NCBI GenBank assembly: GCA_965178125.1
Contig: OZ237775.1
Location: forward strand, 248,001 to 312,000
From: Bilabrum cf. latius
Taxonomy: Eukaryota
Direction: 5' to 3'
DNA length: 64,000 nt
Shown: in pieces, positions 1 to 64,000 of the stretch
Layout of the letters: every line of letters begins with the position of its first letter
Numbering within the stretch: position 1 is the stretch's first letter
The notes under the pieces: generated by a model
Databases searched by the model: none
Seen by the model: the letters and a program-made list of their open reading frames with translations, nothing else
Told to the model about the DNA's origin: nothing
Translations under genes and position numbers: made by a program

Positions 1-118
1 CAGAGCTGTAAACTGGGCAAAATCTAAAAAAATGCTTCATTGAACAGTTGTAGCGTGCAATTCGGTCGTCGTGGTGTGCGTATCTATTTGATACACTCGT
101 GCCAAGAGCACATTGAAG

Positions 119-3100
119 ATGCGCTCCTCTGTGGGTGTACTGGTTTCTCTGTCATGCCTCTTGGCTGTGTAGGCTGTGGACAGGAGCAAGTTCAAGACTT
201 GTAAAGATGCCGGATTCTGCCGCCGCCACCGTGATGTGGAAGTGGAGCCTGCTGTGAGACAGTTCTCGGAGCAATTTATCGAATTCGTCAAATTTTGGCT
301 TTAATTATAGACTGACAATGAACTCGCCAGGGCAGCAGTGCCCTTAGTCGTCATGGACAGCTTCGGTAGTGGTGTTGCGAGTAGCCGGGACACGTGGTAG
401 CGCACGCTGCGCATAATCTGAACAGCGCTGCTCGGATCGGCTTTATCGTTCGCACCCCTACCTATGTAACACTCCCCTCGAGCATTTCATCGCAGTGGCG
501 CATCGCGGACGGCGAGCTGGATGTCCGGCCGGAGCAGGCCCGCGCCACTGCTCGCCTCGTCGGCGGGCCTCCGGGAGCCCCGCCTCTGTCGCTGCTGATG
601 CGCTTCCTGGAATCGGGAGCAGTTCGTACCAAAATTGTGGAGGACGACGGCCGGGAGCCCCGCTGGGAGAATCATGACGTCGTGCTCGAGGCAGCCGCGG
701 GCTCCAAGGCCGCTGGCGTGAAGCTTGCGACCAACAGTGACCCCAGCGTGGGGGCGGCCGCGGGGACGGGCCAGCGCCTCCCCTCTGAGGGGCACTCGTA
801 CGTCACGTTCAAGGGAAGGGACGGCCAGGCAAGGCTGGTGATGGTGCGGCACAACCCCTTCCGCGTCGATGTCTTTATGGGCGGCAAGCACCACGCCAGC
901 GTCAACGGCAGGGGGCATTTCTACCTCGAGCACAGGAGAGAGCGGGATGCGGCTGCGGCAGCCGCTGCAGCCGCCGCCAATGCCGCGGCGCAGCAGGGAG
1001 GCAGCGGCCAGCCGGGCGGTCGCAAGATCCTAGACTGGGGCGAGGATGGCAAGCCCATCTACGCGGACGCCGAGGAGGGCGGGGACAACGCGGTTGCAAC
1101 CTCCTCGGGGAACAGCAACGAGGCACCCGAAAGCGGCAGCGATGCGGCCCCTCCCGCCGTGGCAGAAGAGGGCGACGCCTACTGGGAAGAGTCCTTCAAG
1201 GAACACAGAGACACCAAGCCACACGGGCCCATGAGCGTGGGCGTGGACGTGGCCTTCCCGGGGAGGACCCATCTGTACGGCATCCCGGAGCACGCTGACA
1301 GCTTCGACCTGCGGGGAACCCGAGGCGAAGGTTCGGCGGGTCCCCTTGCCTCCCAGGCCGGCCAGCAGCCCCACACGGAGCCGTACAGGCTGTACAATCT
1401 GGACGTGTTCGAGTACGAGCTCGACAACCCAATGGCACTGTACGGGTCCATTCCGTTCATGGTGGCGCACGGGCCCGGGCACTCAACGGCTATGTTCTGG
1501 CACAACCCCACGGAGACCTTCATCGATATCGAGAAGAACGGGGCCGCGGGAGCTGCGGGCACCTCTGGCCGCCCGGGGGCGGTTCGGGTGGCAGGCAGCT
1601 CCACACACTGGTTGAGCGAGTCGGGCGTGTTCGACCTGACCATCTACACGGCCGGGGAGCCAAAGGCAGTGGTGTCGCACTTCACGGAGATGGTGGGGGC
1701 GCAGGAACTCCCTGCCAAGTTTGCGCTCGGGTACCACCAGTGCCGATGGAACTACAGGGACGAGCCCGACGTCTTCCAAGTGGACGCCAAGTTCGAGGAG
1801 CACGATTTCCCCTACGACGTGCTGTGGCTCGACATCGAACACACGGACGGGAAGCGGTACTTTACCTGGGACAAGGCGATGTTCCCCAACCCGGTCGCGA
1901 TGCAGGAGAAGCTGGCGGCCCGCGGTCGCAAGATGGTGACCATCGTGGACCCCCACATCAAGATCGACACGGGCTACCCCGTGTACCAGGACGCCAAGGA
2001 AAAGCGCTTCTACGTCCGCAAGGAAGACGGCACCACCGATTTCGACGGGTGGTGCTGGCCCGGGTCCAGTGCCTACCTCGATTTCACCTCGCCCACGGTG
2101 CGCGACTACTGGTCGGACCAGTTCGCCGTGGAGCGGTATCAGGGCAGCACCAAGCACCTGTACACGTGGAACGACATGAACGAGATGTCCGTGTTCAACG
2201 GCCCCGAGGTTACGATGCAGAAGGACACGCGGGCCATCGACGGCACGGAGCACCGGGAGTGGCACAACCTATACGGGTACTACCAGCACTGGGCCACCGC
2301 GGAGGGGCACAGGAGGAGGGAGAAGGACGGCAACACGCGGCCATTTGTTCTCTCGAGGGCGTTCTTTGCGGGTACTCAGAGGCACGGGGCCATCTGGACG
2401 GGCGACAACTTGGCGGACTGGACGCACCTGCGAGCCTCCGTGCCAATGCTCCTCTCCATCGGGACCGCGGGCCTGGCATTCGCGGGCGCCGATGTGGGCG
2501 GGTTCTTCAAGAACCCCGACCCGGAGCTCATGGTCCGCTGGTACCAGGCGGGCGCCCACCAGCCGTTTTTCAGGGCACACGCGCACCTGGATACCAAGAG
2601 GAGGGAGCCGTGGCTGTTCGGTGACGAGGCCATGGGCCAGCTGAGGGCGGCAGTGCGCGAGAGGTACGCACTGTTGCCGTACTGGTACACGGTCTTTGAG
2701 GAGGCCGAGAGGCAGGGCACCCCTGTCATGCGGCCCATGTTCTTCGAGTTTCCCGAGCAGGAAGGAACGTTCGGCGAGCAGTCGCAGTGGATGGCCGGCG
2801 GGGCCCTGCTCGTGCGGCCCGTCATGGAACAGGGGGCCAGCCAGGTTACCGTTCAGTTCCCGGGGAACACGCGCTGGTATGGCTTCCGCGACGGCGCCCG
2901 CGGCCTCGTGTACTCCGGGGCCCAGCCCGGCAGCAAGGCCGTGGACGCGCCGATCGACGTGATCCCGGTCTTCCAGCGGGGAGGGAGCATTGTTCCCCGG
3001 CAGGAGAGGCCCCGGCGCTGCAGTGCGATGATGTCTAGAGATCCGTTCACTCTGGTGGCCGCGCTTGACGAGGAGGGCCAGGCCAGCGGAGAGCTGTACG

Positions 3101-3420
3101 TGGATGACGGCATCTCGTACGACCACTCGAGGAAGGGCGCTTTCCAGAGGAGGCGCTTCGAGGTGAGGAACAGCGGGAGCGGGAGCGGGTCCTGGAGCGT
3201 GCACTCGTCACTCGCTGCGGGTGACAAGGCCTGGGCAGGGGAGGGGAACACCGTGGAGCGGATCGTGGTGGCGGGCGTGCTGTCCAAGCCCAGCGGGGCC
3301 TCGGTGCGAGGCTCGGGGGCGGCTGTGGACCTCGAGTATGATGCGGGGCAGCAGGTTGTGACGCTGCGGCGCGTGGGCGTGCCTGCCCTGCAGGATTGGG
3401 TGATCGACGTGCAGGCGTGA
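119..3420 (+). CDS. GANAB: Glucosidase II alpha subunit (neutral alpha-glucosidase AB, GH31), ~1019 aa, 2 exons
   Basis: Exon 1 (119-253) reads MRSSVGVLVSLSCLLAV[TAG 170]AVDRSKFKTCKDAGFCRRHR: a signal peptide followed by the conserved glucosidase II N-terminus. Intron 254-495 (GTGAGA...TCGCAG). Exon 2 (496-3420) has PYRLYNLDVFEY, GYHQCRWNY, WLDIEHT, catalytic WNDMNE, WTGDN and PFFRAHAH. Ends TGA. Confidence 0.93.
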
Positions 3421-3546
3421 TTGGGGGGGGGGGGTGCGGGGCCTGGTTTGCTGGCAGTGTGTGCGTGACGGGCGTGCGCGCTGCAAGACGAAGAGCATTG
3501 GCGCATAAGATACAAGCATTCCTAGCAAGTATTAATTTGATATGTT

Positions 3547-4664
3547 TCAAGACACAGTGCAGCAGCCGCTGTTGGACGATGTAGATGCAGCCGGTCCGGA
3601 GCTCGTGCTAGTCGCAGCGTCTGCTTCTCTCTCTGGTCCGTTGGAGGAACCAGAAGACACTTGGCCCTCGCCCTCGGTCCTGACTGGATCCAGCTATTTT
3701 TTGTCCTCCGCACCGGTCGGATCCAATCCCGCGCCCTCTTCTGCCACCTTGAGGCTCGCCCTGCCCGCCTTGAGGGCCTTGACCACGCCCGCAAAGTGCG
3801 CGCCGTACGCCCGTGCGTAATCCAACTCCTTCTCGGACGGCATGCGGGACCCGTCCCCGCCCGCCAGCGTGCCCGGTCCGTACGGGGATCCGCCATGCAC
3901 CTCTGTCAGGTCGAACTGGGTGCCGCCGCAGATGTATCCTGCGGGGACAAACAGCATGCCATGATGGGTCAGCTGAGAGACGGCCGACCACTGAGTCGTT
4001 TCTTGCCCTCCGTTCTGCGTGGCCGTTGACGTGATCATGCCAGCGGGCTTGCCCACGAGAGCGCCGCTCTGCCACAGGCTGCCCGTGCTGTCGAAGAAGG
4101 CCTTCATCTGAGATGCCATCATGCCAAACCTGGTAGGGAATCCGAAAATAACGCCGTCTGCTTTAGATAGATCGTCGGGAGTGGCGATTGGGATGTCCTC
4201 GGGCTTCGCCGGCGCGTGCATCTTCTCGAGCACGTCCTTTGGAAGCGTCTCTGCCACTTGGCGCAGGGTGACCTTCACGCCGGCCTTCTCGGCGCCCTCC
4301 TGAACGGCCTTGGCAAGTGTTAGTACGTGTGTGTACATGGCTGCGCTAGTTTGTTGCAGAACAGCATTACATACGGTGTGTGACTGACGGGTATCTTTGG
4401 TCGCTTAGTTGGGTCGCATGGTCAGTAAAGGAGCAATATTGGAACAAGGACGGCAGACAAGTGGAAATTAACTTCAAGCAGTTGATATCTGAACATAAGT
4501 TCCCCTCTCCCGTGCATGTACCGGCATGGCAAGTCCAATGTTCGCAGCAAGCAAAGGAGTTGAATGAATTCCACGGCTAGTTCAGTATCACGTGTTATAC
4601 CATTTGGCTCACAATAGAACAAAATGTCAATGGTAACATCTGAAGCAGTTGCAACTGCTGCCAT
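3547..4664 (-). CDS. Flavodoxin-like NAD(P)H:quinone oxidoreductase (WrbA/Pst2/Ycp4 family), copy A with C-terminal CCTVS lipidation motif, ~281 aa
   Basis: Exon 1 4664-4613 (MAAVATASDVTIDILFY), intron 4612-4341 (GTGAGC...GCGCAG), exon 2 4340-3547. Motifs YSMYTH, GFPTRFG, GGQETT and GGSPYG. An in-frame TAG at 3694-3696 is followed by 48 more codons ending SGCCTVS-TGA. Confidence 0.9.
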
Positions 4665-4995
4665 TCTTCTAAATCCTATCCTTTTGTAAAACGGGCAGCC
4701 ATCAGTACACGTCACCTCGCTAGGTTCCGCTACTGTCGCTTCCGGAAGCATTGCGCGGCGAATTCCAAATATTGTCTCATCGATACTATATCGTCGATCC
4801 CGGTGTTTTCCGACCCAAAATCAAGCTGCTTAGCAGGTCAACAAAAAAAAACTACGGTGAGGAAAGTCCGGGAAATACTGTTTTGTATCCTAATTAAACA
4901 CTGCCTGCTGGCGGCAAGTACGATTGGTTGTCAAGATTGCAAATGACGACGACCAAATTAACATGATTCTCTCTCGTTTCACAGAAGAACACACG

Positions 4996-7900
4996 ATGCC
5001 GTGCAGCATCTGCAGACAGTCCGGCCACAACAGACGCACATGCCCTATGGCAGGCGGTGGGGATGGATTCAGCGGTGGAGGGAGCTCATATGGAGGTGGA
5101 TCCTTCGGAGGCGGCTTCGGCGGCGGCTATGGAGGTGGCGAATCCATGCCCCGGCCCAGGCAAACCTGCAGCTACTGCCGCAACCCTGGCCACAATATCC
5201 GCACATGCCCCTCAAAGCAAGCAGACGAGATGCGTGCCCATCGGGCCGAGGAAATGCGCCAGCAAAGGCAGAGAGAGGAGCGTGAGCGAGCGTTCCGGAG
5301 GCAACAAGAGGCTGATGAAGCCCGACGCAGGCAGCAGGAATATGAAGCTGAGACCCGCCGCCGGCAGCAGGCGTGCGGCTACTGCCGCAGGCCCGGGCAC
5401 AACATCCGCACATGCCCCGTAAAGGCCGAAGCTGAGGCGCGAGAGCAAGCTGAGACGCGCCGCCGGCAGCAGGCGTGCAGCTACTGCCGCAGGCCCGGGC
5501 ACAATATCACTACATGCCCGGAGAAGGCCGAAGCTGAGGCGCGAGAGCAAGCTGAGACGCGCCGCCGGCAGCAGGCGTGCAGCTACTGCCGCAGGCCCGG
5601 GCACAATATCACTACATGCCCGGAGAAGGCCGAAGCTGAGGCGCGAGAGCAAGCTGTGACGCGCCGCCGGCAGCAGGCGTGCAGCTACTGCCGCAGGCCC
5701 GGGCACAATATCACTACATGCCCGGAGAAGGCCGAAGCTGAGGCGCGAGAGCAAGCTGTGACGCGCCGCCGGCAGCAGGCGTGCGGCTACTGCCGCGAGC
5801 CCGGGCACAACATCCGCACGTGCCCCGTAAAGGCCGAAGCTGAAGCGCAAGAGGAAGCTGTGACCCGCCGCCGGCAGCAGGCGTGCGGCTACTGCCGGGA
5901 GCCTGGGCACAACATCCGCACGTGCCCCGTAAAGGCCGAAGCTGAAGCGCAAGAGGAAGCTGTGACCCGCCGCCGGCAGCAGGCGTGCGGCTACTGCCGG
6001 GAGCCCGGGCACAACATCCGCACGTGCCCAGTAAAGAGGAGGGAGCAACAACAATTTAATCACGATGCCGTGGATCGAGCGCGTAGGCTGGCAGCGAGGC
6101 AGAGGGAAGCTGTCCAGCAGTAGCCCCCTGCGATTGGGGCTGACACGACAGTGATGCTCCCGCCCACAGACACCTCGCAGGGTGCTGATGAGATCGGTAA
6201 GGACCTGTTTCCGAGTCTGGATCTCCATGACAATGTGCGGGCAGAGCCAGCCCAAGTCATCCATCGGGTGATGGAATTCCTCCAGCAGTAGAGTGTTACG
6301 ACCAGCGGTGACCAGACTTGTTCGGATGCCAAAGATGGCGGCGATCGCATCTCGAGCGAAAAAGCACCAGTAGACTCTGCAGCAGGAGGCATGAGCACGC
6401 CGCCCAGGTCAATGGACACGGCAGGCAAGATCAAGGACACGGGCCTGACGATGGATCAGCTCTAGACGCTCAAGGCTTCCCTCGCCAATATCAAAGTCCC
6501 GAAGAAGGACATCATGGTGGACCTCACTGCCAAGCCGTTGGGAGAAGGCAGGTATGGCGCGGTCTACGCCGGGGCGTACGCTGGTCAGGCAGTGGCGGTC
6601 AAGGTGATCCAGGGCGGGGTTACCATCGGCAAGAAGCAGGAAAAGAAGCTGCTCGAAGAGGCCCAGGCTCTCAAACTCATGTCGTTCCACCCCGGCTGCC
6701 TACGTTTCCTGGGGTACGTGAATGACGATGGCATGCTCGCACTCGTCACAGAGCTGGCAGACGGCTCCCTGGGTTCCATGCTGGACGAGGAGGGCGACGA
6801 GCTGACTGTCAAGCAGAGGCTGTCGATCGCCACCGATCTGGCAGACGCACTCAAGGCCCTTCATGCGAACGGCATCGTGCACCGTGACCTGAAGCCCGCT
6901 AACGTGCTGCTCAAGATCAAGGACCAGGACAAGGGTGTTCCTGAGAGGACTATCAGACCGCTGGTGGCGGACTTTGGAATGTCCAAGCTGAAGACCAAGG
7001 TACAGACCACCACAACCACCGGACATGGTTCCGCTGACGGCGCGGCGACAGGCGGGGCGGCATATGCTGCCGATGCGACGGTCACTGGGGCTGGGGGCAC
7101 CCCTCTCTATATGGCACCGGAGATCGGCCTCACCCCCGGCATCAAGGTCAGCGCGGCTCACGATGTCTGGGCCTTCGGGCTGATGCTGAACGAGATCCTC
7201 ACCGGAGACACGCTCACGGACGATGACGCGTTCCAGGAGGAGGTGGGTGACCTGGCGGGAGAACCCATCAAGGGAATCGCGACCAAGTTCAAGGAGGGCT
7301 TGCGGCCCACTCCCACGGATAACCCCGCTCTGACCAAGGCCAATGATCTGGTGCAGAGGTGCCTGAACATCGATCCCGACAAGAGGCCAACCTTCAAGGA
7401 AATCCACGCCGAGCTGCAAGGCATGCTGCAAGAGAGCCGGGGAGGGGCTGCTTCTCCCGCGGACACCGTCGCAACTGCGAGCCCTGTATCGGCACGAGGT
7501 ACAGGTACCGGCATCAAAGCTGAGGCACTGAGTATGGGTAGGCAGACCTCAGGAGGAACCGAGGGCGGGAGCAAGGGAGCTTCGTCCCGCATCACTGAGA
7601 AGACGGGGGGGCAGCACAGGGGCACAAGAGGCACCAGCGGTAAACGCGTGGCGAGGAGGCTGCAATTTGATGACAAGGGGGAGAAATACGAGCAGCACGG
7701 TGGTTCCGCCGGGGCGAGTGGGCAGTCGCAATCGTCTCTTGCTGCGATTATGCGGCCGTTCTTCAGCACGACAGCGATTAAGGCCGCTGCCACCCTCCTC
7801 GTGGTGGTGCTCCTGCACCTGATTGCAGCGCTGATGATTGATGTGTTGCTAGGAGGCATCGGCAACATGAGCCATGCGGTCGCAGGGTCATCTAATATTA

Positions 7901-8019
7901 CCGCGGTGCGTGCTACAGGCCTTTTGTCAATTGGTTGGGATACTGCGTGGAGCGGGGTGCTCGCTGCTCCGGCCGTGCTCGGGCTCGCCTACCTGGGCCA
8001 TGCAGCTGGCAGACGGTGA
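4996..8019 (+). CDS. Multi-CCHC zinc-knuckle / Ser-Thr (TKL-like) protein kinase fusion with C-terminal hydrophobic segments, ~1007 aa
   Basis: Nine CX2CX4HX4C knuckles, then a linker with in-frame TAGs at 6121, 6289 and 6463 in the same frame as the kinase ORF at 6514. Kinase motifs GEGRYG, VAVK, HRDLKPAN, DFG and YMAPE. Hydrophobic tail AATLLVVVLLHLIAALMIDVLLG. Ends TGA. Confidence 0.82.
5347..6036 (+). repeat. Coding tandem repeat, 102-nt (34-aa) unit, ~7 copies, one zinc knuckle per unit
   Basis: Unit AETRRRQQACxYCRxPGHNIxTCPxKAEAEAREQ; unit starts at 5347, 5449 and onward with a 102-nt period. Confidence 0.95.
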
Positions 8020-8350
8020 TTCGATATGCATGCATGATTTTTGCGCGTCCAAAATAGGTAAGAAAGACCGCAATTGTCTCCGATCATGCCGCGTCTAGTT
8101 CGTTGGATTAATTGTCTCAAGAGAGTTTCAATTGTTGCACGATTGTCGCTCCGAAGAATCATTGCTGAAATCAGCAGACTCGCATATCAAAATTAGGGCG
8201 CAGAAGTAAGTCTTGGTATTTCCTGGAGCGAACAAACTGGTATCTTAACATTGATATCATCTAGCGATATGCAGTCCTCGAAACTAATGTTTGACCTGGC
8301 GAACAGGTCTGCCACGTTGAATTCTTGTCTCTTTTGCCGCAGGTCTATCA

Positions 8351-10570
8351 ATGCCGTGCAGCATCTGCAGACAGTCCGGCCACAATATACGCACATGCCC
8401 TATGGCAGGCGGTGGGGGCGGATTCAGCGGTGGAGGGAGCTCATATGGACGCGGATCCTTCGGAGGCGGCTTCGGCGGCGGCTATGGAGGTGGCGAATCC
8501 ATGCCCCGGCCCAGGCAAACCTGCAGCTACTGCCGCAACCCTGGCCACAATATCCGCACATGCCCCTCAAAGCAAGCAGACGAGATGCGTGCCCATCGGG
8601 CCGAGGAAATGCGCCAGCAAAGGCAGAGAGAGGAGGAGCAGCGAGCGTTCCGGAGGCAACAAGAGGCTGCTGAAGCCCGCCGCAGGCAGCAGGCATATGA
8701 AGCTGAGACCCGCCGCCGGCAGCAGGCGTGCGGCTACTGCCGCAGGCCCGGGCACAACATCCGCACGTGTCCCGAGAAGAAAGCTGACGACTTGCGAGAA
8801 GCTGCCGCGGCTGCTCGTGAAAGGGTCGCCCCTCGGCCGGAGCCCAAACCCAAGCAGGCGTGCGGGTACTGCCGCGAGCCAGGGCACAACGTCCGCACGT
8901 GCCGCAAGAAGATGGCAGCCGAGCTGAAACGGGTCCATCCAGCGGCTGGTCCCGATCCGGTTGCTCCGACACATCGGCCCCGTCACGAAGAGGATGCACC
9001 ACCGAAGAAGAAGCGCACCATCCACTGCGGCTTCTGCGGCGGGGAAGGACACAACATCCGGACATGCAGGCACAGGAAGGCACAGGAGGAGGCAGTCCGC
9101 AAGGCCAGGGAACAGGCTTTGCACGAAGCCAGTGAACAACGGGTGGCCCTCGAAAGGGAGCGTGACGCTCGCAGGCATGTCCACGATGACCGCCCGACCG
9201 CCTCCGAGGAAGCCAACTAGATGGGGCGAGACCTGTTCGACAACAACTTCAGGGCCGAAGGCGACCACGACATGGCTGCTTCAGGTGGATTCGACGACGA
9301 GGACTCGGATTCGGATCAAGATGCAGGCCCGAGCCTCCATGAGATGATGCGCATGATCGAAGAGCTGCGCAGCCGCGTGACAGCTGCATCTGACCCGGCC
9401 ACGCCTGCCAAGATCACTCCCGAGAGGCGCGCCGGGGCAGAAGCCGCAGGGGACGGGCTTGACGTATCTAGTTATTCTCCTGATGGTCGAGCACCGGCAG
9501 CATCTGCAGCAGGGGGCATCTGCACGCCGCCCAGAGCAAAAGCTGGCAAGATCAAGGGCACAGGCCTTACCATGGAACAGCTCAAGAAGCTCAAGGCTTC
9601 CCTCGAAAACGTCAAGATTCCCAAGAAGGACATCGTGGTGGACCTCACTGCCAAGCCCCTGGGTGTGGGTGCTTTCGGGAAAGTGTACGCCGGGGCGTAC
9701 GCTGGTCAGGCAGTGGCGGTCAAGGTGATCGAGGGCGGTGTCACCATCAGCAAGAAGCAGGAAAAGAAGCTGCTGGAGGAAGCCAAGACCCAAATGATCA
9801 TGTCGTTCCACCCCGGCTGCCTACGCTTCCTGGGGTACGTGAATGACGATGGCATGCTCGCACTCGTCACAGAGCTGGCAGACGGCTCCCTGGGTTCCAT
9901 GCTGGACGAGGAGGGCGACGAGCTGACTGTCAAGCAGAGGCTGTCGATCGCCACCGATCTAGCTGGGGCTCTACATGCACTGCACTCCAAGGGCATCGTG
10001 CACCGTGACCTGAAGCCCGCCAACGTGCTGCTCAAGATCAAGGACCAGGACAAGGGTGTTCCTGAGAGGACTATCAGACCGCTGGTGGCGGACTTCGGGA
10101 TGTCCAAGCTGAAGACAAAGGTACAGACCACCACTACAGCCGGTGCCGGTACCGGGAGCGGTGCTGCCACTGGCGGTGCGGCCGGCGGACCACTTGGTGT
10201 GACCATCACTGGGGCTGGGGGCACCCCTCTCTACATGGCACCGGAGATCGGCCTCACCCCCGGCATCAAGGCCAGCGCAGCTCACGATGTGTGGGCCTTC
10301 GGGCTGATGCTGAACGAGATCCTCACCGGAGACACGCTCATGGACGATGATGCCGTTGTGGAGGTGCTGAATGGGATGGCCGGAGATCCCATCAAGGGAA
10401 TCGCGACCAAGTTCAAGGAGGGCTTGCGGCCCACTCCCACAGATAATCCCGCTCTGAACAAGGCTAACGACCTAGTGCAGAGGTGCCTGACCATCGATCC
10501 CGACAAGAGGCCACCCTTCAAGGAGATCCATGGGCGGCTCCGTGAGATGCTGCGGGGCGTCGAGGCCTGA
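8351..10570 (+). CDS. CCHC zinc-knuckle / protein kinase fusion, tandem paralogue of 4996-8019, ~739 aa
   Basis: Five CCHC knuckles; a single in-frame TAG at 9218-9220 joins ORFs 8351-9220 and 9221-10570. Kinase motifs GVGAFG, HRDLKPAN, DFG and YMAPE. The 5' end and kinase domain are nearly identical to the upstream paralogue. Ends TGA. Confidence 0.82.
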
Positions 10571-10761
10571 TCGTGCCGCAAGGTCGATACAGTACATTGT
10601 GCGTACTACGTGTTTGCTTGTTAGTATTTGCTTGCAGCTAAGAATCCGGATCGCCAGTCGAACGTTCTCTCGAGGTTCTATTCGAGGCTTCCGGAAGCTG
10701 TACACGATCCATCCGAGATGACGTGTCCAAAATCATTTCAAAACACCACTAACCAGCAAAT

Positions 10762-11554
10762 ATGGCAGCCGCAGCTTCGTCAAGTGATGTTAATGTGGAC
10801 ATTATTTTCTACTGTGGGTGTTGAGCAATTGGCCTAAGTTTGCATGGGGTTAAACAGAGGTATTCCTCGTTTCGGTCAATTCGACACACTAACAGCGTTT
10901 TCAGTGAACACATGACTCGCTACCCTCGCAGCCATGTACACACACGTACTAATACTTGCCAAGGCCGTTCAGGAGGGCGCCGAGAAGGCCGGCGTGAAGG
11001 TCACCCTGCGCCAAGTGGCAGAGACGCTTCCCAAGGACGTGCTTGAGAAGATGCACGCGCCGGCGAAGCCCGAGGACATCCCAATCGCCACTCCCGACGA
11101 TCTATCTAAAGCAGACGGCGTTATTTTCGGATTCCCTACCAGGTTTGGCATGATGGCATCTCAGATGAAGGCCTTCTTCGACAGCACGGGCAGCCTGTGG
11201 CAGAGCGGCGCTCTCGTGGGCAAGCCAGCTGGCATGATCACGTCAACGGCCACGCAGAACGGAGGGCAAGAAACGACTCAGCTCACTGCGGTCTCTCAGC
11301 TGACCCATCACGGCATGATCTTCGTCCCAGCAGGATACATCTGCGGCAGCACCCAGTTCGACCTGACCGAGGTGCACGGCGGATCCCCCTACGGACCGGG
11401 CACGCTGGCGGGCGGGGACGGGTCCCGCATGCCGTCCGAGAAGGAGCTGGATTATGCAAGGACGTACGGCGCGCACTTCGCTGGCGTGGTCAAGGCCCTC
11501 AAGGTGGGTAGGGAGGCCACTGCACCCAAGGAGGCCGCCGAGGAGGGCAAGTGA
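10762..11554 (+). CDS. Flavodoxin-like NAD(P)H:quinone oxidoreductase (WrbA/Pst2 family), copy B, ~224 aa
   Basis: Exon 1 10762-10813 (MAAAASSSDVNVDIIFY), intron 10814-10931 (GTGGGT...TCGCAG) at the same position as in copy A, exon 2 10932-11554. Motifs PTRFG, GGQETT and GGSPYG. Ends TGA. Confidence 0.92.
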
Positions 11555-11862
11555 GCGAGCGAGCATAGAGCACTTGCTCGGTCTGTCGGGGGGATGCAAT
11601 CTCAAGCCACCGACAGGCTTCGCCGCATTGACAGGCTATATAGAGTGATAGGTTCCGAATGGACTAGCTGAGTTTCCAAAGTTCGTAATTGCGTTAATTT
11701 TCCGATCCCAGAGTCAAGAACAGAAATCTCAAGACACACGGCCACGCGCTTGCGACCTACTACGCGAGGTAACCCTCGTCCAGACGAGCCGCCTCTCCGC
11801 TCGATTTTTTGCGAGAAGAGGCGTCGATGTTTTCGAGCGCCGGTCGAAATTTGAACGTCACA

Positions 11863-13365
11863 TCAGCCCCGCGAGGAAGAAGCCTGCCCCTGCCCCTGCC
11901 CCTGCCCGTCGTTGCTCCCTCCTCCGCTGAATAGACCGCCCACAAACCCGCCGATCGCCCCCACTGCTCCCGTGGCCGCGGTGGCAGCGGCACCCAACAC
12001 GCTCCCGTCTTGCTCTGTAGCGGGCGCACCGAGGCCGGCGGGACCAGCATCAGCCCCGCGAGCGGTCCTCAGTGCGGTCCCCTATGAGGGGGCAGGCGCG
12101 GGGGCGGGCGCGGTGGCCGGCCCCTGCCTCGCCGGCCTCGGCTTTTCGGCAGCGGCCCACGGGTCAGAGGCGGCGGCTCCGGATCCGGAATAGCCCATGG
12201 ATCCCGGGGCGGGACTGTGGGATGGGGCAGGCGCTGGAGCGGGCGCCTGTGCCCCCCCCCTGCCACTGCCTCCCCCCCTTCCTCCTCTTGCTGCTGCTAC
12301 CTGCCCGTGCTCCCCAGTGCTGGCGTGCCACGCCGCGATTGCCTCCGCGTGCTGCCTATCCCTGATTTCCTGCACCTGCTGCTCCGTTTCTCCAGTGTAC
12401 TTGGCCCGGCGCTGCACCCCGTCCGAGTGGCAGCATGCGCACAGTGGCCCGCAGCACGCGATGCATGGCATGCACATGCACCAGGCGATCGTGCTCCAGG
12501 GACTGTGGGGCACAGGGATGTGCTTGCTAGGATCACTGCTTCCCCTGGCGAGCTGCTGCCCGAGGCCCATGCACGTGTTGCAGAGGCAAGTGCACATAAA
12601 CACAAAGCCGCCGCCTGCGAGCACCGTCCATCCAATAATGATGCAAGCCAGGACCATGTCGTCAACCTGGTCCGGACAAGCCTCGTCTGCACCTCCGAAC
12701 CAAACAGAGCCAATGATCAGCCACACGAACTGGAAGATAAGCACCAGGATGTAGATGGCGATAATTGGGTCGTAGCAAGACAGCTGGTATACCCGCTCGC
12801 CGAAATTGCGATCACCGGCTGCCTCCTGCGAGGCGTTCATAGATTGAAAAAATCAGAAGTTACTTGCCGCGTGTAGTCGCTACGGAACCGAGCGACACCT
12901 GAACAGCTCCGATATTGCAGCAGAGCGACAGGACTTACCGTGTACGGCTTCTAGAACTTGCAAAAGCAGTACACTGCGACTATCGTGTTAACAACAAGCG
13001 CTACTGCATCCAACAAGAGCCACAGCGGCAGATTCTGGCCGCAATCGTCGGCATCTGAAAAGGACGAACCCGCAATGCCCAGAGCAACAAGACCAGGAAT
13101 CAGGCTGAAGCACGTAGCCTGGCACATGCAGAAGCTCATAGGCTGCTCAAAATAGAAATTTATTTCCATGCACCAGTCGGATACGGAATCGCAGACGCCT
13201 TCGCACGCTCTTCCTACGATACGACACTGCGAACCAGAGTTGGGAATGCAAGACAAGGCAAAGCACAGTGTAGCCTCTTGGTCCACTACGTTGGCTAGCG
13301 CGCGGTCATACGTGCAAATTATATCTTACTGGAAAACAAAGTGCCTGTGCTAGGACTGCTGCCAT
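11863..13365 (-). CDS. Cys-rich multi-pass membrane protein of unknown function (loosely TMEM272-like), ~428 aa, 3 exons
   Basis: Exons 13365-13330, 13226-12939 and 12825-11863; both introns GTAAG...TCGCAG in phase 0. In-frame TAGs at 12951 and 12082. About four hydrophobic helices and a Gly/Ala/Pro-rich tail. Ends TGA. Confidence 0.68.
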
Positions 13366-13629
13366 TGCAATAAAAGTAGTTTACGTGGCCTCACTGGTTG
13401 CACCACAACGGTAGCCAGCGGAACGAGTTGCAGCGGTTCTAACCAACGACTGCCCGGGGTGCGCGGTGAAGGGCAATTCGACAGGTTCAAGTGTGCGCCC
13501 CGTACAGAACGCGTGTATTCGTCAATCAATCTGCACCGAGCCTGTGCCCCCCTCCAGCCCACCCAGCCCCACGAGCCTTGCCACTTCAAGTTGTCGATGA
13601 CAAGCAGCCACTTCCAATCCGGGATTCAT

Positions 13630-14584
13630 TCACTCGACGTAGATCCACTTGTCGATGGCCTTCTCGTAGTTCTGCAGCTCCTCCTCGCGGAACCAGAAGG
13701 CGATCTCCTTGGCGGCGCCCTCGGGCCCATCGGATCCGTGGCACGTGTTCGCCCCGATTGTCACGGTCAGGTCACCGCGGATGCTGCCGGCCGCCGAGTC
13801 CGCGGGGTTGGTGGCCCCGAGCAGCCTGCGCCCTCCCAGGATGGAATCCTCGCCCTCCCAGCACATGGCCACGATGGGCCCAGAGGAGAAGAAGTTCACC
13901 AGCCCGGGGAAGAACTTCTTCCCGGCCAGGTCGGAGTAGTGCCCCTCTGCCTGTGCCTTGGTGGGAGTGAGCATCTTGAGCCCGACGAGCTTGTAGCCCT
14001 TCTGCTCGAAGCGGCGGATCACCTCGCCCACCGCGTTCCTCTGCACGCCGTCAGGCTTGACAGCGATGAAGGTGCGCTCGTACCGGGTGCCGGGCTTTCC
14101 TGCGAACATGGTGCGGGTGGCAAGGCCGAACGTGCAGTGAGAGATGCTCCGCAACCAGAATGGCACACCTGCTTGCACCGACCGGGCCTAGTCAGAAAAT
14201 AGCAACTCGGCCACGATATGAACTTATATGGACTTACCGGTGTACGGGACGTCAGCCTCGCACTCGACCACGTCCTTCGCAGCGCTGGCGGCGAATGCCG
14301 TCACGGCCACACCAGCTGCCACAGCTGAGGTGCCCAGGCGCATCGCGGGCCGGGAAAGGCGCGATGCAATCTGGCTGGAACGAGCAGCCTGTAATCATTG
14401 AGATGGGTAACATGCAAAGAATGTTGTGTTCATTTTGGCAAAAAACAACAATTTCGAGCTCGACGTCAAACAAAATCCAAATCCTCTTCAAACTGAGCAC
14501 GTTCTGCAGTTGCGCAACGCGGCAACTGATAGAAAAATACATGCTCACAAGGGCACGAAGCGCGAAAGCACCACGGGCGATCAT
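13630..14584 (-). CDS. NDK: Nucleoside diphosphate kinase with N-terminal (probably mitochondrial) targeting extension, ~218 aa, 3 exons
   Basis: Exons 14584-14549 (MIARGAFALRAL), 14388-14238 and 14099-13630. Motifs ERTFIAVKPDGVQR, GSIRGD and catalytic HGSD. Arg/Ala/Ser-rich N-terminus. Ends TGA. Confidence 0.93.
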
Positions 14585-14787
14585 CTCTTCGTTGTCGTGG
14601 AAATGTTCGGTGTTCGCGCTACCCGTGGACTGTTACGTGCTGTTTGCCAGTAGTGGAGCACGACGACGACTGCTCCGTCCGGTCGCCACTGGCTCAGGCC
14701 TTTACTGACTTTGAGGGCCTCGGCACCGAAACACGCTTCATAAGTTAAAATATCTCCCATCTTTGCAACTGCACACGATACGCCCCT

Positions 14788-17370
14788 TCAAGGCAGGGGC
14801 GCATCGGGCGGCCTGGCCAGCACTACCGGCTGCGAGCCCTGCACCTCGATCGAGAACTCGAACGGAGCATGTGGCTCCCTCGGTGACACCTGCACGCGAT
14901 GGTGACCCGGGTACAGAATCGTCTCTCCCCTTGCCCCCGTCAGCCCGAGATCGATCGCCCGGACACTCATGGCGACCTCGGTGCCTGTGCCCGTCCGCTC
15001 GAACGCGAACAGGGACTTGCTCGGCACCGGGTGCGAAGGTGCTCGCTCGCCCCAAGCACCTGCTCGGATGGCACCGGCAATTGAGGTGCTCGGCACGTGG
15101 TACGCCAGCAGGATCTCGTCCGGGGAGGGAACGTTCGCTTCAAGGCGCAGCGAACCGGCCTTAACGGAGCACCGGATGGTCCCGAGCACCTGCTCCGGGC
15201 CGGGCGCCGAGCCGCTGTAGCTGATGCCAGTCGCGTTCGGCATGGCTCCAGCTGCGACGGTCCCACTCTCTGGCACGTGTAGGGTGCAGTCCACTGAATT
15301 GCTGCCGTATGCCAGACCAGAGCCGAACGGATAGATCACGTCAGACGGCTTGGCATACCTGTAGGTCCTGCCCTGCTCGGCCACCTCTAGCCCCGTCACC
15401 TCGGTGCGGGCAGCGAATGCAGGCGAATAGATCGTGTAGGGCAGCCTGCCCCAGCTGTTCAACCTCCCCGAGAGCAGTGCAGCGAGGGCAGGAGCGCCAA
15501 ACGATGGATAGAAAGCCTCCACCACGGCGTCGCTGTCGGTGTACAAAGACTCCTGGCCGATGGCGCCGGCGTTGATCAGCACGGTGACGACCTTGCCACC
15601 CGCGGCCCGCGCCGCTTTGACCACCTCTTCAACCAGAAGCTGTTGTTCCCCGGGGAGTGTCACGTTGGGATGATCCGATCCCTCGTGCTCGATGTGCTCG
15701 TTGTCGTACCCCACCGCGAGCACAACCACGTCGGCCCAACCCGCCGCAGACACCGCCGCGGGGATCCCACTCGTCACATTCGAGTCCACGTCGCAGCCCT
15801 CCTCGACCCGCACCTCGACCCCTGACGACGCCCCCACCTCGCTCGTCACACTTGCTCCCTTCAGCTCGCTGCGGATGGAGTCCCCGATGGTGGGCACGCA
15901 CCCGTCGGCCCTTGAGCTCCGGTTGCTCACGCCGGGGCAGAACGCGTCGCTGTAGAAATCGCCGAGGAGGCCGCGCCTAGAGACCGAGTGCGGGCCAATC
16001 ACGGCGACCTTGCTCGCGACTGGTGTGACGAGTGGGAGCACACCCCCGTCGTTTTTGAGCAGCACGATCCCCTGGGCGGCCCCCTGCTCCGCTGCCTGCT
16101 GGTGTTCCCTGCTGTGGATGTACTCTGGCCCCAGCCGGGTCATGGGCTGTTCCTCAAGGGGATCAAACAGCCCGAGTCTCATCCTCTGCATGAGGTTTCG
16201 CGCCAGTGACACGTCCACGTCAGCCTCCGTCAGCAGTCCCGCGCTGACAGCCTGCTCGATCCCCGAGGGGAACTTGGGGTCATCATTGGCTCCGTATGGA
16301 TAACCCGCGTTGATGTCGGTTCCGTTGGTGATCCCATAGGCTACCGCCTCAGGCAGACTTCCGGCATATCCGTTCCCGTGTGGTGGCTTGCTTACCATGC
16401 TGCTGATGGCTCCGCAGTCGGAGATGATGACCGCGTCGGGGACCTCCCAGTAGCTCCTCACCACTTTGGCCAGGTAGGGGCTGGCGCAGGACGGACCCAG
16501 CCCCTTGATGCTCGTGTAGGAACACATGGCCGCGTTGGTCGCGTTGAATCCTCGGGCGTAGGGAGGCAGGAAAGAGTCCCACGCGTCAAAGGCGCTGATG
16601 CTGCCGATGGCACCAAACCGGTCCGTCTCGTACTGGTAAAAAGAGAAGTGCTTCAGCCCGGCTGCGAGCCGGAGGTACTGCTTGCCAGCCGTGGCTGGCA
16701 TTTCGATCGGTTCGCCGACCGGAAGTGGCTTCCCCGCCTTGATGTGCTCGCCCACGTCGCGGGCGATCCCGCTGAGATACTCGAACGCGTACTCTCCAGT
16801 CAAAAAGCGGTCCTCGGATGGAAGCTCGCCGTTCCTCCCGTTTCTCGGGTCAATAATTAGGTTGATGTCAGGCCCATACCCGAATAGATCCACTTTGGCG
16901 TCAGCCGAGTAGATCCTGGAAACGTTTAGGTTGTTAAGAGCGCGCGCTTCGGTGCCTACCACATCCCCTTTCGCCCTCCACACCGTCCGATTGAACGTTG
17001 CAGCTAGGTTCAGCGGAGAAGGGAAAATAGTCGGGCACCTGGTTTGATTGGTGGACTGATCCACGTAGCACGACGAGCTCACGCCAGAATTGATTTCAAT
17101 AAGCATGACAAACGGTGGTATTCCTAGTCTTGGCACACCAGCATCGATTACGGAGCAACCGTCCGTGTGATTGCGAGATCCCATGATCCCTGCCTTCTCA
17201 GGTAGGGTGAGCTGCCCTAAAAGCCTGTGCACCCGCTCCTCGTAGCTCAGCGACGAGTCGCAAAAATCCTGCGATCTTGCGGCGCCCTGGCACACATACG
17301 CATTGGGAGCATACTGCACTGCCCATGCAGAAACTCCAGCAAGTGCTGCACATATAGCGATGCGCTTCAT
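14788..17370 (-). CDS. Secreted GH3 glycoside hydrolase (beta-xylosidase/alpha-L-arabinofuranosidase-like), ~860 aa
   Basis: Signal peptide MKRIAICAALAGVSAWA (an upstream in-frame ATG at 17469 is possible). Motifs GVPRLGIP, DPRNGRNGELPSED, KHF, nucleophile SDCGA, GIVLLKN, GRLPYT and GRTYRY. Ends TGA. Confidence 0.9.
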   Translation of the reverse strand: MKRIAICAALAGVSAWAVQYAPNAYVCQGAARSQDFCDSSLSYEERVHRLLGQLTLPEKAGIMGSRNHTDGCSVIDAGVPRLGIPPFVMLIEINSGVSSSCYVDQSTNQTRCPTIFPSPLNLAATFNRTVWRAKGDVVGTEARALNNLNVSRIYSADAKVDLFGYGPDINLIIDPRNGRNGELPSEDRFLTGEYAFEYLSGIARDVGEHIKAGKPLPVGEPIEMPATAGKQYLRLAAGLKHFSFYQYETDRFGAIGSISAFDAWDSFLPPYARGFNATNAAMCSYTSIKGLGPSCASPYLAKVVRSYWEVPDAVIISDCGAISSMVSKPPHGNGYAGSLPEAVAYGITNGTDINAGYPYGANDDPKFPSGIEQAVSAGLLTEADVDVSLARNLMQRMRLGLFDPLEEQPMTRLGPEYIHSREHQQAAEQGAAQGIVLLKNDGGVLPLVTPVASKVAVIGPHSVSRRGLLGDFYSDAFCPGVSNRSSRADGCVPTIGDSIRSELKGASVTSEVGASSGVEVRVEEGCDVDSNVTSGIPAAVSAAGWADVVVLAVGYDNEHIEHEGSDHPNVTLPGEQQLLVEEVVKAARAAGGKVVTVLINAGAIGQESLYTDSDAVVEAFYPSFGAPALAALLSGRLNSWGRLPYTIYSPAFAARTEVTGLEVAEQGRTYRYAKPSDVIYPFGSGLAYGSNSVDCTLHVPESGTVAAGAMPNATGISYSGSAPGPEQVLGTIRCSVKAGSLRLEANVPSPDEILLAYHVPSTSIAGAIRAGAWGERAPSHPVPSKSLFAFERTGTGTEVAMSVRAIDLGLTGARGETILYPGHHRVQVSPREPHAPFEFSIEVQGSQPVVLARPPDAPLP

Positions 17371-17480
17371 GGCTTTGAGCAAACAGATTGTGAGGTTGTA
17401 GATGCGGCGGCCAGTTGCCGTTGCCTGCGCATTACGGAACCTGCGCACAATCGATACTTTAGCTGTCATTTTGCTAGTAA

Positions 17481-18272
17481 ATGGACAGCTTCGGAGCTCT
17501 TGACGGACTCATGAGCGCCCTTCTTGCATACGCCAGATCAGCTCACGGTGCGACTTAGGAATACAATGGTTCGTTTCAAAGGAATCGATTTTGCCGACGG
17601 GTGCATCTCGGAACCAGTGCTATCGAAGCTGCTGCGTCTCGCACCAATATTCATGCGTATTATAATTCTTCAGAGGCGTAGGTGTGTCCCATGTGCTAGC
17701 TGTTCCGGCATTCGCCGTGCCGGAAGCAGTACGCAAAGCTTGCGATGTTCGACCGAGCAGTTGACAGCACTCATGTGCGTATAAAGAATCCTTAGCCATC
17801 GTCACCCCCTCTTCTTGGTACAAATGCCATTGAGCATGTGCGTGTTGCACTGTATGTGGACGTGAAGCGCTGCCACAGTCTTCACGAAGATGACATGGAT
17901 ACACCCGAGGGCCTTGTCGCGGCGTTTGAGAGATCTCAGGCAGCGAGGGAGCGTTTCGATATGGCGGCGAAGGGACTGGTGCGTGTGTCTGATTGCTCGC
18001 AGACGGCTTTGGATGAGAGTAACTCGCGGAGTGGGCAAGGCGAGCGCGGGGAGGCAGATGCTCCTTTTTCAAGACAATGTAGTGAGCAGCTGGATGACGA
18101 TGGAAAAGCACAGGCAGCATCTGAAGGGTCCAATGGCAGGCACCAAGTAATGTCGCCTCAGCGGCCAACCGTCCCCGCATCTGCACGGTCGCAGCTCTGC
18201 CGGGACGACCAGGCGCTGCTCGCCGTGACGGAGCACTTGCTTGACCTGGCTGAGTCCGGAGCGCGTATGTAA
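17481..18272 (+). CDS. Hypothetical protein, ~263 aa (visible at full length only with TAG as sense)
   Basis: ATG at 17481, preceded by an in-frame TAA, is open to TAA 18270-18272 with only TAGs inside (17556, 17679, 17697, 17793). No family recognised. Confidence 0.5.
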
Positions 18273-18480
18273 TCGCGTATGACGATGGACGTGCCGTGGA
18301 TACTTTGGGGGGGTCATCACATGATGGACCGCTGGTCCTGTGTCGCAAGTTACCCGACAGAATGCCCCGGCCTGTCGGCGCCGCACGAGGCAGGTTCCGC
18401 AAATTGCAACTTGCGTACACGGGTGGACAGTCTGTGGCATCATTGCAAGAGCTACAATACCGATGCGCATGGTTTTCAAT

Positions 18481-20208
18481 ATGTTTCGTGCAAGTCTATA
18501 CTTGCTTCCATGTATCATTGCACCTGTGCGCAAAAGCCTCGCATTGCCAGCGACCGGATTTTCCGCAGCTGACGTCGCCTCGGTAGCCATGCACCCGGCG
18601 CGCAATTTGGCAAGCAATAAAGTGGACCTGCGGTAGGTCAATTCATTGCATCATGATAGATGGGACTACAACTTGATAGCCGAGATTCGTGGCCAGAATG
18701 ATCAATATTTTGGCGCCTTGTCAGAAAGTCCACAGTTCGCAGTGCTACCCCACAACAGCGCAAGAGATCAACACATCGGTGCATGGAACAGCCCATGTGG
18801 AATTGTTGGTGGTACATACCTGAGTTTCCATGGTTTTAGCGGGTGCGTGCTAGGAATGCACGAGAAAGCGCCGTGTTACGATTCTGGCTGCATCTTCGTC
18901 GTGCCGAGTATGAGCAGCAACGATGCAGCATCTAGCAGCAACATGACCATTCCTAACGATATCCCCGACGACAACTGGGGCGCCCTTCGCAGTGATCTGT
19001 CGGCAGGAGACCAATTCGGCGCGTCGATCGCAGTGCTTCACGCCGCCTCGCCCCTAGTCCCCCCTGGGGTGGTCGTGGGGGCACCGGGGGCGCGGGGGGG
19101 ACGGGGGTCCATCTACGTGTTGGAGATGACCGCTAATTTCAGGCGCAAGGGCCATTACCGCATCGAGGCAGTGCCATCCTCCACCGGGCTGACTGGCCCC
19201 TCCGAACATTGGCCCCGCCGATTCGGAGCGTCGGTGGCGAGCATCCACGGCCTGGGGGGTGCAGACCGCGTGAATGACATCGCAGTTGGCGAGCCGGGGG
19301 TATCACAGGTGCACGTGCTGAGGTATGACGAGTGGGAAAGCGCGTGGCGGGTCACGCACACGGTGAGCGGTCTGCAGGAGGCAGGGGGCTCTTGGAGTTG
19401 CGGAGGCGCCAGGACGGCGCTTGTCAGTGACTCCAAGCAGGAGCAGGGATTTGGGGCAGCCTTGACCCAGCTGAGCAGCCCTGTCACCGATCCCGCCGTA
19501 TCCGGCGATGGAACGGTGACAATCGGCATCTACTCGTCAGTGCGGGCCTCTGTCGAGGTGGTCAAAGTCGGCCCCACGTCTGATAGGACAATCCCTCGCG
19601 TCACTATCCAGTCCAAGTACCGGCCGGTTCTTCCGACTTCGAGTATGGAATAGGATGGCACGCAAGCGGTGGCGACTATCGGTAGTCCCCGCGGTCTGCA
19701 GCAAGAGTCGTCATGCCCCGAGGAGAGCGACACCACGGGTCGGGACATCGCCGTGGTGGTGTGCTCGGGCATCTTCGGTGCCATGTGTGCCGTCGCTGGC
19801 TGGTACCTGCTTCAATGGCTCTCTACGCAGGAGTGGTGCTGGTGTGTGCCTGGCCCTGCCACCCCCTCTCAACGAGGTGGGCATAGCGCCAGCGCCAGCG
19901 CCAGGCAAGCTGAGATTGAGACGAGGAGACTCACTGGAGGCTCTGCGTCTGAGGCTGATCACGATGGCGAAGGCGAAGGCGAAGATGCTAGTGCTGAATA
20001 GGCTGGCAATCCGCTCCGACAGCATGTAGGGACTCGGAGGTCAAAGGACGGGTAGGCTGACGGTCTAGAGGCTGGGAAAGGCCGCGCGACCAAGGGGCTA
20101 GCAGGCAATTCAGACAGAGGCAGGCGCACCCTCTCCAACGGTGGAGTTCAGGGGCGTGCCGCATCCAAGTTCTTGTTTAGACAGAGGATGGTGGGCGAAG
20201 AAGTCTAA
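18481..20208 (+). CDS. FG-GAP (integrin-alpha beta-propeller-like) repeat type I membrane protein, ~575 aa
   Basis: One frame joins ORFs 18340-18636, 18646-19653 and 19669-20001 through TAGs at 18634, 19651, 19999 and 20053; ends TAA 20206-20208. Signal-like N-terminus (alternative ATG 18463), FG-GAP-like motifs DQFGASIA...VVVGAPG...GSIYVL and RFGASVA...DIAVGEPG, and TM segment IAVVVCSGIFGAMCAVAGWYLL. Confidence 0.65.
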
Positions 20209-20415
20209 GCCTAACCTGTAAGTTTTTATACCCCGGTTTGATCAGAACCTTTGTCGCCCACAATCCGATCCGGACTCCTTGAGGGAAAAAATGTGAAAGG
20301 CTCATCCAGGATTATGCTGTTTCCGTTCATCGAATGGATTGCGGACGATTATTCGGCACCACGCGTCATGTATTGAACTCACTATTCTACGAAACAACAC
20401 GTAGTTCCTAGCACT

Positions 20416-23400
20416 TTAATCGTCAAGCTGCGTCAGCATGGCCACGCCCGCCTTGATCCACTTCTTCTGCTCCTCATCCTCCGCCATGGGCAAGAAGCAG
20501 ATCATCACGAAATTCGTGGAGTGCCCCGTGGTGCTCAGCATGCCCCGCCTCTCCGAGGTCTTGTACACGGGGCAGTGGTACACTCCGTGGTCTGCGTCGA
20601 TGTCGACCGTCTTCTTCGGCAGCATATGAATGACTGGCACCGAGGTAAAGAGCACCTTTGGCTCAGAGTCGGCGAGGTGACCCGCCTCTGCGTCCCACCT
20701 GCAGCCCTCCAGGAAGAGCCCCTGGATGTAGGCCCCGTCCTCCGGCGCCTCCACGATGCCCTCGCCCTCCTCCGGAGACAGCACCCTGAAATCGTACGCA
20801 AGCTCGTCAATTGGGATCGTGTACTTCCTCGCGTAATTCTGACGGGTGCCGGTCAGGAAGGACTGCGTGAAGAAGAAGCCGCTGATCCAGTACACGGGTG
20901 GCTTGTCTTCCCTGGTCCACTTGTCGAAGAACGCAAGTCGCTCGAGAAGGTCGTTCACGTACGACCCGAGCGGCTTGAGCGAAGGGAAGCTCACGGCCTG
21001 CCAGAATCCCGGCACCCTGCCCTGCACCATCTCCTGCCCGATGGTCTCCAGCTCGATGCTCATCACTACCAGCCCCTTGATGCCCAGCTGCACGTCTTCC
21101 AATGACTGCTTCACGCGAGCCAGCAGCCTGTTGAACCGGATCAGCTCCTGCACCAGCACAGTGTTCATGGACTCCTCGAATTTCACGGGAAACATGACCT
21201 CGATCTTCTCGATGTCGTACAAGGGCGGCAGCTTGTCAGCCGTGTCCTTGGCTAGCGCCATCAGGGTGTCCTCCCACGAGGCACCGCCGCCGCCCGCGGT
21301 GCGAGGCTGCAGGGATAATGCCGTGCTCAGCACCGAGTTCGTCTCCTGGATGGCGCACGTGATGTCCGCGTTATCGTGGAGGCCGAACACCTCTGGAGCG
21401 TCCGACATGGGCATGGCTCGGATGACTTCCAGGTACGTTTCGATGCTGCCCGGCTTGGGGGATGTGTAGTTCCCCGAGGCAGAGAAGGAGTACCCGGGCT
21501 GCTTGATCCCCGGGGTGTAGAAGTCGCTCAGGATGTTCAGGATCAGCCGCCGGTCCTTGTCGTCCGTCACCCTGCCCCCGTAGTTGCACTCGCCCACGAG
21601 GTAAGTAAGAGCATCGAAAGGCACGTCGGGGTAGTCCCCGTCAAGGAAGATCTTGAGCTGCTGCATGCTGATCCGCAGGTCGGGTTCGCTGAACTCGTAG
21701 GGAATGTTCCATCCCAGCGGACCGAACCTTCGCCTCTCCCTCACCAGGGCGTGGAAAAAGCACAGACCGTACAGCATCCTCTTGAAGACTTCCGGCCGCT
21801 TGCACGTCTCAAACCAGTCGCCCTCCGCCTCGATGGTGTTGTACGAGCCGACTAGGGAGGCACGCATGCCCTTGGGCGGCTCGATCGTGATCTTGACTCC
21901 ATTCTACAGCACACTCACCGGGAACTTGGGGTTGGGCATGGCCGTGAGCCACAGCCGGAACTTGTCGTCGGTCTTCTCCGGCTCCAGCTCTTCCACCAGC
22001 CGCTCTAGTGTGGGCATCCACGACTCGGCGAGGTGGCAGTTCTGCAGACACACCCAAAGCCCGGTGTCGACACCCTCCGATATCATCGACTCCGCCCTGG
22101 GGCCCTGTCCCTGGCCCAGAGACACCTGCTGCATGCTCTTGAGCTTGCCGTTCTTCTCGGCCAGCGACTGCAGCTGGGACATGGGGTCTGCCCCGGGCGA
22201 CAGCACGAAGATGAGCGGCTTCGTGCTGGTAGAGTCGTCGAAGCAGCGCTGCAGGTCGAAGGGTGGCGGGTCGATGAACGTTCGTCCGAGCTCGGCCTCG
22301 ATGAACAGCCGGATCGCGCCGATCACCTTGTCCGGCCGCAGGCAGCGCAACACCATGAGCCTTTGGAAGCGGTCGTAGCCCCCGGCCTCGATGGGAAACT
22401 CCTTCAACTCTCTTGAAGGCACCGTGGATTTGCCCTTCTTCTTGCCCTTCTTGGGCTTCTTCTGACCACCCGCAGCAGCCCCGCCTGCACCGGCACCGCT
22501 GGCAGCTCCACCACCCGCTGGCGCCAGCAAAGGCCCTCCCTGCTTCTCCTTTAGCACCTCACCGATGGCACCCAGCGGATCGGGCGAGTCGAACACTGCC
22601 TCCCAGTCCTTCAGGTGACCCTTCACGTGCCTGTCCATGCCCTCCAGACCGACGATCTTTGACATCTCGCAGAGGTCTGCCCAGGCTTTGTCCGTCAGCC
22701 ATTCGCGCTCCTGGCCCGCGGTCGGGTTGGGTTCCTTGGTGTCCAAAGAGAGAGCACCCTAAAGGAAGAACCTCAGGTCGGACTGTACCACGGCTCCCGC
22801 CTCCCTGCCCCCGTCCCTGCCCGTGAGGATCTTCACGCAGAGCAGGAAGGAGAAGAGCAGCTTGTCCTTCTCGAACAGAGACCTGCACACGTTTTCGTAC
22901 AGGACGGCCGTGAACGTGCTCATGATGCTCTGCGTGATGGCACCAAGATCCCCCTTCTTGTCGGCCTTGTCGATGGCCGCGTTGAAGAGGCTCACGTACC
23001 ACTCGAGCGAGTACTGGTACATTGGGTCCACCTGGCACAGGTCAGCGATGCAGAAGAACAGCAGCGAGGCGCGGATGGCGACAGGCTAGTACTACGCCCT
23101 TGTGGTCTAGATCCTCGCCTGGGTCCGTTCGGCGAGCTTGACCTGCTCCATGATCGTGTTGGAGGTCTCCTTCGACTCCTTGAGAGTCTTGACCAGCTGC
23201 TCATTCTGCAAGATATCGCCCTCCACGTCGGCCAGCAAGGTCAGGATCTGGTTCTCGAGGTCGGTCAGCTGCCTCTTGTTCTCCGCGTCCTGCAGCACCA
23301 ACCGCTCCCTCTCTGCCTCTAGGGCCGCTTCCATCCGGCGGACCACGATGCCCAGCATCTGGTCCTGCAGTCCGTCAGGGGTTGCCATGAAGTTGAGCAG

Positions 23401-26400
23401 GTTGACTTTGACCACAGTCTCGGGCGGGTAGTGCGGATTGGGCAGTGTGGTTGTGATGTAGAGCTTGAAGGCTGGGTCGTACTCCACGGTGTTGTCGCCC
23501 ACCCGGATCGCCATGCCGGCCCCCGTCTTGACCACGTCCCGCAGCAAGATCGGCTCGAGTACGGGGTCCAGCTGCTCGGGGACGTTCTCCAGCAGCACGG
23601 GGTGGCCAAACTAGAGGGCGGTTTCGATTGTCCTCACGAAGGAGGACTGGTGCTGCTTGACGACGTGCAGGTTGTTCTCCGCCTCCATGTTCCTCACCCA
23701 CTTGTTGGCCTGCCCCTGCGGGTCGATCATCAGCGGCCACCTGGCCGAGCGCTCCAGCATGATGGCGTTCTCGATGGAGAAGGAATCATTGGGCAGTTTC
23801 TTGATCGTCCAGTCGCGGATGGTCACGGGGTTGCCAAGGGTATCCACGAGGCTGAACTTCTCGGCGCACGCAATCCCGCTGTCCTTGAGCTTGGCCGTCC
23901 ACTGGCTGACCGCCTCCTCGCGGTAGGCCATGGTGAAGGCGCCCATGTATGCAATCACGCCGGCAGACAGCACGATGTCGCCCACGACGTTGTCGTACTG
24001 CAGCTGCAGCCTGGTCGCCGCCTCCTTCCATCGCTCCGACTCGCCTCCCAATCCCGCCAGCAGCTCCTGCGCCCTCTCGAGCCGGTTATTGCAGTCCTCA
24101 AACTGGTCCTCGAGCTCCTTCTTCTTCTTCATCTCCGAGTCCAGCTGCGCCTGCAGCACGGCCAGCTCGTCCTGTACCTTCTTGAGCTGGGCCATCTTGA
24201 TGGCGAGGTCGTCAGCCGCTGCCTTGGCCTTGGCCTGTGCTGCCTCCAGGGAGCGTTTCATTGGATCCACCTCTTTGGCCACCTTATCGTAGTCGCGCAT
24301 GCCCCTGACCCACTTGCAGAGCCCTTCGCAAGCTGACGATGATTTAGCGATGATCTTTGGCTGGAAGTTCTCGTTCGCGTAGTAGGGCTCGATCTTTTCG
24401 ATCACCGAGGGCGGGATGTTGTCCCGGTCGAACTCAAGCAGCCGCTTGAGGAATCCTATGTCGTTGAGCAGATTGGATTTGGCGCTCTCCCAATAGTCGT
24501 TGATCTTGCCCTTTCCGTTGGGGTTGGGGATACGCTTCGGAGGCACGCCCAGCATGATGCACACAGCCTCCATCACCAGCCTCACTCCGTCCGAAGGCGA
24601 CTTCATCCCCTTCACAACTGCAATGTCTCCCTTGGAGATGGTCTTCAACGCAGCTTCAGCGGCGTGCACCAGCGGCATGGCCTTGTCGAGCTCCGTCTAG
24701 CACCTGGTCTGGATCTCCTCCGCCTCGTCTGCCTGTGCCTTAGCAGCGGCCGCGTCCTTGCTAACCACCTCCTCCACTTTGGCCGCCTCTTTGGAGGCTT
24801 TGTCCACCTTCTCAATCGTCACAGCCGTCTGCTCCTGCGCCACCTTGAGCTTGGGCTTGAGCTCGTTGAGCTCTTCCTGCATGCCTCCCACCTTGGACTG
24901 CGTCTCTGCGAGCTTGTCCAGGCCAGCCTCGTATCTCCTCTTGTTGTTAAGGATCTCCGTCCGCTTGTCGTTGATCAAAGACTTGAAGGTGTTGATCAGC
25001 TCAAGGTAGCTGGTGGGAGTCACGTAAAAGTGCCTCCTGAGCTCACTCAGGTACTTGTCCGACAGGGATGCGGTCCTCCTCTGCATGTCCACGCAAACGT
25101 CAATGACGCCCTTTGTCGTCGCCTCGTCCATGTCCAGCTCGTCGTCCTGCAGGAAACTGCCAGCCACGGACCGCAGCGCTTCCTCCGGCCAAGCGCTGAA
25201 CCAGTCGATGGCGCAGCAGTTTACGAGCGAAGGGAACATCCTGAGTCTCCGTCTGAAGGCCTCACCGATGGGGCTGAAGCACAGCACCAGGTGGAGGTTG
25301 CTGCGGCACCTCTCGATGAAATACGAGTAGATCTCGTCAGGCGTGGTCAGGTTCCTCTTCTCCTTCTTACCCGCCTTTGAGCAGTCGTCCAGGATCATGG
25401 CGCGCTCGTCGGACTCCCACAGGTTTGGCACCTCACCGATGTTGAGGATGTTGTTGATGTCCTCGACGAAAGACTCGCTCACGATCTGCGTGTCGGAGAA
25501 GAGGAACACCGTGGGCTTGCCGTCCTTGCCCGCCATCATCAGCACCTTCTTCAAGTCGTCCCTCCACTCCGCCATGTTGTACGTCTTGGTGATTTCCACC
25601 TGGAAAAGGCTCATCTCGGCCATGAACACGCTCAGCTTTGTCAGGGACTTGCGACCGCTCCCGCCCACGCCCACCAGCAGCGCGTTGCCGAGGGGCAGCT
25701 GGATGATCCTGCTGATCCGCGCCACGTGCTCCACCGCATTCATGAAGAGCACCAGGTCCATCTTGGCGCCCCTCACGGTCTGGTTGTAGTCGTCCAGGAA
25801 TTGGTTCACGGTCTTGTGCAGCAGTGCGGTATCCGTCACCTGCTGGTACTTGCGGGTCTTCTGGTCCACGAACGACCCGTACATGAGAGGCAGGGCCTCC
25901 CCGCCATCGGCGTCCTCGATGGGTGAAAACACGGCAGACGCGAAGTCCTTGCGGAACGTCTCCTTGACCTGCCCCTCCAACGCGCCATCGAACCACTCCC
26001 TGTCTTCGTCGCTGATGAGACGGTCGCGGAACACCCTTCCGCACTCATGGGCCCACAGCCGGATCAGGTCCGTGTCGTCCTTGACAAAGTCGGCAGAGGC
26101 CTGGTCGATTCCCTGGAACACCTTGGAGATGTCCCGCAGGTTGAACGTGTAGTGCGACTTGGCTGGTGTGGGCCGCAGCTCCGAGGTGATGGTGCGGTAG
26201 AGGGCAGTCGTGGCCGCCACGATGTCCTTCGTGGCAGACTTGGCCTTGGTGGCAAAGGACTGCAATGACCACCCCATGATGGTCGCAAAGATCCGCTCCA
26301 GCTGCTCCGGCGCAAAGGGAACGAACCCGAGTATGTTGAAGTGCCTAACGTACCTCTGCGTGATCTGCGTCCTGCCGCCGCCCGGGGGACCCATCGCCGA

Positions 26401-29400
26401 CACAAACTGAATGTCAATGATCCGCATGAAGGCCTGCTCCTTGTCGTTCCGATCGTACCAGCCCTCGTGGTCCATCCACTGCCGCAGGATCTCAATAGGA
26501 GGCTGCGCACCATACTCCTCTTTGGCAGGCATGTTGAGATCATCCACAAACACGACCATGCGGCGGCCGGGCGGCGGACCATACACGCCCTTCCGCCTCC
26601 TCTTGGTCTTTCCGTCGATGATATCCTGCGTCTGATTGGCACTAGTTTGGGCACTGAAGTTGAGGAACAGCGGCAGCCACGCCTCTTTGTCCATCTTGTT
26701 GAGCAGCTTGTCTTGAAGGCTGACGCTCTTGCCCGTGCCGGTGTCGCCCACGCACAGCACGTGGTGGTGGCTCCGGATCAGGAGGTCAATGATCCATTCG
26801 TTGCGAATCGTGTCGATCGTTGGGACGATGATGCTGTTAAAGCTCGCGCCCTCGGGTACCTGGTAGCTTGGCACACCCTGCATCCAGTCCCGCCAGCCGC
26901 CCTTGGCTAGGTCCACGCAGAAGTCGAAGAGAGTCCTGTCCTCGGGGATAGGAGAGATGGTCTTGCGCTGGTCGCCCTCAGTGACTGTCTGCAACTCAAA
27001 CCGTCCTCGCGCCTTCCTCCGCTTGGCCTCCTCGTCCTCGCCCTCCTCACCCTCGCTCGTCTTGCTCTCGCCCGCCCCCGCCCCTGACGCGGCCTGGTCA
27101 GATCCAGCCTCCGCTGGGGCGTAAGGGTCGGCGTCATACTCCCTGACGTCACCCTCTGACGCCTTGAGGGCCAGCCCGCCCTCGGTGAAATGCGCGTCGT
27201 ACTTTGGATTCTTCGCGATGAAATCCTGAAAGATGGGGTGCTCGCTGGCCTTGCCCTGCAGCAGCTGCTTGAAGAACTCGTCGAATGGCTGCCTGGACTG
27301 CAGCGCGGTGGCTGAGCCTATAGACCACACGATTGACATGATGAGGAGGCTCTCGAGGAGCTTCGCTTTCTCCTTGGCAGGCACAGGCTCGGGGGCCTCG
27401 CGCACGGCCTCCGTCAGCAGCGCGTCAAGCATGGAGAGCACGCTCTGCAGCTGCTCGATGGGTGTGACCGGGGTGAGGACCTCGCTGCCTTTGGCGATGA
27501 AATGCAGGACCGGGGGGACCAGCCAGTCGCACAGGCTTTCGAGGTGATCCCTGTCCTCCTGAGTGAACTGTGGCTCGGTCAGTGTGTGCAGCCAGCTCTG
27601 CAGAGACGGCCGCCACCCCGTCCTCTTCGGCTCCATGAAGACCATTCCCACCCTGGACACCGTGGCCGGGCTGGCTTCCCTGAGATTGTCAGTCTCGAAC
27701 ATCATGGTCATCCTTTGGGACATCTTGATGATCTCTCCCGAGGTCAGGCACAGCTTCTTGTTGTCGTCCAGCACGGTGTTCATGTCCTCGATCCACACGG
27801 CGTCCACGGGCCCGTCAAAGACGATCCAGTGCCTCGTCTTGGCGTCGTCCGTAGAGCAGTTCCTGTAGATCACCGCAAGCATGCCGTCCGTCCACTCTTG
27901 CGTGTTGGGGTCCGTGCGCCCGTAGAGCTGGTTCTGCTTCACGCTCTTGGGGTTGATCGTGTGCACCTGGACCTTTCCATAATCGCTTCCGCCGCCTTTC
28001 ACCCTGCCGAATGCCTCGGCCAACGTGTGGATGACCTTTGTCTTCCCGCAGCACGTCTCGCCCACCACCATGAGGCCGTGCCTGACAGCCACAGTCTCTC
28101 TAAGCTGAATCACGCTCCTTAGGAATGTGTCCTTGGGCTGCAGGTTCCTGTCCTTGCAGGTCTGTAGGATGGCGGACTCGAGTGCCTTGTAGTCCGGCTG
28201 AGGCAGCACCGCGCCAGGGAACAAATCCTGGGTGATGCCCTTGAAGAGGGGCAGATCGTTAGTGGTGAACTTGGGCAGGTTAACGTCCGTGATCGCGCTC
28301 AGCACGATCAGGTCCTCGGTCCACTTGTCCCCGAGTTGCTGCCTCAGGTTGCCTGCCCTCACCAGGATGGAGAACACGGCCCTCATGCCGTAGTCGTAAT
28401 GCTTCTGACTGGACAGCTGCTCCGAACAGAGCCGCAGCACCTGCACCAGCTTCCTGGCCATGTTTCTGGCATCGCTGAAACCGAACGAGTACAGCTTGAT
28501 CTCAGCAATGAGCGCATAGTCGGGCACCATCATGGCACAAGGGCGGAAAAGAGCCTTGAGGTTGTCCGGTAGCTCCGACCGCCCCGCATACCCGGGGTTC
28601 ATGGTGATGAAGCAGTTCGTATCGGGGTTGAGCTTGAGCTTGGTGCCCCAGAAATCGAACACGCGCATCTTTTGCCGCTTGGCGTTGACGATCTGCTGGA
28701 TCTGTTGCGCGACCACGGACAACACCTCGAGCGAGATGCGGTTGAACTCGTCGAAGCATGCCCACGCGCCTGACCCCGCCAATCCCTTGAAGAACTTGGC
28801 CATGTCCTCCACACGCAGCTGGTCCGAGCAGTTGTACACCACGCAGAAGATAGCCACTGCCTTTGAGAGATCCTTGGTAGTCTCCGTCTTGCCAGTGCCC
28901 GCAGGTCCTGCGGGCGCACCGCCGTACTGAAGAGCCACGGCGCCGATGAGCGTTCTGTAGCACCTGTCAGTCAGCGGTGTGATGACCAGCCTCGATGTGT
29001 TCCCCAGGTACTCGTACCCGTACATCTGGCTCGAGTTGATGATTCGGGGCACTAGGTTCATGGGGTCAGAGCCGTACCTCTCCCACTCGTCGGGCTGCTC
29101 GACCCAGTAATACCTCAGCTGCGCCTCCCAGTCGAACTCCGATGCGCCCTTGACGCCCTTCTCGACCATCTTTTCTACCACGTCGCGCGCGTGCACGTCG
29201 ATCACAGTCAGTGCGCCGATCTTGACGCGCTCTTTCTTCGTGAGCTTTCCGCGAACTTTCTGCACGACGTCCTGGATCTGCCCGTCGAGCTGCTCCTTAT
29301 ATCTGCCCAGCCCTTCGTTTCCACCCGTCCGCATGGCATCCTCCGCCTCCCTGGTCCAGTACAGCTGGGATATGTTCAGAACAGCCTGGGCGGGGTGCGC

Positions 29401-32400
29401 CAGGATCCACTCTATCCTAGACCGCTTGGGATAGTCCTCGATGGCCTTCTTGACGAAGTCCTTCACGCTGACCCGCATGGCCCCCAGCAGCTGGTTGAGC
29501 CACTTCTCCACGTTGCCCTTGTTGTCCCCCTTGTTGGGGTCAACGTACTCGATCAGGTCAACCTTCTCGCCGTCGGCAGACCCGATCTCGATGATCACGA
29601 GGTCGTCTGGGTTCCCATCCCTGTCACCCCTGAATGCGATTCGGTTGAGTCCTTCGAAGCACTTGTCCAGGTGCTTCTGGACCTTGCGCACGTCCTTGGT
29701 CTGGGACAGAATCTCAAGCAGGCCATCATTGGCGAGGAAGTAGAAGCGGGGGAAGTGCAGCCTCTTCACCTCTAGGTAGTCGGCCAGGTTCTTCTAAATG
29801 ACGTCCAGGTTCTTGTTGGCGGACCTGAAATTGCTCAGCATGCCATCACGGGCGGCGGCTGCAAGTACGTTGGGGTTCTGCTGCACCTCGCCCATGGCCT
29901 TGACGAACATCTGGTCGATCGCAGCGAACTTTCGCCCCTCGGTCGGCATCTGGCGCATGATGTCGTCCGACGAGAAAATGGGCTGCAGGTACATCCAGGT
30001 GCGCTGAACGCGGAGCCACTCGTCCAGCAGGTTTTGCAGAGTCACCAGCCTCTGCTCCCAGGACTTGGCCTTTCCCTTGATGTTGGCAATGTACGGACTT
30101 CCCATCATGCTCTGCGTCTTGACGAGGTGGTCATCCAGCAGTGCCTGGATCTCGTCCACACCCCTAAGCACGAAGGAGGTCTTGTGCTCCTTGAGCTCGA
30201 AGTTGAGTGCGGCCCACTCCGTCATCATGGCATCGAGAGCCAGGTCCAGGTTGTGTTCCTTGGCGGCCACTGTGGCCACATTCTCCACCTCGTCCATGTG
30301 GTCGAGGATTCCGTTGTCCAGCAGGAACTCAAGAGTCAGCTCCTCGTCGGCCTCGATCTTGAAGCCCACTGCCTCGCTCAGCTCGTGCCAGTGGTACTCC
30401 TTGAGCGCGCCTGTGGCAAGGCTCTAGATTACCGGGACATACTTCTAAAAGGCCTTTGCCTTGCTCTGTAGCTCATGCGCCACTGCGGCGGGGCCAGGAT
30501 ACGCCTCTTCATACGATCGGACGAATTTCTTGGAGGATGCGATCCAGTCCTGCACGGAGTTGTCTATCTCCTGCACGGGCAGCTCCAGGAACGGGTTGGT
30601 CTTCCACAGCACCTCGCTGTTGTCCAGCTCGGCCAAACTTGTCCACAGCTGGAAGAATGGACCCCACTCCTCCTGCGTGTTTTCGACGTGGTCAAAGTTG
30701 GTCACGGGAAGGTCGAACAGCTTCTCTCGGCGGTTGAAGTCGCGAGCACGATCCACGGCGGCCTGCAGGTCTCCCTCGATGGCGTTTGCCTCGTCCACCA
30801 CCGCTACCATCTTGCTGGGGTCCCCGTGCTCCTGAAAAGCGTGTATCCTCTTCTCGATCTCGATGATCTCCTTGTCGAACGCCTCCCTTGCTTTCTCCAG
30901 GCGCACCGTCATGCGCTCCTTTTCGTTCTCCAGCTCATGCAGCGAGTCCTCCGCCTCTTCCGCGAACCGTTTAGGCCACTGCATCAGCTGCAAGAAGGAG
31001 GAGAAGTCGTCCGCCGGCACCTAAAAGGAGCGGTGCCGCGCCCTGTCGCAGAAGTCGTGTATCTCCTGCGTCCTCCTCTCGAGGTCCTTGACCTTATCCG
31101 AGGAGCCCTCGATGTATTCCCGAAGGTCCACCAGCTCTTGCTCGTTGCTCGGGCGCTGCATCACGCGGTCCACCATGTCGCCGAAATCGTCGTGGATCAC
31201 GGCGGCATCTTCCCTCGATGCCTGCAGCCGCGCCTGTATGAGGCCGTCACGAATTGCCACCGCCCTCTCCATGAGCTTGGTCTTGAGCTCCCGCGACGAG
31301 AGCCTGATGAGTCCAAGGTCTTCATAATCAGCGGCGGCTGCCTGCAGGTCGAGCACGACGGAATGGAAGCGGTCCACTTCATCCATGAACTCGTCCAGCG
31401 TGGGCGCGGGTGGCCCGGCATGCTCCAGTTCGGCCCGGCGGCGAGCTGCCTCTTCCTCGTCCTCTTCTTCCTCCTCGCCGTCGCTTTCTTCCTCCTCCCC
31501 GTCATCCTCATCGCTGTCCACCTCCGCAGCGGCACGCTCCGCCCTCTTCCTGGCAGCTGCCTCCCTCTTCTCCGCCTCAATTCTCGCGGCGATTCCCGCC
31601 TCGATCGCCTCCTTGCGCTTCTATAGGACCCTCCCAGCGGCAAAGGCGGGCACGTACTCCTCCGGGTCGATGCCCAGCACCCAGGCGTAGCTCCCCACCA
31701 GCTGCTGCACCTGCTGTGGGGCCTCCAGACCTCCGAGCAGGAGCCTGCGGATCTGCCTCCTCGCCCCCATGATGACCGCATCGGTGTCCTGAGTGGTGGG
31801 CGAATTCACGCCCACCTCGAGCAGGGGACCCGGCCGCTTAGGCTGCACCAAGATGACCGTAATCCGCTGGTCGATTGCCTTGCACTCTAAGACCTTGCTC
31901 ACCATCACCGCTAGCCCGCTCATAAACAGCCTAGCGATGGGCTCCTCGCCCGGGTGCAGCTGTACCCCCGGTGCCTTGCCCTCGCCGAAGCTCTCGCCCT
32001 ACTCTCCGTCATTGCCACCGCCCTTGCCTGCATCTGCGGGCTGGGACGAGCTTTCCTGCAGCCCAACCGCCATCTGCATGCCGGCGCCAGCGCCCCCCGA
32101 AGAGGAGCCTCCCTTGCCCGCCTCTCCCGCGTCCACATCTTCCTCTGCTTTCCCGTTGCTTGCCGCTTCGTGCGAAGTCACCAGCCTCACTCGAAGCAAA
32201 GGGGTAGTGTACCCAAACCGCGCGCACCTCACGTCCTGGTCCGCGGCATACCGCGCCCGCCGCGCGTCGTCACTCGCAGAGCGCGCCACTTCAAACTCCG
32301 TGCGTGCCTCCCTCTCCTTCTAGCCCATCTCGAGCGCGGCTGTGACCTCGGGCAGTGGACCCTCCTCCTCAACGTTCCGCCTGCCCTTGTCCTTGGCCTC

Positions 32401-35400
32401 TGCCGCGCGCCGCGCCTCGACCGCCTTCGCGAGCTCGATTTGAGACTGTTGCCACGCCGCTTTGGCCAGCTCCAAGGCATGATCCGCCTGTGACTGCCGG
32501 CCTTCCGTCTGCTTCGCCACTTCCCTCAGCTGCTCGATCTGGGCCGCCGCACCGTCCGAGGGCAACCCAAGGGCATCGTCGGTTCGTTCCACCACGGGGT
32601 CCACGGGGTCCAAGTCGGCGTCTGCCTGGGCCAGCATGGGCTCGCCGCCTGTGCGACCCGGCTCAGGCTCGGCGTACTGGCGGAGGAACTCGACCCACTT
32701 GCGGGACGAAAAGTGCACGTAACTCCGGAGCTGCTCCCGCATGATGCACCGCACGAGCAGGACGAGCCTCCTGAGTGGCCCCTGCATGTACGCTTCGTGG
32801 TCCTGCGTGTAGCAGTCGAACCCCGGGGCGAAGTTGTGCACGCGGTCGATGACCACATTGGACACTTCAACAGGCCATTGCTTCAGCATGCGCCTCACGG
32901 CACTGAGCATGTGCTGCTTCTGCAGCTCACGCAGCTCTCGGAGCGCGCAGGGCAGCCTAAGAGGGCCAGTCCCGCAAGCAGCGAACGTGGTACCCTCGCC
33001 CATCACGTCCGTCCACTGCTCCTGCACGCTCGCCAGGATCGACTGGATCCTCGGCGCCATGTACCGCACACCGGCAGCTACGCCGCGACAGGCGCCCCCA
33101 AAGTCCACCGCGGGCACCTGAACCTTCCCCATCCACCGCCCGGGCGCGGGAGGGTCCGGCAGGGGCAGCCTGAGCCCATGGTACTGCCGTGCCACCTCTA
33201 GGATGGCTTGGTCCGAAGGGTGCACCTCCTCGCCGATGGCCCGGGCCATGGCCGCGTCACGGCGGGATCCGGCCTCCTGTGCCAGCGCGTGTTTGACCAC
33301 TCCCCACCGCACCGCCGCCTCGTACTCGTCCACGGCCTCCGACACCAGAGCAGAGAACAGTGGGCTCTCCGCCGCATCCTGCATAAGGGCTTGCATGCGC
33401 CGCTCTGCAGCCGCTGACGGCGCTCCTGGCGCTGAAGATTCCGGGGCAACCTCGCCCGAGCCAGACGCTGCCAGCGCGAGGCCGGCGCCCATGTCGCCCC
33501 CCGCGAGGCTGGCCTGATACAGTGCGTCCTGAGACATGCCCCCGGTGCCGCGGGCAGCCGCGGCTGCTGCAGCAGCGGCTGCAGCGGCGGCGGCGTGATC
33601 CATTCCTGCGGCCACCACGCTGCTCCTCCTCTCCTCCTCTCCCATCCTATCCTTCTCCTTCTTGGCCTTCGCGACCAGCATGCGCTCCTGGGCACCGGAA
33701 AAATGGAAACTCCGGCGGTATGCCATGGTCATCCTATGGATCCTAGAGAGCCAGGTGTCCTCGACCGGGGCGCAGTCCACGGGGGCGGCCTGGGTGACAA
33801 AGTGGGCGACGCGGATGGACCGCTTGCACTCCTCCCGACCCGTCAGCGCGTCGAGCATCCTGGTGGCGTGGGACTCGGGCGACTCGGAGTCGAAAAGCAC
33901 CATGACCCGGGGGACGAGCTTGACCATGCCGCGGGCGTGCTTGCCCGCGTGACGCACAAGCAGCTGCGCGGGGACGATCCCGATCGTGGGATCCGCCGCA
34001 TGCATCCTCTCTAGCGCGAGCCGCGCCCTGTGCTTCTTCGCCTCGTGTTCCTCGGCCATCTGGCTCGCGCAATCCATGGCCTCCTGCTCGTCAGTACCCA
34101 GCGCCGTGCCGTCCTGGCTCACTGCCGCGGGGCCCAGCACGATGAGCCCCGCCCCCTGCTGGCCCATGCCCTCGCCTGCAGCCTCCCCGGCGGTCTCACC
34201 GGTGGCACCCACAGTGCTGGGGTCCTCTGGCCCGTCGGACCCCGGAGCGGGGACAAGCGCAAGCACGTCGCACGGCTCCCAGTGCCACCCATCGGGCCCG
34301 TACACGGGCGATCTCGCGCTCTCTCCCCTCTGTACCCTGTGCTGAAGCGACTCGCCGCCCCCTTCCCCTCCATCGAATAGCTAGAGGGGCATGGCGCTCT
34401 GGTCCAGGGCCAGCACGGGCGGCAGTCGGCCCCCCGCTGCGGAACCGGGCCGCTTGCCCTCCGCGGCGCCGCCCGATCGCCCCTCGCTCGAGTCCTCCGT
34501 CCTCACCGAATTCGCCCTGGTCAGCTGCATGAAGCGCTGCACGCCGGGGTGGTCAGACACGGAGGGTCCCAGCAGCTGCGCCACCAGCTCTAAGCCCTTC
34601 TGCGTGGTTGGGTCGCCGGAATGCGCGGCGCCGACCAGCTTGCCCACAGCGGAACCGGCGTGACGGTCCTCGAGTGGAGCCAGGGGCTCTAGCTTCGCTC
34701 TGGATCTCGAGAGTCTCTGGCTCTGCTCCATGCTCATGGGCACCTCAAGCTCGGGCGCGATTGCCTCCTTCCTCCCCTCGCCTACTAGGACCCTGTGGGG
34801 CCTCCTGGCGCCCTTGAAGGGCCGCACCCTCCCGGGGTCAATCCCCTCTGCCTTGGCCCTGACCTAGGTCTTCTCGCTGCGGAGGCCCTCCCCGAATCGG
34901 AGGGGCACGCCGTCGGGCCCGATCCGCATGACGGGGCGGGAGGGAGCGGCGCCCAGGCGGCTGCCGCGACCCCCGGTGGCTGCCGAAGAGGTACGGCGCT
35001 AGCGGCTGGACCGCCCTGCGGCGGACGGTGCCGACCTCCCGCCATCGTCCTCGTCTTCCTTTCTGTAGTGCTCCGTGGGGATTCCACCCTTCTTGATGCG
35101 CTGGGTTAGGTGCAGGGAAGCAGCGCTGGTGCGGCCGCCCGTCGCGCCGGCCAGACCCGACGGCATCGTCATCAAGGAGCCACTGGCAAGGGCGCCCGTT
35201 GTGCCAGCGGTGCTGCTCCGCGCGGGCAAGGAAGCGAGGAGGGCATCGCCGTCATGACGCCTGGAAAGAGAGCGAGCACTCGCACGCGAGTCGCCTCGGA
35301 TCGGACCAAGCGCGGTTTCCGATGCCGACTGGCCCAGCTTCGATTCGGACGACCCGCTTGGGCTAAGTACACTGTGCGACATTCCTGATTCCATGCCTCC

Positions 35401-35628
35401 ACTTGCATCGTGAGAAGCGGCCACTCCTGCCGTTGGGAGCGCAGCTGCAGAAGTAGACGCGCTCATTCCAGACCTTCTTCCAGTACGGGAAGCCCACTCC
35501 GGCATGCCCCGCTTCTTGGACCGCAGTGTGTCTGACATTGACTTCTTCGGAGATGCCTGCGCGTGCAACTTCTTGCCATTGCGTCCCAGGCCAAGAGAGC
35601 GCTTGGCAGCGTCAGGCAGTTGGTCCAT
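20416..35628 (-). CDS. Axonemal inner-arm dynein heavy chain (single-headed type, DNAH1-like N-terminus), ~5070 aa, apparently intronless
   Basis: All minus-strand dynein fragments share one frame and are separated only by 17 TAGs (21904, 22759, 23086, 23092, 23107, 23611, 24697, 29794, 30424, 30445, 31021, 31621, 31999, 32320, 34381, 34864, 34999). P-loops GPAGTGKT, GETCCGKT, GDTGTGKS and GVGGSGRKS; also CFDEFNR and HYDYGMR. The conserved C-terminus GVAMLTQLDD is followed by TAA. Confidence 0.95.
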
Positions 35629-35893
35629 TATTCAGGTGTTGAACCGTATTTCCCGAGCTAGACTCAGCCCAATCGCTTGCAATACACACGTGTATTTATG
35701 TAGTTCACTGGTGAGTCAAATTATGATATTGCTGATGAGTCCTAGCCCGATTTACACAAAGTCCGTTGGCAAATTCAAGATTTTCAAGTAAGGTAATGTT
35801 TTGAACAATTAAAATCTCCGCTCTTCGTCTTTGATTCATCACAACGGAGAGCCGTTCTTGATCAGTTGTCCGTGGTTTAAAAATATATAGAAA

Positions 35894-37275
35894 ATGACCT
35901 CCTAGCGAGCGGTAGCCAGGGCTTCTAGAAAACCCGTGCCGAGAGAGCAGAGATCAGTTTGGCAAAAGATTCCACCACTCCTCCTCGATGCTATTCTGCA
36001 ACCATGGTTTCCGTTCGTGCCCTTAATTGCTGGCTGTGTTGCGGCATCAACAGTGAGTTCCCTTTGGTTGTGTCCGTTGAGATGTACGGCGGCCAGTAGT
36101 GGGATTGCAACTGCCGGCCAGGTTTGGACCACTTGCGAAATCTCCATATTCCGCAGATCATCGGGTGCAATTTGTACGCGCGGCGCATTGGAGATCTACC
36201 AGAATGGCTTGCAACTCCCCCGATCAGCCTAACTGGATACCTTCCGACTACGTACGGTTACTACGTCGCTGGCTTCGCCGCGCTCGCGGTTCTGTTCTAC
36301 ATTATGATGGTAAGCTGGGCTCCAGATGCAAAGTTGCACCAGCAATGCATGCCGTTTCGGTTTATCGAGCCCACTTGTCCTCACGGCCATATCCCTGCGC
36401 AGCTGCCATTCTGCGCCGTAATGCTCACCATCGTGGAGCAGGCGCACGTCGAAGGAGCGAGCAACGCGGCGGGGCAGGCAGCCGCTGCCTTCGGTTTCCT
36501 CCTGGTTCACGCGATCGTGCCGCTGCAGCAGAACATCGGCCTTATGATAGACCCGGAATGGTTCCGCACCCGCTGCCATGAGCTGGGCCTCCCGGACCCG
36601 GGGCACACGGTGGAGCAGAGTCTACAGTCTGCTATCCACCAGGGCTCCGCGGGCCTGTTTTTCGGTCTTGCTCTATACCATGGCATTGCCATCCTGACCA
36701 TTTTGTGGGGCAGCAAGAGTGCCATGATTGGGCTGGCGGACGATGCCCTGGGGTTCGTTCTGAAAGTATGCTCCATGGCGCTCCTGCCCTTTCCCTTTGT
36801 GGGGGCGTTTCTCTTCCACCCCGCATACGGGTTGCTGTCCCCGCCAAGGGACGTAATTGACGAGACCTCGCCGACATTCCATGAAGACAGGGCGGTCAGG
36901 GCAGAAGAGGACAGGCGGCACATGATGAACATGGGTGGGATCATGCAATGGGTGGCAGTGGCGTCAATCGCTCTGTATTTCATGACATACGGTGTTGATT
37001 TCTTCGTCCTTCAGTCCAAGCACCGCAAGGCGCCCTTGGATCTGGCGAGGTGGGTGCTTCAGAGGAGGTGCGCCAGGGAGGGCGATGGAAAGCAGCAGGG
37101 CGAGAAGAAAACGGAGGATGGGTCGGATTAGAAAGAAGTAGGTGCGCAGGAAGAGACAGGCGCGGATGCAAAGGAGGAGGCCGATTTGTTGGTAGGGGAT
37201 GAGGCCTCCAAGGTGTCCCACCGGGACGTTCTGGAGGAGGCTGTGCTGGCTCTGAAATCGAGGTGGGGGGGCTGA
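35894..37275 (+). CDS. Frag1/DRAM/Sfk1 (TMEM150-like) family multi-pass membrane protein, ~394 aa
   Basis: Exon 1 35894-36052 (TAG at 35903), intron 36053-36156 (GTGAGT...CCGCAG), probable in-frame intron 36310-36402 (GTAAGC...GCGCAG). Motifs PPISLTG, IHQGSAGLFF and QWVAVASIALYFMTYGVDF. TAG at 37129 is followed by a charged tail to TGA 37273-37275. Confidence 0.65.
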
Positions 37276-37472
37276 TCACTTGCAGGCTTGATGATGTTCT
37301 GCAGGAGCCACAATCCGAAGGCTGTAGCCAAAGTAGCGCGTACCTAGGCAGGGAACCTGGTGGTGCCACCAGTGGATGGTAGATTTCGGATCTACCGAAA
37401 ATAAAGATGAAGATTGTGCAACGATCTATTTCACTTCGAAGCCACAGCTTACGCGGGTCTATTCCAAACAGT

Positions 37473-38636
37473 ATGTCTTCCTCTTCATCATTGACCTCTG
37501 CATCATTATAGGGCAGTCTCGACCGAGATTTCATCGCAAGGCAAGCAGAGGCTGCGCTCCAGAAATTGAAGTTCTTGCGAGGACCCGAGCACAAGGAGAT
37601 CGTGCGGTTCCTGGCTCTGAAAGCATCATGGACAGAGGCAGAGACTCCTAATTACAACGAGGATGGTGGTCCTAGCGTTGCATCGAACGGAACCAATTCT
37701 ACTCTAGAACTGCGTCCATGGATTTCGCCTGGTCCACTGCTCGACCGGGAATGGCATGGGCTCATTCTTCGTACCGTTTGGTGGTAGGAAATTACAGAGG
37801 TGTTACAAAGTGTTGGTAGACCAGATGATGTAGACACATAGGTGCATCACGATCCTGGTACTTCGAAGCATTCAGCCCTCTGCATTGAATCTCGGCGCCG
37901 GCGGGCAGTGGAACAGTACGCTAGGGTGTTTAATGAATCTCCACCACCATCAAAGTGGGGTATACATGCAATATCGGCCTGGCCAAGCATGCCAGCAGCA
38001 TTTGGAGTCGCAGACCCAAAGCAGACAGCTAGTGCCAAAGCTGCCGCCAAATCGGACGCCCCAAGAATCACGGGCCCGTCGTCGGCTGCGGATCCTTCAG
38101 CCATACCTTCAGATAGAAGCATACATGTATAGTTAATTAACGAAGACGAAGACGAAGACGAAGACGAAGACGAAGACGAAGACGAAGACGAAGACGAAGA
38201 CGAGATTGAGGACGCTGCTCTCGGCCGGCCATCGAGTGGTCGCGGTTTTGCCAGCCGAGTGCGTGAGGGTCGAGATCGCATGCCACCCACACCACCAGGC
38301 ACCGCCGCGGGTCATACCGAATCCATGCAAGCCGCTGCTTTTGGCGCACTTGATTTGCCGTGGCGGCGAGTCCGAGAGCGACCAGAAAAGCACCCTGTGA
38401 TGTACGTGCTGTTGCAACCAGGGAGGAGGAGGCTCGCATTCGAGTACGATGCCAGTACCACCGTAGGTGACATTAAAGCAAGCATTCATGAAAAACGTGG
38501 TATCCATACCAGATATCAAGGTCTGAGTTTGCGTGGCCGGTACCTGTGGGTCGACAGCCAGTCTTTGGACGAGTGCGGGATAACAGAGGGAGACTGCCTC
38601 GACCTCTGGGTGCTGGGCGCCACTGAAATTACGTAA
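37473..38636 (+). CDS. GRDP/DUF1399-like domain plus acidic ED tract plus ubiquitin-like domain protein, ~387 aa
   Basis: Single frame through TAGs at 37509, 37785, 37839 and 38130. EIVRFLALKA...SPGPLLDREWHGLILRT...HHDP...YARVFNESPPPSKW resembles the GRDP/DUF1399 signature. Ubiquitin-like segment TTVGDIKASIHEKRGI...SLDECGITEGDCLDL. Ends TAA 38634-38636, probably through a frameshift. Confidence 0.6.
38142..38201 (+). repeat. (GAAGAC)10 microsatellite encoding (ED)10
   Basis: Perfect hexamer repeat, in frame within the 37473-38636 ORF. Confidence 0.97.
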
Positions 38637-38845
38637 AACTGCCAACCGGGAAGACAATCATTGTAGCGCGCTGCTTCAGCGATACCGTGTATGCGCTCAA
38701 GGAGATCATAGAGGATAAGGCGTGCATATCAGCCTAGAAGCAGCGGCTTGCGTAAGCCGGAAAGATGCAAGAAGACGAGCGCACGTGCGCTGACTATAAT
38801 ATTTAGAGGGAATGCACACTGTTTCTAATGGAGGCGCTTCAATGA
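38630..38845 (+). pseudogene. Disrupted second ubiquitin-like domain
   Basis: Reads YVKLPTGKTII...SDTVYALKEIIEDKACISA[TAG]KQRLA[TAA 38753]AGKMQEDERTCADYNI[TAG 38804]RECTLFL and aligns end to end with ubiquitin. It is one base out of frame with the upstream ORF and carries an internal TAA. Confidence 0.75.
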
Positions 38846-38971
38846 ACTTGCTAACGCTGCTAGTAGCGCACTGGGAGCACGTGCTTGTTGTTGCTATTAA
38901 CCGGAACTAGTAGACTAGTTGGGTCTATATTGGCCCAGGTCTGCATTTGATTCATTAGTCGACAAAATGTA

Positions 38972-41900
38972 TCAATGATTCACACACAGCAGCGCTACGC
39001 CGCGGAGCGTCCAATGGATGGGCTTGTGGTTCTTGGTCACCAGCTTGGCCATGAACACCAGGTACCGATCCGTCCTGGCCGCGTACCTGTACACGGGACA
39101 CTCGTAGGGCCCGTTCGGCTTGAACATGGCCTTTTTCTCGTCCAGACCGGCCTTCTTCATCGCCGTGACGTGCAGGACGGGCAGGGGAGAGAAAGGCACC
39201 TTGGGCATGGACTCTGCGAGCGTTCCGTCGGTCTTTGTTTTGTGCCACCTGGCCCCATCCATGATGAGGCCGTGGATGAGCACTCCCTCCTCTGGCCTCT
39301 CCTTGACCTGCTCCGGCTTCTCGAAGGGAGTCACGCTGTTGAAGTACTGCACCTCGTCCAGGGCCCACATCTCGGACTTGTGCTTCCTCGTCACCTCCTG
39401 CCGCATGGCCGTCAGGAACCCCTGGGGGTTGAAGAACCCGGCCATCCAGAAGCTCTTGGGCACGGTCCCCTCCAGCCAGCCCCTGTCCTGCGCGTCCCTC
39501 TCCTGCAGGGACTTGAACCAGGAGGGCAGCGTGGGGTACAGCCACGAGAATTCGTCCCCCCCCGGTGTGACGAGCCAGGGCTGCGGCACCCTGGCGTCGA
39601 AAATGTCGCCCATCGCGTCCTGCAGCTCGTTGGTCATCACCACGTCGCCCTTGATGGCCAGCCGGATCTGCTTGAGCATGTGCCGCACGCTCCCGATCAC
39701 CGCCTGTAGCCTCTGGATCTCCTGGAACAGGAAGATGTTCATGGGCTGCGAGAGTCCCCCCAGCTTGCGGATCTTGCGGCGGTAGTCGTCCTCGATGTAG
39801 TCGTCGGGCATCTGGTCCAGCAGCTCACCGCATTTCTCCGTGACGACCTCGTCCATGGACCGGGCCTTGCCGCCCCCACCGCCCGTGGATCGCGGCTGCG
39901 TCTCGCCCACCGTCTCGATGAGCTCCTTCACCTCTTTCTTCCTGAAAGCAAGGTCGGCGTTAGGGTGCAGACCGAATATCTCAGGGCTGTCGATCTCGGG
40001 GAAGTCCTTCCCGTACGACCTGTAGGCATCCACATCGAGGCTGTCCATGACGGCGTAGTTGAAGTCCTTTGGGATGGGCGCGATGATGTCCGCTGGGTTG
40101 AAGGAGAACCCGTCCTCGAGGGTCTTGGGTGTGACCCACTTTGTGGCGTACGCCGTGAACATCCTCCTGTCGAGATCGTCCGTGATCTTGCCCCCGTACT
40201 ACGCCTCCGCCACCATGTACGTGAGTGTCTGCCACGAGATGGGCCCGGCGTACAGGTGCCTCTCCAAGAAGGAGATGCACGCGTTCAGGTCACCCGCGTT
40301 GTACTCGTAAGGGATGCACCAGCCCAGCGGCCCGAACTTGCGCCGCTCCTGCACCACAGAGTGCAGGAAGCACAGCGTGAAGAGGAGCCTGCGCCACAAT
40401 GGGGCCTGGGACGGCGAGTCGATTCTCTCGAGGCGGTCCTAGTCCACAGTCACGGTGAAGGACCTGACGAGCCCTGCGCGCAGGCCATTGGGCGGCTCGT
40501 TGGTGACCTTTGTGGACATCTGGAGCAGACCCAGGGGGAACTTGGGGTTGGGCATGGCCGTGATAAAGAGCCTAAAGTTCTCGTTCAGCGCCTCCTGCAT
40601 GGCCTTGAGCATGTCTTCCATCTCGTCCATGAGGCCCAGACCCAGCTCGCAGTTCTGCAGCAGGACCCAAGTGCCGTTGTGGCTGGCGGCCCGGATGTCG
40701 TTGATGGCCCTCTGCTCCTGGCCCTCCCCCATCGAGATGCACGACACGGTATTCTTGCGCTTCTTGGCCAGCTGCTGGATGGCCTCGGTGGGGTCGGCCC
40801 CCACAGACAGGAGGAAGATCACGGGCGTCTTCTCGTTCATGCCCTCGTAGATGTCCTCGATCGTGTCCGTGACCGGCTCCACGTACCTGGGCCCCATGAT
40901 GGGCGTGTCGTGCACGAACTGCCTAGCCATGAGAAGCGTTCTGTCCACGCGGAGGGCGCGCACGATCTGCAGCTTGGACCAAGGCCCCGTCTGCGTGTTC
41001 TCCCGGATAGCCACGTCAAAATCGGGGATGATCGTGTTCTCCGGCTCGTTGCTGTTGATCCAGTCTCTCCACTAGGGCTCGGACCGGAGGATGCAGTCGG
41101 GCAAGGATGCAAACGTAGGCACGGACTGTGACAGTGCAATGGCGTTCATCCAAGCGTCCTTGTCCAGCCACTTGGGGCCCGGCCGCACCGTTGCAGGATC
41201 CAGCGCGGCGCCACCACGCAGGAAGAGGTTGACCTCGAACTGCTCCAGCATCCTGGCCCTGATGAGGATCTTGATGGCCACGAGGAACACGTAGAGCAGC
41301 TTGTGAGACTCGTACAATCCCCTGTTGATGTATCGGTACACGACGTACGTGAGAGTGTCGATGATCGAGTCCACCCGCTTGCTCGTGATCTTGTTCTTGG
41401 GGGCCTCCGACATGCTCTAGTGGAAGATGGTCACGAATTGTGCCAGCGAGGTCTGGTACATGACGTTCACCTGCTGCATGTCGACCACGCTAAAGTACAG
41501 CACGGACCCCCTGGTTGCAACCGGTCGGTACTGCTCCCTCTGCTCTGCGATGGTCTTGCGGGTCTCCTCCGCGGCGTTCAGCTTCTCGGCGACCTCCGCC
41601 GCGGCTGCCTTGGTCTCGCTGAGCATCTCCACCAGGCCCTCTTCCTCGAGGAGGTTGCCCTTGCCACCGGAGAGCTTGGCGAGGAGCTGCGCGTCTAGGC
41701 TCGCCAGCATCTTTCGGTTCTCGTTCACATCCTGGAGGACCTGGGCCAGCTGCTCCTCGAGGGCCTTCTGCTCCCTCTGGATGACGATGCCAAGGAGCTG
41801 GTCCTCCAAGCCCTGCATGGTCACGGTAAAGTCCACCACCGTGGTCTTTGCCTGCAGCTCGGGGCTGAAGTGCGGGTTGGGCAGCCTGGTGATGAAGAAG

Positions 41901-44900
41901 AGCTTGAAATCATCGCTTAGGTCCATCTCCTGGTCCGCCACCCGAATGATCTTCCTCGTCTTGGTCTTCTGGATGATCTGTTTCTCCAGCACTGGGTCCA
42001 GCAGGGGATCGAGCTCCTCCTCCACGTTGACCACCACGAGCGACTTTCCCTCGCCCATGCAGAACTCGAGCTGGTCCTTGAGCTTGGGGTTGGTCAGCTG
42101 CGTCACTTCGAAGTCGGGGAGGGACTCTGCCCTCCTCTCCATCTGCGTGATCCACGAGAAGGCCTGTCCCTGGGGGTCCACCAGCAGGGGGTACCTTGAC
42201 GCAGACGTGACCAAGATGCCGTTCTGAATGGACAGCGGGTCGGTGGGCAGTCCGTCGATATTCCAGTCGCCGATGATGCCGTCTGTCACGCTGAATTTGA
42301 TCACGTCCAGGCCGGTGGTCACGGGGACGTTCCTGCTCCTAAGGTCTCCGATGAACTTTTTGTTGACGAGCATTTCGCGGAAGGTCGAGTTGAAGGGCCC
42401 GCAGTACGACATGAATGCGCATGCCACGGCCACGTCGCCGATGAGCCTCCTCTTCATGTCGGCGAAGCTCTTGGAATCGTTCGTCCAGCGCACTCTCTCT
42501 CCCGACAGGCCGTTGATGAGTGCCTCTGCCATCTCCATCTTGGCCTGCAGTGCAGCCGCGGAGTCCTCCTTCTCCTGCTTGTCCGCCATGGCCTTGTCAA
42601 AGCCGGCCTTGAGCTCTGCCAGCTTGTTCTCCACCGCGCGCATCTCTGCCTCTGCAGAGGCGAGCTTTGCCATGGCTTCGGCCAGCTGACCCTCTGCAAT
42701 CGCGAGGGCCTCGAGCTTGGGCCTTACGATGCGTGCGGCGTAGAAATACTCGCGCATGGCCCACACCCACGTGGCGAGGCCCTTGGCTGCCTTGGCGGCA
42801 TTGCCGGCGTTCTCTGGACTGTAGAAGGACTGCTGCGTGTACGCAGCCACAAGCTCACACGTCTCCTCGTTCACGTTGTCCTTTTTGAAGTTCTGCAGGT
42901 CTGCCAAGAAGGTGGCGCTGGTGAGCGTCTTGATGGCGATGTCCCAGGAAGGCACCAGGTGAGCATAGTCGGACCCCTTGATGGTGTGCGTGTCCGGTGC
43001 CACCTTGACCATGGGCTTCATCATGAGGACGAGCACACCATCGCACACGAGCTTGATGAGGGGAGAGGGCTTCTTCATTCCCTTGATCTCCTGGATGTCC
43101 GTGGGCTTGATGCTTGCGATGGCGCTATTGGCCGCGTCCACGATGGGCTGGGCCTTGGCCAGGTCCGCCTCACATGCCTCCTTCTCCCCGGCGATTCTGT
43201 TCTTCTCCGCCTCACACGTTTCCTTGATCTCGTTCACCCTCTTTGCCTTCTCCTCTGCGTCTGCCTGGTCCACCTTGAGCACCGCAAGCAGCTTGTTGAC
43301 CTCGATGGTAGCCGCCTGCACCTGCCTATTCTCCTCGGCGATCTTGCCCTTGAGCACCTCCACGTCCTCGGCGCCCTTGATGAGCTTCTCGAGGCCGAGG
43401 TTCACGCTCTGCTCCTTGGCCTCCACCTCCGCCAGCTTCTCCTTGTACTTGCCCGTGTAGTTCTTGATAAAGGCCAGGAAGGACTTGGGAGTCTGGTACA
43501 CGCGCCGGCGCATGGCGGTGTAGTACTCGTCACACACGCCCACGACGGTGCTGTGCACGGATCCGATGTGCTAGATCAACTGGTCCTTCTCTTCCGGCTT
43601 GGCCTCCACCTCAAAGCTGCCCAGGAAGCCCCTCGATACGGAGACGAGCGCTTCCTGCGGCCAAGGCAGGAACCAGTCGATCGACGTGGCTGAGACAAGG
43701 CCGGGGAACTTGCGGGCCCTTTCTGGGAACTTGGCGTTCACGGGACTCATGCACAGCACGAGGTGAAGGTTATCCCTTGCATTTTCAAGGAAGAACTGGT
43801 TGAGGTTCTCCTGCGTCTCCTCCATGCCGGGCCGCTCCTTGAGGAAGTCCTTGACCAGGTCGGCCGTCATGGCCATCATCTCGTCCTTCGCAAAGAGGCC
43901 GGCCACTTCGCCCACCATGAGCACGTTGTTGATGTACTCGAGGAATGCCTCGTCCTTGATCTCCGCGTCAGTGAACAGGAAGGTCACGCTCTTGCGCTGG
44001 TGGCCCGCGATGTCGAACACTTTCTTGAGGTCCTCCATGAAAGAGCCCACGTTGTACATCTTGGTGAGGGTGATCTGGAACAGGGTGGACCTGGCAATGT
44101 ACGCGGCCAGGCGGGTCAGGGACTGCTTGCCGCTCCCACCGACACCCACGAGAAGCGCAGACCCCCTGGGCATCTGAATGATCCTGCTGATCCGGATCAG
44201 GTGCCTCAGCGCGTCCTCGAACAGCACTAGGTCCAGCCTCCTCGCGGGGTTGTCCGTGTTGTGCTTGGCCATGTACTCGAGCACCTTGCTCCGCACGCTG
44301 TCAAGGTCGCCACCGGGCTCGTACACCTTGGGCGCCTCCTCGATGAGCACCTCGTCCTCGTCGAAGACGTCGTCGCGGAAGAAATCGACGAAGAACGCCT
44401 CCTCGTTCACCTTGCCGGCCAGGTCGTCCCCGAATACCTCAATCGTCACGCGGGCCAGTGCCGACCGGAACGATTCCTTGTCCGGGTTGTTGGTCAGCTT
44501 GTCCTCAAACACCCTAGAGCACTCGTGCTTCCAAAGTCGCAGCAGGGTCAGGTGCTGGTCGTCGCTGGGCGTCTGCTGCCCGCCCGTCTTGATGGTCTCC
44601 TTCGGGCAGAGGAGCACGCCCTGGAACACGCGGGACAGCTCCCTCATGTTGAAGACGTAGTGGAACTTGGCCGGGGTGGGAAGCAGCTTGCGCTTGGCCC
44701 AGTCCCACAGCTCGATGGTGGCCTTGGTCAGCAGGTCGACCACCTTGCCCGCGTCGGCCGACAGCTCGCCGTCGGGGAACCGTCCCTGCAGCATCTATCC
44801 GTAGAGATCGTCGATGGACTTGATGGACGGCAGCACCAGGTTGAACATGAAGAAGTGCCTCTTGAGCCTCTCGGGTATGTCGTTCCTGCCCCCGCCCGGG

Positions 44901-47900
44901 TGCTTCATGGCCGCCACCCACGTCAGCGATTCCATCCTCTTGAAGTCACCCCTCTTGTCTTTCTCAAGGAAGTACAGACCCGACTACTCCACCAGCTGCC
45001 GCGTTAACTCGTTCGTGGGCTGGTCGCCCCAAGTGTTGATCTCCGGCATGGACACGTCATCGATGAACACGGTCATCTTCTTGCCCGCGGGCGGGGCGTA
45101 GTTCCTGCCCCTCTTGTCGAGGCTCGACTCGACGGAGTCCTGCAGCATCCTCGGCTCGGTGGCGCTCGAGAAGTTGATCCGCTTCACCACGCGCTCGTCG
45201 CCGAACGTGGCGAAGAACATGAGCGCTGTGCTTGTCTTGGCCGTACCCGGCCCACCCACCATAAGCACAGGCACCTCGGTACCGTGGAGCCGCTCCAGTA
45301 GGTAGAGGGACCGCGTGGAGTCCATGGTGGGCACAAGCAGGTTGCTGAAATCGAGAGGGTCCTGGTGAGATGGGTACTCCCAGATGGGAGGGGCCCACGT
45401 GGTCCACTCCAGGGCAGCGTCGGAGAGTACTTGTTCGTAGATGGTGACTCCCTCCTGCTCGGGGGGCATCTGCTGGGAGAGGGTCCGCAGGTACGAGTCG
45501 TACTTGATCCGATCCTCGTCCTCAAGGAGGCCACCCAGGGACCAGCACATGGCGTACATGGTGATCTTCTCGAGGGCCCGGCCCAGCGGCGTCTCGGTCG
45601 CCGCCTCGGGCTCGGCACCAGCGGCTGGTGCCTACATCCCGCTGAGCTTGTCCTTGTGCATGGCCACCAGGGACTCAATCAGCCGCAGCATGGCGCTCGT
45701 CTTGCCCACCCTCGAGCTGGGCATCACCTCGGCCGTCTCCCTGATCAAGAAGGAGAAATTCGGCCCGGGGTCCTCGGGGGTGCACGTCCCAAGGGTGCGG
45801 TCGAAGATGCCCTGGAACGCTGCCCTCTGGGACTCGGGGCGGTCTAGTAGCCACGCCTGGATGATGGGCAGCCAGTCCAGGTCGGTGTCAGAGACGTAGA
45901 TAATGCCCGCGCGGCTGACCGTGGCCGGAGAGGCGTTCTTGAGCGTCTCGTTCTCGAACATGATCTTGGTGTTGTCCGTCATGGGGAACCGGTCGCCATT
46001 GGACAGGGTCAGGATCCGATTGTCGTCGAGCACCGTGTTGAGATCCTCGATCCAGATGGCGTCCACGGGCCCGTCCTCCACGATCCAAGTGTAGTACTCG
46101 AGATCTGCGCTGTTGTACCTTTCCCAGATGGCGGCAAACACGCCGCGCACCCACTCCCCTGAACGCGGGTCGGTGTGCCCGTACAGCTCCGTGGCCGCGA
46201 TGGCCTTGGGATTCAGCCGGATGAGCTTGTGGGGCGTCTTATCCCCGACGCGCTCCAGACACCTCTGCAGCATGTTAAATATCATGGTCTTGCCGCCCCC
46301 AGTTGGTCCCGTCAGCATGATACCGTGCCTCACTAGGCAGGTGGCGTACAGCTGCAGCACGTTGTTGACCCACGAGGGGTGCGCCACGATCCGCTTGTCC
46401 AGCAGGCCCTCCTTGACCCCGTTGTCAATGACCCACTAAAGTGCTTCTTCTACGTCGGGGAAGCTCTGCTTCGCAGGGTTCTTGATCTTGGGGAAGAGGT
46501 CCTTGAGCATGGATTCGAAGAGTGGCACGTCCTGCGCCACCATCTTGGAGAGGTTCATGTCGCGGAGGGTCTGGTACAGGAGCTCTTCCTCCTGCTTCTC
46601 CACGTTGTCGCGCTTGGTCTGGCCCGCGGTTCGCAGCACGGAGAGGATGTTCCTCAGCCCGAAATCGTAGTGCTTCTGCTTGGAGAGCTGCTGCTCGCAC
46701 AGGTCGTAGCAGATGAAGAACTTCTTGGCCAGGTATTCGAAGTCCTGGTAGCCTACGGAGCACAGCTTCACCTTCATGATGATCTCCCGGTCGGGCACCA
46801 TCATGGCCACGCCGCGGAACAGGGCCTTGAGGTTCTCGGGGAGCTCCTGCCTGCCGGCATACCCTGGGTTCATGGTGATAAAGTAGCCGCACACTGGGTT
46901 GAGCTTGACTCCCGGCTCTCCAAGGAACTCAAACGAGGCGAGATTGTTGCGCTTGGCGTCGTTGATGGATTGCACTTGCTGTGCAACCACGGACAGCACA
47001 GGCAGCGTGATGCGGTTGAACTCGTCGAAGCAGCCCCACAGTCCAGACTGCGACAGCCCCTTGAAGATCTTGGCGCAGTCCTGGTAGTGCATCTGGTCCG
47101 AGCAGTTGGTCACCACCACGTTGATGCCCAGGGTGGCGCCCAGCTCCTTGACGCTCTCCGTCTTGCCGGTGCCCGCGGGCCCGGCAGGCGCGCCCCCCAT
47201 GTACATGCCAAGCGCCTGCGTCAGGGTAATGTAGCAGCGGTCGGTCAGCGGCGTGATGACCAGCCTGTCCTTGATGCCGAGGTATTCGTACTGGTAGTCG
47301 AAGTTCACGTCCACGAAGTTGATCCTCAGGCGCCCTTCGTCGTTGATGAAATCCTCCGCGTCGGCCTCCCAGTAGAAGCGCCCTTGCTTGAGCCAGTCGA
47401 ACGAGTTGGCAGACTTGATCCGGCGCTGGCGCACGAGCGTGGCCAGCTCGGCAGCCACGTCCTGCTGGTGCACCTGGATGGTGATCATGACCTCCATCTT
47501 GACCCGGTTCGCCTTGGTGCCCAGGTCCTCCAGGCACCACGAGGACAGCAGCTTGGTGAGCTCCGTGTGCTTGTTCCTGGCCTTATCCATCGCCTTGGGG
47601 TCCTTCTTGAGGTTGCTGAGGGCGCCTTCGAGGTCGGTCGTCCACATCAGCTGGATACCCAGCAGGGCGTACTGCCCGATCTGCGAGTCGACAAAGGCCC
47701 GAAGCTGGTCAAAGCCCGTCATGGTGGCAATCTGCGCGGCGCACTCCTCGCAGAGAGCCTTGAGCGAGAGGCACTGCCCCTGCAGCAGGCGGTTGAACCA
47801 GTCCTCGATGTTACCTTCCGCGCGCACGCCCTCCACCATGTCCACGTCCTCCCACGCGCCCTTGAACTTGGACCGGATAGTGCGAATCACCACGGGGTCG

Positions 47901-50900
47901 GTGGGGTCGTACACCACCCTCGCGATCCTGGCAAATACCGCGTCGAAGAATTCCTGCACCGCCTCTAGGTCCGATCCTTTGGAGAGGATCTTGAGGAGCT
48001 TGTCGTCGGACACAAAGTAGAAGCGGGGGAAGATGCTCCTCTTGGTCTCGAGGTACTGGTCCAGCTTGTTCTAGCAGAACTGGAGCTCACCGTTCATGAG
48101 CGGCAGCTAGGACCGCAGCACCTCGTTCATGGTCGCCTTCGTAACGATGGCCTCGTCATTGGCCCGCGCCATGCAGTGCACGAAATCCTTGTCCACCTTC
48201 TGGAAGCGCTTGGCGACCATGGGCATGGCCTTCATGATGTCACCGGCCAGGAAGACGCTCTCAAGAGAGGACCACGTCTGCTGCACCTTGGACCACATGG
48301 CCAGCGTCTCGCTGCAGTCGCTCAGCAGCTGCAGCTTTTCCTGCGCCTCCTCCTTCATGGGCTTGATGTTCCTCGAGGTGAGCATCTGGGTCAGGTTCAT
48401 CTGGTCCTCGTCCAGCTCCTCCATGATGCCCTTCTCGCCCTTGAGCACCTTGACCTGCGGCCGCGTGCGCATCTCCTCGAACACGTACTCCCGCTCCGCC
48501 CACCTCGCGACCAGCTCGTCCAGCTTGCCGCGGAGCACGGCCTCCTTGTCCGCTCCGTCCGTGATCTCCAGGAGCTCATCGCTGTTCTCCACGAGCGGCA
48601 GGCTCATGAGCTGGGAAAGGGCGAACTCGGGGTCGCTGGGGTCGATGGGCGAGTCGCCCGTCCCTAGCAGCTCGTTGAGCTGGTCCCAGTGCCGGGGTAG
48701 GACAGTGTCCTTGGACAGCTCCTGCAGGATGGGAATCACGGTCATGGCGTCTTCGATCTCTTTCTGCAGGGCCTGGAATGCCTGCCACTGCCTGAGTTTG
48801 CTCGGCATCTTCTTCTGCCTCGCTTCGAAGCCCTCCATCTCGGTGGTCATGGTCTCGATGTTCTGCGAGGCGTCGACCCACATGATAGTGTCCCATTCGT
48901 TCTTCTTGTCCATCACGTCCTTAAACAGCCCGTACAGCTTGTGCAGCAGCCCTAGCTCCTTGCGGGTCTTGTCCAAAAGAGGGTACTCGGTGACTGGCAC
49001 GGCAAACAGTTTCTCGCCGCCTTGGTACAGCTCCCGCTTCCTCTCGCGCATCTGAAACTCGTCCTCGAAACGTCGCAGGCACTCCATCGCCTCCTCTGGG
49101 GCGATGCCCTCGCGCATAGGTCCGTTCTCTTCGAAGTCCTTGCGAAACGCAGCGGCATCCTGCCGGAATCCCCTGACGTTCCGGAACAGCTCCCTTCGGA
49201 AATCTGCCTGCAGCACAGCGATGCTCGAGGCGGCCTCCTCCGCCTTGTCCACCAGCTTGCCCCAGTTGACCCAGAGGAGAGCCCGCTCGTCCTCCTCGGT
49301 CTGCGAGATCTCCGCCCCGTACCTCTTGAGCATGGAGAACATGTCCATGATGGGCTCGATCTCGGAGTGGATGCCGCTCTGCCTCTTGCGCACCTCTCGT
49401 AGGAGTCCCATGATGTACGATAGAGAGTTGAGAGAGTCCACCTCTCTGCCGAGCTGGGTGCGGGTGATCTTGCAGTAATCCGTCAGCGTTGTGAGCCTCT
49501 CGCTGGCAAGGCGATGGAGGTTCACGATGTACTGCCGCATCCATCGGCGCACCTCATGGTGCAGCTGGTCCTTCATCTTGCCAGTCTTGAGGGCGAGGGC
49601 GCCCAAGACGAAGACGGGGTCGATGCCCATGACCTCTTGCTCCACATCGAGGAAGCGGTTCAACGCGCGGTCGTAGTCGTCTATCCCGGGCTTCTTGGCC
49701 ATGAACTCGGCGTACTCCGCGTCTGCATCCTGCAACCACAGCCAGTTGTACTTGCGGAAGGTCGCAAGGAACTCAGCCACCTGCTCTCGCACCCCCTGCA
49801 CGGATCCTGTGAGCAGCAGCACGACCCTCACGACCTCGATATCCTTCGTGATGCGATCAAAGAACGTCACCCGCTCCTCAAGCGGCACGTCCATCTGCCC
49901 CCAGTCAAACGCAGACTTTGAGCAGCCAAGCACAAACACAGCTGCCTTGTTGATTGACGCCTGCACGTCGTCCAGGCTGGGGCTAAGCCGGACATCGGGA
50001 GCAACCAGCTGTACGTCCACGGAGAAGAACGGGCGCTGGATGGTGAAGAGCTTCCCCATACCCATACGTGCTGTCACCCTCTTCTTTAGCGCGTTGAGGC
50101 TGCTCTTGGCGCTCGACAGGAGAGCGCTGTACATGTAGTGGTTGTAATGCGCCTTCATGCGGATCAGGTCCTCCTCGGCGACGGGGGCGATGTGCGGATC
50201 CACGACGTGCGACTGCACCATGGCCAGGAGGTCTTCCACGGCCCGCTCCACCTCGATGTTCTTGCTGTTGATGAGATGCCTGGACTGGCTGGTGTGCTGT
50301 TTTTGCGCGTCCACGAATTCGTGCAGCTCCATGGACGTGCCCTCCGGCAGGTCGACGAGCTTCTCCTTGGAGATGATCTTGAGGTTGAGCTCGATCCTGT
50401 TCTCGATGATGTCGTTCACGTTGGTCACCAGCTCATCCAGCTTCCTCAGACTGGAAAGAACGTTCGCCTTGAACTGGGAGATGTTCATGCTGGTCCAAGT
50501 GAGTGTCACCATCCCCGGCCTCAGGTTGTACTCGAGATCCTCGATGGCGGGCTGCAGCAGGCCCCTCGTCACCGGGATGATATTGTCCTGCACCCGCTGG
50601 TACTCTTTTAGGATGTGCGACAGCTGGCTGTAGTACGCCTTGAACTTGTCTTCCTGCATGAGCACCATCCTGGCGTGCTCGGGGATGTCCTCCCTGCCCA
50701 GCCGGACGAGGCATTTGGTCTCGCGGGTGAGTTGCAGGATCTCCGTGTCGAAGTTCACGTAGAGCCTGCCGTCGTCTGGGTGCCGGATCAGCAGAGTGGC
50801 CTGGAGCCCTGCCTTGGCCGCCGCGATGCTCTCCGTCCACGCCATGAACCAGATGTGCTCGAAGGCCACGAGGCCCCTCGCCACCCGGTTGTACGTCTTG

Positions 50901-53127
50901 ACGACCTGCCTGGCCTCCTTGGTGGCGAGCACCGCGGGGTTCTCCTGAAAGGCCTTCATGGGCGCCTCGATCCTCTAGAATAGGTGCCTCGCCCACGCGA
51001 TGTTGCCTGCGACGGGAGGCATGTTCCTCGGCTTGGGAGGGTTGGACTTGTGGGTCTCGTACAGCTGCTGCACTCGATCCAGCTCGGCCCCGAACGTTTG
51101 AAAGATGACGTGCATCTTGTCGTCTAGATCGGCTGCAAGCGCGGGCCGCGTTAGGATCCCTTGATACTTGTGAAGCAGCTGAAGAGACCCCTCGATGCCC
51201 AGCTTGGAGACCTGCTCGAACGACGCGTTGATGAACTGCTGCAGCAGCCCCTCGATCTCGTTGATCTGCACATTGAACTCGACAAAGTCGCGGTCGAACG
51301 CGCCGTCCGTGAAGGCGAGGAGGTCGTGCTTCTTGGCCTTCATTGCCTTTACCACCTCGTTGAATCGCTTGGTGGCGAGCCCCATGCCCTCCAGCCTGTG
51401 CCCCTTGATGGCCTCGAACTGCGCGATGGTCCCGAAGAGGTGAGCCAGCTTGGCGCACCTTCGGCAGAAGAGATCGAAACGGGCAAACAGGGCGGTTTCG
51501 CTGAACTGGAAGGGATTTATGGCCCCTTCTTCCAGGGAGCGGTCCCTGATGCTTCGGTACGTCTCCTAAAAGGCGCGGTTAAGCTCCAGCCCGTCGCGCA
51601 GCCGCTGCACCAAGGCGGCTGGCGGGCGGGTCCAGAGGCTCGGGTTGCCCGCGTCCACCAGGTGGCCATCTGGCCCGTCTGTACCCGCGCCCATGATCCA
51701 GGTCTTGCTGCTAGCAATCAGCTGGTTGGCAATCTTGACGAGCAAATCGGTGATTCTCTCGTCGGAGCTGAAGTACCTTGCGATGGTCCTCACCATCTTG
51801 ATCGAGTTCAGGAGGGCGGGGAGCGCGTCCACGATGACGACGGGGCTGCCCGTGTAGAGCGGCTCGATGAACTTTTCGAGGGTGTAGAGGTACTTGACGT
51901 TGTCCTTGGCCTCGTTGGCCGCTTCCGTGAGTCCCATGTTGATTTCCTTCCACTGGCGTGTGAGGTCCACGATGCCTGAGGGGTACCCCAGCTGCCAGTC
52001 CTTCCGTGCTTTTGCGCCGCCGGGGGGGGGGGGTCCCTCGGGGGACTTGCCTTCCTCTTCGGACGACTTGCTCTCCGCTGCAGTCGCTCCACCCTTTGCG
52101 GCGCCGGCTGACTGTTCCGCATCCTTCTCGGTGGTTACCTCCTGTTCGGGGTAGAGGACGTTGGCGCTGCAGGTGGGCTGGCCCGACCTTCCCGCCGCGA
52201 GGAGGACGGCGAGGACGCACGAGCTGTTCTTTGACTTGAGCTGCTCCGTGATGGACGAGAGCCGCTCCATTCGTCGCCGCCACCAGATCAGGACGTCCTT
52301 CGGGCCCACTTCGTCCGACTGGTCCATGGCCGACCCCTCCTGCAGCTGCTTTTGCACAATGTCGCACCAAGCGGTCACGATGCGCACGCAGTCAAGCACA
52401 ACTCTTGGGTTCACGTACGGGATGCGCTTTCCCTTTGCTTTCTTCGTGGCGCTTGGCATGTTGGCCACGAACTCAAGGAGGTCATCAAGGCTGAGCTACT
52501 CGCTGAGCATGGGCAGATCGACCCCCGCAGCTCGACTCTCGATGGTCCGCGACAACTCGCCCGAGAACTCGTCAACTCCTTCCAAAATATCTTTGGTTAT
52601 GTCATCTTTGGCTTTTCCCCAGTCACTTTTCTCGTGCAGGTACCGAGAAAATAGTCCTGTAAGCTGCTAATGAAGGCTTGACATCGGGTCCCCGGCTACC
52701 TCGCCAGACAAGAATGTGCCGTCATTCGCCTTGCTTTCATCCACGGGCTTTCCTGCGCCATTGTACAGAAAGAATACAGCCTTGCCTTGTATCGGCGCCC
52801 CTTGTCCGGTGGATATGAACAGCTCCTTCGACGACCCCGTGGCCTTCCACTCGCCATCCTGCGGATTGATTTGATGCGCGGCATGCTGGAATAACTGCAG
52901 TGCAGAGTATACTAGTAGCATACGATTCAAATTAACAATTTCATTCTCACGGGCGTCTACTGCGCCTTCGGCTAAAAGAACACGAACACTTTCGAAACTG
53001 TGCCGGAGAGAGATTCGTCAAATACTCCTTGCTCTGCCTATACGAACCTCTCTGCTACTCCAAAGTCGACATCAAACGAATCTGAGATCCTCGAGGCAAT
53101 CCATTTATGCCTTGGCTTAAGCGCCAT
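38972..53127 (-). CDS. DNAH5: Axonemal outer-arm dynein gamma heavy chain (DNAH5/DNAH8, Chlamydomonas ODA2 type), ~4687 aa, 2 exons
   Basis: Exon 1 53127-52951 (MALKPRHKWIA...VFVFF[TAG]P), intron 52950-52859 (GTGAGA...CCGCAG; acceptor choice tentative), exon 2 52858-38972 in one frame. 18 in-frame TAGs (40199, 40439, 41072, 41417, 43571, 44795, 44984, 45632, 46436, 48071, 48107, 50975, 51566, 52496, 52667, 52957, 52972, 53038). Gamma-type features NEAKDNVKYL, PPVAGNIAWARHL, P3 GGPGTAKT, INTWGDQPTNE and HWTLRGVALLC. Ends TGA. Confidence 0.93.
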
Positions 53128-53507
53128 AGTCTACTAGTTCACGTGTGCTTGCCAGTCTGTTCGCTCGAATCGTTAGGCCCTGTTGAGGGCGTTCAGTCTG
53201 TTCCTAACACCAACCTGTGTCAATACCCCGGGCAGAGTAATTGAAATCTCTATACAAGCAAGTTCTAGCGAATTATATATCCAGTTTACGTGCCTTGGCT
53301 TCGTACTCGCAGGTTTGGGTTGCCTGCTGCGCAACGGTCAAGCCGAGGCGAGCATGTCTGATATAAGGTATTTGTAACGTTCGCATATATGGCCGAGCCT
53401 AGCTCGGGGCAAGGCTTGCCCAGACCTGGCCAATACGGTTGCTTTGACTCCCAGATAAACAAGAACGTCACGATCCAGCAGTATGCATACGAATGGTTGA
53501 GTTGAGG

Positions 53508-56309
53508 TCACAGGTCCCAACCCGCGCGGATCGCTTGCTCCACCACCTTTGCCACAGTTCCCGGAGGGGCTGTCGACGTAGGCGTGTTGATGGGCCGGTA
53601 CGGCGAACCGGCCCACAGAGAAAACGCCCAGAAATGTGGCCTGCGGAACGCAGGAGGAAGCACCTCGATCAGCTTAGTCCCGGGTCTCGCCCACAGTACG
53701 TGCGAGAGCCCAGCCCCGTGCGCCCCGACGATCACGCAAGCCCGCCTCACCATCGACACCTGGTCGACCCACTGCGTCCGGCTGAAAAACCCGCTCTCCA
53801 CCTCTATTTTGGCTCCGAGTTCCTTGGACAGGCTCTCTGCCATGCTCTGCAGACCGGCCTCCACCTGAGGCTCGTTCTCGATCCGGTGGACGATCTTCCC
53901 GTTGGAGCGAGGGTGGGCCACGTAGTCCTCCCGCCTGACGAAGAGCACCCGCACTGTGCCGCCAGAAGAGGCCGAGCAGGTGCTCGAGGCAGCGACCTCG
54001 CGCAGGGACGGGATGACGACGGGGTTGTCCGCACTCGTCACACCGGGAGGGACCAGGGACGCCCCGGCTGCCGCAGCGAGGGCATCGGGCCTCGTCTCTG
54101 GTGCACTCGCCACACTATCACTCGTCACACCTTCCGCCGAGTACCCCAGCGGCCTACCCGTGTTCCCCAGTACGGCGTGTCCCATCCTCGCCGCGAACCA
54201 CATGCCGAACTCTCGCATGTAGGGGTCCGACGGGCACATCCTGCGGGGGCTGATGGCTCGCTCCGCGGGAGCGCGGTAGGCCACGGGCAGGAACACGACG
54301 TGTCGAACGCAGAGCTTGTCCGGCAGGTGCTTAAGGAAAAATACCCTCCGGAATATCTGCTGCCAGACCTGGTCCATTCCACTCTCCGGGTGAGCGTCTG
54401 CGATGATCATGTCTGCCTGGGGAGCGTCGCCTCTGAGCAGCTGCTCGCGGATCTGCTCGAGGCGAGTAGCTGCTTCGTCCCCCTTGCTCAGCTGAGCCAG
54501 CCGATCATCCACCCAGTCTACCAGCCAAGCGAACATGTGGGGAACAAGCCTGTTTCCCACGAATGCCTGGTTATGGTCGCAGCTCTGGTGGTAGGGGTTG
54601 GCGTACTCGGTGCGGCCAAGGACGAACGCAAAATCCAGCACCGCAGTGCACTGCGCTTCTACCACCGCGCCAGCCCCACTCTCCGCACTCGTCACAGGCA
54701 ATCCGCCCAGCCTCTCGGACCCGCCGGTTGCGACCGCCAGCTGCGTCAGGAGGTCTTTCTGCAGCGAAATGATCTCACCCATCGCGTGCGGCCGCAGGAC
54801 CATGTCGTCTCCGCCGTCGTGCAGTGCACCCGTACCTCCAGATCCAGCGGTAAACGCGCCCGAAGCGCTTGCGGGAACGCTCGACACACCGGTCGTAACC
54901 GCCTGCGCTGCATGTTCCGCAGCGCGCGCGGCGCCGGTCCCAGGGTCCTCGTGCTCGTTGGCCCTTCCAAGCTGCGACTTGGCCTCCCCGATCGTCCCAG
55001 GGAACAAAATCGTGGCGGTGCCCGGGTTGTACTTGACCCACTCCCTGCCTTCGTCCTGTCCCATTACCTGTGACACGGGCTCGCCGCCCCTGTTGGCCAC
55101 CGCCTTGCTGGGGTTCAACACGAGATTCGTGCCGGCGCAAACAGTGCTCGCTACCTCACTGTTGGTGACGCACTCGAAAAGCGAGGGCAGCGCGACTGCA
55201 ACACCGTGCACTGCACCCGCCCCTTTGTCCAGGTGCACCTCCCCCTTGTCACCCGCATCGCCGGACTGCCTCTGCACCAGACCAAGGGCCGCTTGGGTGG
55301 GCTGGTGGGCCAGTCCATCGCCCACGCCCGGTCCGTTCAGCCGCACCAGGGCCCCAGACCGGAAGTAGGTCGAGCGCTTCGTGTACCCCGGCCCGAAGAA
55401 GCTGCGGCAGTACCCCCGCACCGCTCCGTCCTGCGCGTCTCCCCAGGGCACGCCGCCTGCGGAACCTGAGTAACGCGCGGCGCCGGCCTCCACCTCCGGC
55501 CCAGTCCCCGGCCGCAAGCCCCCCGCTGCGATGGCGGCCGACACGCCCCGTCTCGCCCCCTTCATCCTAGACTTGACCGAGGAATCGGCGCGGTGCTGCT
55601 GGCGCCAGTCCAGGATGGGAGGCAGGGACAGGCGAGCCACAGCTCCAGTGCCACCGAGACCGACTGCCGGGGCTTCTGTCCACTTGGCGGGGATATCTGC
55701 GCGGCCTCCACCCGCGAACCCGCTACCGGTGCCCAAATCGAAGAGCCGTCGGTCGAGCCGGGGAAGCAGCCCAGTTACGGGCTCTGGCTACCGAATGTTG
55801 TTCTCACTAGCAGGGCTTGACTTTACAGGCCCCGGATCTAGCGTACTTATGCTTGGCTTATGTTGTTCTCCGGGCCGCTTGCTATCATCTAGCGGTTGCT
55901 CGTTAGAAACTGCATAATCAGCCCAAACGTTGTCAAGCCGATCAGCGGATCGGGTCTCCGAGGTATGGGCCAGGTGCTAGCCAGCAGCCCGCTCCGCTGC
56001 AGAGAGAGTCACGTGAGACTCTGGCTGGCTCGCCACGTTGTTCCGTTGATTGGCGCGCAAGAAAGCAGAAGGCAGTGAGCCGCCGCCGGTCCTAGGCACG
56101 GAATGCACTAGCTTCGGAACCTCCACAGGCCGATAGATGCCCGGTGACGGTTTCAGCATGACATTTGATTCGCTACTTAACTCAATCGCCCGTCTGGAAC
56201 GCAATCCCGGAGAGCTTATGAAAGAGTACAGAATCACCAGTTGGATTCCGATCACAAGACAGGCAAACGCTGTGCATAGCGCAAACGTTCTCGATCCTCC
56301 GCAAGGCAT
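53508..56309 (-). CDS. Glycosyltransferase family 61 (EOGT/xylosyltransferase-like), type II membrane protein, ~933 aa
   Basis: C-terminal GT61 motifs RTEYANPYH, VLFVRRED, RIENE and IVGAHGAGLSHVLW. TAGs at 55788 and 55977 join the catalytic ORF to an N-terminal signal-anchor (FALCTAFACLVIGIQLVILYSFI). Ends TGA. Confidence 0.8.
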
Positions 56310-56531
56310 AAACGTGCGCTGGCTCAAATAAAAGATCACGAGGAATCCGCCGATTCGATAGCCCGATACGCTGAAAAAAGCTGGCCGTTAGGTTCTTCTT
56401 AAACATCGGTTTTAATCTTCTTCTTGAAAGTTCAACACCGGTTGCAACCAAGTAATGAACAGCGACCGGAGATCTGTGCCAATCTAGATTATGTGCTAAT
56501 AATCCATTTGCTGTCTCTCCTCTCTGTAGAC

Positions 56532-58478
56532 TCAATCAAGCTCCGCAGCAAGCTAGAGCAAGTCATCCACCTCATCGCTGCCATCCATTGCCACCTGAGC
56601 CCCGCTCCCACCAACCCGGACTGCCCCTCCACCCCAGCTGCTGCCAGTGGTGCGGCCCCCGTGCCATGGTCCGTTGCTGGCACCATCATTGGCATCAACG
56701 CCGCTCCTGTGACCACGCTCCATGGCCTGCACCCCACTGCCCTGCTCCAAACCCCCAGACCCCCCAGCAGCGCCAGCACTTGTCACACCCTACCCAGCAG
56801 CAGTCTCAAGCTCGGCCATAAGCAGCTCAGCCTCTGCCTCCGCCTCCAAGTCGTCCATGGCTCCAGCCAGCAAATCCATCTCGGTGGCGCCCGCAGTCGT
56901 CACGCCCGATCCGACCCCGGCCCCATGGACTACTGCTGGCGCCCCCCCCGCATCCTCCCCCGCACCAGCCTCATGAACCCCCTAGTCCTCACCTCCGATC
57001 CCGGCCAGCAGGTAGTCCGCGGCAGCAGCCAGCGCCGCGGCCTCATCGGCAGAGGCAACCATCGCGCCACCACCATGCGATGCACCCATCGACACCGCCT
57101 GACCCCCATAATGGTAGCTAGATGAAGAGGGGGCCACTGCAGGGAGGCTCCCCGACCGCAAGCCACCCTGGGCCTACTGACCCCCCTGTCCCCCCGCCCC
57201 CACAGGAGCATCGAATGAGCCACCTGAGCCGCCCGTGGCGCCAGCGCCAGCAGCAGCAGCAGCCGCAGCAGAAGCAGTCCCGCCACGTCTCACCCCACCA
57301 CGCGCGCCCAGATCCGCTCCCTGCGGCAGAGCCGCGATCAGCTCCACCGGTGGATCCACCACCCCTGCCTCGGTGATCACGAATGGCACCACGGTGGCAG
57401 GTGCAGTGGGCGACTTGATGACGTGGATCCTCCGGAGTAGCGCCTCTGCAGAGGCAAGGGTAGGGTCTGCCACTCCCCCTTGTTCCCCGTGTCTATCCCC
57501 GCCGCTGCTAGGCCCACCCCCCCGCTCCCTCCAGTCGCCGAGGGGCTGCACGGGCGACACGTCCATGACCACCCGCACGTTCACGGCATGCGTCCAAACG
57601 ACACCCAGTGCGGGCAGGACCCACGTCGAGGAGGGTCGCTCTGCCGCTCGAGAGCTTGCTGCGGAACCAGAAGAATTGCGCGGCGCCCGCCCAGATACCT
57701 GGTTGGTCACCAGCACTGCCAGGCCCAGCGACTCGGCGATGCGCTTCAGCTGCGCCGCGTGGCGGTTGAGTCGAGCCACGCGGGCAAAGGAACTCCCGGC
57801 TCCGAATCCGTCCCGCGCCAGCGCGGCCACGGAATCGAAAATGACGAGTCCGGCACTTGTCCTAGCGGCGGCGTCCTCCAGCCGACCCATCGTGATGTCC
57901 AGCTCGCGGGCGCTGCGCACGGAGAGCACCGTTATCTTTCCGAGCATTTCTCGGACTCTGTCTGGTCCGGCTACGGAATCGCCAAAATACTAGGGAAACC
58001 GGCAAAGAGCAATTTCGGCAAGACGCTCTGCCGAAAACTTGAGCTCTGTGTCCAATACGATGACGGGTGCATTGTGTCCCCCTTGTCGTAATGGTACTGC
58101 ACACTATACCGCTACACACGAGGACAATGTGCTCTTTCCTACTCCGGCTGGGCCGCATATCTCGGTGATGCAGCCCTTTCGAATCCCACCAAGCTTGCTG
58201 TCGAGCTATCTGAGCAGAGTAGGGATAGCATACGGCCGAGACTCCTCCTCTTCTTGAATCTACCACATTTCAAGCGCGGAAGATGGCTCTGGACAGGCCT
58301 TCCTGGCCGCCAAGTCGAGTAAAGCATCGGCGTCAGAGGTGCTCACTCCGATAATTTCGCATACCTGGAGCCTACCGAGGCGCAACAAGTCTCCACAATT
58401 AGTAACACCGATACGATTAAATTGTTGCAACGAGTGCAAGGGGAAATCTGCGACGCGTCGCAATGGCACCCCAGCCAT
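56532..58478 (-). CDS. RAD51B: RAD51 paralogue RAD51B with long low-complexity acidic/Gly-rich C-tail, ~648 aa
   Basis: One frame with TAGs at 58260, 58206, 58104, 57990, 57174, 56982, 56790 and 56553. Walker A ITEICGPAGVGKS, RAD51B-like DTELKFSAERLAEIALCRFP[TAG]YF, Walker B LVIFDSVAAL, VLVTNQV, PALGVVWTHAVNVR and KSPTAP. Ends TGA 56532-56534. Confidence 0.85.
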
Positions 58479-58491
58479 GTTCGAATGCTAT

Positions 58492-58529
58492 GAACTAAAC
58501 AGTCCGGCTCAGAACTAAACAGTCCGGCT
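58492..58529. repeat. 20-nt period direct duplication just upstream of the RAD51B start
   Basis: GAACTAAACAGTCCGGCT at 58492 and again at 58512. Confidence 0.85.
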
Positions 58530-59403
58530 TCGAAGGACTATTTTCAGCATCGATGAGAGTTGGTACCAGATAGACGTGTGTGATACTTTGTTTGATTTTC
58601 AGGCGCTGCAAGATGGCTGAATCGAACTCCCCCCGAAGAAATCTTGAAACCGGAACCAGCCCACAGCAAATGCTCGAAGAGGCCTGGACAGAATGATGTG
58701 GATATTTAGGTTTCTAAACCAATTTAGAGGTGCCACCAGGTTCTCTGTGTCCTAATACGTGTGGTACCCACCCGACAACTCCGATAGCTTCAAAGAGCAC
58801 GCATCGACAGGGCAACACCCCGATCGTCAAGCCCGCTGGGTCTAGGGCCAAAGCCGGGCGGAGCGGGGATCTGGGCTCACCTATGAGCCTGGTAGGTGAC
58901 TTGTTCGATCAGGCTGAGCGACGAGAGGAAAAGCTCCAACTAGGTACATGATCACGAGTGCGAAACTGAGCAAGTGCAAGGAAGCGACCCTCGCGTGACC
59001 ATGTGTCGTTCGGCACGATATGACCGCTGCTCTCGCCCCTGCATGCAATGCATCGAACCCTATGGCCCATGCAGCAGTCTACATATCGACAAAATCGACC
59101 AAAAAAACAACAACGGGTACGTCTGTGGTGGCCCTCCGTCAGTAATCACTGATAACCTCACTGGCATGCTCACTCCCCGTCCCTGTGGCGCTTCCTACGA
59201 CCCTGAATTTGCTATTTTCGCCGCCAGCAGGGCACCTGCAGACCAAGATAATCAATGAGTGCCTAAACAATCGTCAAAGTAGATGTTTTAGGTGTGAAAG
59301 TTGCAAACAAGTGCCAGTAGTGGTGAAGAAGCGACACGCGCATGGCTGCTGAATCAGGAGTCCTGATCCCTCAATTCCAGAATAACAACTAGCACACAAA
59401 AAC

Positions 59404-62400
59404 ATGAGAGGCAGTACCTACGAGCCGCAGCAAAACACTGTCATTGCTCGCGGAACATTGAGAGGGTAAATAACTTATTGAATCTGAATTTTGATCCGAT
59501 CCCGAATGCTGGGAGCACCAGAGACCCCGTACCTACATCATCTTTGTTGCCAGTATGGCCTCGCGCTAGAGTAGTGATCGAAGTAACACTAGTTCTTCAT
59601 TATGCCAAACCGTCTGGATGCATACCAAAGCATCTCTGTGGTGAGAACACGGATAGAATACGAGTGCACACCATAGCAACCACGCAACCACCACACCATT
59701 AGGTGCTGCTTAAAACTATACTTGTAGGACCAGAGTGTTACACTATCTTGCAGGTTGGACATGTTTTTTGAGGAGCCAGTGGTGGATAAGGGCTCTGCCT
59801 CAGCAGCTGGCGTCATTGCCACAATTTCATTCGTGCTTGGAATGATCATGTACGCGGTCTATCTATTTTTGCTAACTCGTTCGGATCCAATTCCCATCGA
59901 AACTACAGTTCAAGGAGAAAGTGGCTAGTGTGAAGCAGTTAACGGCTTAAGCTTCGCTCGTTCGCCGCTCGGGTACCTCGTTCGAGGGCACGGGTAGGCT
60001 ACGATTTCAGCCAATCCTTGGCTACCAGCAAGCGAGCAGGACTCCTTGCTCTCCAATTCTACGGACGAATCGTCATATGTGCTAGGATAGACGAGTAATG
60101 GGCTCCTTGCGCGGTACAGCCGAGACTTTCCGGTCAGCGGGACGCTTGGCGTGTCGAGCACTGCTTCCACGCTCGGAGGCAGCGCCGATGATATAGAGAT
60201 TAAGCTTTGCAGAGGGCGTCGAGAGTTTTTAGAGCTGCAACCTGTCAGAGCTCCTCTTGAGATAGAGGAGAAATCGGACGTTTTCTCCCTCGCCTTCCTC
60301 TCGGCTGATCTCACGTCAGCGGCCTACCTCTCCAACAGCCCCGACTACCCACACCGACTGGCAGACCTGTCGGTGACACCGCCGGTTGTCACTGCCGAGG
60401 TGGATTATTTCGACTTCAAGCCAAGCAGCGTGAACGTCGAGGCCAAGAACATGCTTGAGTCGCAGGACGGCACACCGGCCGTGTGGATGCTAGAAGATGC
60501 TACTAGCTTCGCTGCTGGGTCCAGGGAAGTCGACGTGGACCCGTATGCGCGCTCTACCGAATGGGCCGACGAAAGCTGGGATGCAGCCAACGAGACGATT
60601 CTCATCAACGCAAACCTTGGAAGCGACGACTCAGTACAGGTAATCGTGCAGTGCAAGTTCGTCGACACGCAGGACCGCAAAGAGAAGCTGGCCACCACGA
60701 GAGCGTTCGGTCTCAACCGAAGGACAGCGGAGGTCAAGTGGTAGTACCTGCCAGACTCCCAGGTCATGCCAAACACCGTGGTTCACTCAATGGGTTGTCC
60801 TAACGTGCGCTCCAATGCAGCCAGGGACGTACTCTAGATCGCCAGCGTGCTCATTGACAGGGCCGCAACAGGTGATGAGTCCGATGCCCCGGACCGCCCG
60901 GGCTTGTCCGGCCCCCGCCTGCTCCGACTCGATGCAAACACTGGAGATGTGCTCGCCGACATTGTGCTCGCCCGGGATGCTGGCCCTGCCTCCTCTTCCG
61001 TCCAGGCTTCCAACCCAGCCAGCAGGCGAGCGGCAGAGGATCCAAACCGCGAGGCATGGCCGGCCAGTCAGGTCGACGGTATCGGCTGGGAGGCGTTCGA
61101 AGTGAGCATGCACCTGCCTCGCTCGTCGAGTCCGCAAGCTGGTGGCTCCGCTGGCAACGGCGGCGGCAATGGAGGCACGGAGGACGACTATGGCTCATAC
61201 GGACAACTGGACGACTTTGGCTGGTAGAATGATGACCCTGGATTCTGGGGAGCCGATGATAGTACGGGGTTCTCTGGCTTTGGAGATGACGACTAGTCTG
61301 GCTCTGGCCCTGGTTCTGGCTCTGGATCTCAATCATGCACTGCAGCTGATCTCGCGAGCCCAACCATAGAGAGAGTGCAGCAGGACGGCAACATGGTGGT
61401 GCTCTATTTTTCCGCGTCAAGCACTCCTAGCAACTGCGGTGGCGTGGATATGGCCCGCATCACTGCCTACCGTGACGATGGTCTCTTCCTCGACACTGTT
61501 TTGCTCGAGGATTATGAAGTGACAGAGAGCCTGAACGCGTAGGACGGTCGCATTACTGTGCCTCGCAGTGCACTGCAGGACAACGGGTTTGACGTGTACT
61601 TCTACCTGTCTGTGCAGCACTCGGCTCTGTGGTCGTGGTCCCCCTACGGCATCCTGCCGTCTGCCAGCATCCAGTTGACTGGTTCTGCTGGATCAGGGTC
61701 TGGTTCAGGTGGCACTGACGATAACGGCAGCACAAACCAGGATGACAACATATTCGGATGGGGTGGAGATGATGATAATACGGCTGGCACCGGCGGAGGT
61801 GATGACGATACTGCTGGCACCGGCGGAGATGATGACGATACTGCTGGCACCGGCGGAGGTGATGACGATACTGCTGGCACTGGCGGAGGTGATGACGATA
61901 CTGCTGGCACCGGCGGAGGTGATGACGACACTGCTGGATCAGGCAATGGAGGCACCGATGACGATGACAACTCCGGCTCCGCCAACTGTGCTGGAGCACC
62001 CTCCATCACGAACGTGCAAATCGTTGGGTCCAATGTACGACTCACCTTCACCTCACCTTCATCGTGCGGCACTATTCAGGATGTCCGAGTGGATGCGTAC
62101 AGAGATGATGGGTTTGTGACTGACACAAAGCTCATCAACCAGGTGAGCTACTCGAGCGGCCTAGACGCTGCCAACAGGCAGGTGGACATTCCCGCGAGTC
62201 AGCTGGACGACCAGGGCTACGACGTGTACTTCTACATCGAGCTGCGGTATGCGAGCGGATGGACAGGGTAGAGCTCGTACTCAGCTAGCATCTCTATCAA
62301 CAACAACCGCAGGCTCCGGAAGAACGGTGGCCGCTATGATATTGCCAGCAAGAGCGCTCGGTCGGCACAACGCAGCGGCCTCCCAAAGCGACGGCGACTC

Positions 62401-64000
62401 AATGCACAGCGCGCAAGACCTCCAACACCGCCGTCTCACAGCATGCGAGCGCCAAGACCTGGATTTTACCCGCCGTCGGACGGGCTCGTGTGGGTGCAGC
62501 TGGACTACTAGCCCGGCTTGTTCAAACATCTCGTGCGACTGGTGCTGCTTGACCTTTCCAGCGGTCAGATCGTATCCGATTTCCGCTCCGAATCCGATGG
62601 ACTGCACACCGGGGACCTACTGAAGAACGGGCAGTCGCAGTCGGTGGCATGGACGTTTCATGACGACATCTTCGCGTCCTCTGTGCATCTCATTGAGGGT
62701 GGCTCCGCTCTCCTCGTTCAACAGAGGGCCAGCATTGAGCTCAGCGAGCTGTAGGGACTGCTGCGCCGATCAATCGAGCTCCGCCTTGTTCGCATCGACG
62801 CCAGTACCGGCGCCGTCACGGCGGATCTAATGACGAACCGCGCGTAGCCGGGGCCCGTGGTGCCCTTGGCGAGCACCGTGGATCTAGGTGACAGGGTTCA
62901 GACGTGGACCGCAACCATCGGGCTAAACACTGCGCCGATCATCACCAGTGACTTCGAAGTTGACCTGCGGCGAGCATCGAACGGTCTCCCGTTCGTGATA
63001 GTGGGCAGCGGATCTACCTCATTCAACCAGAGGATGCCCAGGGGCCAGGTGGCCCGATTAAAGTTTTACAGGCTGCTGTCAGCGAGACTGACCTAGGACG
63101 GGGAGCAGATTCTCTCAGACTTCTAGTCGGGGAGTTCGAATGTTGATGACACCACAGACGGTCTTTGGCAAATCAATGGGAGACCGGCACTGCCCGTTGC
63201 AAACGGGTTCTGCGCAGTGCCTGACGATGATCTAGAGGCGCCGTTTCCGGCCGGCAAGGCTCCCATGGACTACACTGTGACCTTCGGATTCGATCCCAAA
63301 GAGCAGGTGTACGAAATGGAGGGGTGTAGCGCACTGCCTAAGGACGCCTACGGTGGAATCACTGTGCCTGCCTCTGGGCTTATCGTGCAGCAAGCAGGCG
63401 GGAGCTTGTCGCCTGTACTGAGCCGTCGAGACTCGGACGGCTGCCAGCCAGGGCGGGTCAACTACATCGGGACTCGATACGTGTACTTCGACCCCGCGCT
63501 GGCACGGGCAACTGCCGAGTTTCGCACGCAGACGCACTCTGCCAACCCATCCTCATGGTCCCAGGACCTGTGCCAAGGCGAGCAGGTGGCAGCAGGGTAC
63601 GTCATTCCGCTGCGTGACCCAATACAGCAGACGGTAACGATGATCAAGTGGATCGAAGAGTCTGCCATCGTGCAGTCTAAGCCGCTGGATCCACCCGTGG
63701 ACGGGACGTCAAGTCGCAACGTGTACTCCGGTAGCAACCTGCAGGTGCAGACGGCCCATTTGCAGGGCTTCTTCCCGTAGACAGCCGGCCAGACCATTGT
63801 GCGGACGGACGGTGTGCACGATCCGCTATCTACCGTTGCCTTCTGGCTGGGCATCCGTGACCAGGACGACTGCAAGCTTCGACTTGTGTAGAGCGACTTC
63901 CCCGGCTTTGGCGTGCCCATCCTGTCCCGGTTCACGCCCAGGAGCAATTCGATTCAGAAGGCCGAGGATGCAGATGTGTCAATCGTGTACCCATATCGCA
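59404..64000 (+). CDS. Large membrane-anchored protein of unknown function (>1400 aa, 3'-truncated by window edge)
   Basis: The frame from 59755 stays open to 64000 with 16 TAGs (59926, 59995, 60088, 60742, 60835, 61225, 61294, 61540, 62269, 62509, 62752, 62845, 63094, 63124, 63778, 63889) and no TAA or TGA. N-terminal TM segment GVIATISFVLGMIMYAVYLFLL. Acceptor TTGCAG at 59753; the first exon 59404-59465 (donor GTAAAT) is tentative. Confidence 0.75.
61762..61938 (+). repeat. Coding tandem repeat, 30-nt unit (GGGDDDTAGT), ~6 copies
   Basis: GGCGGAGGTGATGACGATACTGCTGGCACC-like units with a 30-nt period. Confidence 0.95.

What the first reader, a model, noticed from the sequence alone, without database searches (positions are those of the whole stretch)
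119..64000. Non-standard nuclear genetic code: UAG reassigned to glutamine while UAA and UGA remain stops
Seen: about 83 in-frame TAG codons across 14 of 17 genes on both strands, with no internal TAA or TGA in those frames. Reading TAG as sense restores full-length genes that end in TGA (12) or TAA (4). Established: where the family is conserved, the TAG sits at a Gln, e.g. dynein PVSVL*NG (LQNG), TAL*FG (IQFG), VI*KNL (IQK), FC*NKL (CQK), AEA*YGG (VQYGG), LYG*ML and LNRAF*E, and ubiquitin DYNI*RE (Q62). Most nuclear reassignments move UAA and UAG together. UAG-only Gln (as in NCBI table 15) is reported from very few eukaryotes, such as the fornicate Iotanema spirale and a few ciliates. Inference: this GC-rich flagellate does not look like a ciliate and seems stramenopile-like, so it may be an independent and possibly undescribed origin. 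The system should include a tRNA-Gln(CUA) and an eRF1 that accepts UAA/UGA but rejects UAG; neither gene is in this window.
Basis: partly seen in the sequence, partly recalled or inferred. Interest (0 to 1): 0.97.

Follow-up and report, generated by a model that had tools for sequence, protein, structure and literature searches.

The report
UAG read as glutamine in stramenopile
This GC-rich flagellate, whose closest named relative is the stramenopile Cafeteria, uses the stop codon UAG as a glutamine codon while keeping UAA and UGA as stops, a rare code variant not found reported for this major group.

Summary
In 15 genes that I accept (18,497 codons with the spliced dynein exon) there are 78 in-frame TAG codons in 11 genes and no in-frame TAA or TGA. 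Of the 14 complete genes, 11 end in TGA and 3 in TAA. Two axonemal dynein heavy chains (4,687 and 5,070 codons) are full length only if TAG is sense.

TAG means Gln. Across 26 dynein TAG columns, Gln is the best-fitting residue by 15 log units, and 6 of 6 strongly conserved TAG columns are Gln. A related environmental organism (82-92% identical dynein) also has 21 in-frame TAG codons, and TAG swaps mostly with CAG between the two. The other 22 related dynein loci have 0 or 1.

Assemblies from three studies match the window letter for letter where they cover the dynein. Two of them hold a spliced form and still carry TAG, which argues against editing.

The dynein tree puts the organism next to Cafeteria. 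Nine literature searches found no nuclear code change in stramenopiles.

The tRNA-Gln(CUA) and the eRF1 could not be examined, because no genome is held. This is a new member of a known kind (the table 15 type). Interest is about 0.72.

The parts
598..3420 (+). GH31 alpha-glucosidase (glucosidase II alpha-like). 940 codons from the first ATG, 0 TAG, stop TGA. The N-terminus is probably incomplete and an upstream exon is likely.
   Evidence: Pfam PF01055, PF13802 and PF21365. The PF13802 match starts at profile position 57.
4963..8019 (+). Protein kinase with CCHC zinc-knuckle repeats. 1,018 codons, 3 in-frame TAG, stop TGA.
   Evidence: Pfam Pkinase and zf-CCHC_2.
8351..10570 (+). Tandem paralogue of the kinase. 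739 codons, 1 in-frame TAG, stop TGA.
   Evidence: The two paralogues share 509 identical residues of 729 aligned.
10934..11554 (+). NADPH-dependent FMN reductase / flavodoxin-like protein. 206 codons, 0 TAG, stop TGA.
   Evidence: Pfam PF03358.
11863..12840 (-). Protein with no family match. 325 codons, 1 TAG, stop TGA.
   Evidence: ORF and counts. No Pfam match.
13630..14109 (-). Nucleoside diphosphate kinase. 159 codons, 0 TAG, GC3 0.91, stop TGA.
   Evidence: Translation. The family name is from my reading of that translation, with no family search run.
14788..17469 (-). GH3 glycoside hydrolase. 893 codons, 0 TAG, stop TGA.
   Evidence: Pfam PF01915 and PF00933.
18463..20208 (+). Protein with no family match. 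581 codons, 4 TAG, stop TAA.
20416..35628 (-). Inner-arm (DNAH7-like) axonemal dynein heavy chain. 5,070 codons, 17 in-frame TAG, stop TAA four residues after the end of the Dynein_C domain.
   Evidence: 14 Pfam dynein families, complete. Best hit is Cafeteria at 64%.
36004..37275 (+). Conserved membrane protein. 423 codons, 2 TAG, stop TGA.
   Evidence: It is conserved at 62-82% identity next to the dynein in relative locus L015, which has its own in-frame TAG, one of them opposite a window CAG.
37407..38636 (+). Protein with a C-terminal ubiquitin-like domain. 409 codons, 4 TAG, GC3 0.49, stop TAA.
   Evidence: Pfam PF00240. The gene is absent from the matching place in relative L015.
38972..52858 (-). 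Outer-arm axonemal dynein heavy chain, exon 2. 15 in-frame TAG, stop TGA three residues after the end of Dynein_C.
   Evidence: 18 Pfam families, complete. Cafeteria is 61% identical. Contigs from four runs match with 0 differences where they cover it; X7 covers only the upper part.
52859..52950 (-). 92-nt GT..AG intron of the outer-arm dynein gene.
   Evidence: The joint is present in contigs of runs X5 and X6 and absent from X1. The intron ends read GTGAGA...CCGCAG. The relative L002 is interrupted at the same place.
52951..53127 (-). Outer-arm dynein exon 1. 59 codons from the ATG at 53127, with 3 in-frame TAG at 53040, 52974 and 52959.
   Evidence: The N-terminus matches Cafeteria and other homologues. 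The TAG in the 'FFQP' motif lies opposite Gln in all 4 full N-termini shown.
53508..56309 (-). GT61-family glycosyltransferase. 933 codons, 2 TAG, stop TGA.
   Evidence: Pfam PF04577.
56532..58478 (-). Rad51-family (paralogue-like) ATPase with a long low-complexity tail. 648 codons, 8 TAG, stop TGA.
   Evidence: Pfam PF08423. The nearest homologue has Gln at 3 of the 4 TAG positions in the conserved part.
59602..64000 (+). Large repetitive protein with no family match. At least 1,466 codons, 18 TAG. It runs off the window.

Best explanation
The window is nuclear DNA of an intron-poor flagellated stramenopile with about 60% GC. Its closest named relative is Cafeteria. In this organism UAG is an ordinary, fairly rare glutamine codon (about 9% of Gln codons), and UAA and UGA are the only terminators.

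Shown here:
- TAG is in frame in conserved, full-length genes.
- TAG stands for Gln.
- TAG is present in the DNA and in spliced, transcript-like contigs.
- A related species shares the trait, and more distant relatives lack it.

Inferred from published cases (Panek et al. 2017, PMC5304391, passages read), not shown here:
- UAG is read by a dedicated tRNA-Gln with anticodon CUA. This is one mutation away from tRNA-Gln(CUG), and it cannot pair with UAA.
- eRF1 domain 1 has lost its grip on UAG but still recognises UAA and UGA.

A plausible route, which is my own inference, is that the strong preference for TGA stops in this GC-rich genome made TAG stops rare enough to be captured.
For: 1. Full-length genes need TAG as sense. 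In 15 genes and 18,438 codons there are 75 in-frame TAG, 0 TAA and 0 TGA, against about 52 TAA and 350 TGA expected at the off-frame rate. Three more TAG lie in a spliced exon. Only TAG as sense lengthens the longest ORF, from 1,699 to 5,072 codons. Both dyneins match every Pfam dynein domain from end to end.

2. TAG means Gln. The two dyneins hold 32 TAG columns, and 26 have at least 30 aligned orthologues. Over those 26, the log-likelihood is -63.4 for Q and -78.6 for the next best, K. All 6 of the 6 columns in which one residue reaches 80% or more are Q. The pooled Gln share at TAG columns is 0.37-0.38. The share is 0.39 and 0.24 at the genes' own CAG/CAA columns, and the background is 0.04. 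In the Rad51-family gene, the nearest homologue has Q at 3 of 4 TAG sites. In dynein exon 1, the TAG of 'FFQP' lies opposite Q in 4 of 4 full N-termini shown.

3. A relative shares the trait. Metagenome loci L002 and L015 hold a dynein that is 82% and 92% identical. They carry 14 and 7 in-frame TAG and no TAA or TGA. Opposite the relative's 21 TAG, the window has CAG 14 times, TAG 2, GAG 3, CAT 1 and AAG 1 (binomial p = 2.6e-15 against a 4% CAG background). Opposite 14 window TAG, the relative has CAG 9 times, TAG 2, TCT 2 and GCG 1.

4. More distant loci act as a control. The other 22 dynein loci (50-59% identity) have 0 in-frame TAG in 20 cases and 1 in two cases, and those two also carry TAA or TGA.

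5. The terminators are verified. The dynein C-termini end 3-4 residues after Dynein_C, at TGA and at TAA. The relative's orthologue stops after the same last residue, with TAA where the window has TGA.

6. It is neither an artefact nor editing. Contigs of runs from three studies (X1; X5 and X6; X7) lie on the dynein with 0 differing letters where they cover it. X7 covers only 42838-56323. The X5 and X6 contigs carry the spliced 92-nt GT..AG junction, so they derive from RNA, and they span all 18 TAG positions unchanged.
Against: - No tRNA gene and no eRF1 gene is available. ARAGORN found 0 tRNAs in the window and in 8 of the 24 loci. No genome is held. The decoding machinery is therefore inferred, not seen.
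- Only 14 gene ends were seen, so occasional use of TAG as a terminator, meaning an ambiguous code, cannot be excluded.
- The RNA nature of X5 and X6 is my inference from the spliced joint. The tool labels X5 'RNA? (probably DNA)' and X6 'RNA?'. All runs are contigs, which drop rare variants.
- X1 may be the sample from which the window was assembled, so it is not independent.
- Many TAG columns are variable. Of the 26 columns, 20 have no residue at 80% or more, and some have K, R, E or T as the commonest residue. That is normal for Gln positions, but it means that no single site is proof.
- There is no peptide evidence.
Confidence: 0.9

Rival explanations
1. The code is ambiguous. UAG is decoded as Gln inside genes but still terminates some genes, depending on context or on position near the 3' end. 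This is what the literature describes for Condylostoma and the karyorelict ciliates (search listings).
For: Only 14 gene ends could be examined, so a minority of TAG terminators would not have been seen. Sense TAG is rare (9% of Gln codons) and is avoided in genes with high GC3 (Spearman rho -0.74, p = 0.0017, 15 genes). That pattern would fit a codon that is still costly to read.
Against: None of the 14 gene ends uses TAG. Sense TAG occurs all along the very long dynein genes, including near their 3' ends. The base that follows a sense TAG shows no bias: A 23, G 23, C 15, T 14.
Confidence: 0.06
2. The meaning is the same (Gln) but there is no dedicated tRNA. The ordinary tRNA-Gln(CUG) reads UAG by first-position mispairing, and a weakened eRF1 allows this to be efficient.
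For: Nothing in the window separates this from a cognate tRNA. [quoted passage not shown] The low use of TAG in high-GC3 genes would fit slow decoding.
Against: With 17-18 TAG in each dynein gene, every one must be decoded efficiently or almost no full-length protein would be made. In the published cases of UAG or UAR reassigned to Gln where the tRNAs are known, cognate tRNA-Gln(CUA) genes exist (PMC5304391, passages read).
Confidence: 0.08
3. It is an artefact or non-functional DNA: a sequencing or assembly error, pseudogenes, or TAG corrected to CAG by RNA editing.
For: None was found. The only weakness is that every run laid on the window is a set of contigs and not raw reads.
Against: - Only TAG interrupts the frames. 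TAA and TGA never do, in 18,438 codons.
- Contigs from three studies are identical at these sites where they cover them, including contigs that carry the spliced junction.
- A second species has its own, partly different set of in-frame TAG.
- The genes retain full domain sets.
Confidence: 0.01
4. UAG is a sense codon for an amino acid other than Gln, such as Glu, Lys, Leu or Tyr as in other variant codes.
For: In some variable TAG columns the commonest residue in homologues is K, R, E or T.
Against: Q beats the next best residue (K) by 15 log-likelihood units over 26 columns. All 6 strongly conserved TAG columns are Q. Between the two species TAG exchanges mainly with CAG, in 23 of the 33 codon pairs that involve TAG; 2 more are TAG in both.
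Confidence: 0.01

Closest known systems
Iotanema spirale (Fornicata) nuclear code: UAG = Gln, with UAA and UGA as stops (Panek et al. 2017, PMC5304391; abstract and passages read)
   Same: The codon table is the same. Only UAG is reassigned, it goes to Gln, and UAA stays a terminator. The requirements inferred there would apply here too: a tRNA-Gln(CUA) and a change in eRF1 domain 1 (T32G in the GTS motif in Iotanema).
   Different: The supergroup is unrelated (Metamonada against Stramenopila). Iotanema is an anaerobic endobiont known from a transcriptome. Here there is genomic DNA from a GC-rich flagellate, plus a second related environmental species that shares the trait. UAA is described as the primary stop in Iotanema, whereas here TGA dominates (11 of 14 gene ends).
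UAG-only Gln in ciliates: Protocruzia tuzeti and two phyllopharyngean lineages (McGowan et al. 2024, PMC11687900; passages read). This is the NCBI table 15 pattern; the table name is recalled.
   Same: UAG is Gln and UAA is kept as a stop. The variant has arisen independently several times.
   Different: Those are ciliates, the group most prone to code changes. This organism is a stramenopile by dynein phylogeny, a group for which my searches found no nuclear code change.
UAA and UAG both reassigned to Gln (table 6 type): many ciliates, Hexamita, Streblomastix, ulvophycean green algae, Amoeboaphelidium (listed in PMC11687900)
   Same: A stop becomes Gln for UAG, which is the commonest direction of nuclear reassignment.
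   Different: Here TAA is never in frame in 18,497 codons, and it terminates 3 of the 14 complete genes as well as the relative's dynein. The table 6 type fails this test.
Other UAG-only reassignments: UAG = Leu in the rhizarian exLh and in a ciliate, UAG = Ser in Scotinosphaera (PMC11687900 and PMC5304391, passages read)
   Same: UAG is uncoupled from UAA.
   Different: The amino acid differs. Leu and Ser fit the TAG columns poorly. Leu is not among the 8 best-fitting residues, and Ser scores -82.3 against -63.4 for Gln.

Membership tests
UAG-only Gln nuclear code (NCBI table 15 type) | UAG occurs in frame inside conserved, full-length protein genes | tested here: met
   There are 78 in-frame TAG in 11 of 15 genes. 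The dyneins match all Pfam domains across them.
UAG-only Gln nuclear code (NCBI table 15 type) | UAG positions correspond to Gln in homologues | tested here: met
   Over 26 columns Q scores -63.4 and K -78.6. All 6 conserved columns are Q. TAG exchanges with CAG in the relative. Further support comes from the Rad51-family gene and dynein exon 1.
UAG-only Gln nuclear code (NCBI table 15 type) | UAA is not a sense codon and acts as a terminator | tested here: met
   There are 0 in-frame TAA in 18,438 codons. Three of the 14 gene ends are TAA, including the inner-arm dynein at its verified C-terminus. The relative's outer-arm dynein ends in TAA.
UAG-only Gln nuclear code (NCBI table 15 type) | UGA is not a sense codon and acts as a terminator | tested here: met
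   There are 0 in-frame TGA in 18,438 codons, against about 350 expected at the off-frame rate. Eleven of the 14 gene ends are TGA.
UAG-only Gln nuclear code (NCBI table 15 type) | UAG is no longer used as a terminator | tested here: inconclusive
   None of the 14 gene ends uses TAG. The sample is too small to exclude occasional use.
UAG-only Gln nuclear code (NCBI table 15 type) | UAG persists in the mRNA (no editing) | tested here: met
   Contigs of X5 and X6 that carry the spliced intron junction span all 18 dynein TAG sites with 0 differing letters. Caveat: these are contigs, not raw reads, and their RNA status is inferred from the splice.
UAG-only Gln nuclear code (NCBI table 15 type) | A cognate tRNA-Gln with anticodon CUA exists | not testable with these tools
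   There are no tRNA genes in the window or in 8 related loci. No genome is held.
UAG-only Gln nuclear code (NCBI table 15 type) | eRF1 domain 1 is altered so that UAG is not recognised | not testable with these tools
   eRF1 is not in the window, no genome is held, and no eRF1 query sequence was available.
UAA+UAG = Gln code (table 6 type) | UAA is used as a sense (Gln) codon alongside UAG | tested here: not met
   There are 0 in-frame TAA in the 15 genes, and TAA terminates 3 of them.
Stramenopila, near the Cafeteria lineage (bicosoecids) | Conserved proteins group with stramenopile orthologues, closest to Cafeteria | tested here: met
   The best named hit for both dyneins is Cafeteria roenbergensis (61% and 64%). 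In a FastTree of 30 rows the window is sister to {Cafeteria plus two metagenome sequences} with local support 100. This is a single-gene tree. No rRNA is in the window.

The most novel reading that the evidence does not exclude
This is the first nuclear genetic-code change in Stramenopila. It is an independent origin of the rare code in which UAG is Gln and UAA is still a stop. It arose in a GC-rich, TGA-terminating, free-living flagellate lineage beside Cafeteria. At least two species share it, and the nearest sampled relatives at 50-64% identity lack it. The organism appears in the assemblies of several sequencing studies, so it may be in culture. In that case it could serve as a non-ciliate model for how eRF1 tells UAG from UAA.
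Probability: 0.6. Interest if true: 0.82.

Novelty: new member of a known kind. Interest (0 to 1): 0.72.

Why it matters
UAA and UAG almost always change meaning together, and cases where only UAG is reassigned are few (PMC5304391, PMC11687900). Each independent case gives another natural experiment on how eRF1 and one tRNA can separate two codons that differ by a single purine.

A case in stramenopiles would add a whole major eukaryotic group to the map of nuclear code variants. It also sits in a GC-rich genome where TGA is the main stop, which bears on codon-capture ideas.

There is a practical side too. Under the standard code, 11 of the 15 genes here would be cut short, and each dynein would fall into many pieces. 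Public protein sets already hold apparent fragments that end exactly where a TAG lies. One example is a 90-residue protein that is 92% identical to residues 1-90 of the Rad51-family gene, whose codon 91 is TAG. Genomes and metagenome bins of this lineage need a TAG = Gln table for annotation, phylogenomics and completeness estimates.

Tried and rejected
- Whole genome. None is held for this window, so genome-wide codon tallies, a tRNA search and an eRF1 search were impossible.
- tRNA scan. There were 0 genes in the window and 0 in 8 of the 24 related loci.
- Rfam at gathering thresholds gave 0 matches, so there is no rRNA for placing the organism.
- Sequencing runs. No RNA holder is listed. 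I infer that X5 and X6 derive from RNA only from their spliced joint.
- An apparent counter-example was dropped. TAG at inner-arm dynein residue 4181 lay opposite Arg in 120 of 120 outer-arm dyneins. With true orthologues that column is variable (K 20, V 19, T 18, L 16 and others), so the Arg was an effect of comparing paralogues.
- A codon comparison of the two tandem kinase paralogues was uninformative. Their TAG sites lie in divergent stretches.
- The GH31 search was meant to find a close named relative. Its best hits were only 55-56% identical and unnamed.
- Halocafeteria seosinensis is an unlikely source. Its genome is given as 47-48% GC (bioRxiv 10.64898/2026.07.28.741278, passages read), while the window is 57-66% GC.
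- ORFs rejected as genes: 13075-14328(+) and 35839-36882(-), both antisense to real genes. The ORF at 17481-18272(+) was left undecided.
- Literature. Nine searches found no stramenopile nuclear code change. Subscription journals and supplementary files were not visible, so a report could exist there.

Full report
WHAT THE WINDOW IS

The 64-kb window is 57-66% GC. It is densely packed with eukaryotic genes on both strands and has few introns. Pfam identifies the following:
- a GH31 alpha-glucosidase
- two tandem kinases with CCHC zinc knuckles
- an FMN reductase
- a GH3 hydrolase
- two axonemal dynein heavy chains
- a protein with a ubiquitin-like domain
- a GT61 glycosyltransferase
- a Rad51-family ATPase

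I also read a nucleoside diphosphate kinase from the translation. That name is my own reading and comes from no family search. A membrane protein gene is conserved in a relative. There are no tRNA genes and no Rfam matches.

THE OBSERVATION

I compared ORFs of at least 300 codons, stop to stop, under four readings:

| Reading | ORFs | Longest (codons) |
|---|---|---|
| Standard code | 30 | 1,699 |
| TAG as sense | 57 | 5,072 |
| TAA as sense | 33 | 1,699 |
| TGA as sense | 97 | 1,699 |

The 97 ORFs under TGA as sense are mostly spurious, because TGA is the commonest stop triplet in this GC-rich DNA.

In the 15 genes I accept there are 18,438 codons. They hold 75 TAG, 0 TAA and 0 TGA in frame. 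The off-frame rates on the same strand would predict about 52 TAA and 350 TGA. TAG occurs in frame at 0.41%, the same rate as off frame (0.40%), so it behaves like an ordinary triplet.

Eleven of the 15 genes contain TAG. Eleven genes end in TGA, three end in TAA, and one runs off the window.

Both dyneins match every dynein domain of Pfam in order. Dynein_C ends 3-4 residues before the TGA in one and before the TAA in the other. Those two codons are therefore true terminators.

The excess comes from ORFs that I reject as antisense to real genes or could not decide on.

WHAT TAG MEANS

I aligned each dynein to 120 homologues found for it and read off what lies opposite each TAG.
- The two dyneins hold 32 TAG columns. 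Six lie in the low-complexity N-terminus of the inner-arm dynein, have fewer than 30 aligned sequences, and were dropped.
- Over the remaining 26 columns I used emission profiles learned from the same alignments. Gln has log-likelihood -63.4. The next best are Lys at -78.6 and Glu at -79.9.
- In 6 columns a single residue reaches 80% or more, and in all 6 that residue is Gln.
- The pooled Gln share opposite TAG (0.37 and 0.38) matches the share opposite the genes' own CAG and CAA codons (0.39 and 0.24). The background is 0.04.
- One apparent exception was Arg in 120 of 120 sequences. It disappeared when true orthologues replaced paralogues.

Other genes agree. In the Rad51-family gene, the nearest homologue has Gln at 3 of the 4 TAG sites in the conserved part and Thr at the fourth.

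A SPLICED EXON AND TRANSCRIPT EVIDENCE

One search for sequencing runs found assemblies from several studies that hold the dynein region. I laid four runs on 37000-56400.
- Contigs of X1 (study P1), X5 and X6 (study P2) cover the outer-arm dynein with 0 differing letters. X7 (study P3) also shows 0 differing letters but covers only 42838-56323.
- Contigs of X5 and X6 skip 92 bases with GT..AG ends on the gene's strand. The X1 contig runs straight through.
- This is an intron at 52859-52950, reading GTGAGA...CCGCAG.

The splice reveals the true first exon: 59 codons from the ATG at 53127, with 3 more TAG. The resulting N-terminus matches those of Cafeteria and other homologues. The TAG in the 'FFQP' motif lies opposite Gln in all 4 full-length N-termini shown.

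The spliced coding sequence is 4,687 codons long, with 18 TAG, no TAA or TGA inside, and a TGA stop. The spliced contigs must derive from RNA, and they carry T at all 18 sites. Editing of UAG to CAG is therefore not supported.

Caveats:
- All runs are contigs and not raw reads.
- The tool itself marks the RNA label as a guess.
- X1 may be the sample from which the window was assembled.

A RELATIVE WITH THE SAME TRAIT, AND CONTROLS WITHOUT IT

One scan of metagenome contigs with the outer-arm dynein returned 24 loci. Two of them, L002 and L015, come from one metagenome and cover residues 21-2791 and 3212-4649 at 82% and 92% identity. Together they represent a close relative.

In these two loci the orthologue has 14 and 7 in-frame TAG and no TAA or TGA.
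- Opposite the relative's 21 TAG, the window has CAG 14 times, TAG 2, GAG 3, CAT 1 and AAG 1.
- Opposite 14 window TAG, the relative has CAG 9 times, TAG 2, TCT 2 and GCG 1.
- CAG makes up 4% of the gene's codons, so 14 of 21 is far from chance (p = 2.6e-15).

The relative's gene stops after the same last residue, with TAA where the window has TGA. It is interrupted at the same intron site.

The other 22 loci (50-59% identity) serve as controls. Twenty have no in-frame TAG. Two have one each, together with TAA or TGA, which points to introns. The nearest database proteins, including both Cafeteria dyneins, were predicted full length under standard stops. The trait is therefore confined to the small clade that holds the window's organism and the L002/L015 organism.

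WHO IT IS

The best named hit for both dyneins is Cafeteria roenbergensis, at 61% and 64% identity. Oomycetes, ochrophytes and labyrinthulomycetes follow at 49-57%.

I built a FastTree of 30 rows: the window plus 29 of the 120 homologues, namely the named ones and the top unnamed hits. It places the window sister to {Cafeteria plus two metagenome sequences} with local support 100. That group sits inside a larger clade made only of metagenome sequences.

This is one gene, and the tree is rooted only for drawing. The GH31 protein has no hit above 56%, so the lineage is poorly sampled.

HOW IT MOST LIKELY WORKS

Shown here: UAG is translated, and it is translated as Gln.

Inferred from established knowledge (PMC5304391, passages read):
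- Reading UAG while ignoring UAA requires a tRNA with anticodon CUA.
- tRNA-Gln(CUG) is one mutation away from that anticodon.
- eRF1 domain 1 has to lose its recognition of UAG. Iotanema has T32G in the GTS motif.

I could test none of this. One pattern in the window is that TAG's share of Gln codons falls as GC3 rises (rho -0.74, p = 0.0017, 15 genes). The share is 0% in four genes with GC3 of 0.74-0.91, 7% in the dyneins, and 24-32% in three genes with lower GC3. This fits a codon served by a scarce tRNA, or simple mutational drift from CAG in weakly selected genes.

HOW IT COMPARES WITH WHAT IS KNOWN

The codon table equals the UAG-only Gln variant. A December 2024 paper lists that variant for Iotanema spirale, Protocruzia tuzeti and two phyllopharyngean ciliate lineages, with UAG = Leu or Ser elsewhere (PMC11687900, passages read). 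It is not the common table 6 type, because TAA is never sense here.

Nine full-text searches turned up no nuclear code change in any stramenopile. The hits that held both 'stramenopile' and code terms concerned mitochondria or were reference-list matches. Subscription journals and supplements were not searchable, and the sequencing data date from 2025, so a report may be in preparation or out of my view.

VERDICT

It is a new member of a known kind of code variant, in a major group where none was found reported, and a sister species shares it. The decoding machinery is the open part.

Noticed in passing
window 38640-38846 (+): A second ubiquitin-like domain lies just after the stop of the ubiquitin-like gene. 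It is in another frame, has no start codon, and has an in-frame TAA where ubiquitin has Phe45, plus two TAG. The contig of run X5 covers it unspliced. It could be a decaying domain, a 3' UTR relic, or something odder such as a frameshift. It is the only in-frame TAA seen inside recognisable coding sequence.
   Followed up: partly
window 37407-38636 versus L015:4317-5997: In the relative, the conserved membrane protein gene lies directly beside the 3' end of the dynein. The low-GC3 (0.49) ubiquitin-like gene that sits between them in the window is absent there, so it was gained or lost recently.
   Followed up: partly
window 37647-38293: Summed contig depth in run X1 jumps about 100-fold (16,945 against about 160) over the acidic Asp/Glu-repeat tract of the ubiquitin-like gene. 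Many contigs also have loose ends at 38140-38204. This looks like a simple-repeat pile-up and not a copy-number signal.
   Followed up: no
window 56532-58478 (-); proteins P0243, P0244: Public predicted proteins look like pieces cut at TAG. P0244 (90 aa, 92% identical) stops exactly before the window's TAG at codon 91. P0243 (359 aa, 68-72% identical) starts at an internal Met and ends two residues before the window's TAG at codon 435. This suggests further relatives with sense TAG whose genes were called under the standard code.
   Followed up: partly
window 4963-10570 (+): Two tandem paralogous kinases have N-terminal arrays of CCHC zinc knuckles. The first carries near-identical repeats of about 35 residues. 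They share 509 identical residues of 729 aligned.
   Followed up: no
window 322-700 (+): The GH31 gene probably has an upstream exon. The mutarotase-like domain match starts at profile position 57, and the first ATG gives no signal-peptide-like start. The open frame continues upstream through two TAG to position 322.
   Followed up: no
all 15 genes: TAG use is strongly uneven. Its share of Gln codons is 0% in the GH31, GH3, FMN reductase and nucleoside diphosphate kinase genes, 7% in the dyneins, and 24-32% in the Rad51-family, ubiquitin-like and 1,466-codon genes. It is anticorrelated with GC3 (rho -0.74).
   Followed up: yes
window 59602-64000 (+): A protein of at least 1,466 codons with no family match has Gly/Asp/Thr-rich tandem repeats and repeated domains of about 100 residues. 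It has the highest TAG count in the window (18).
   Followed up: no
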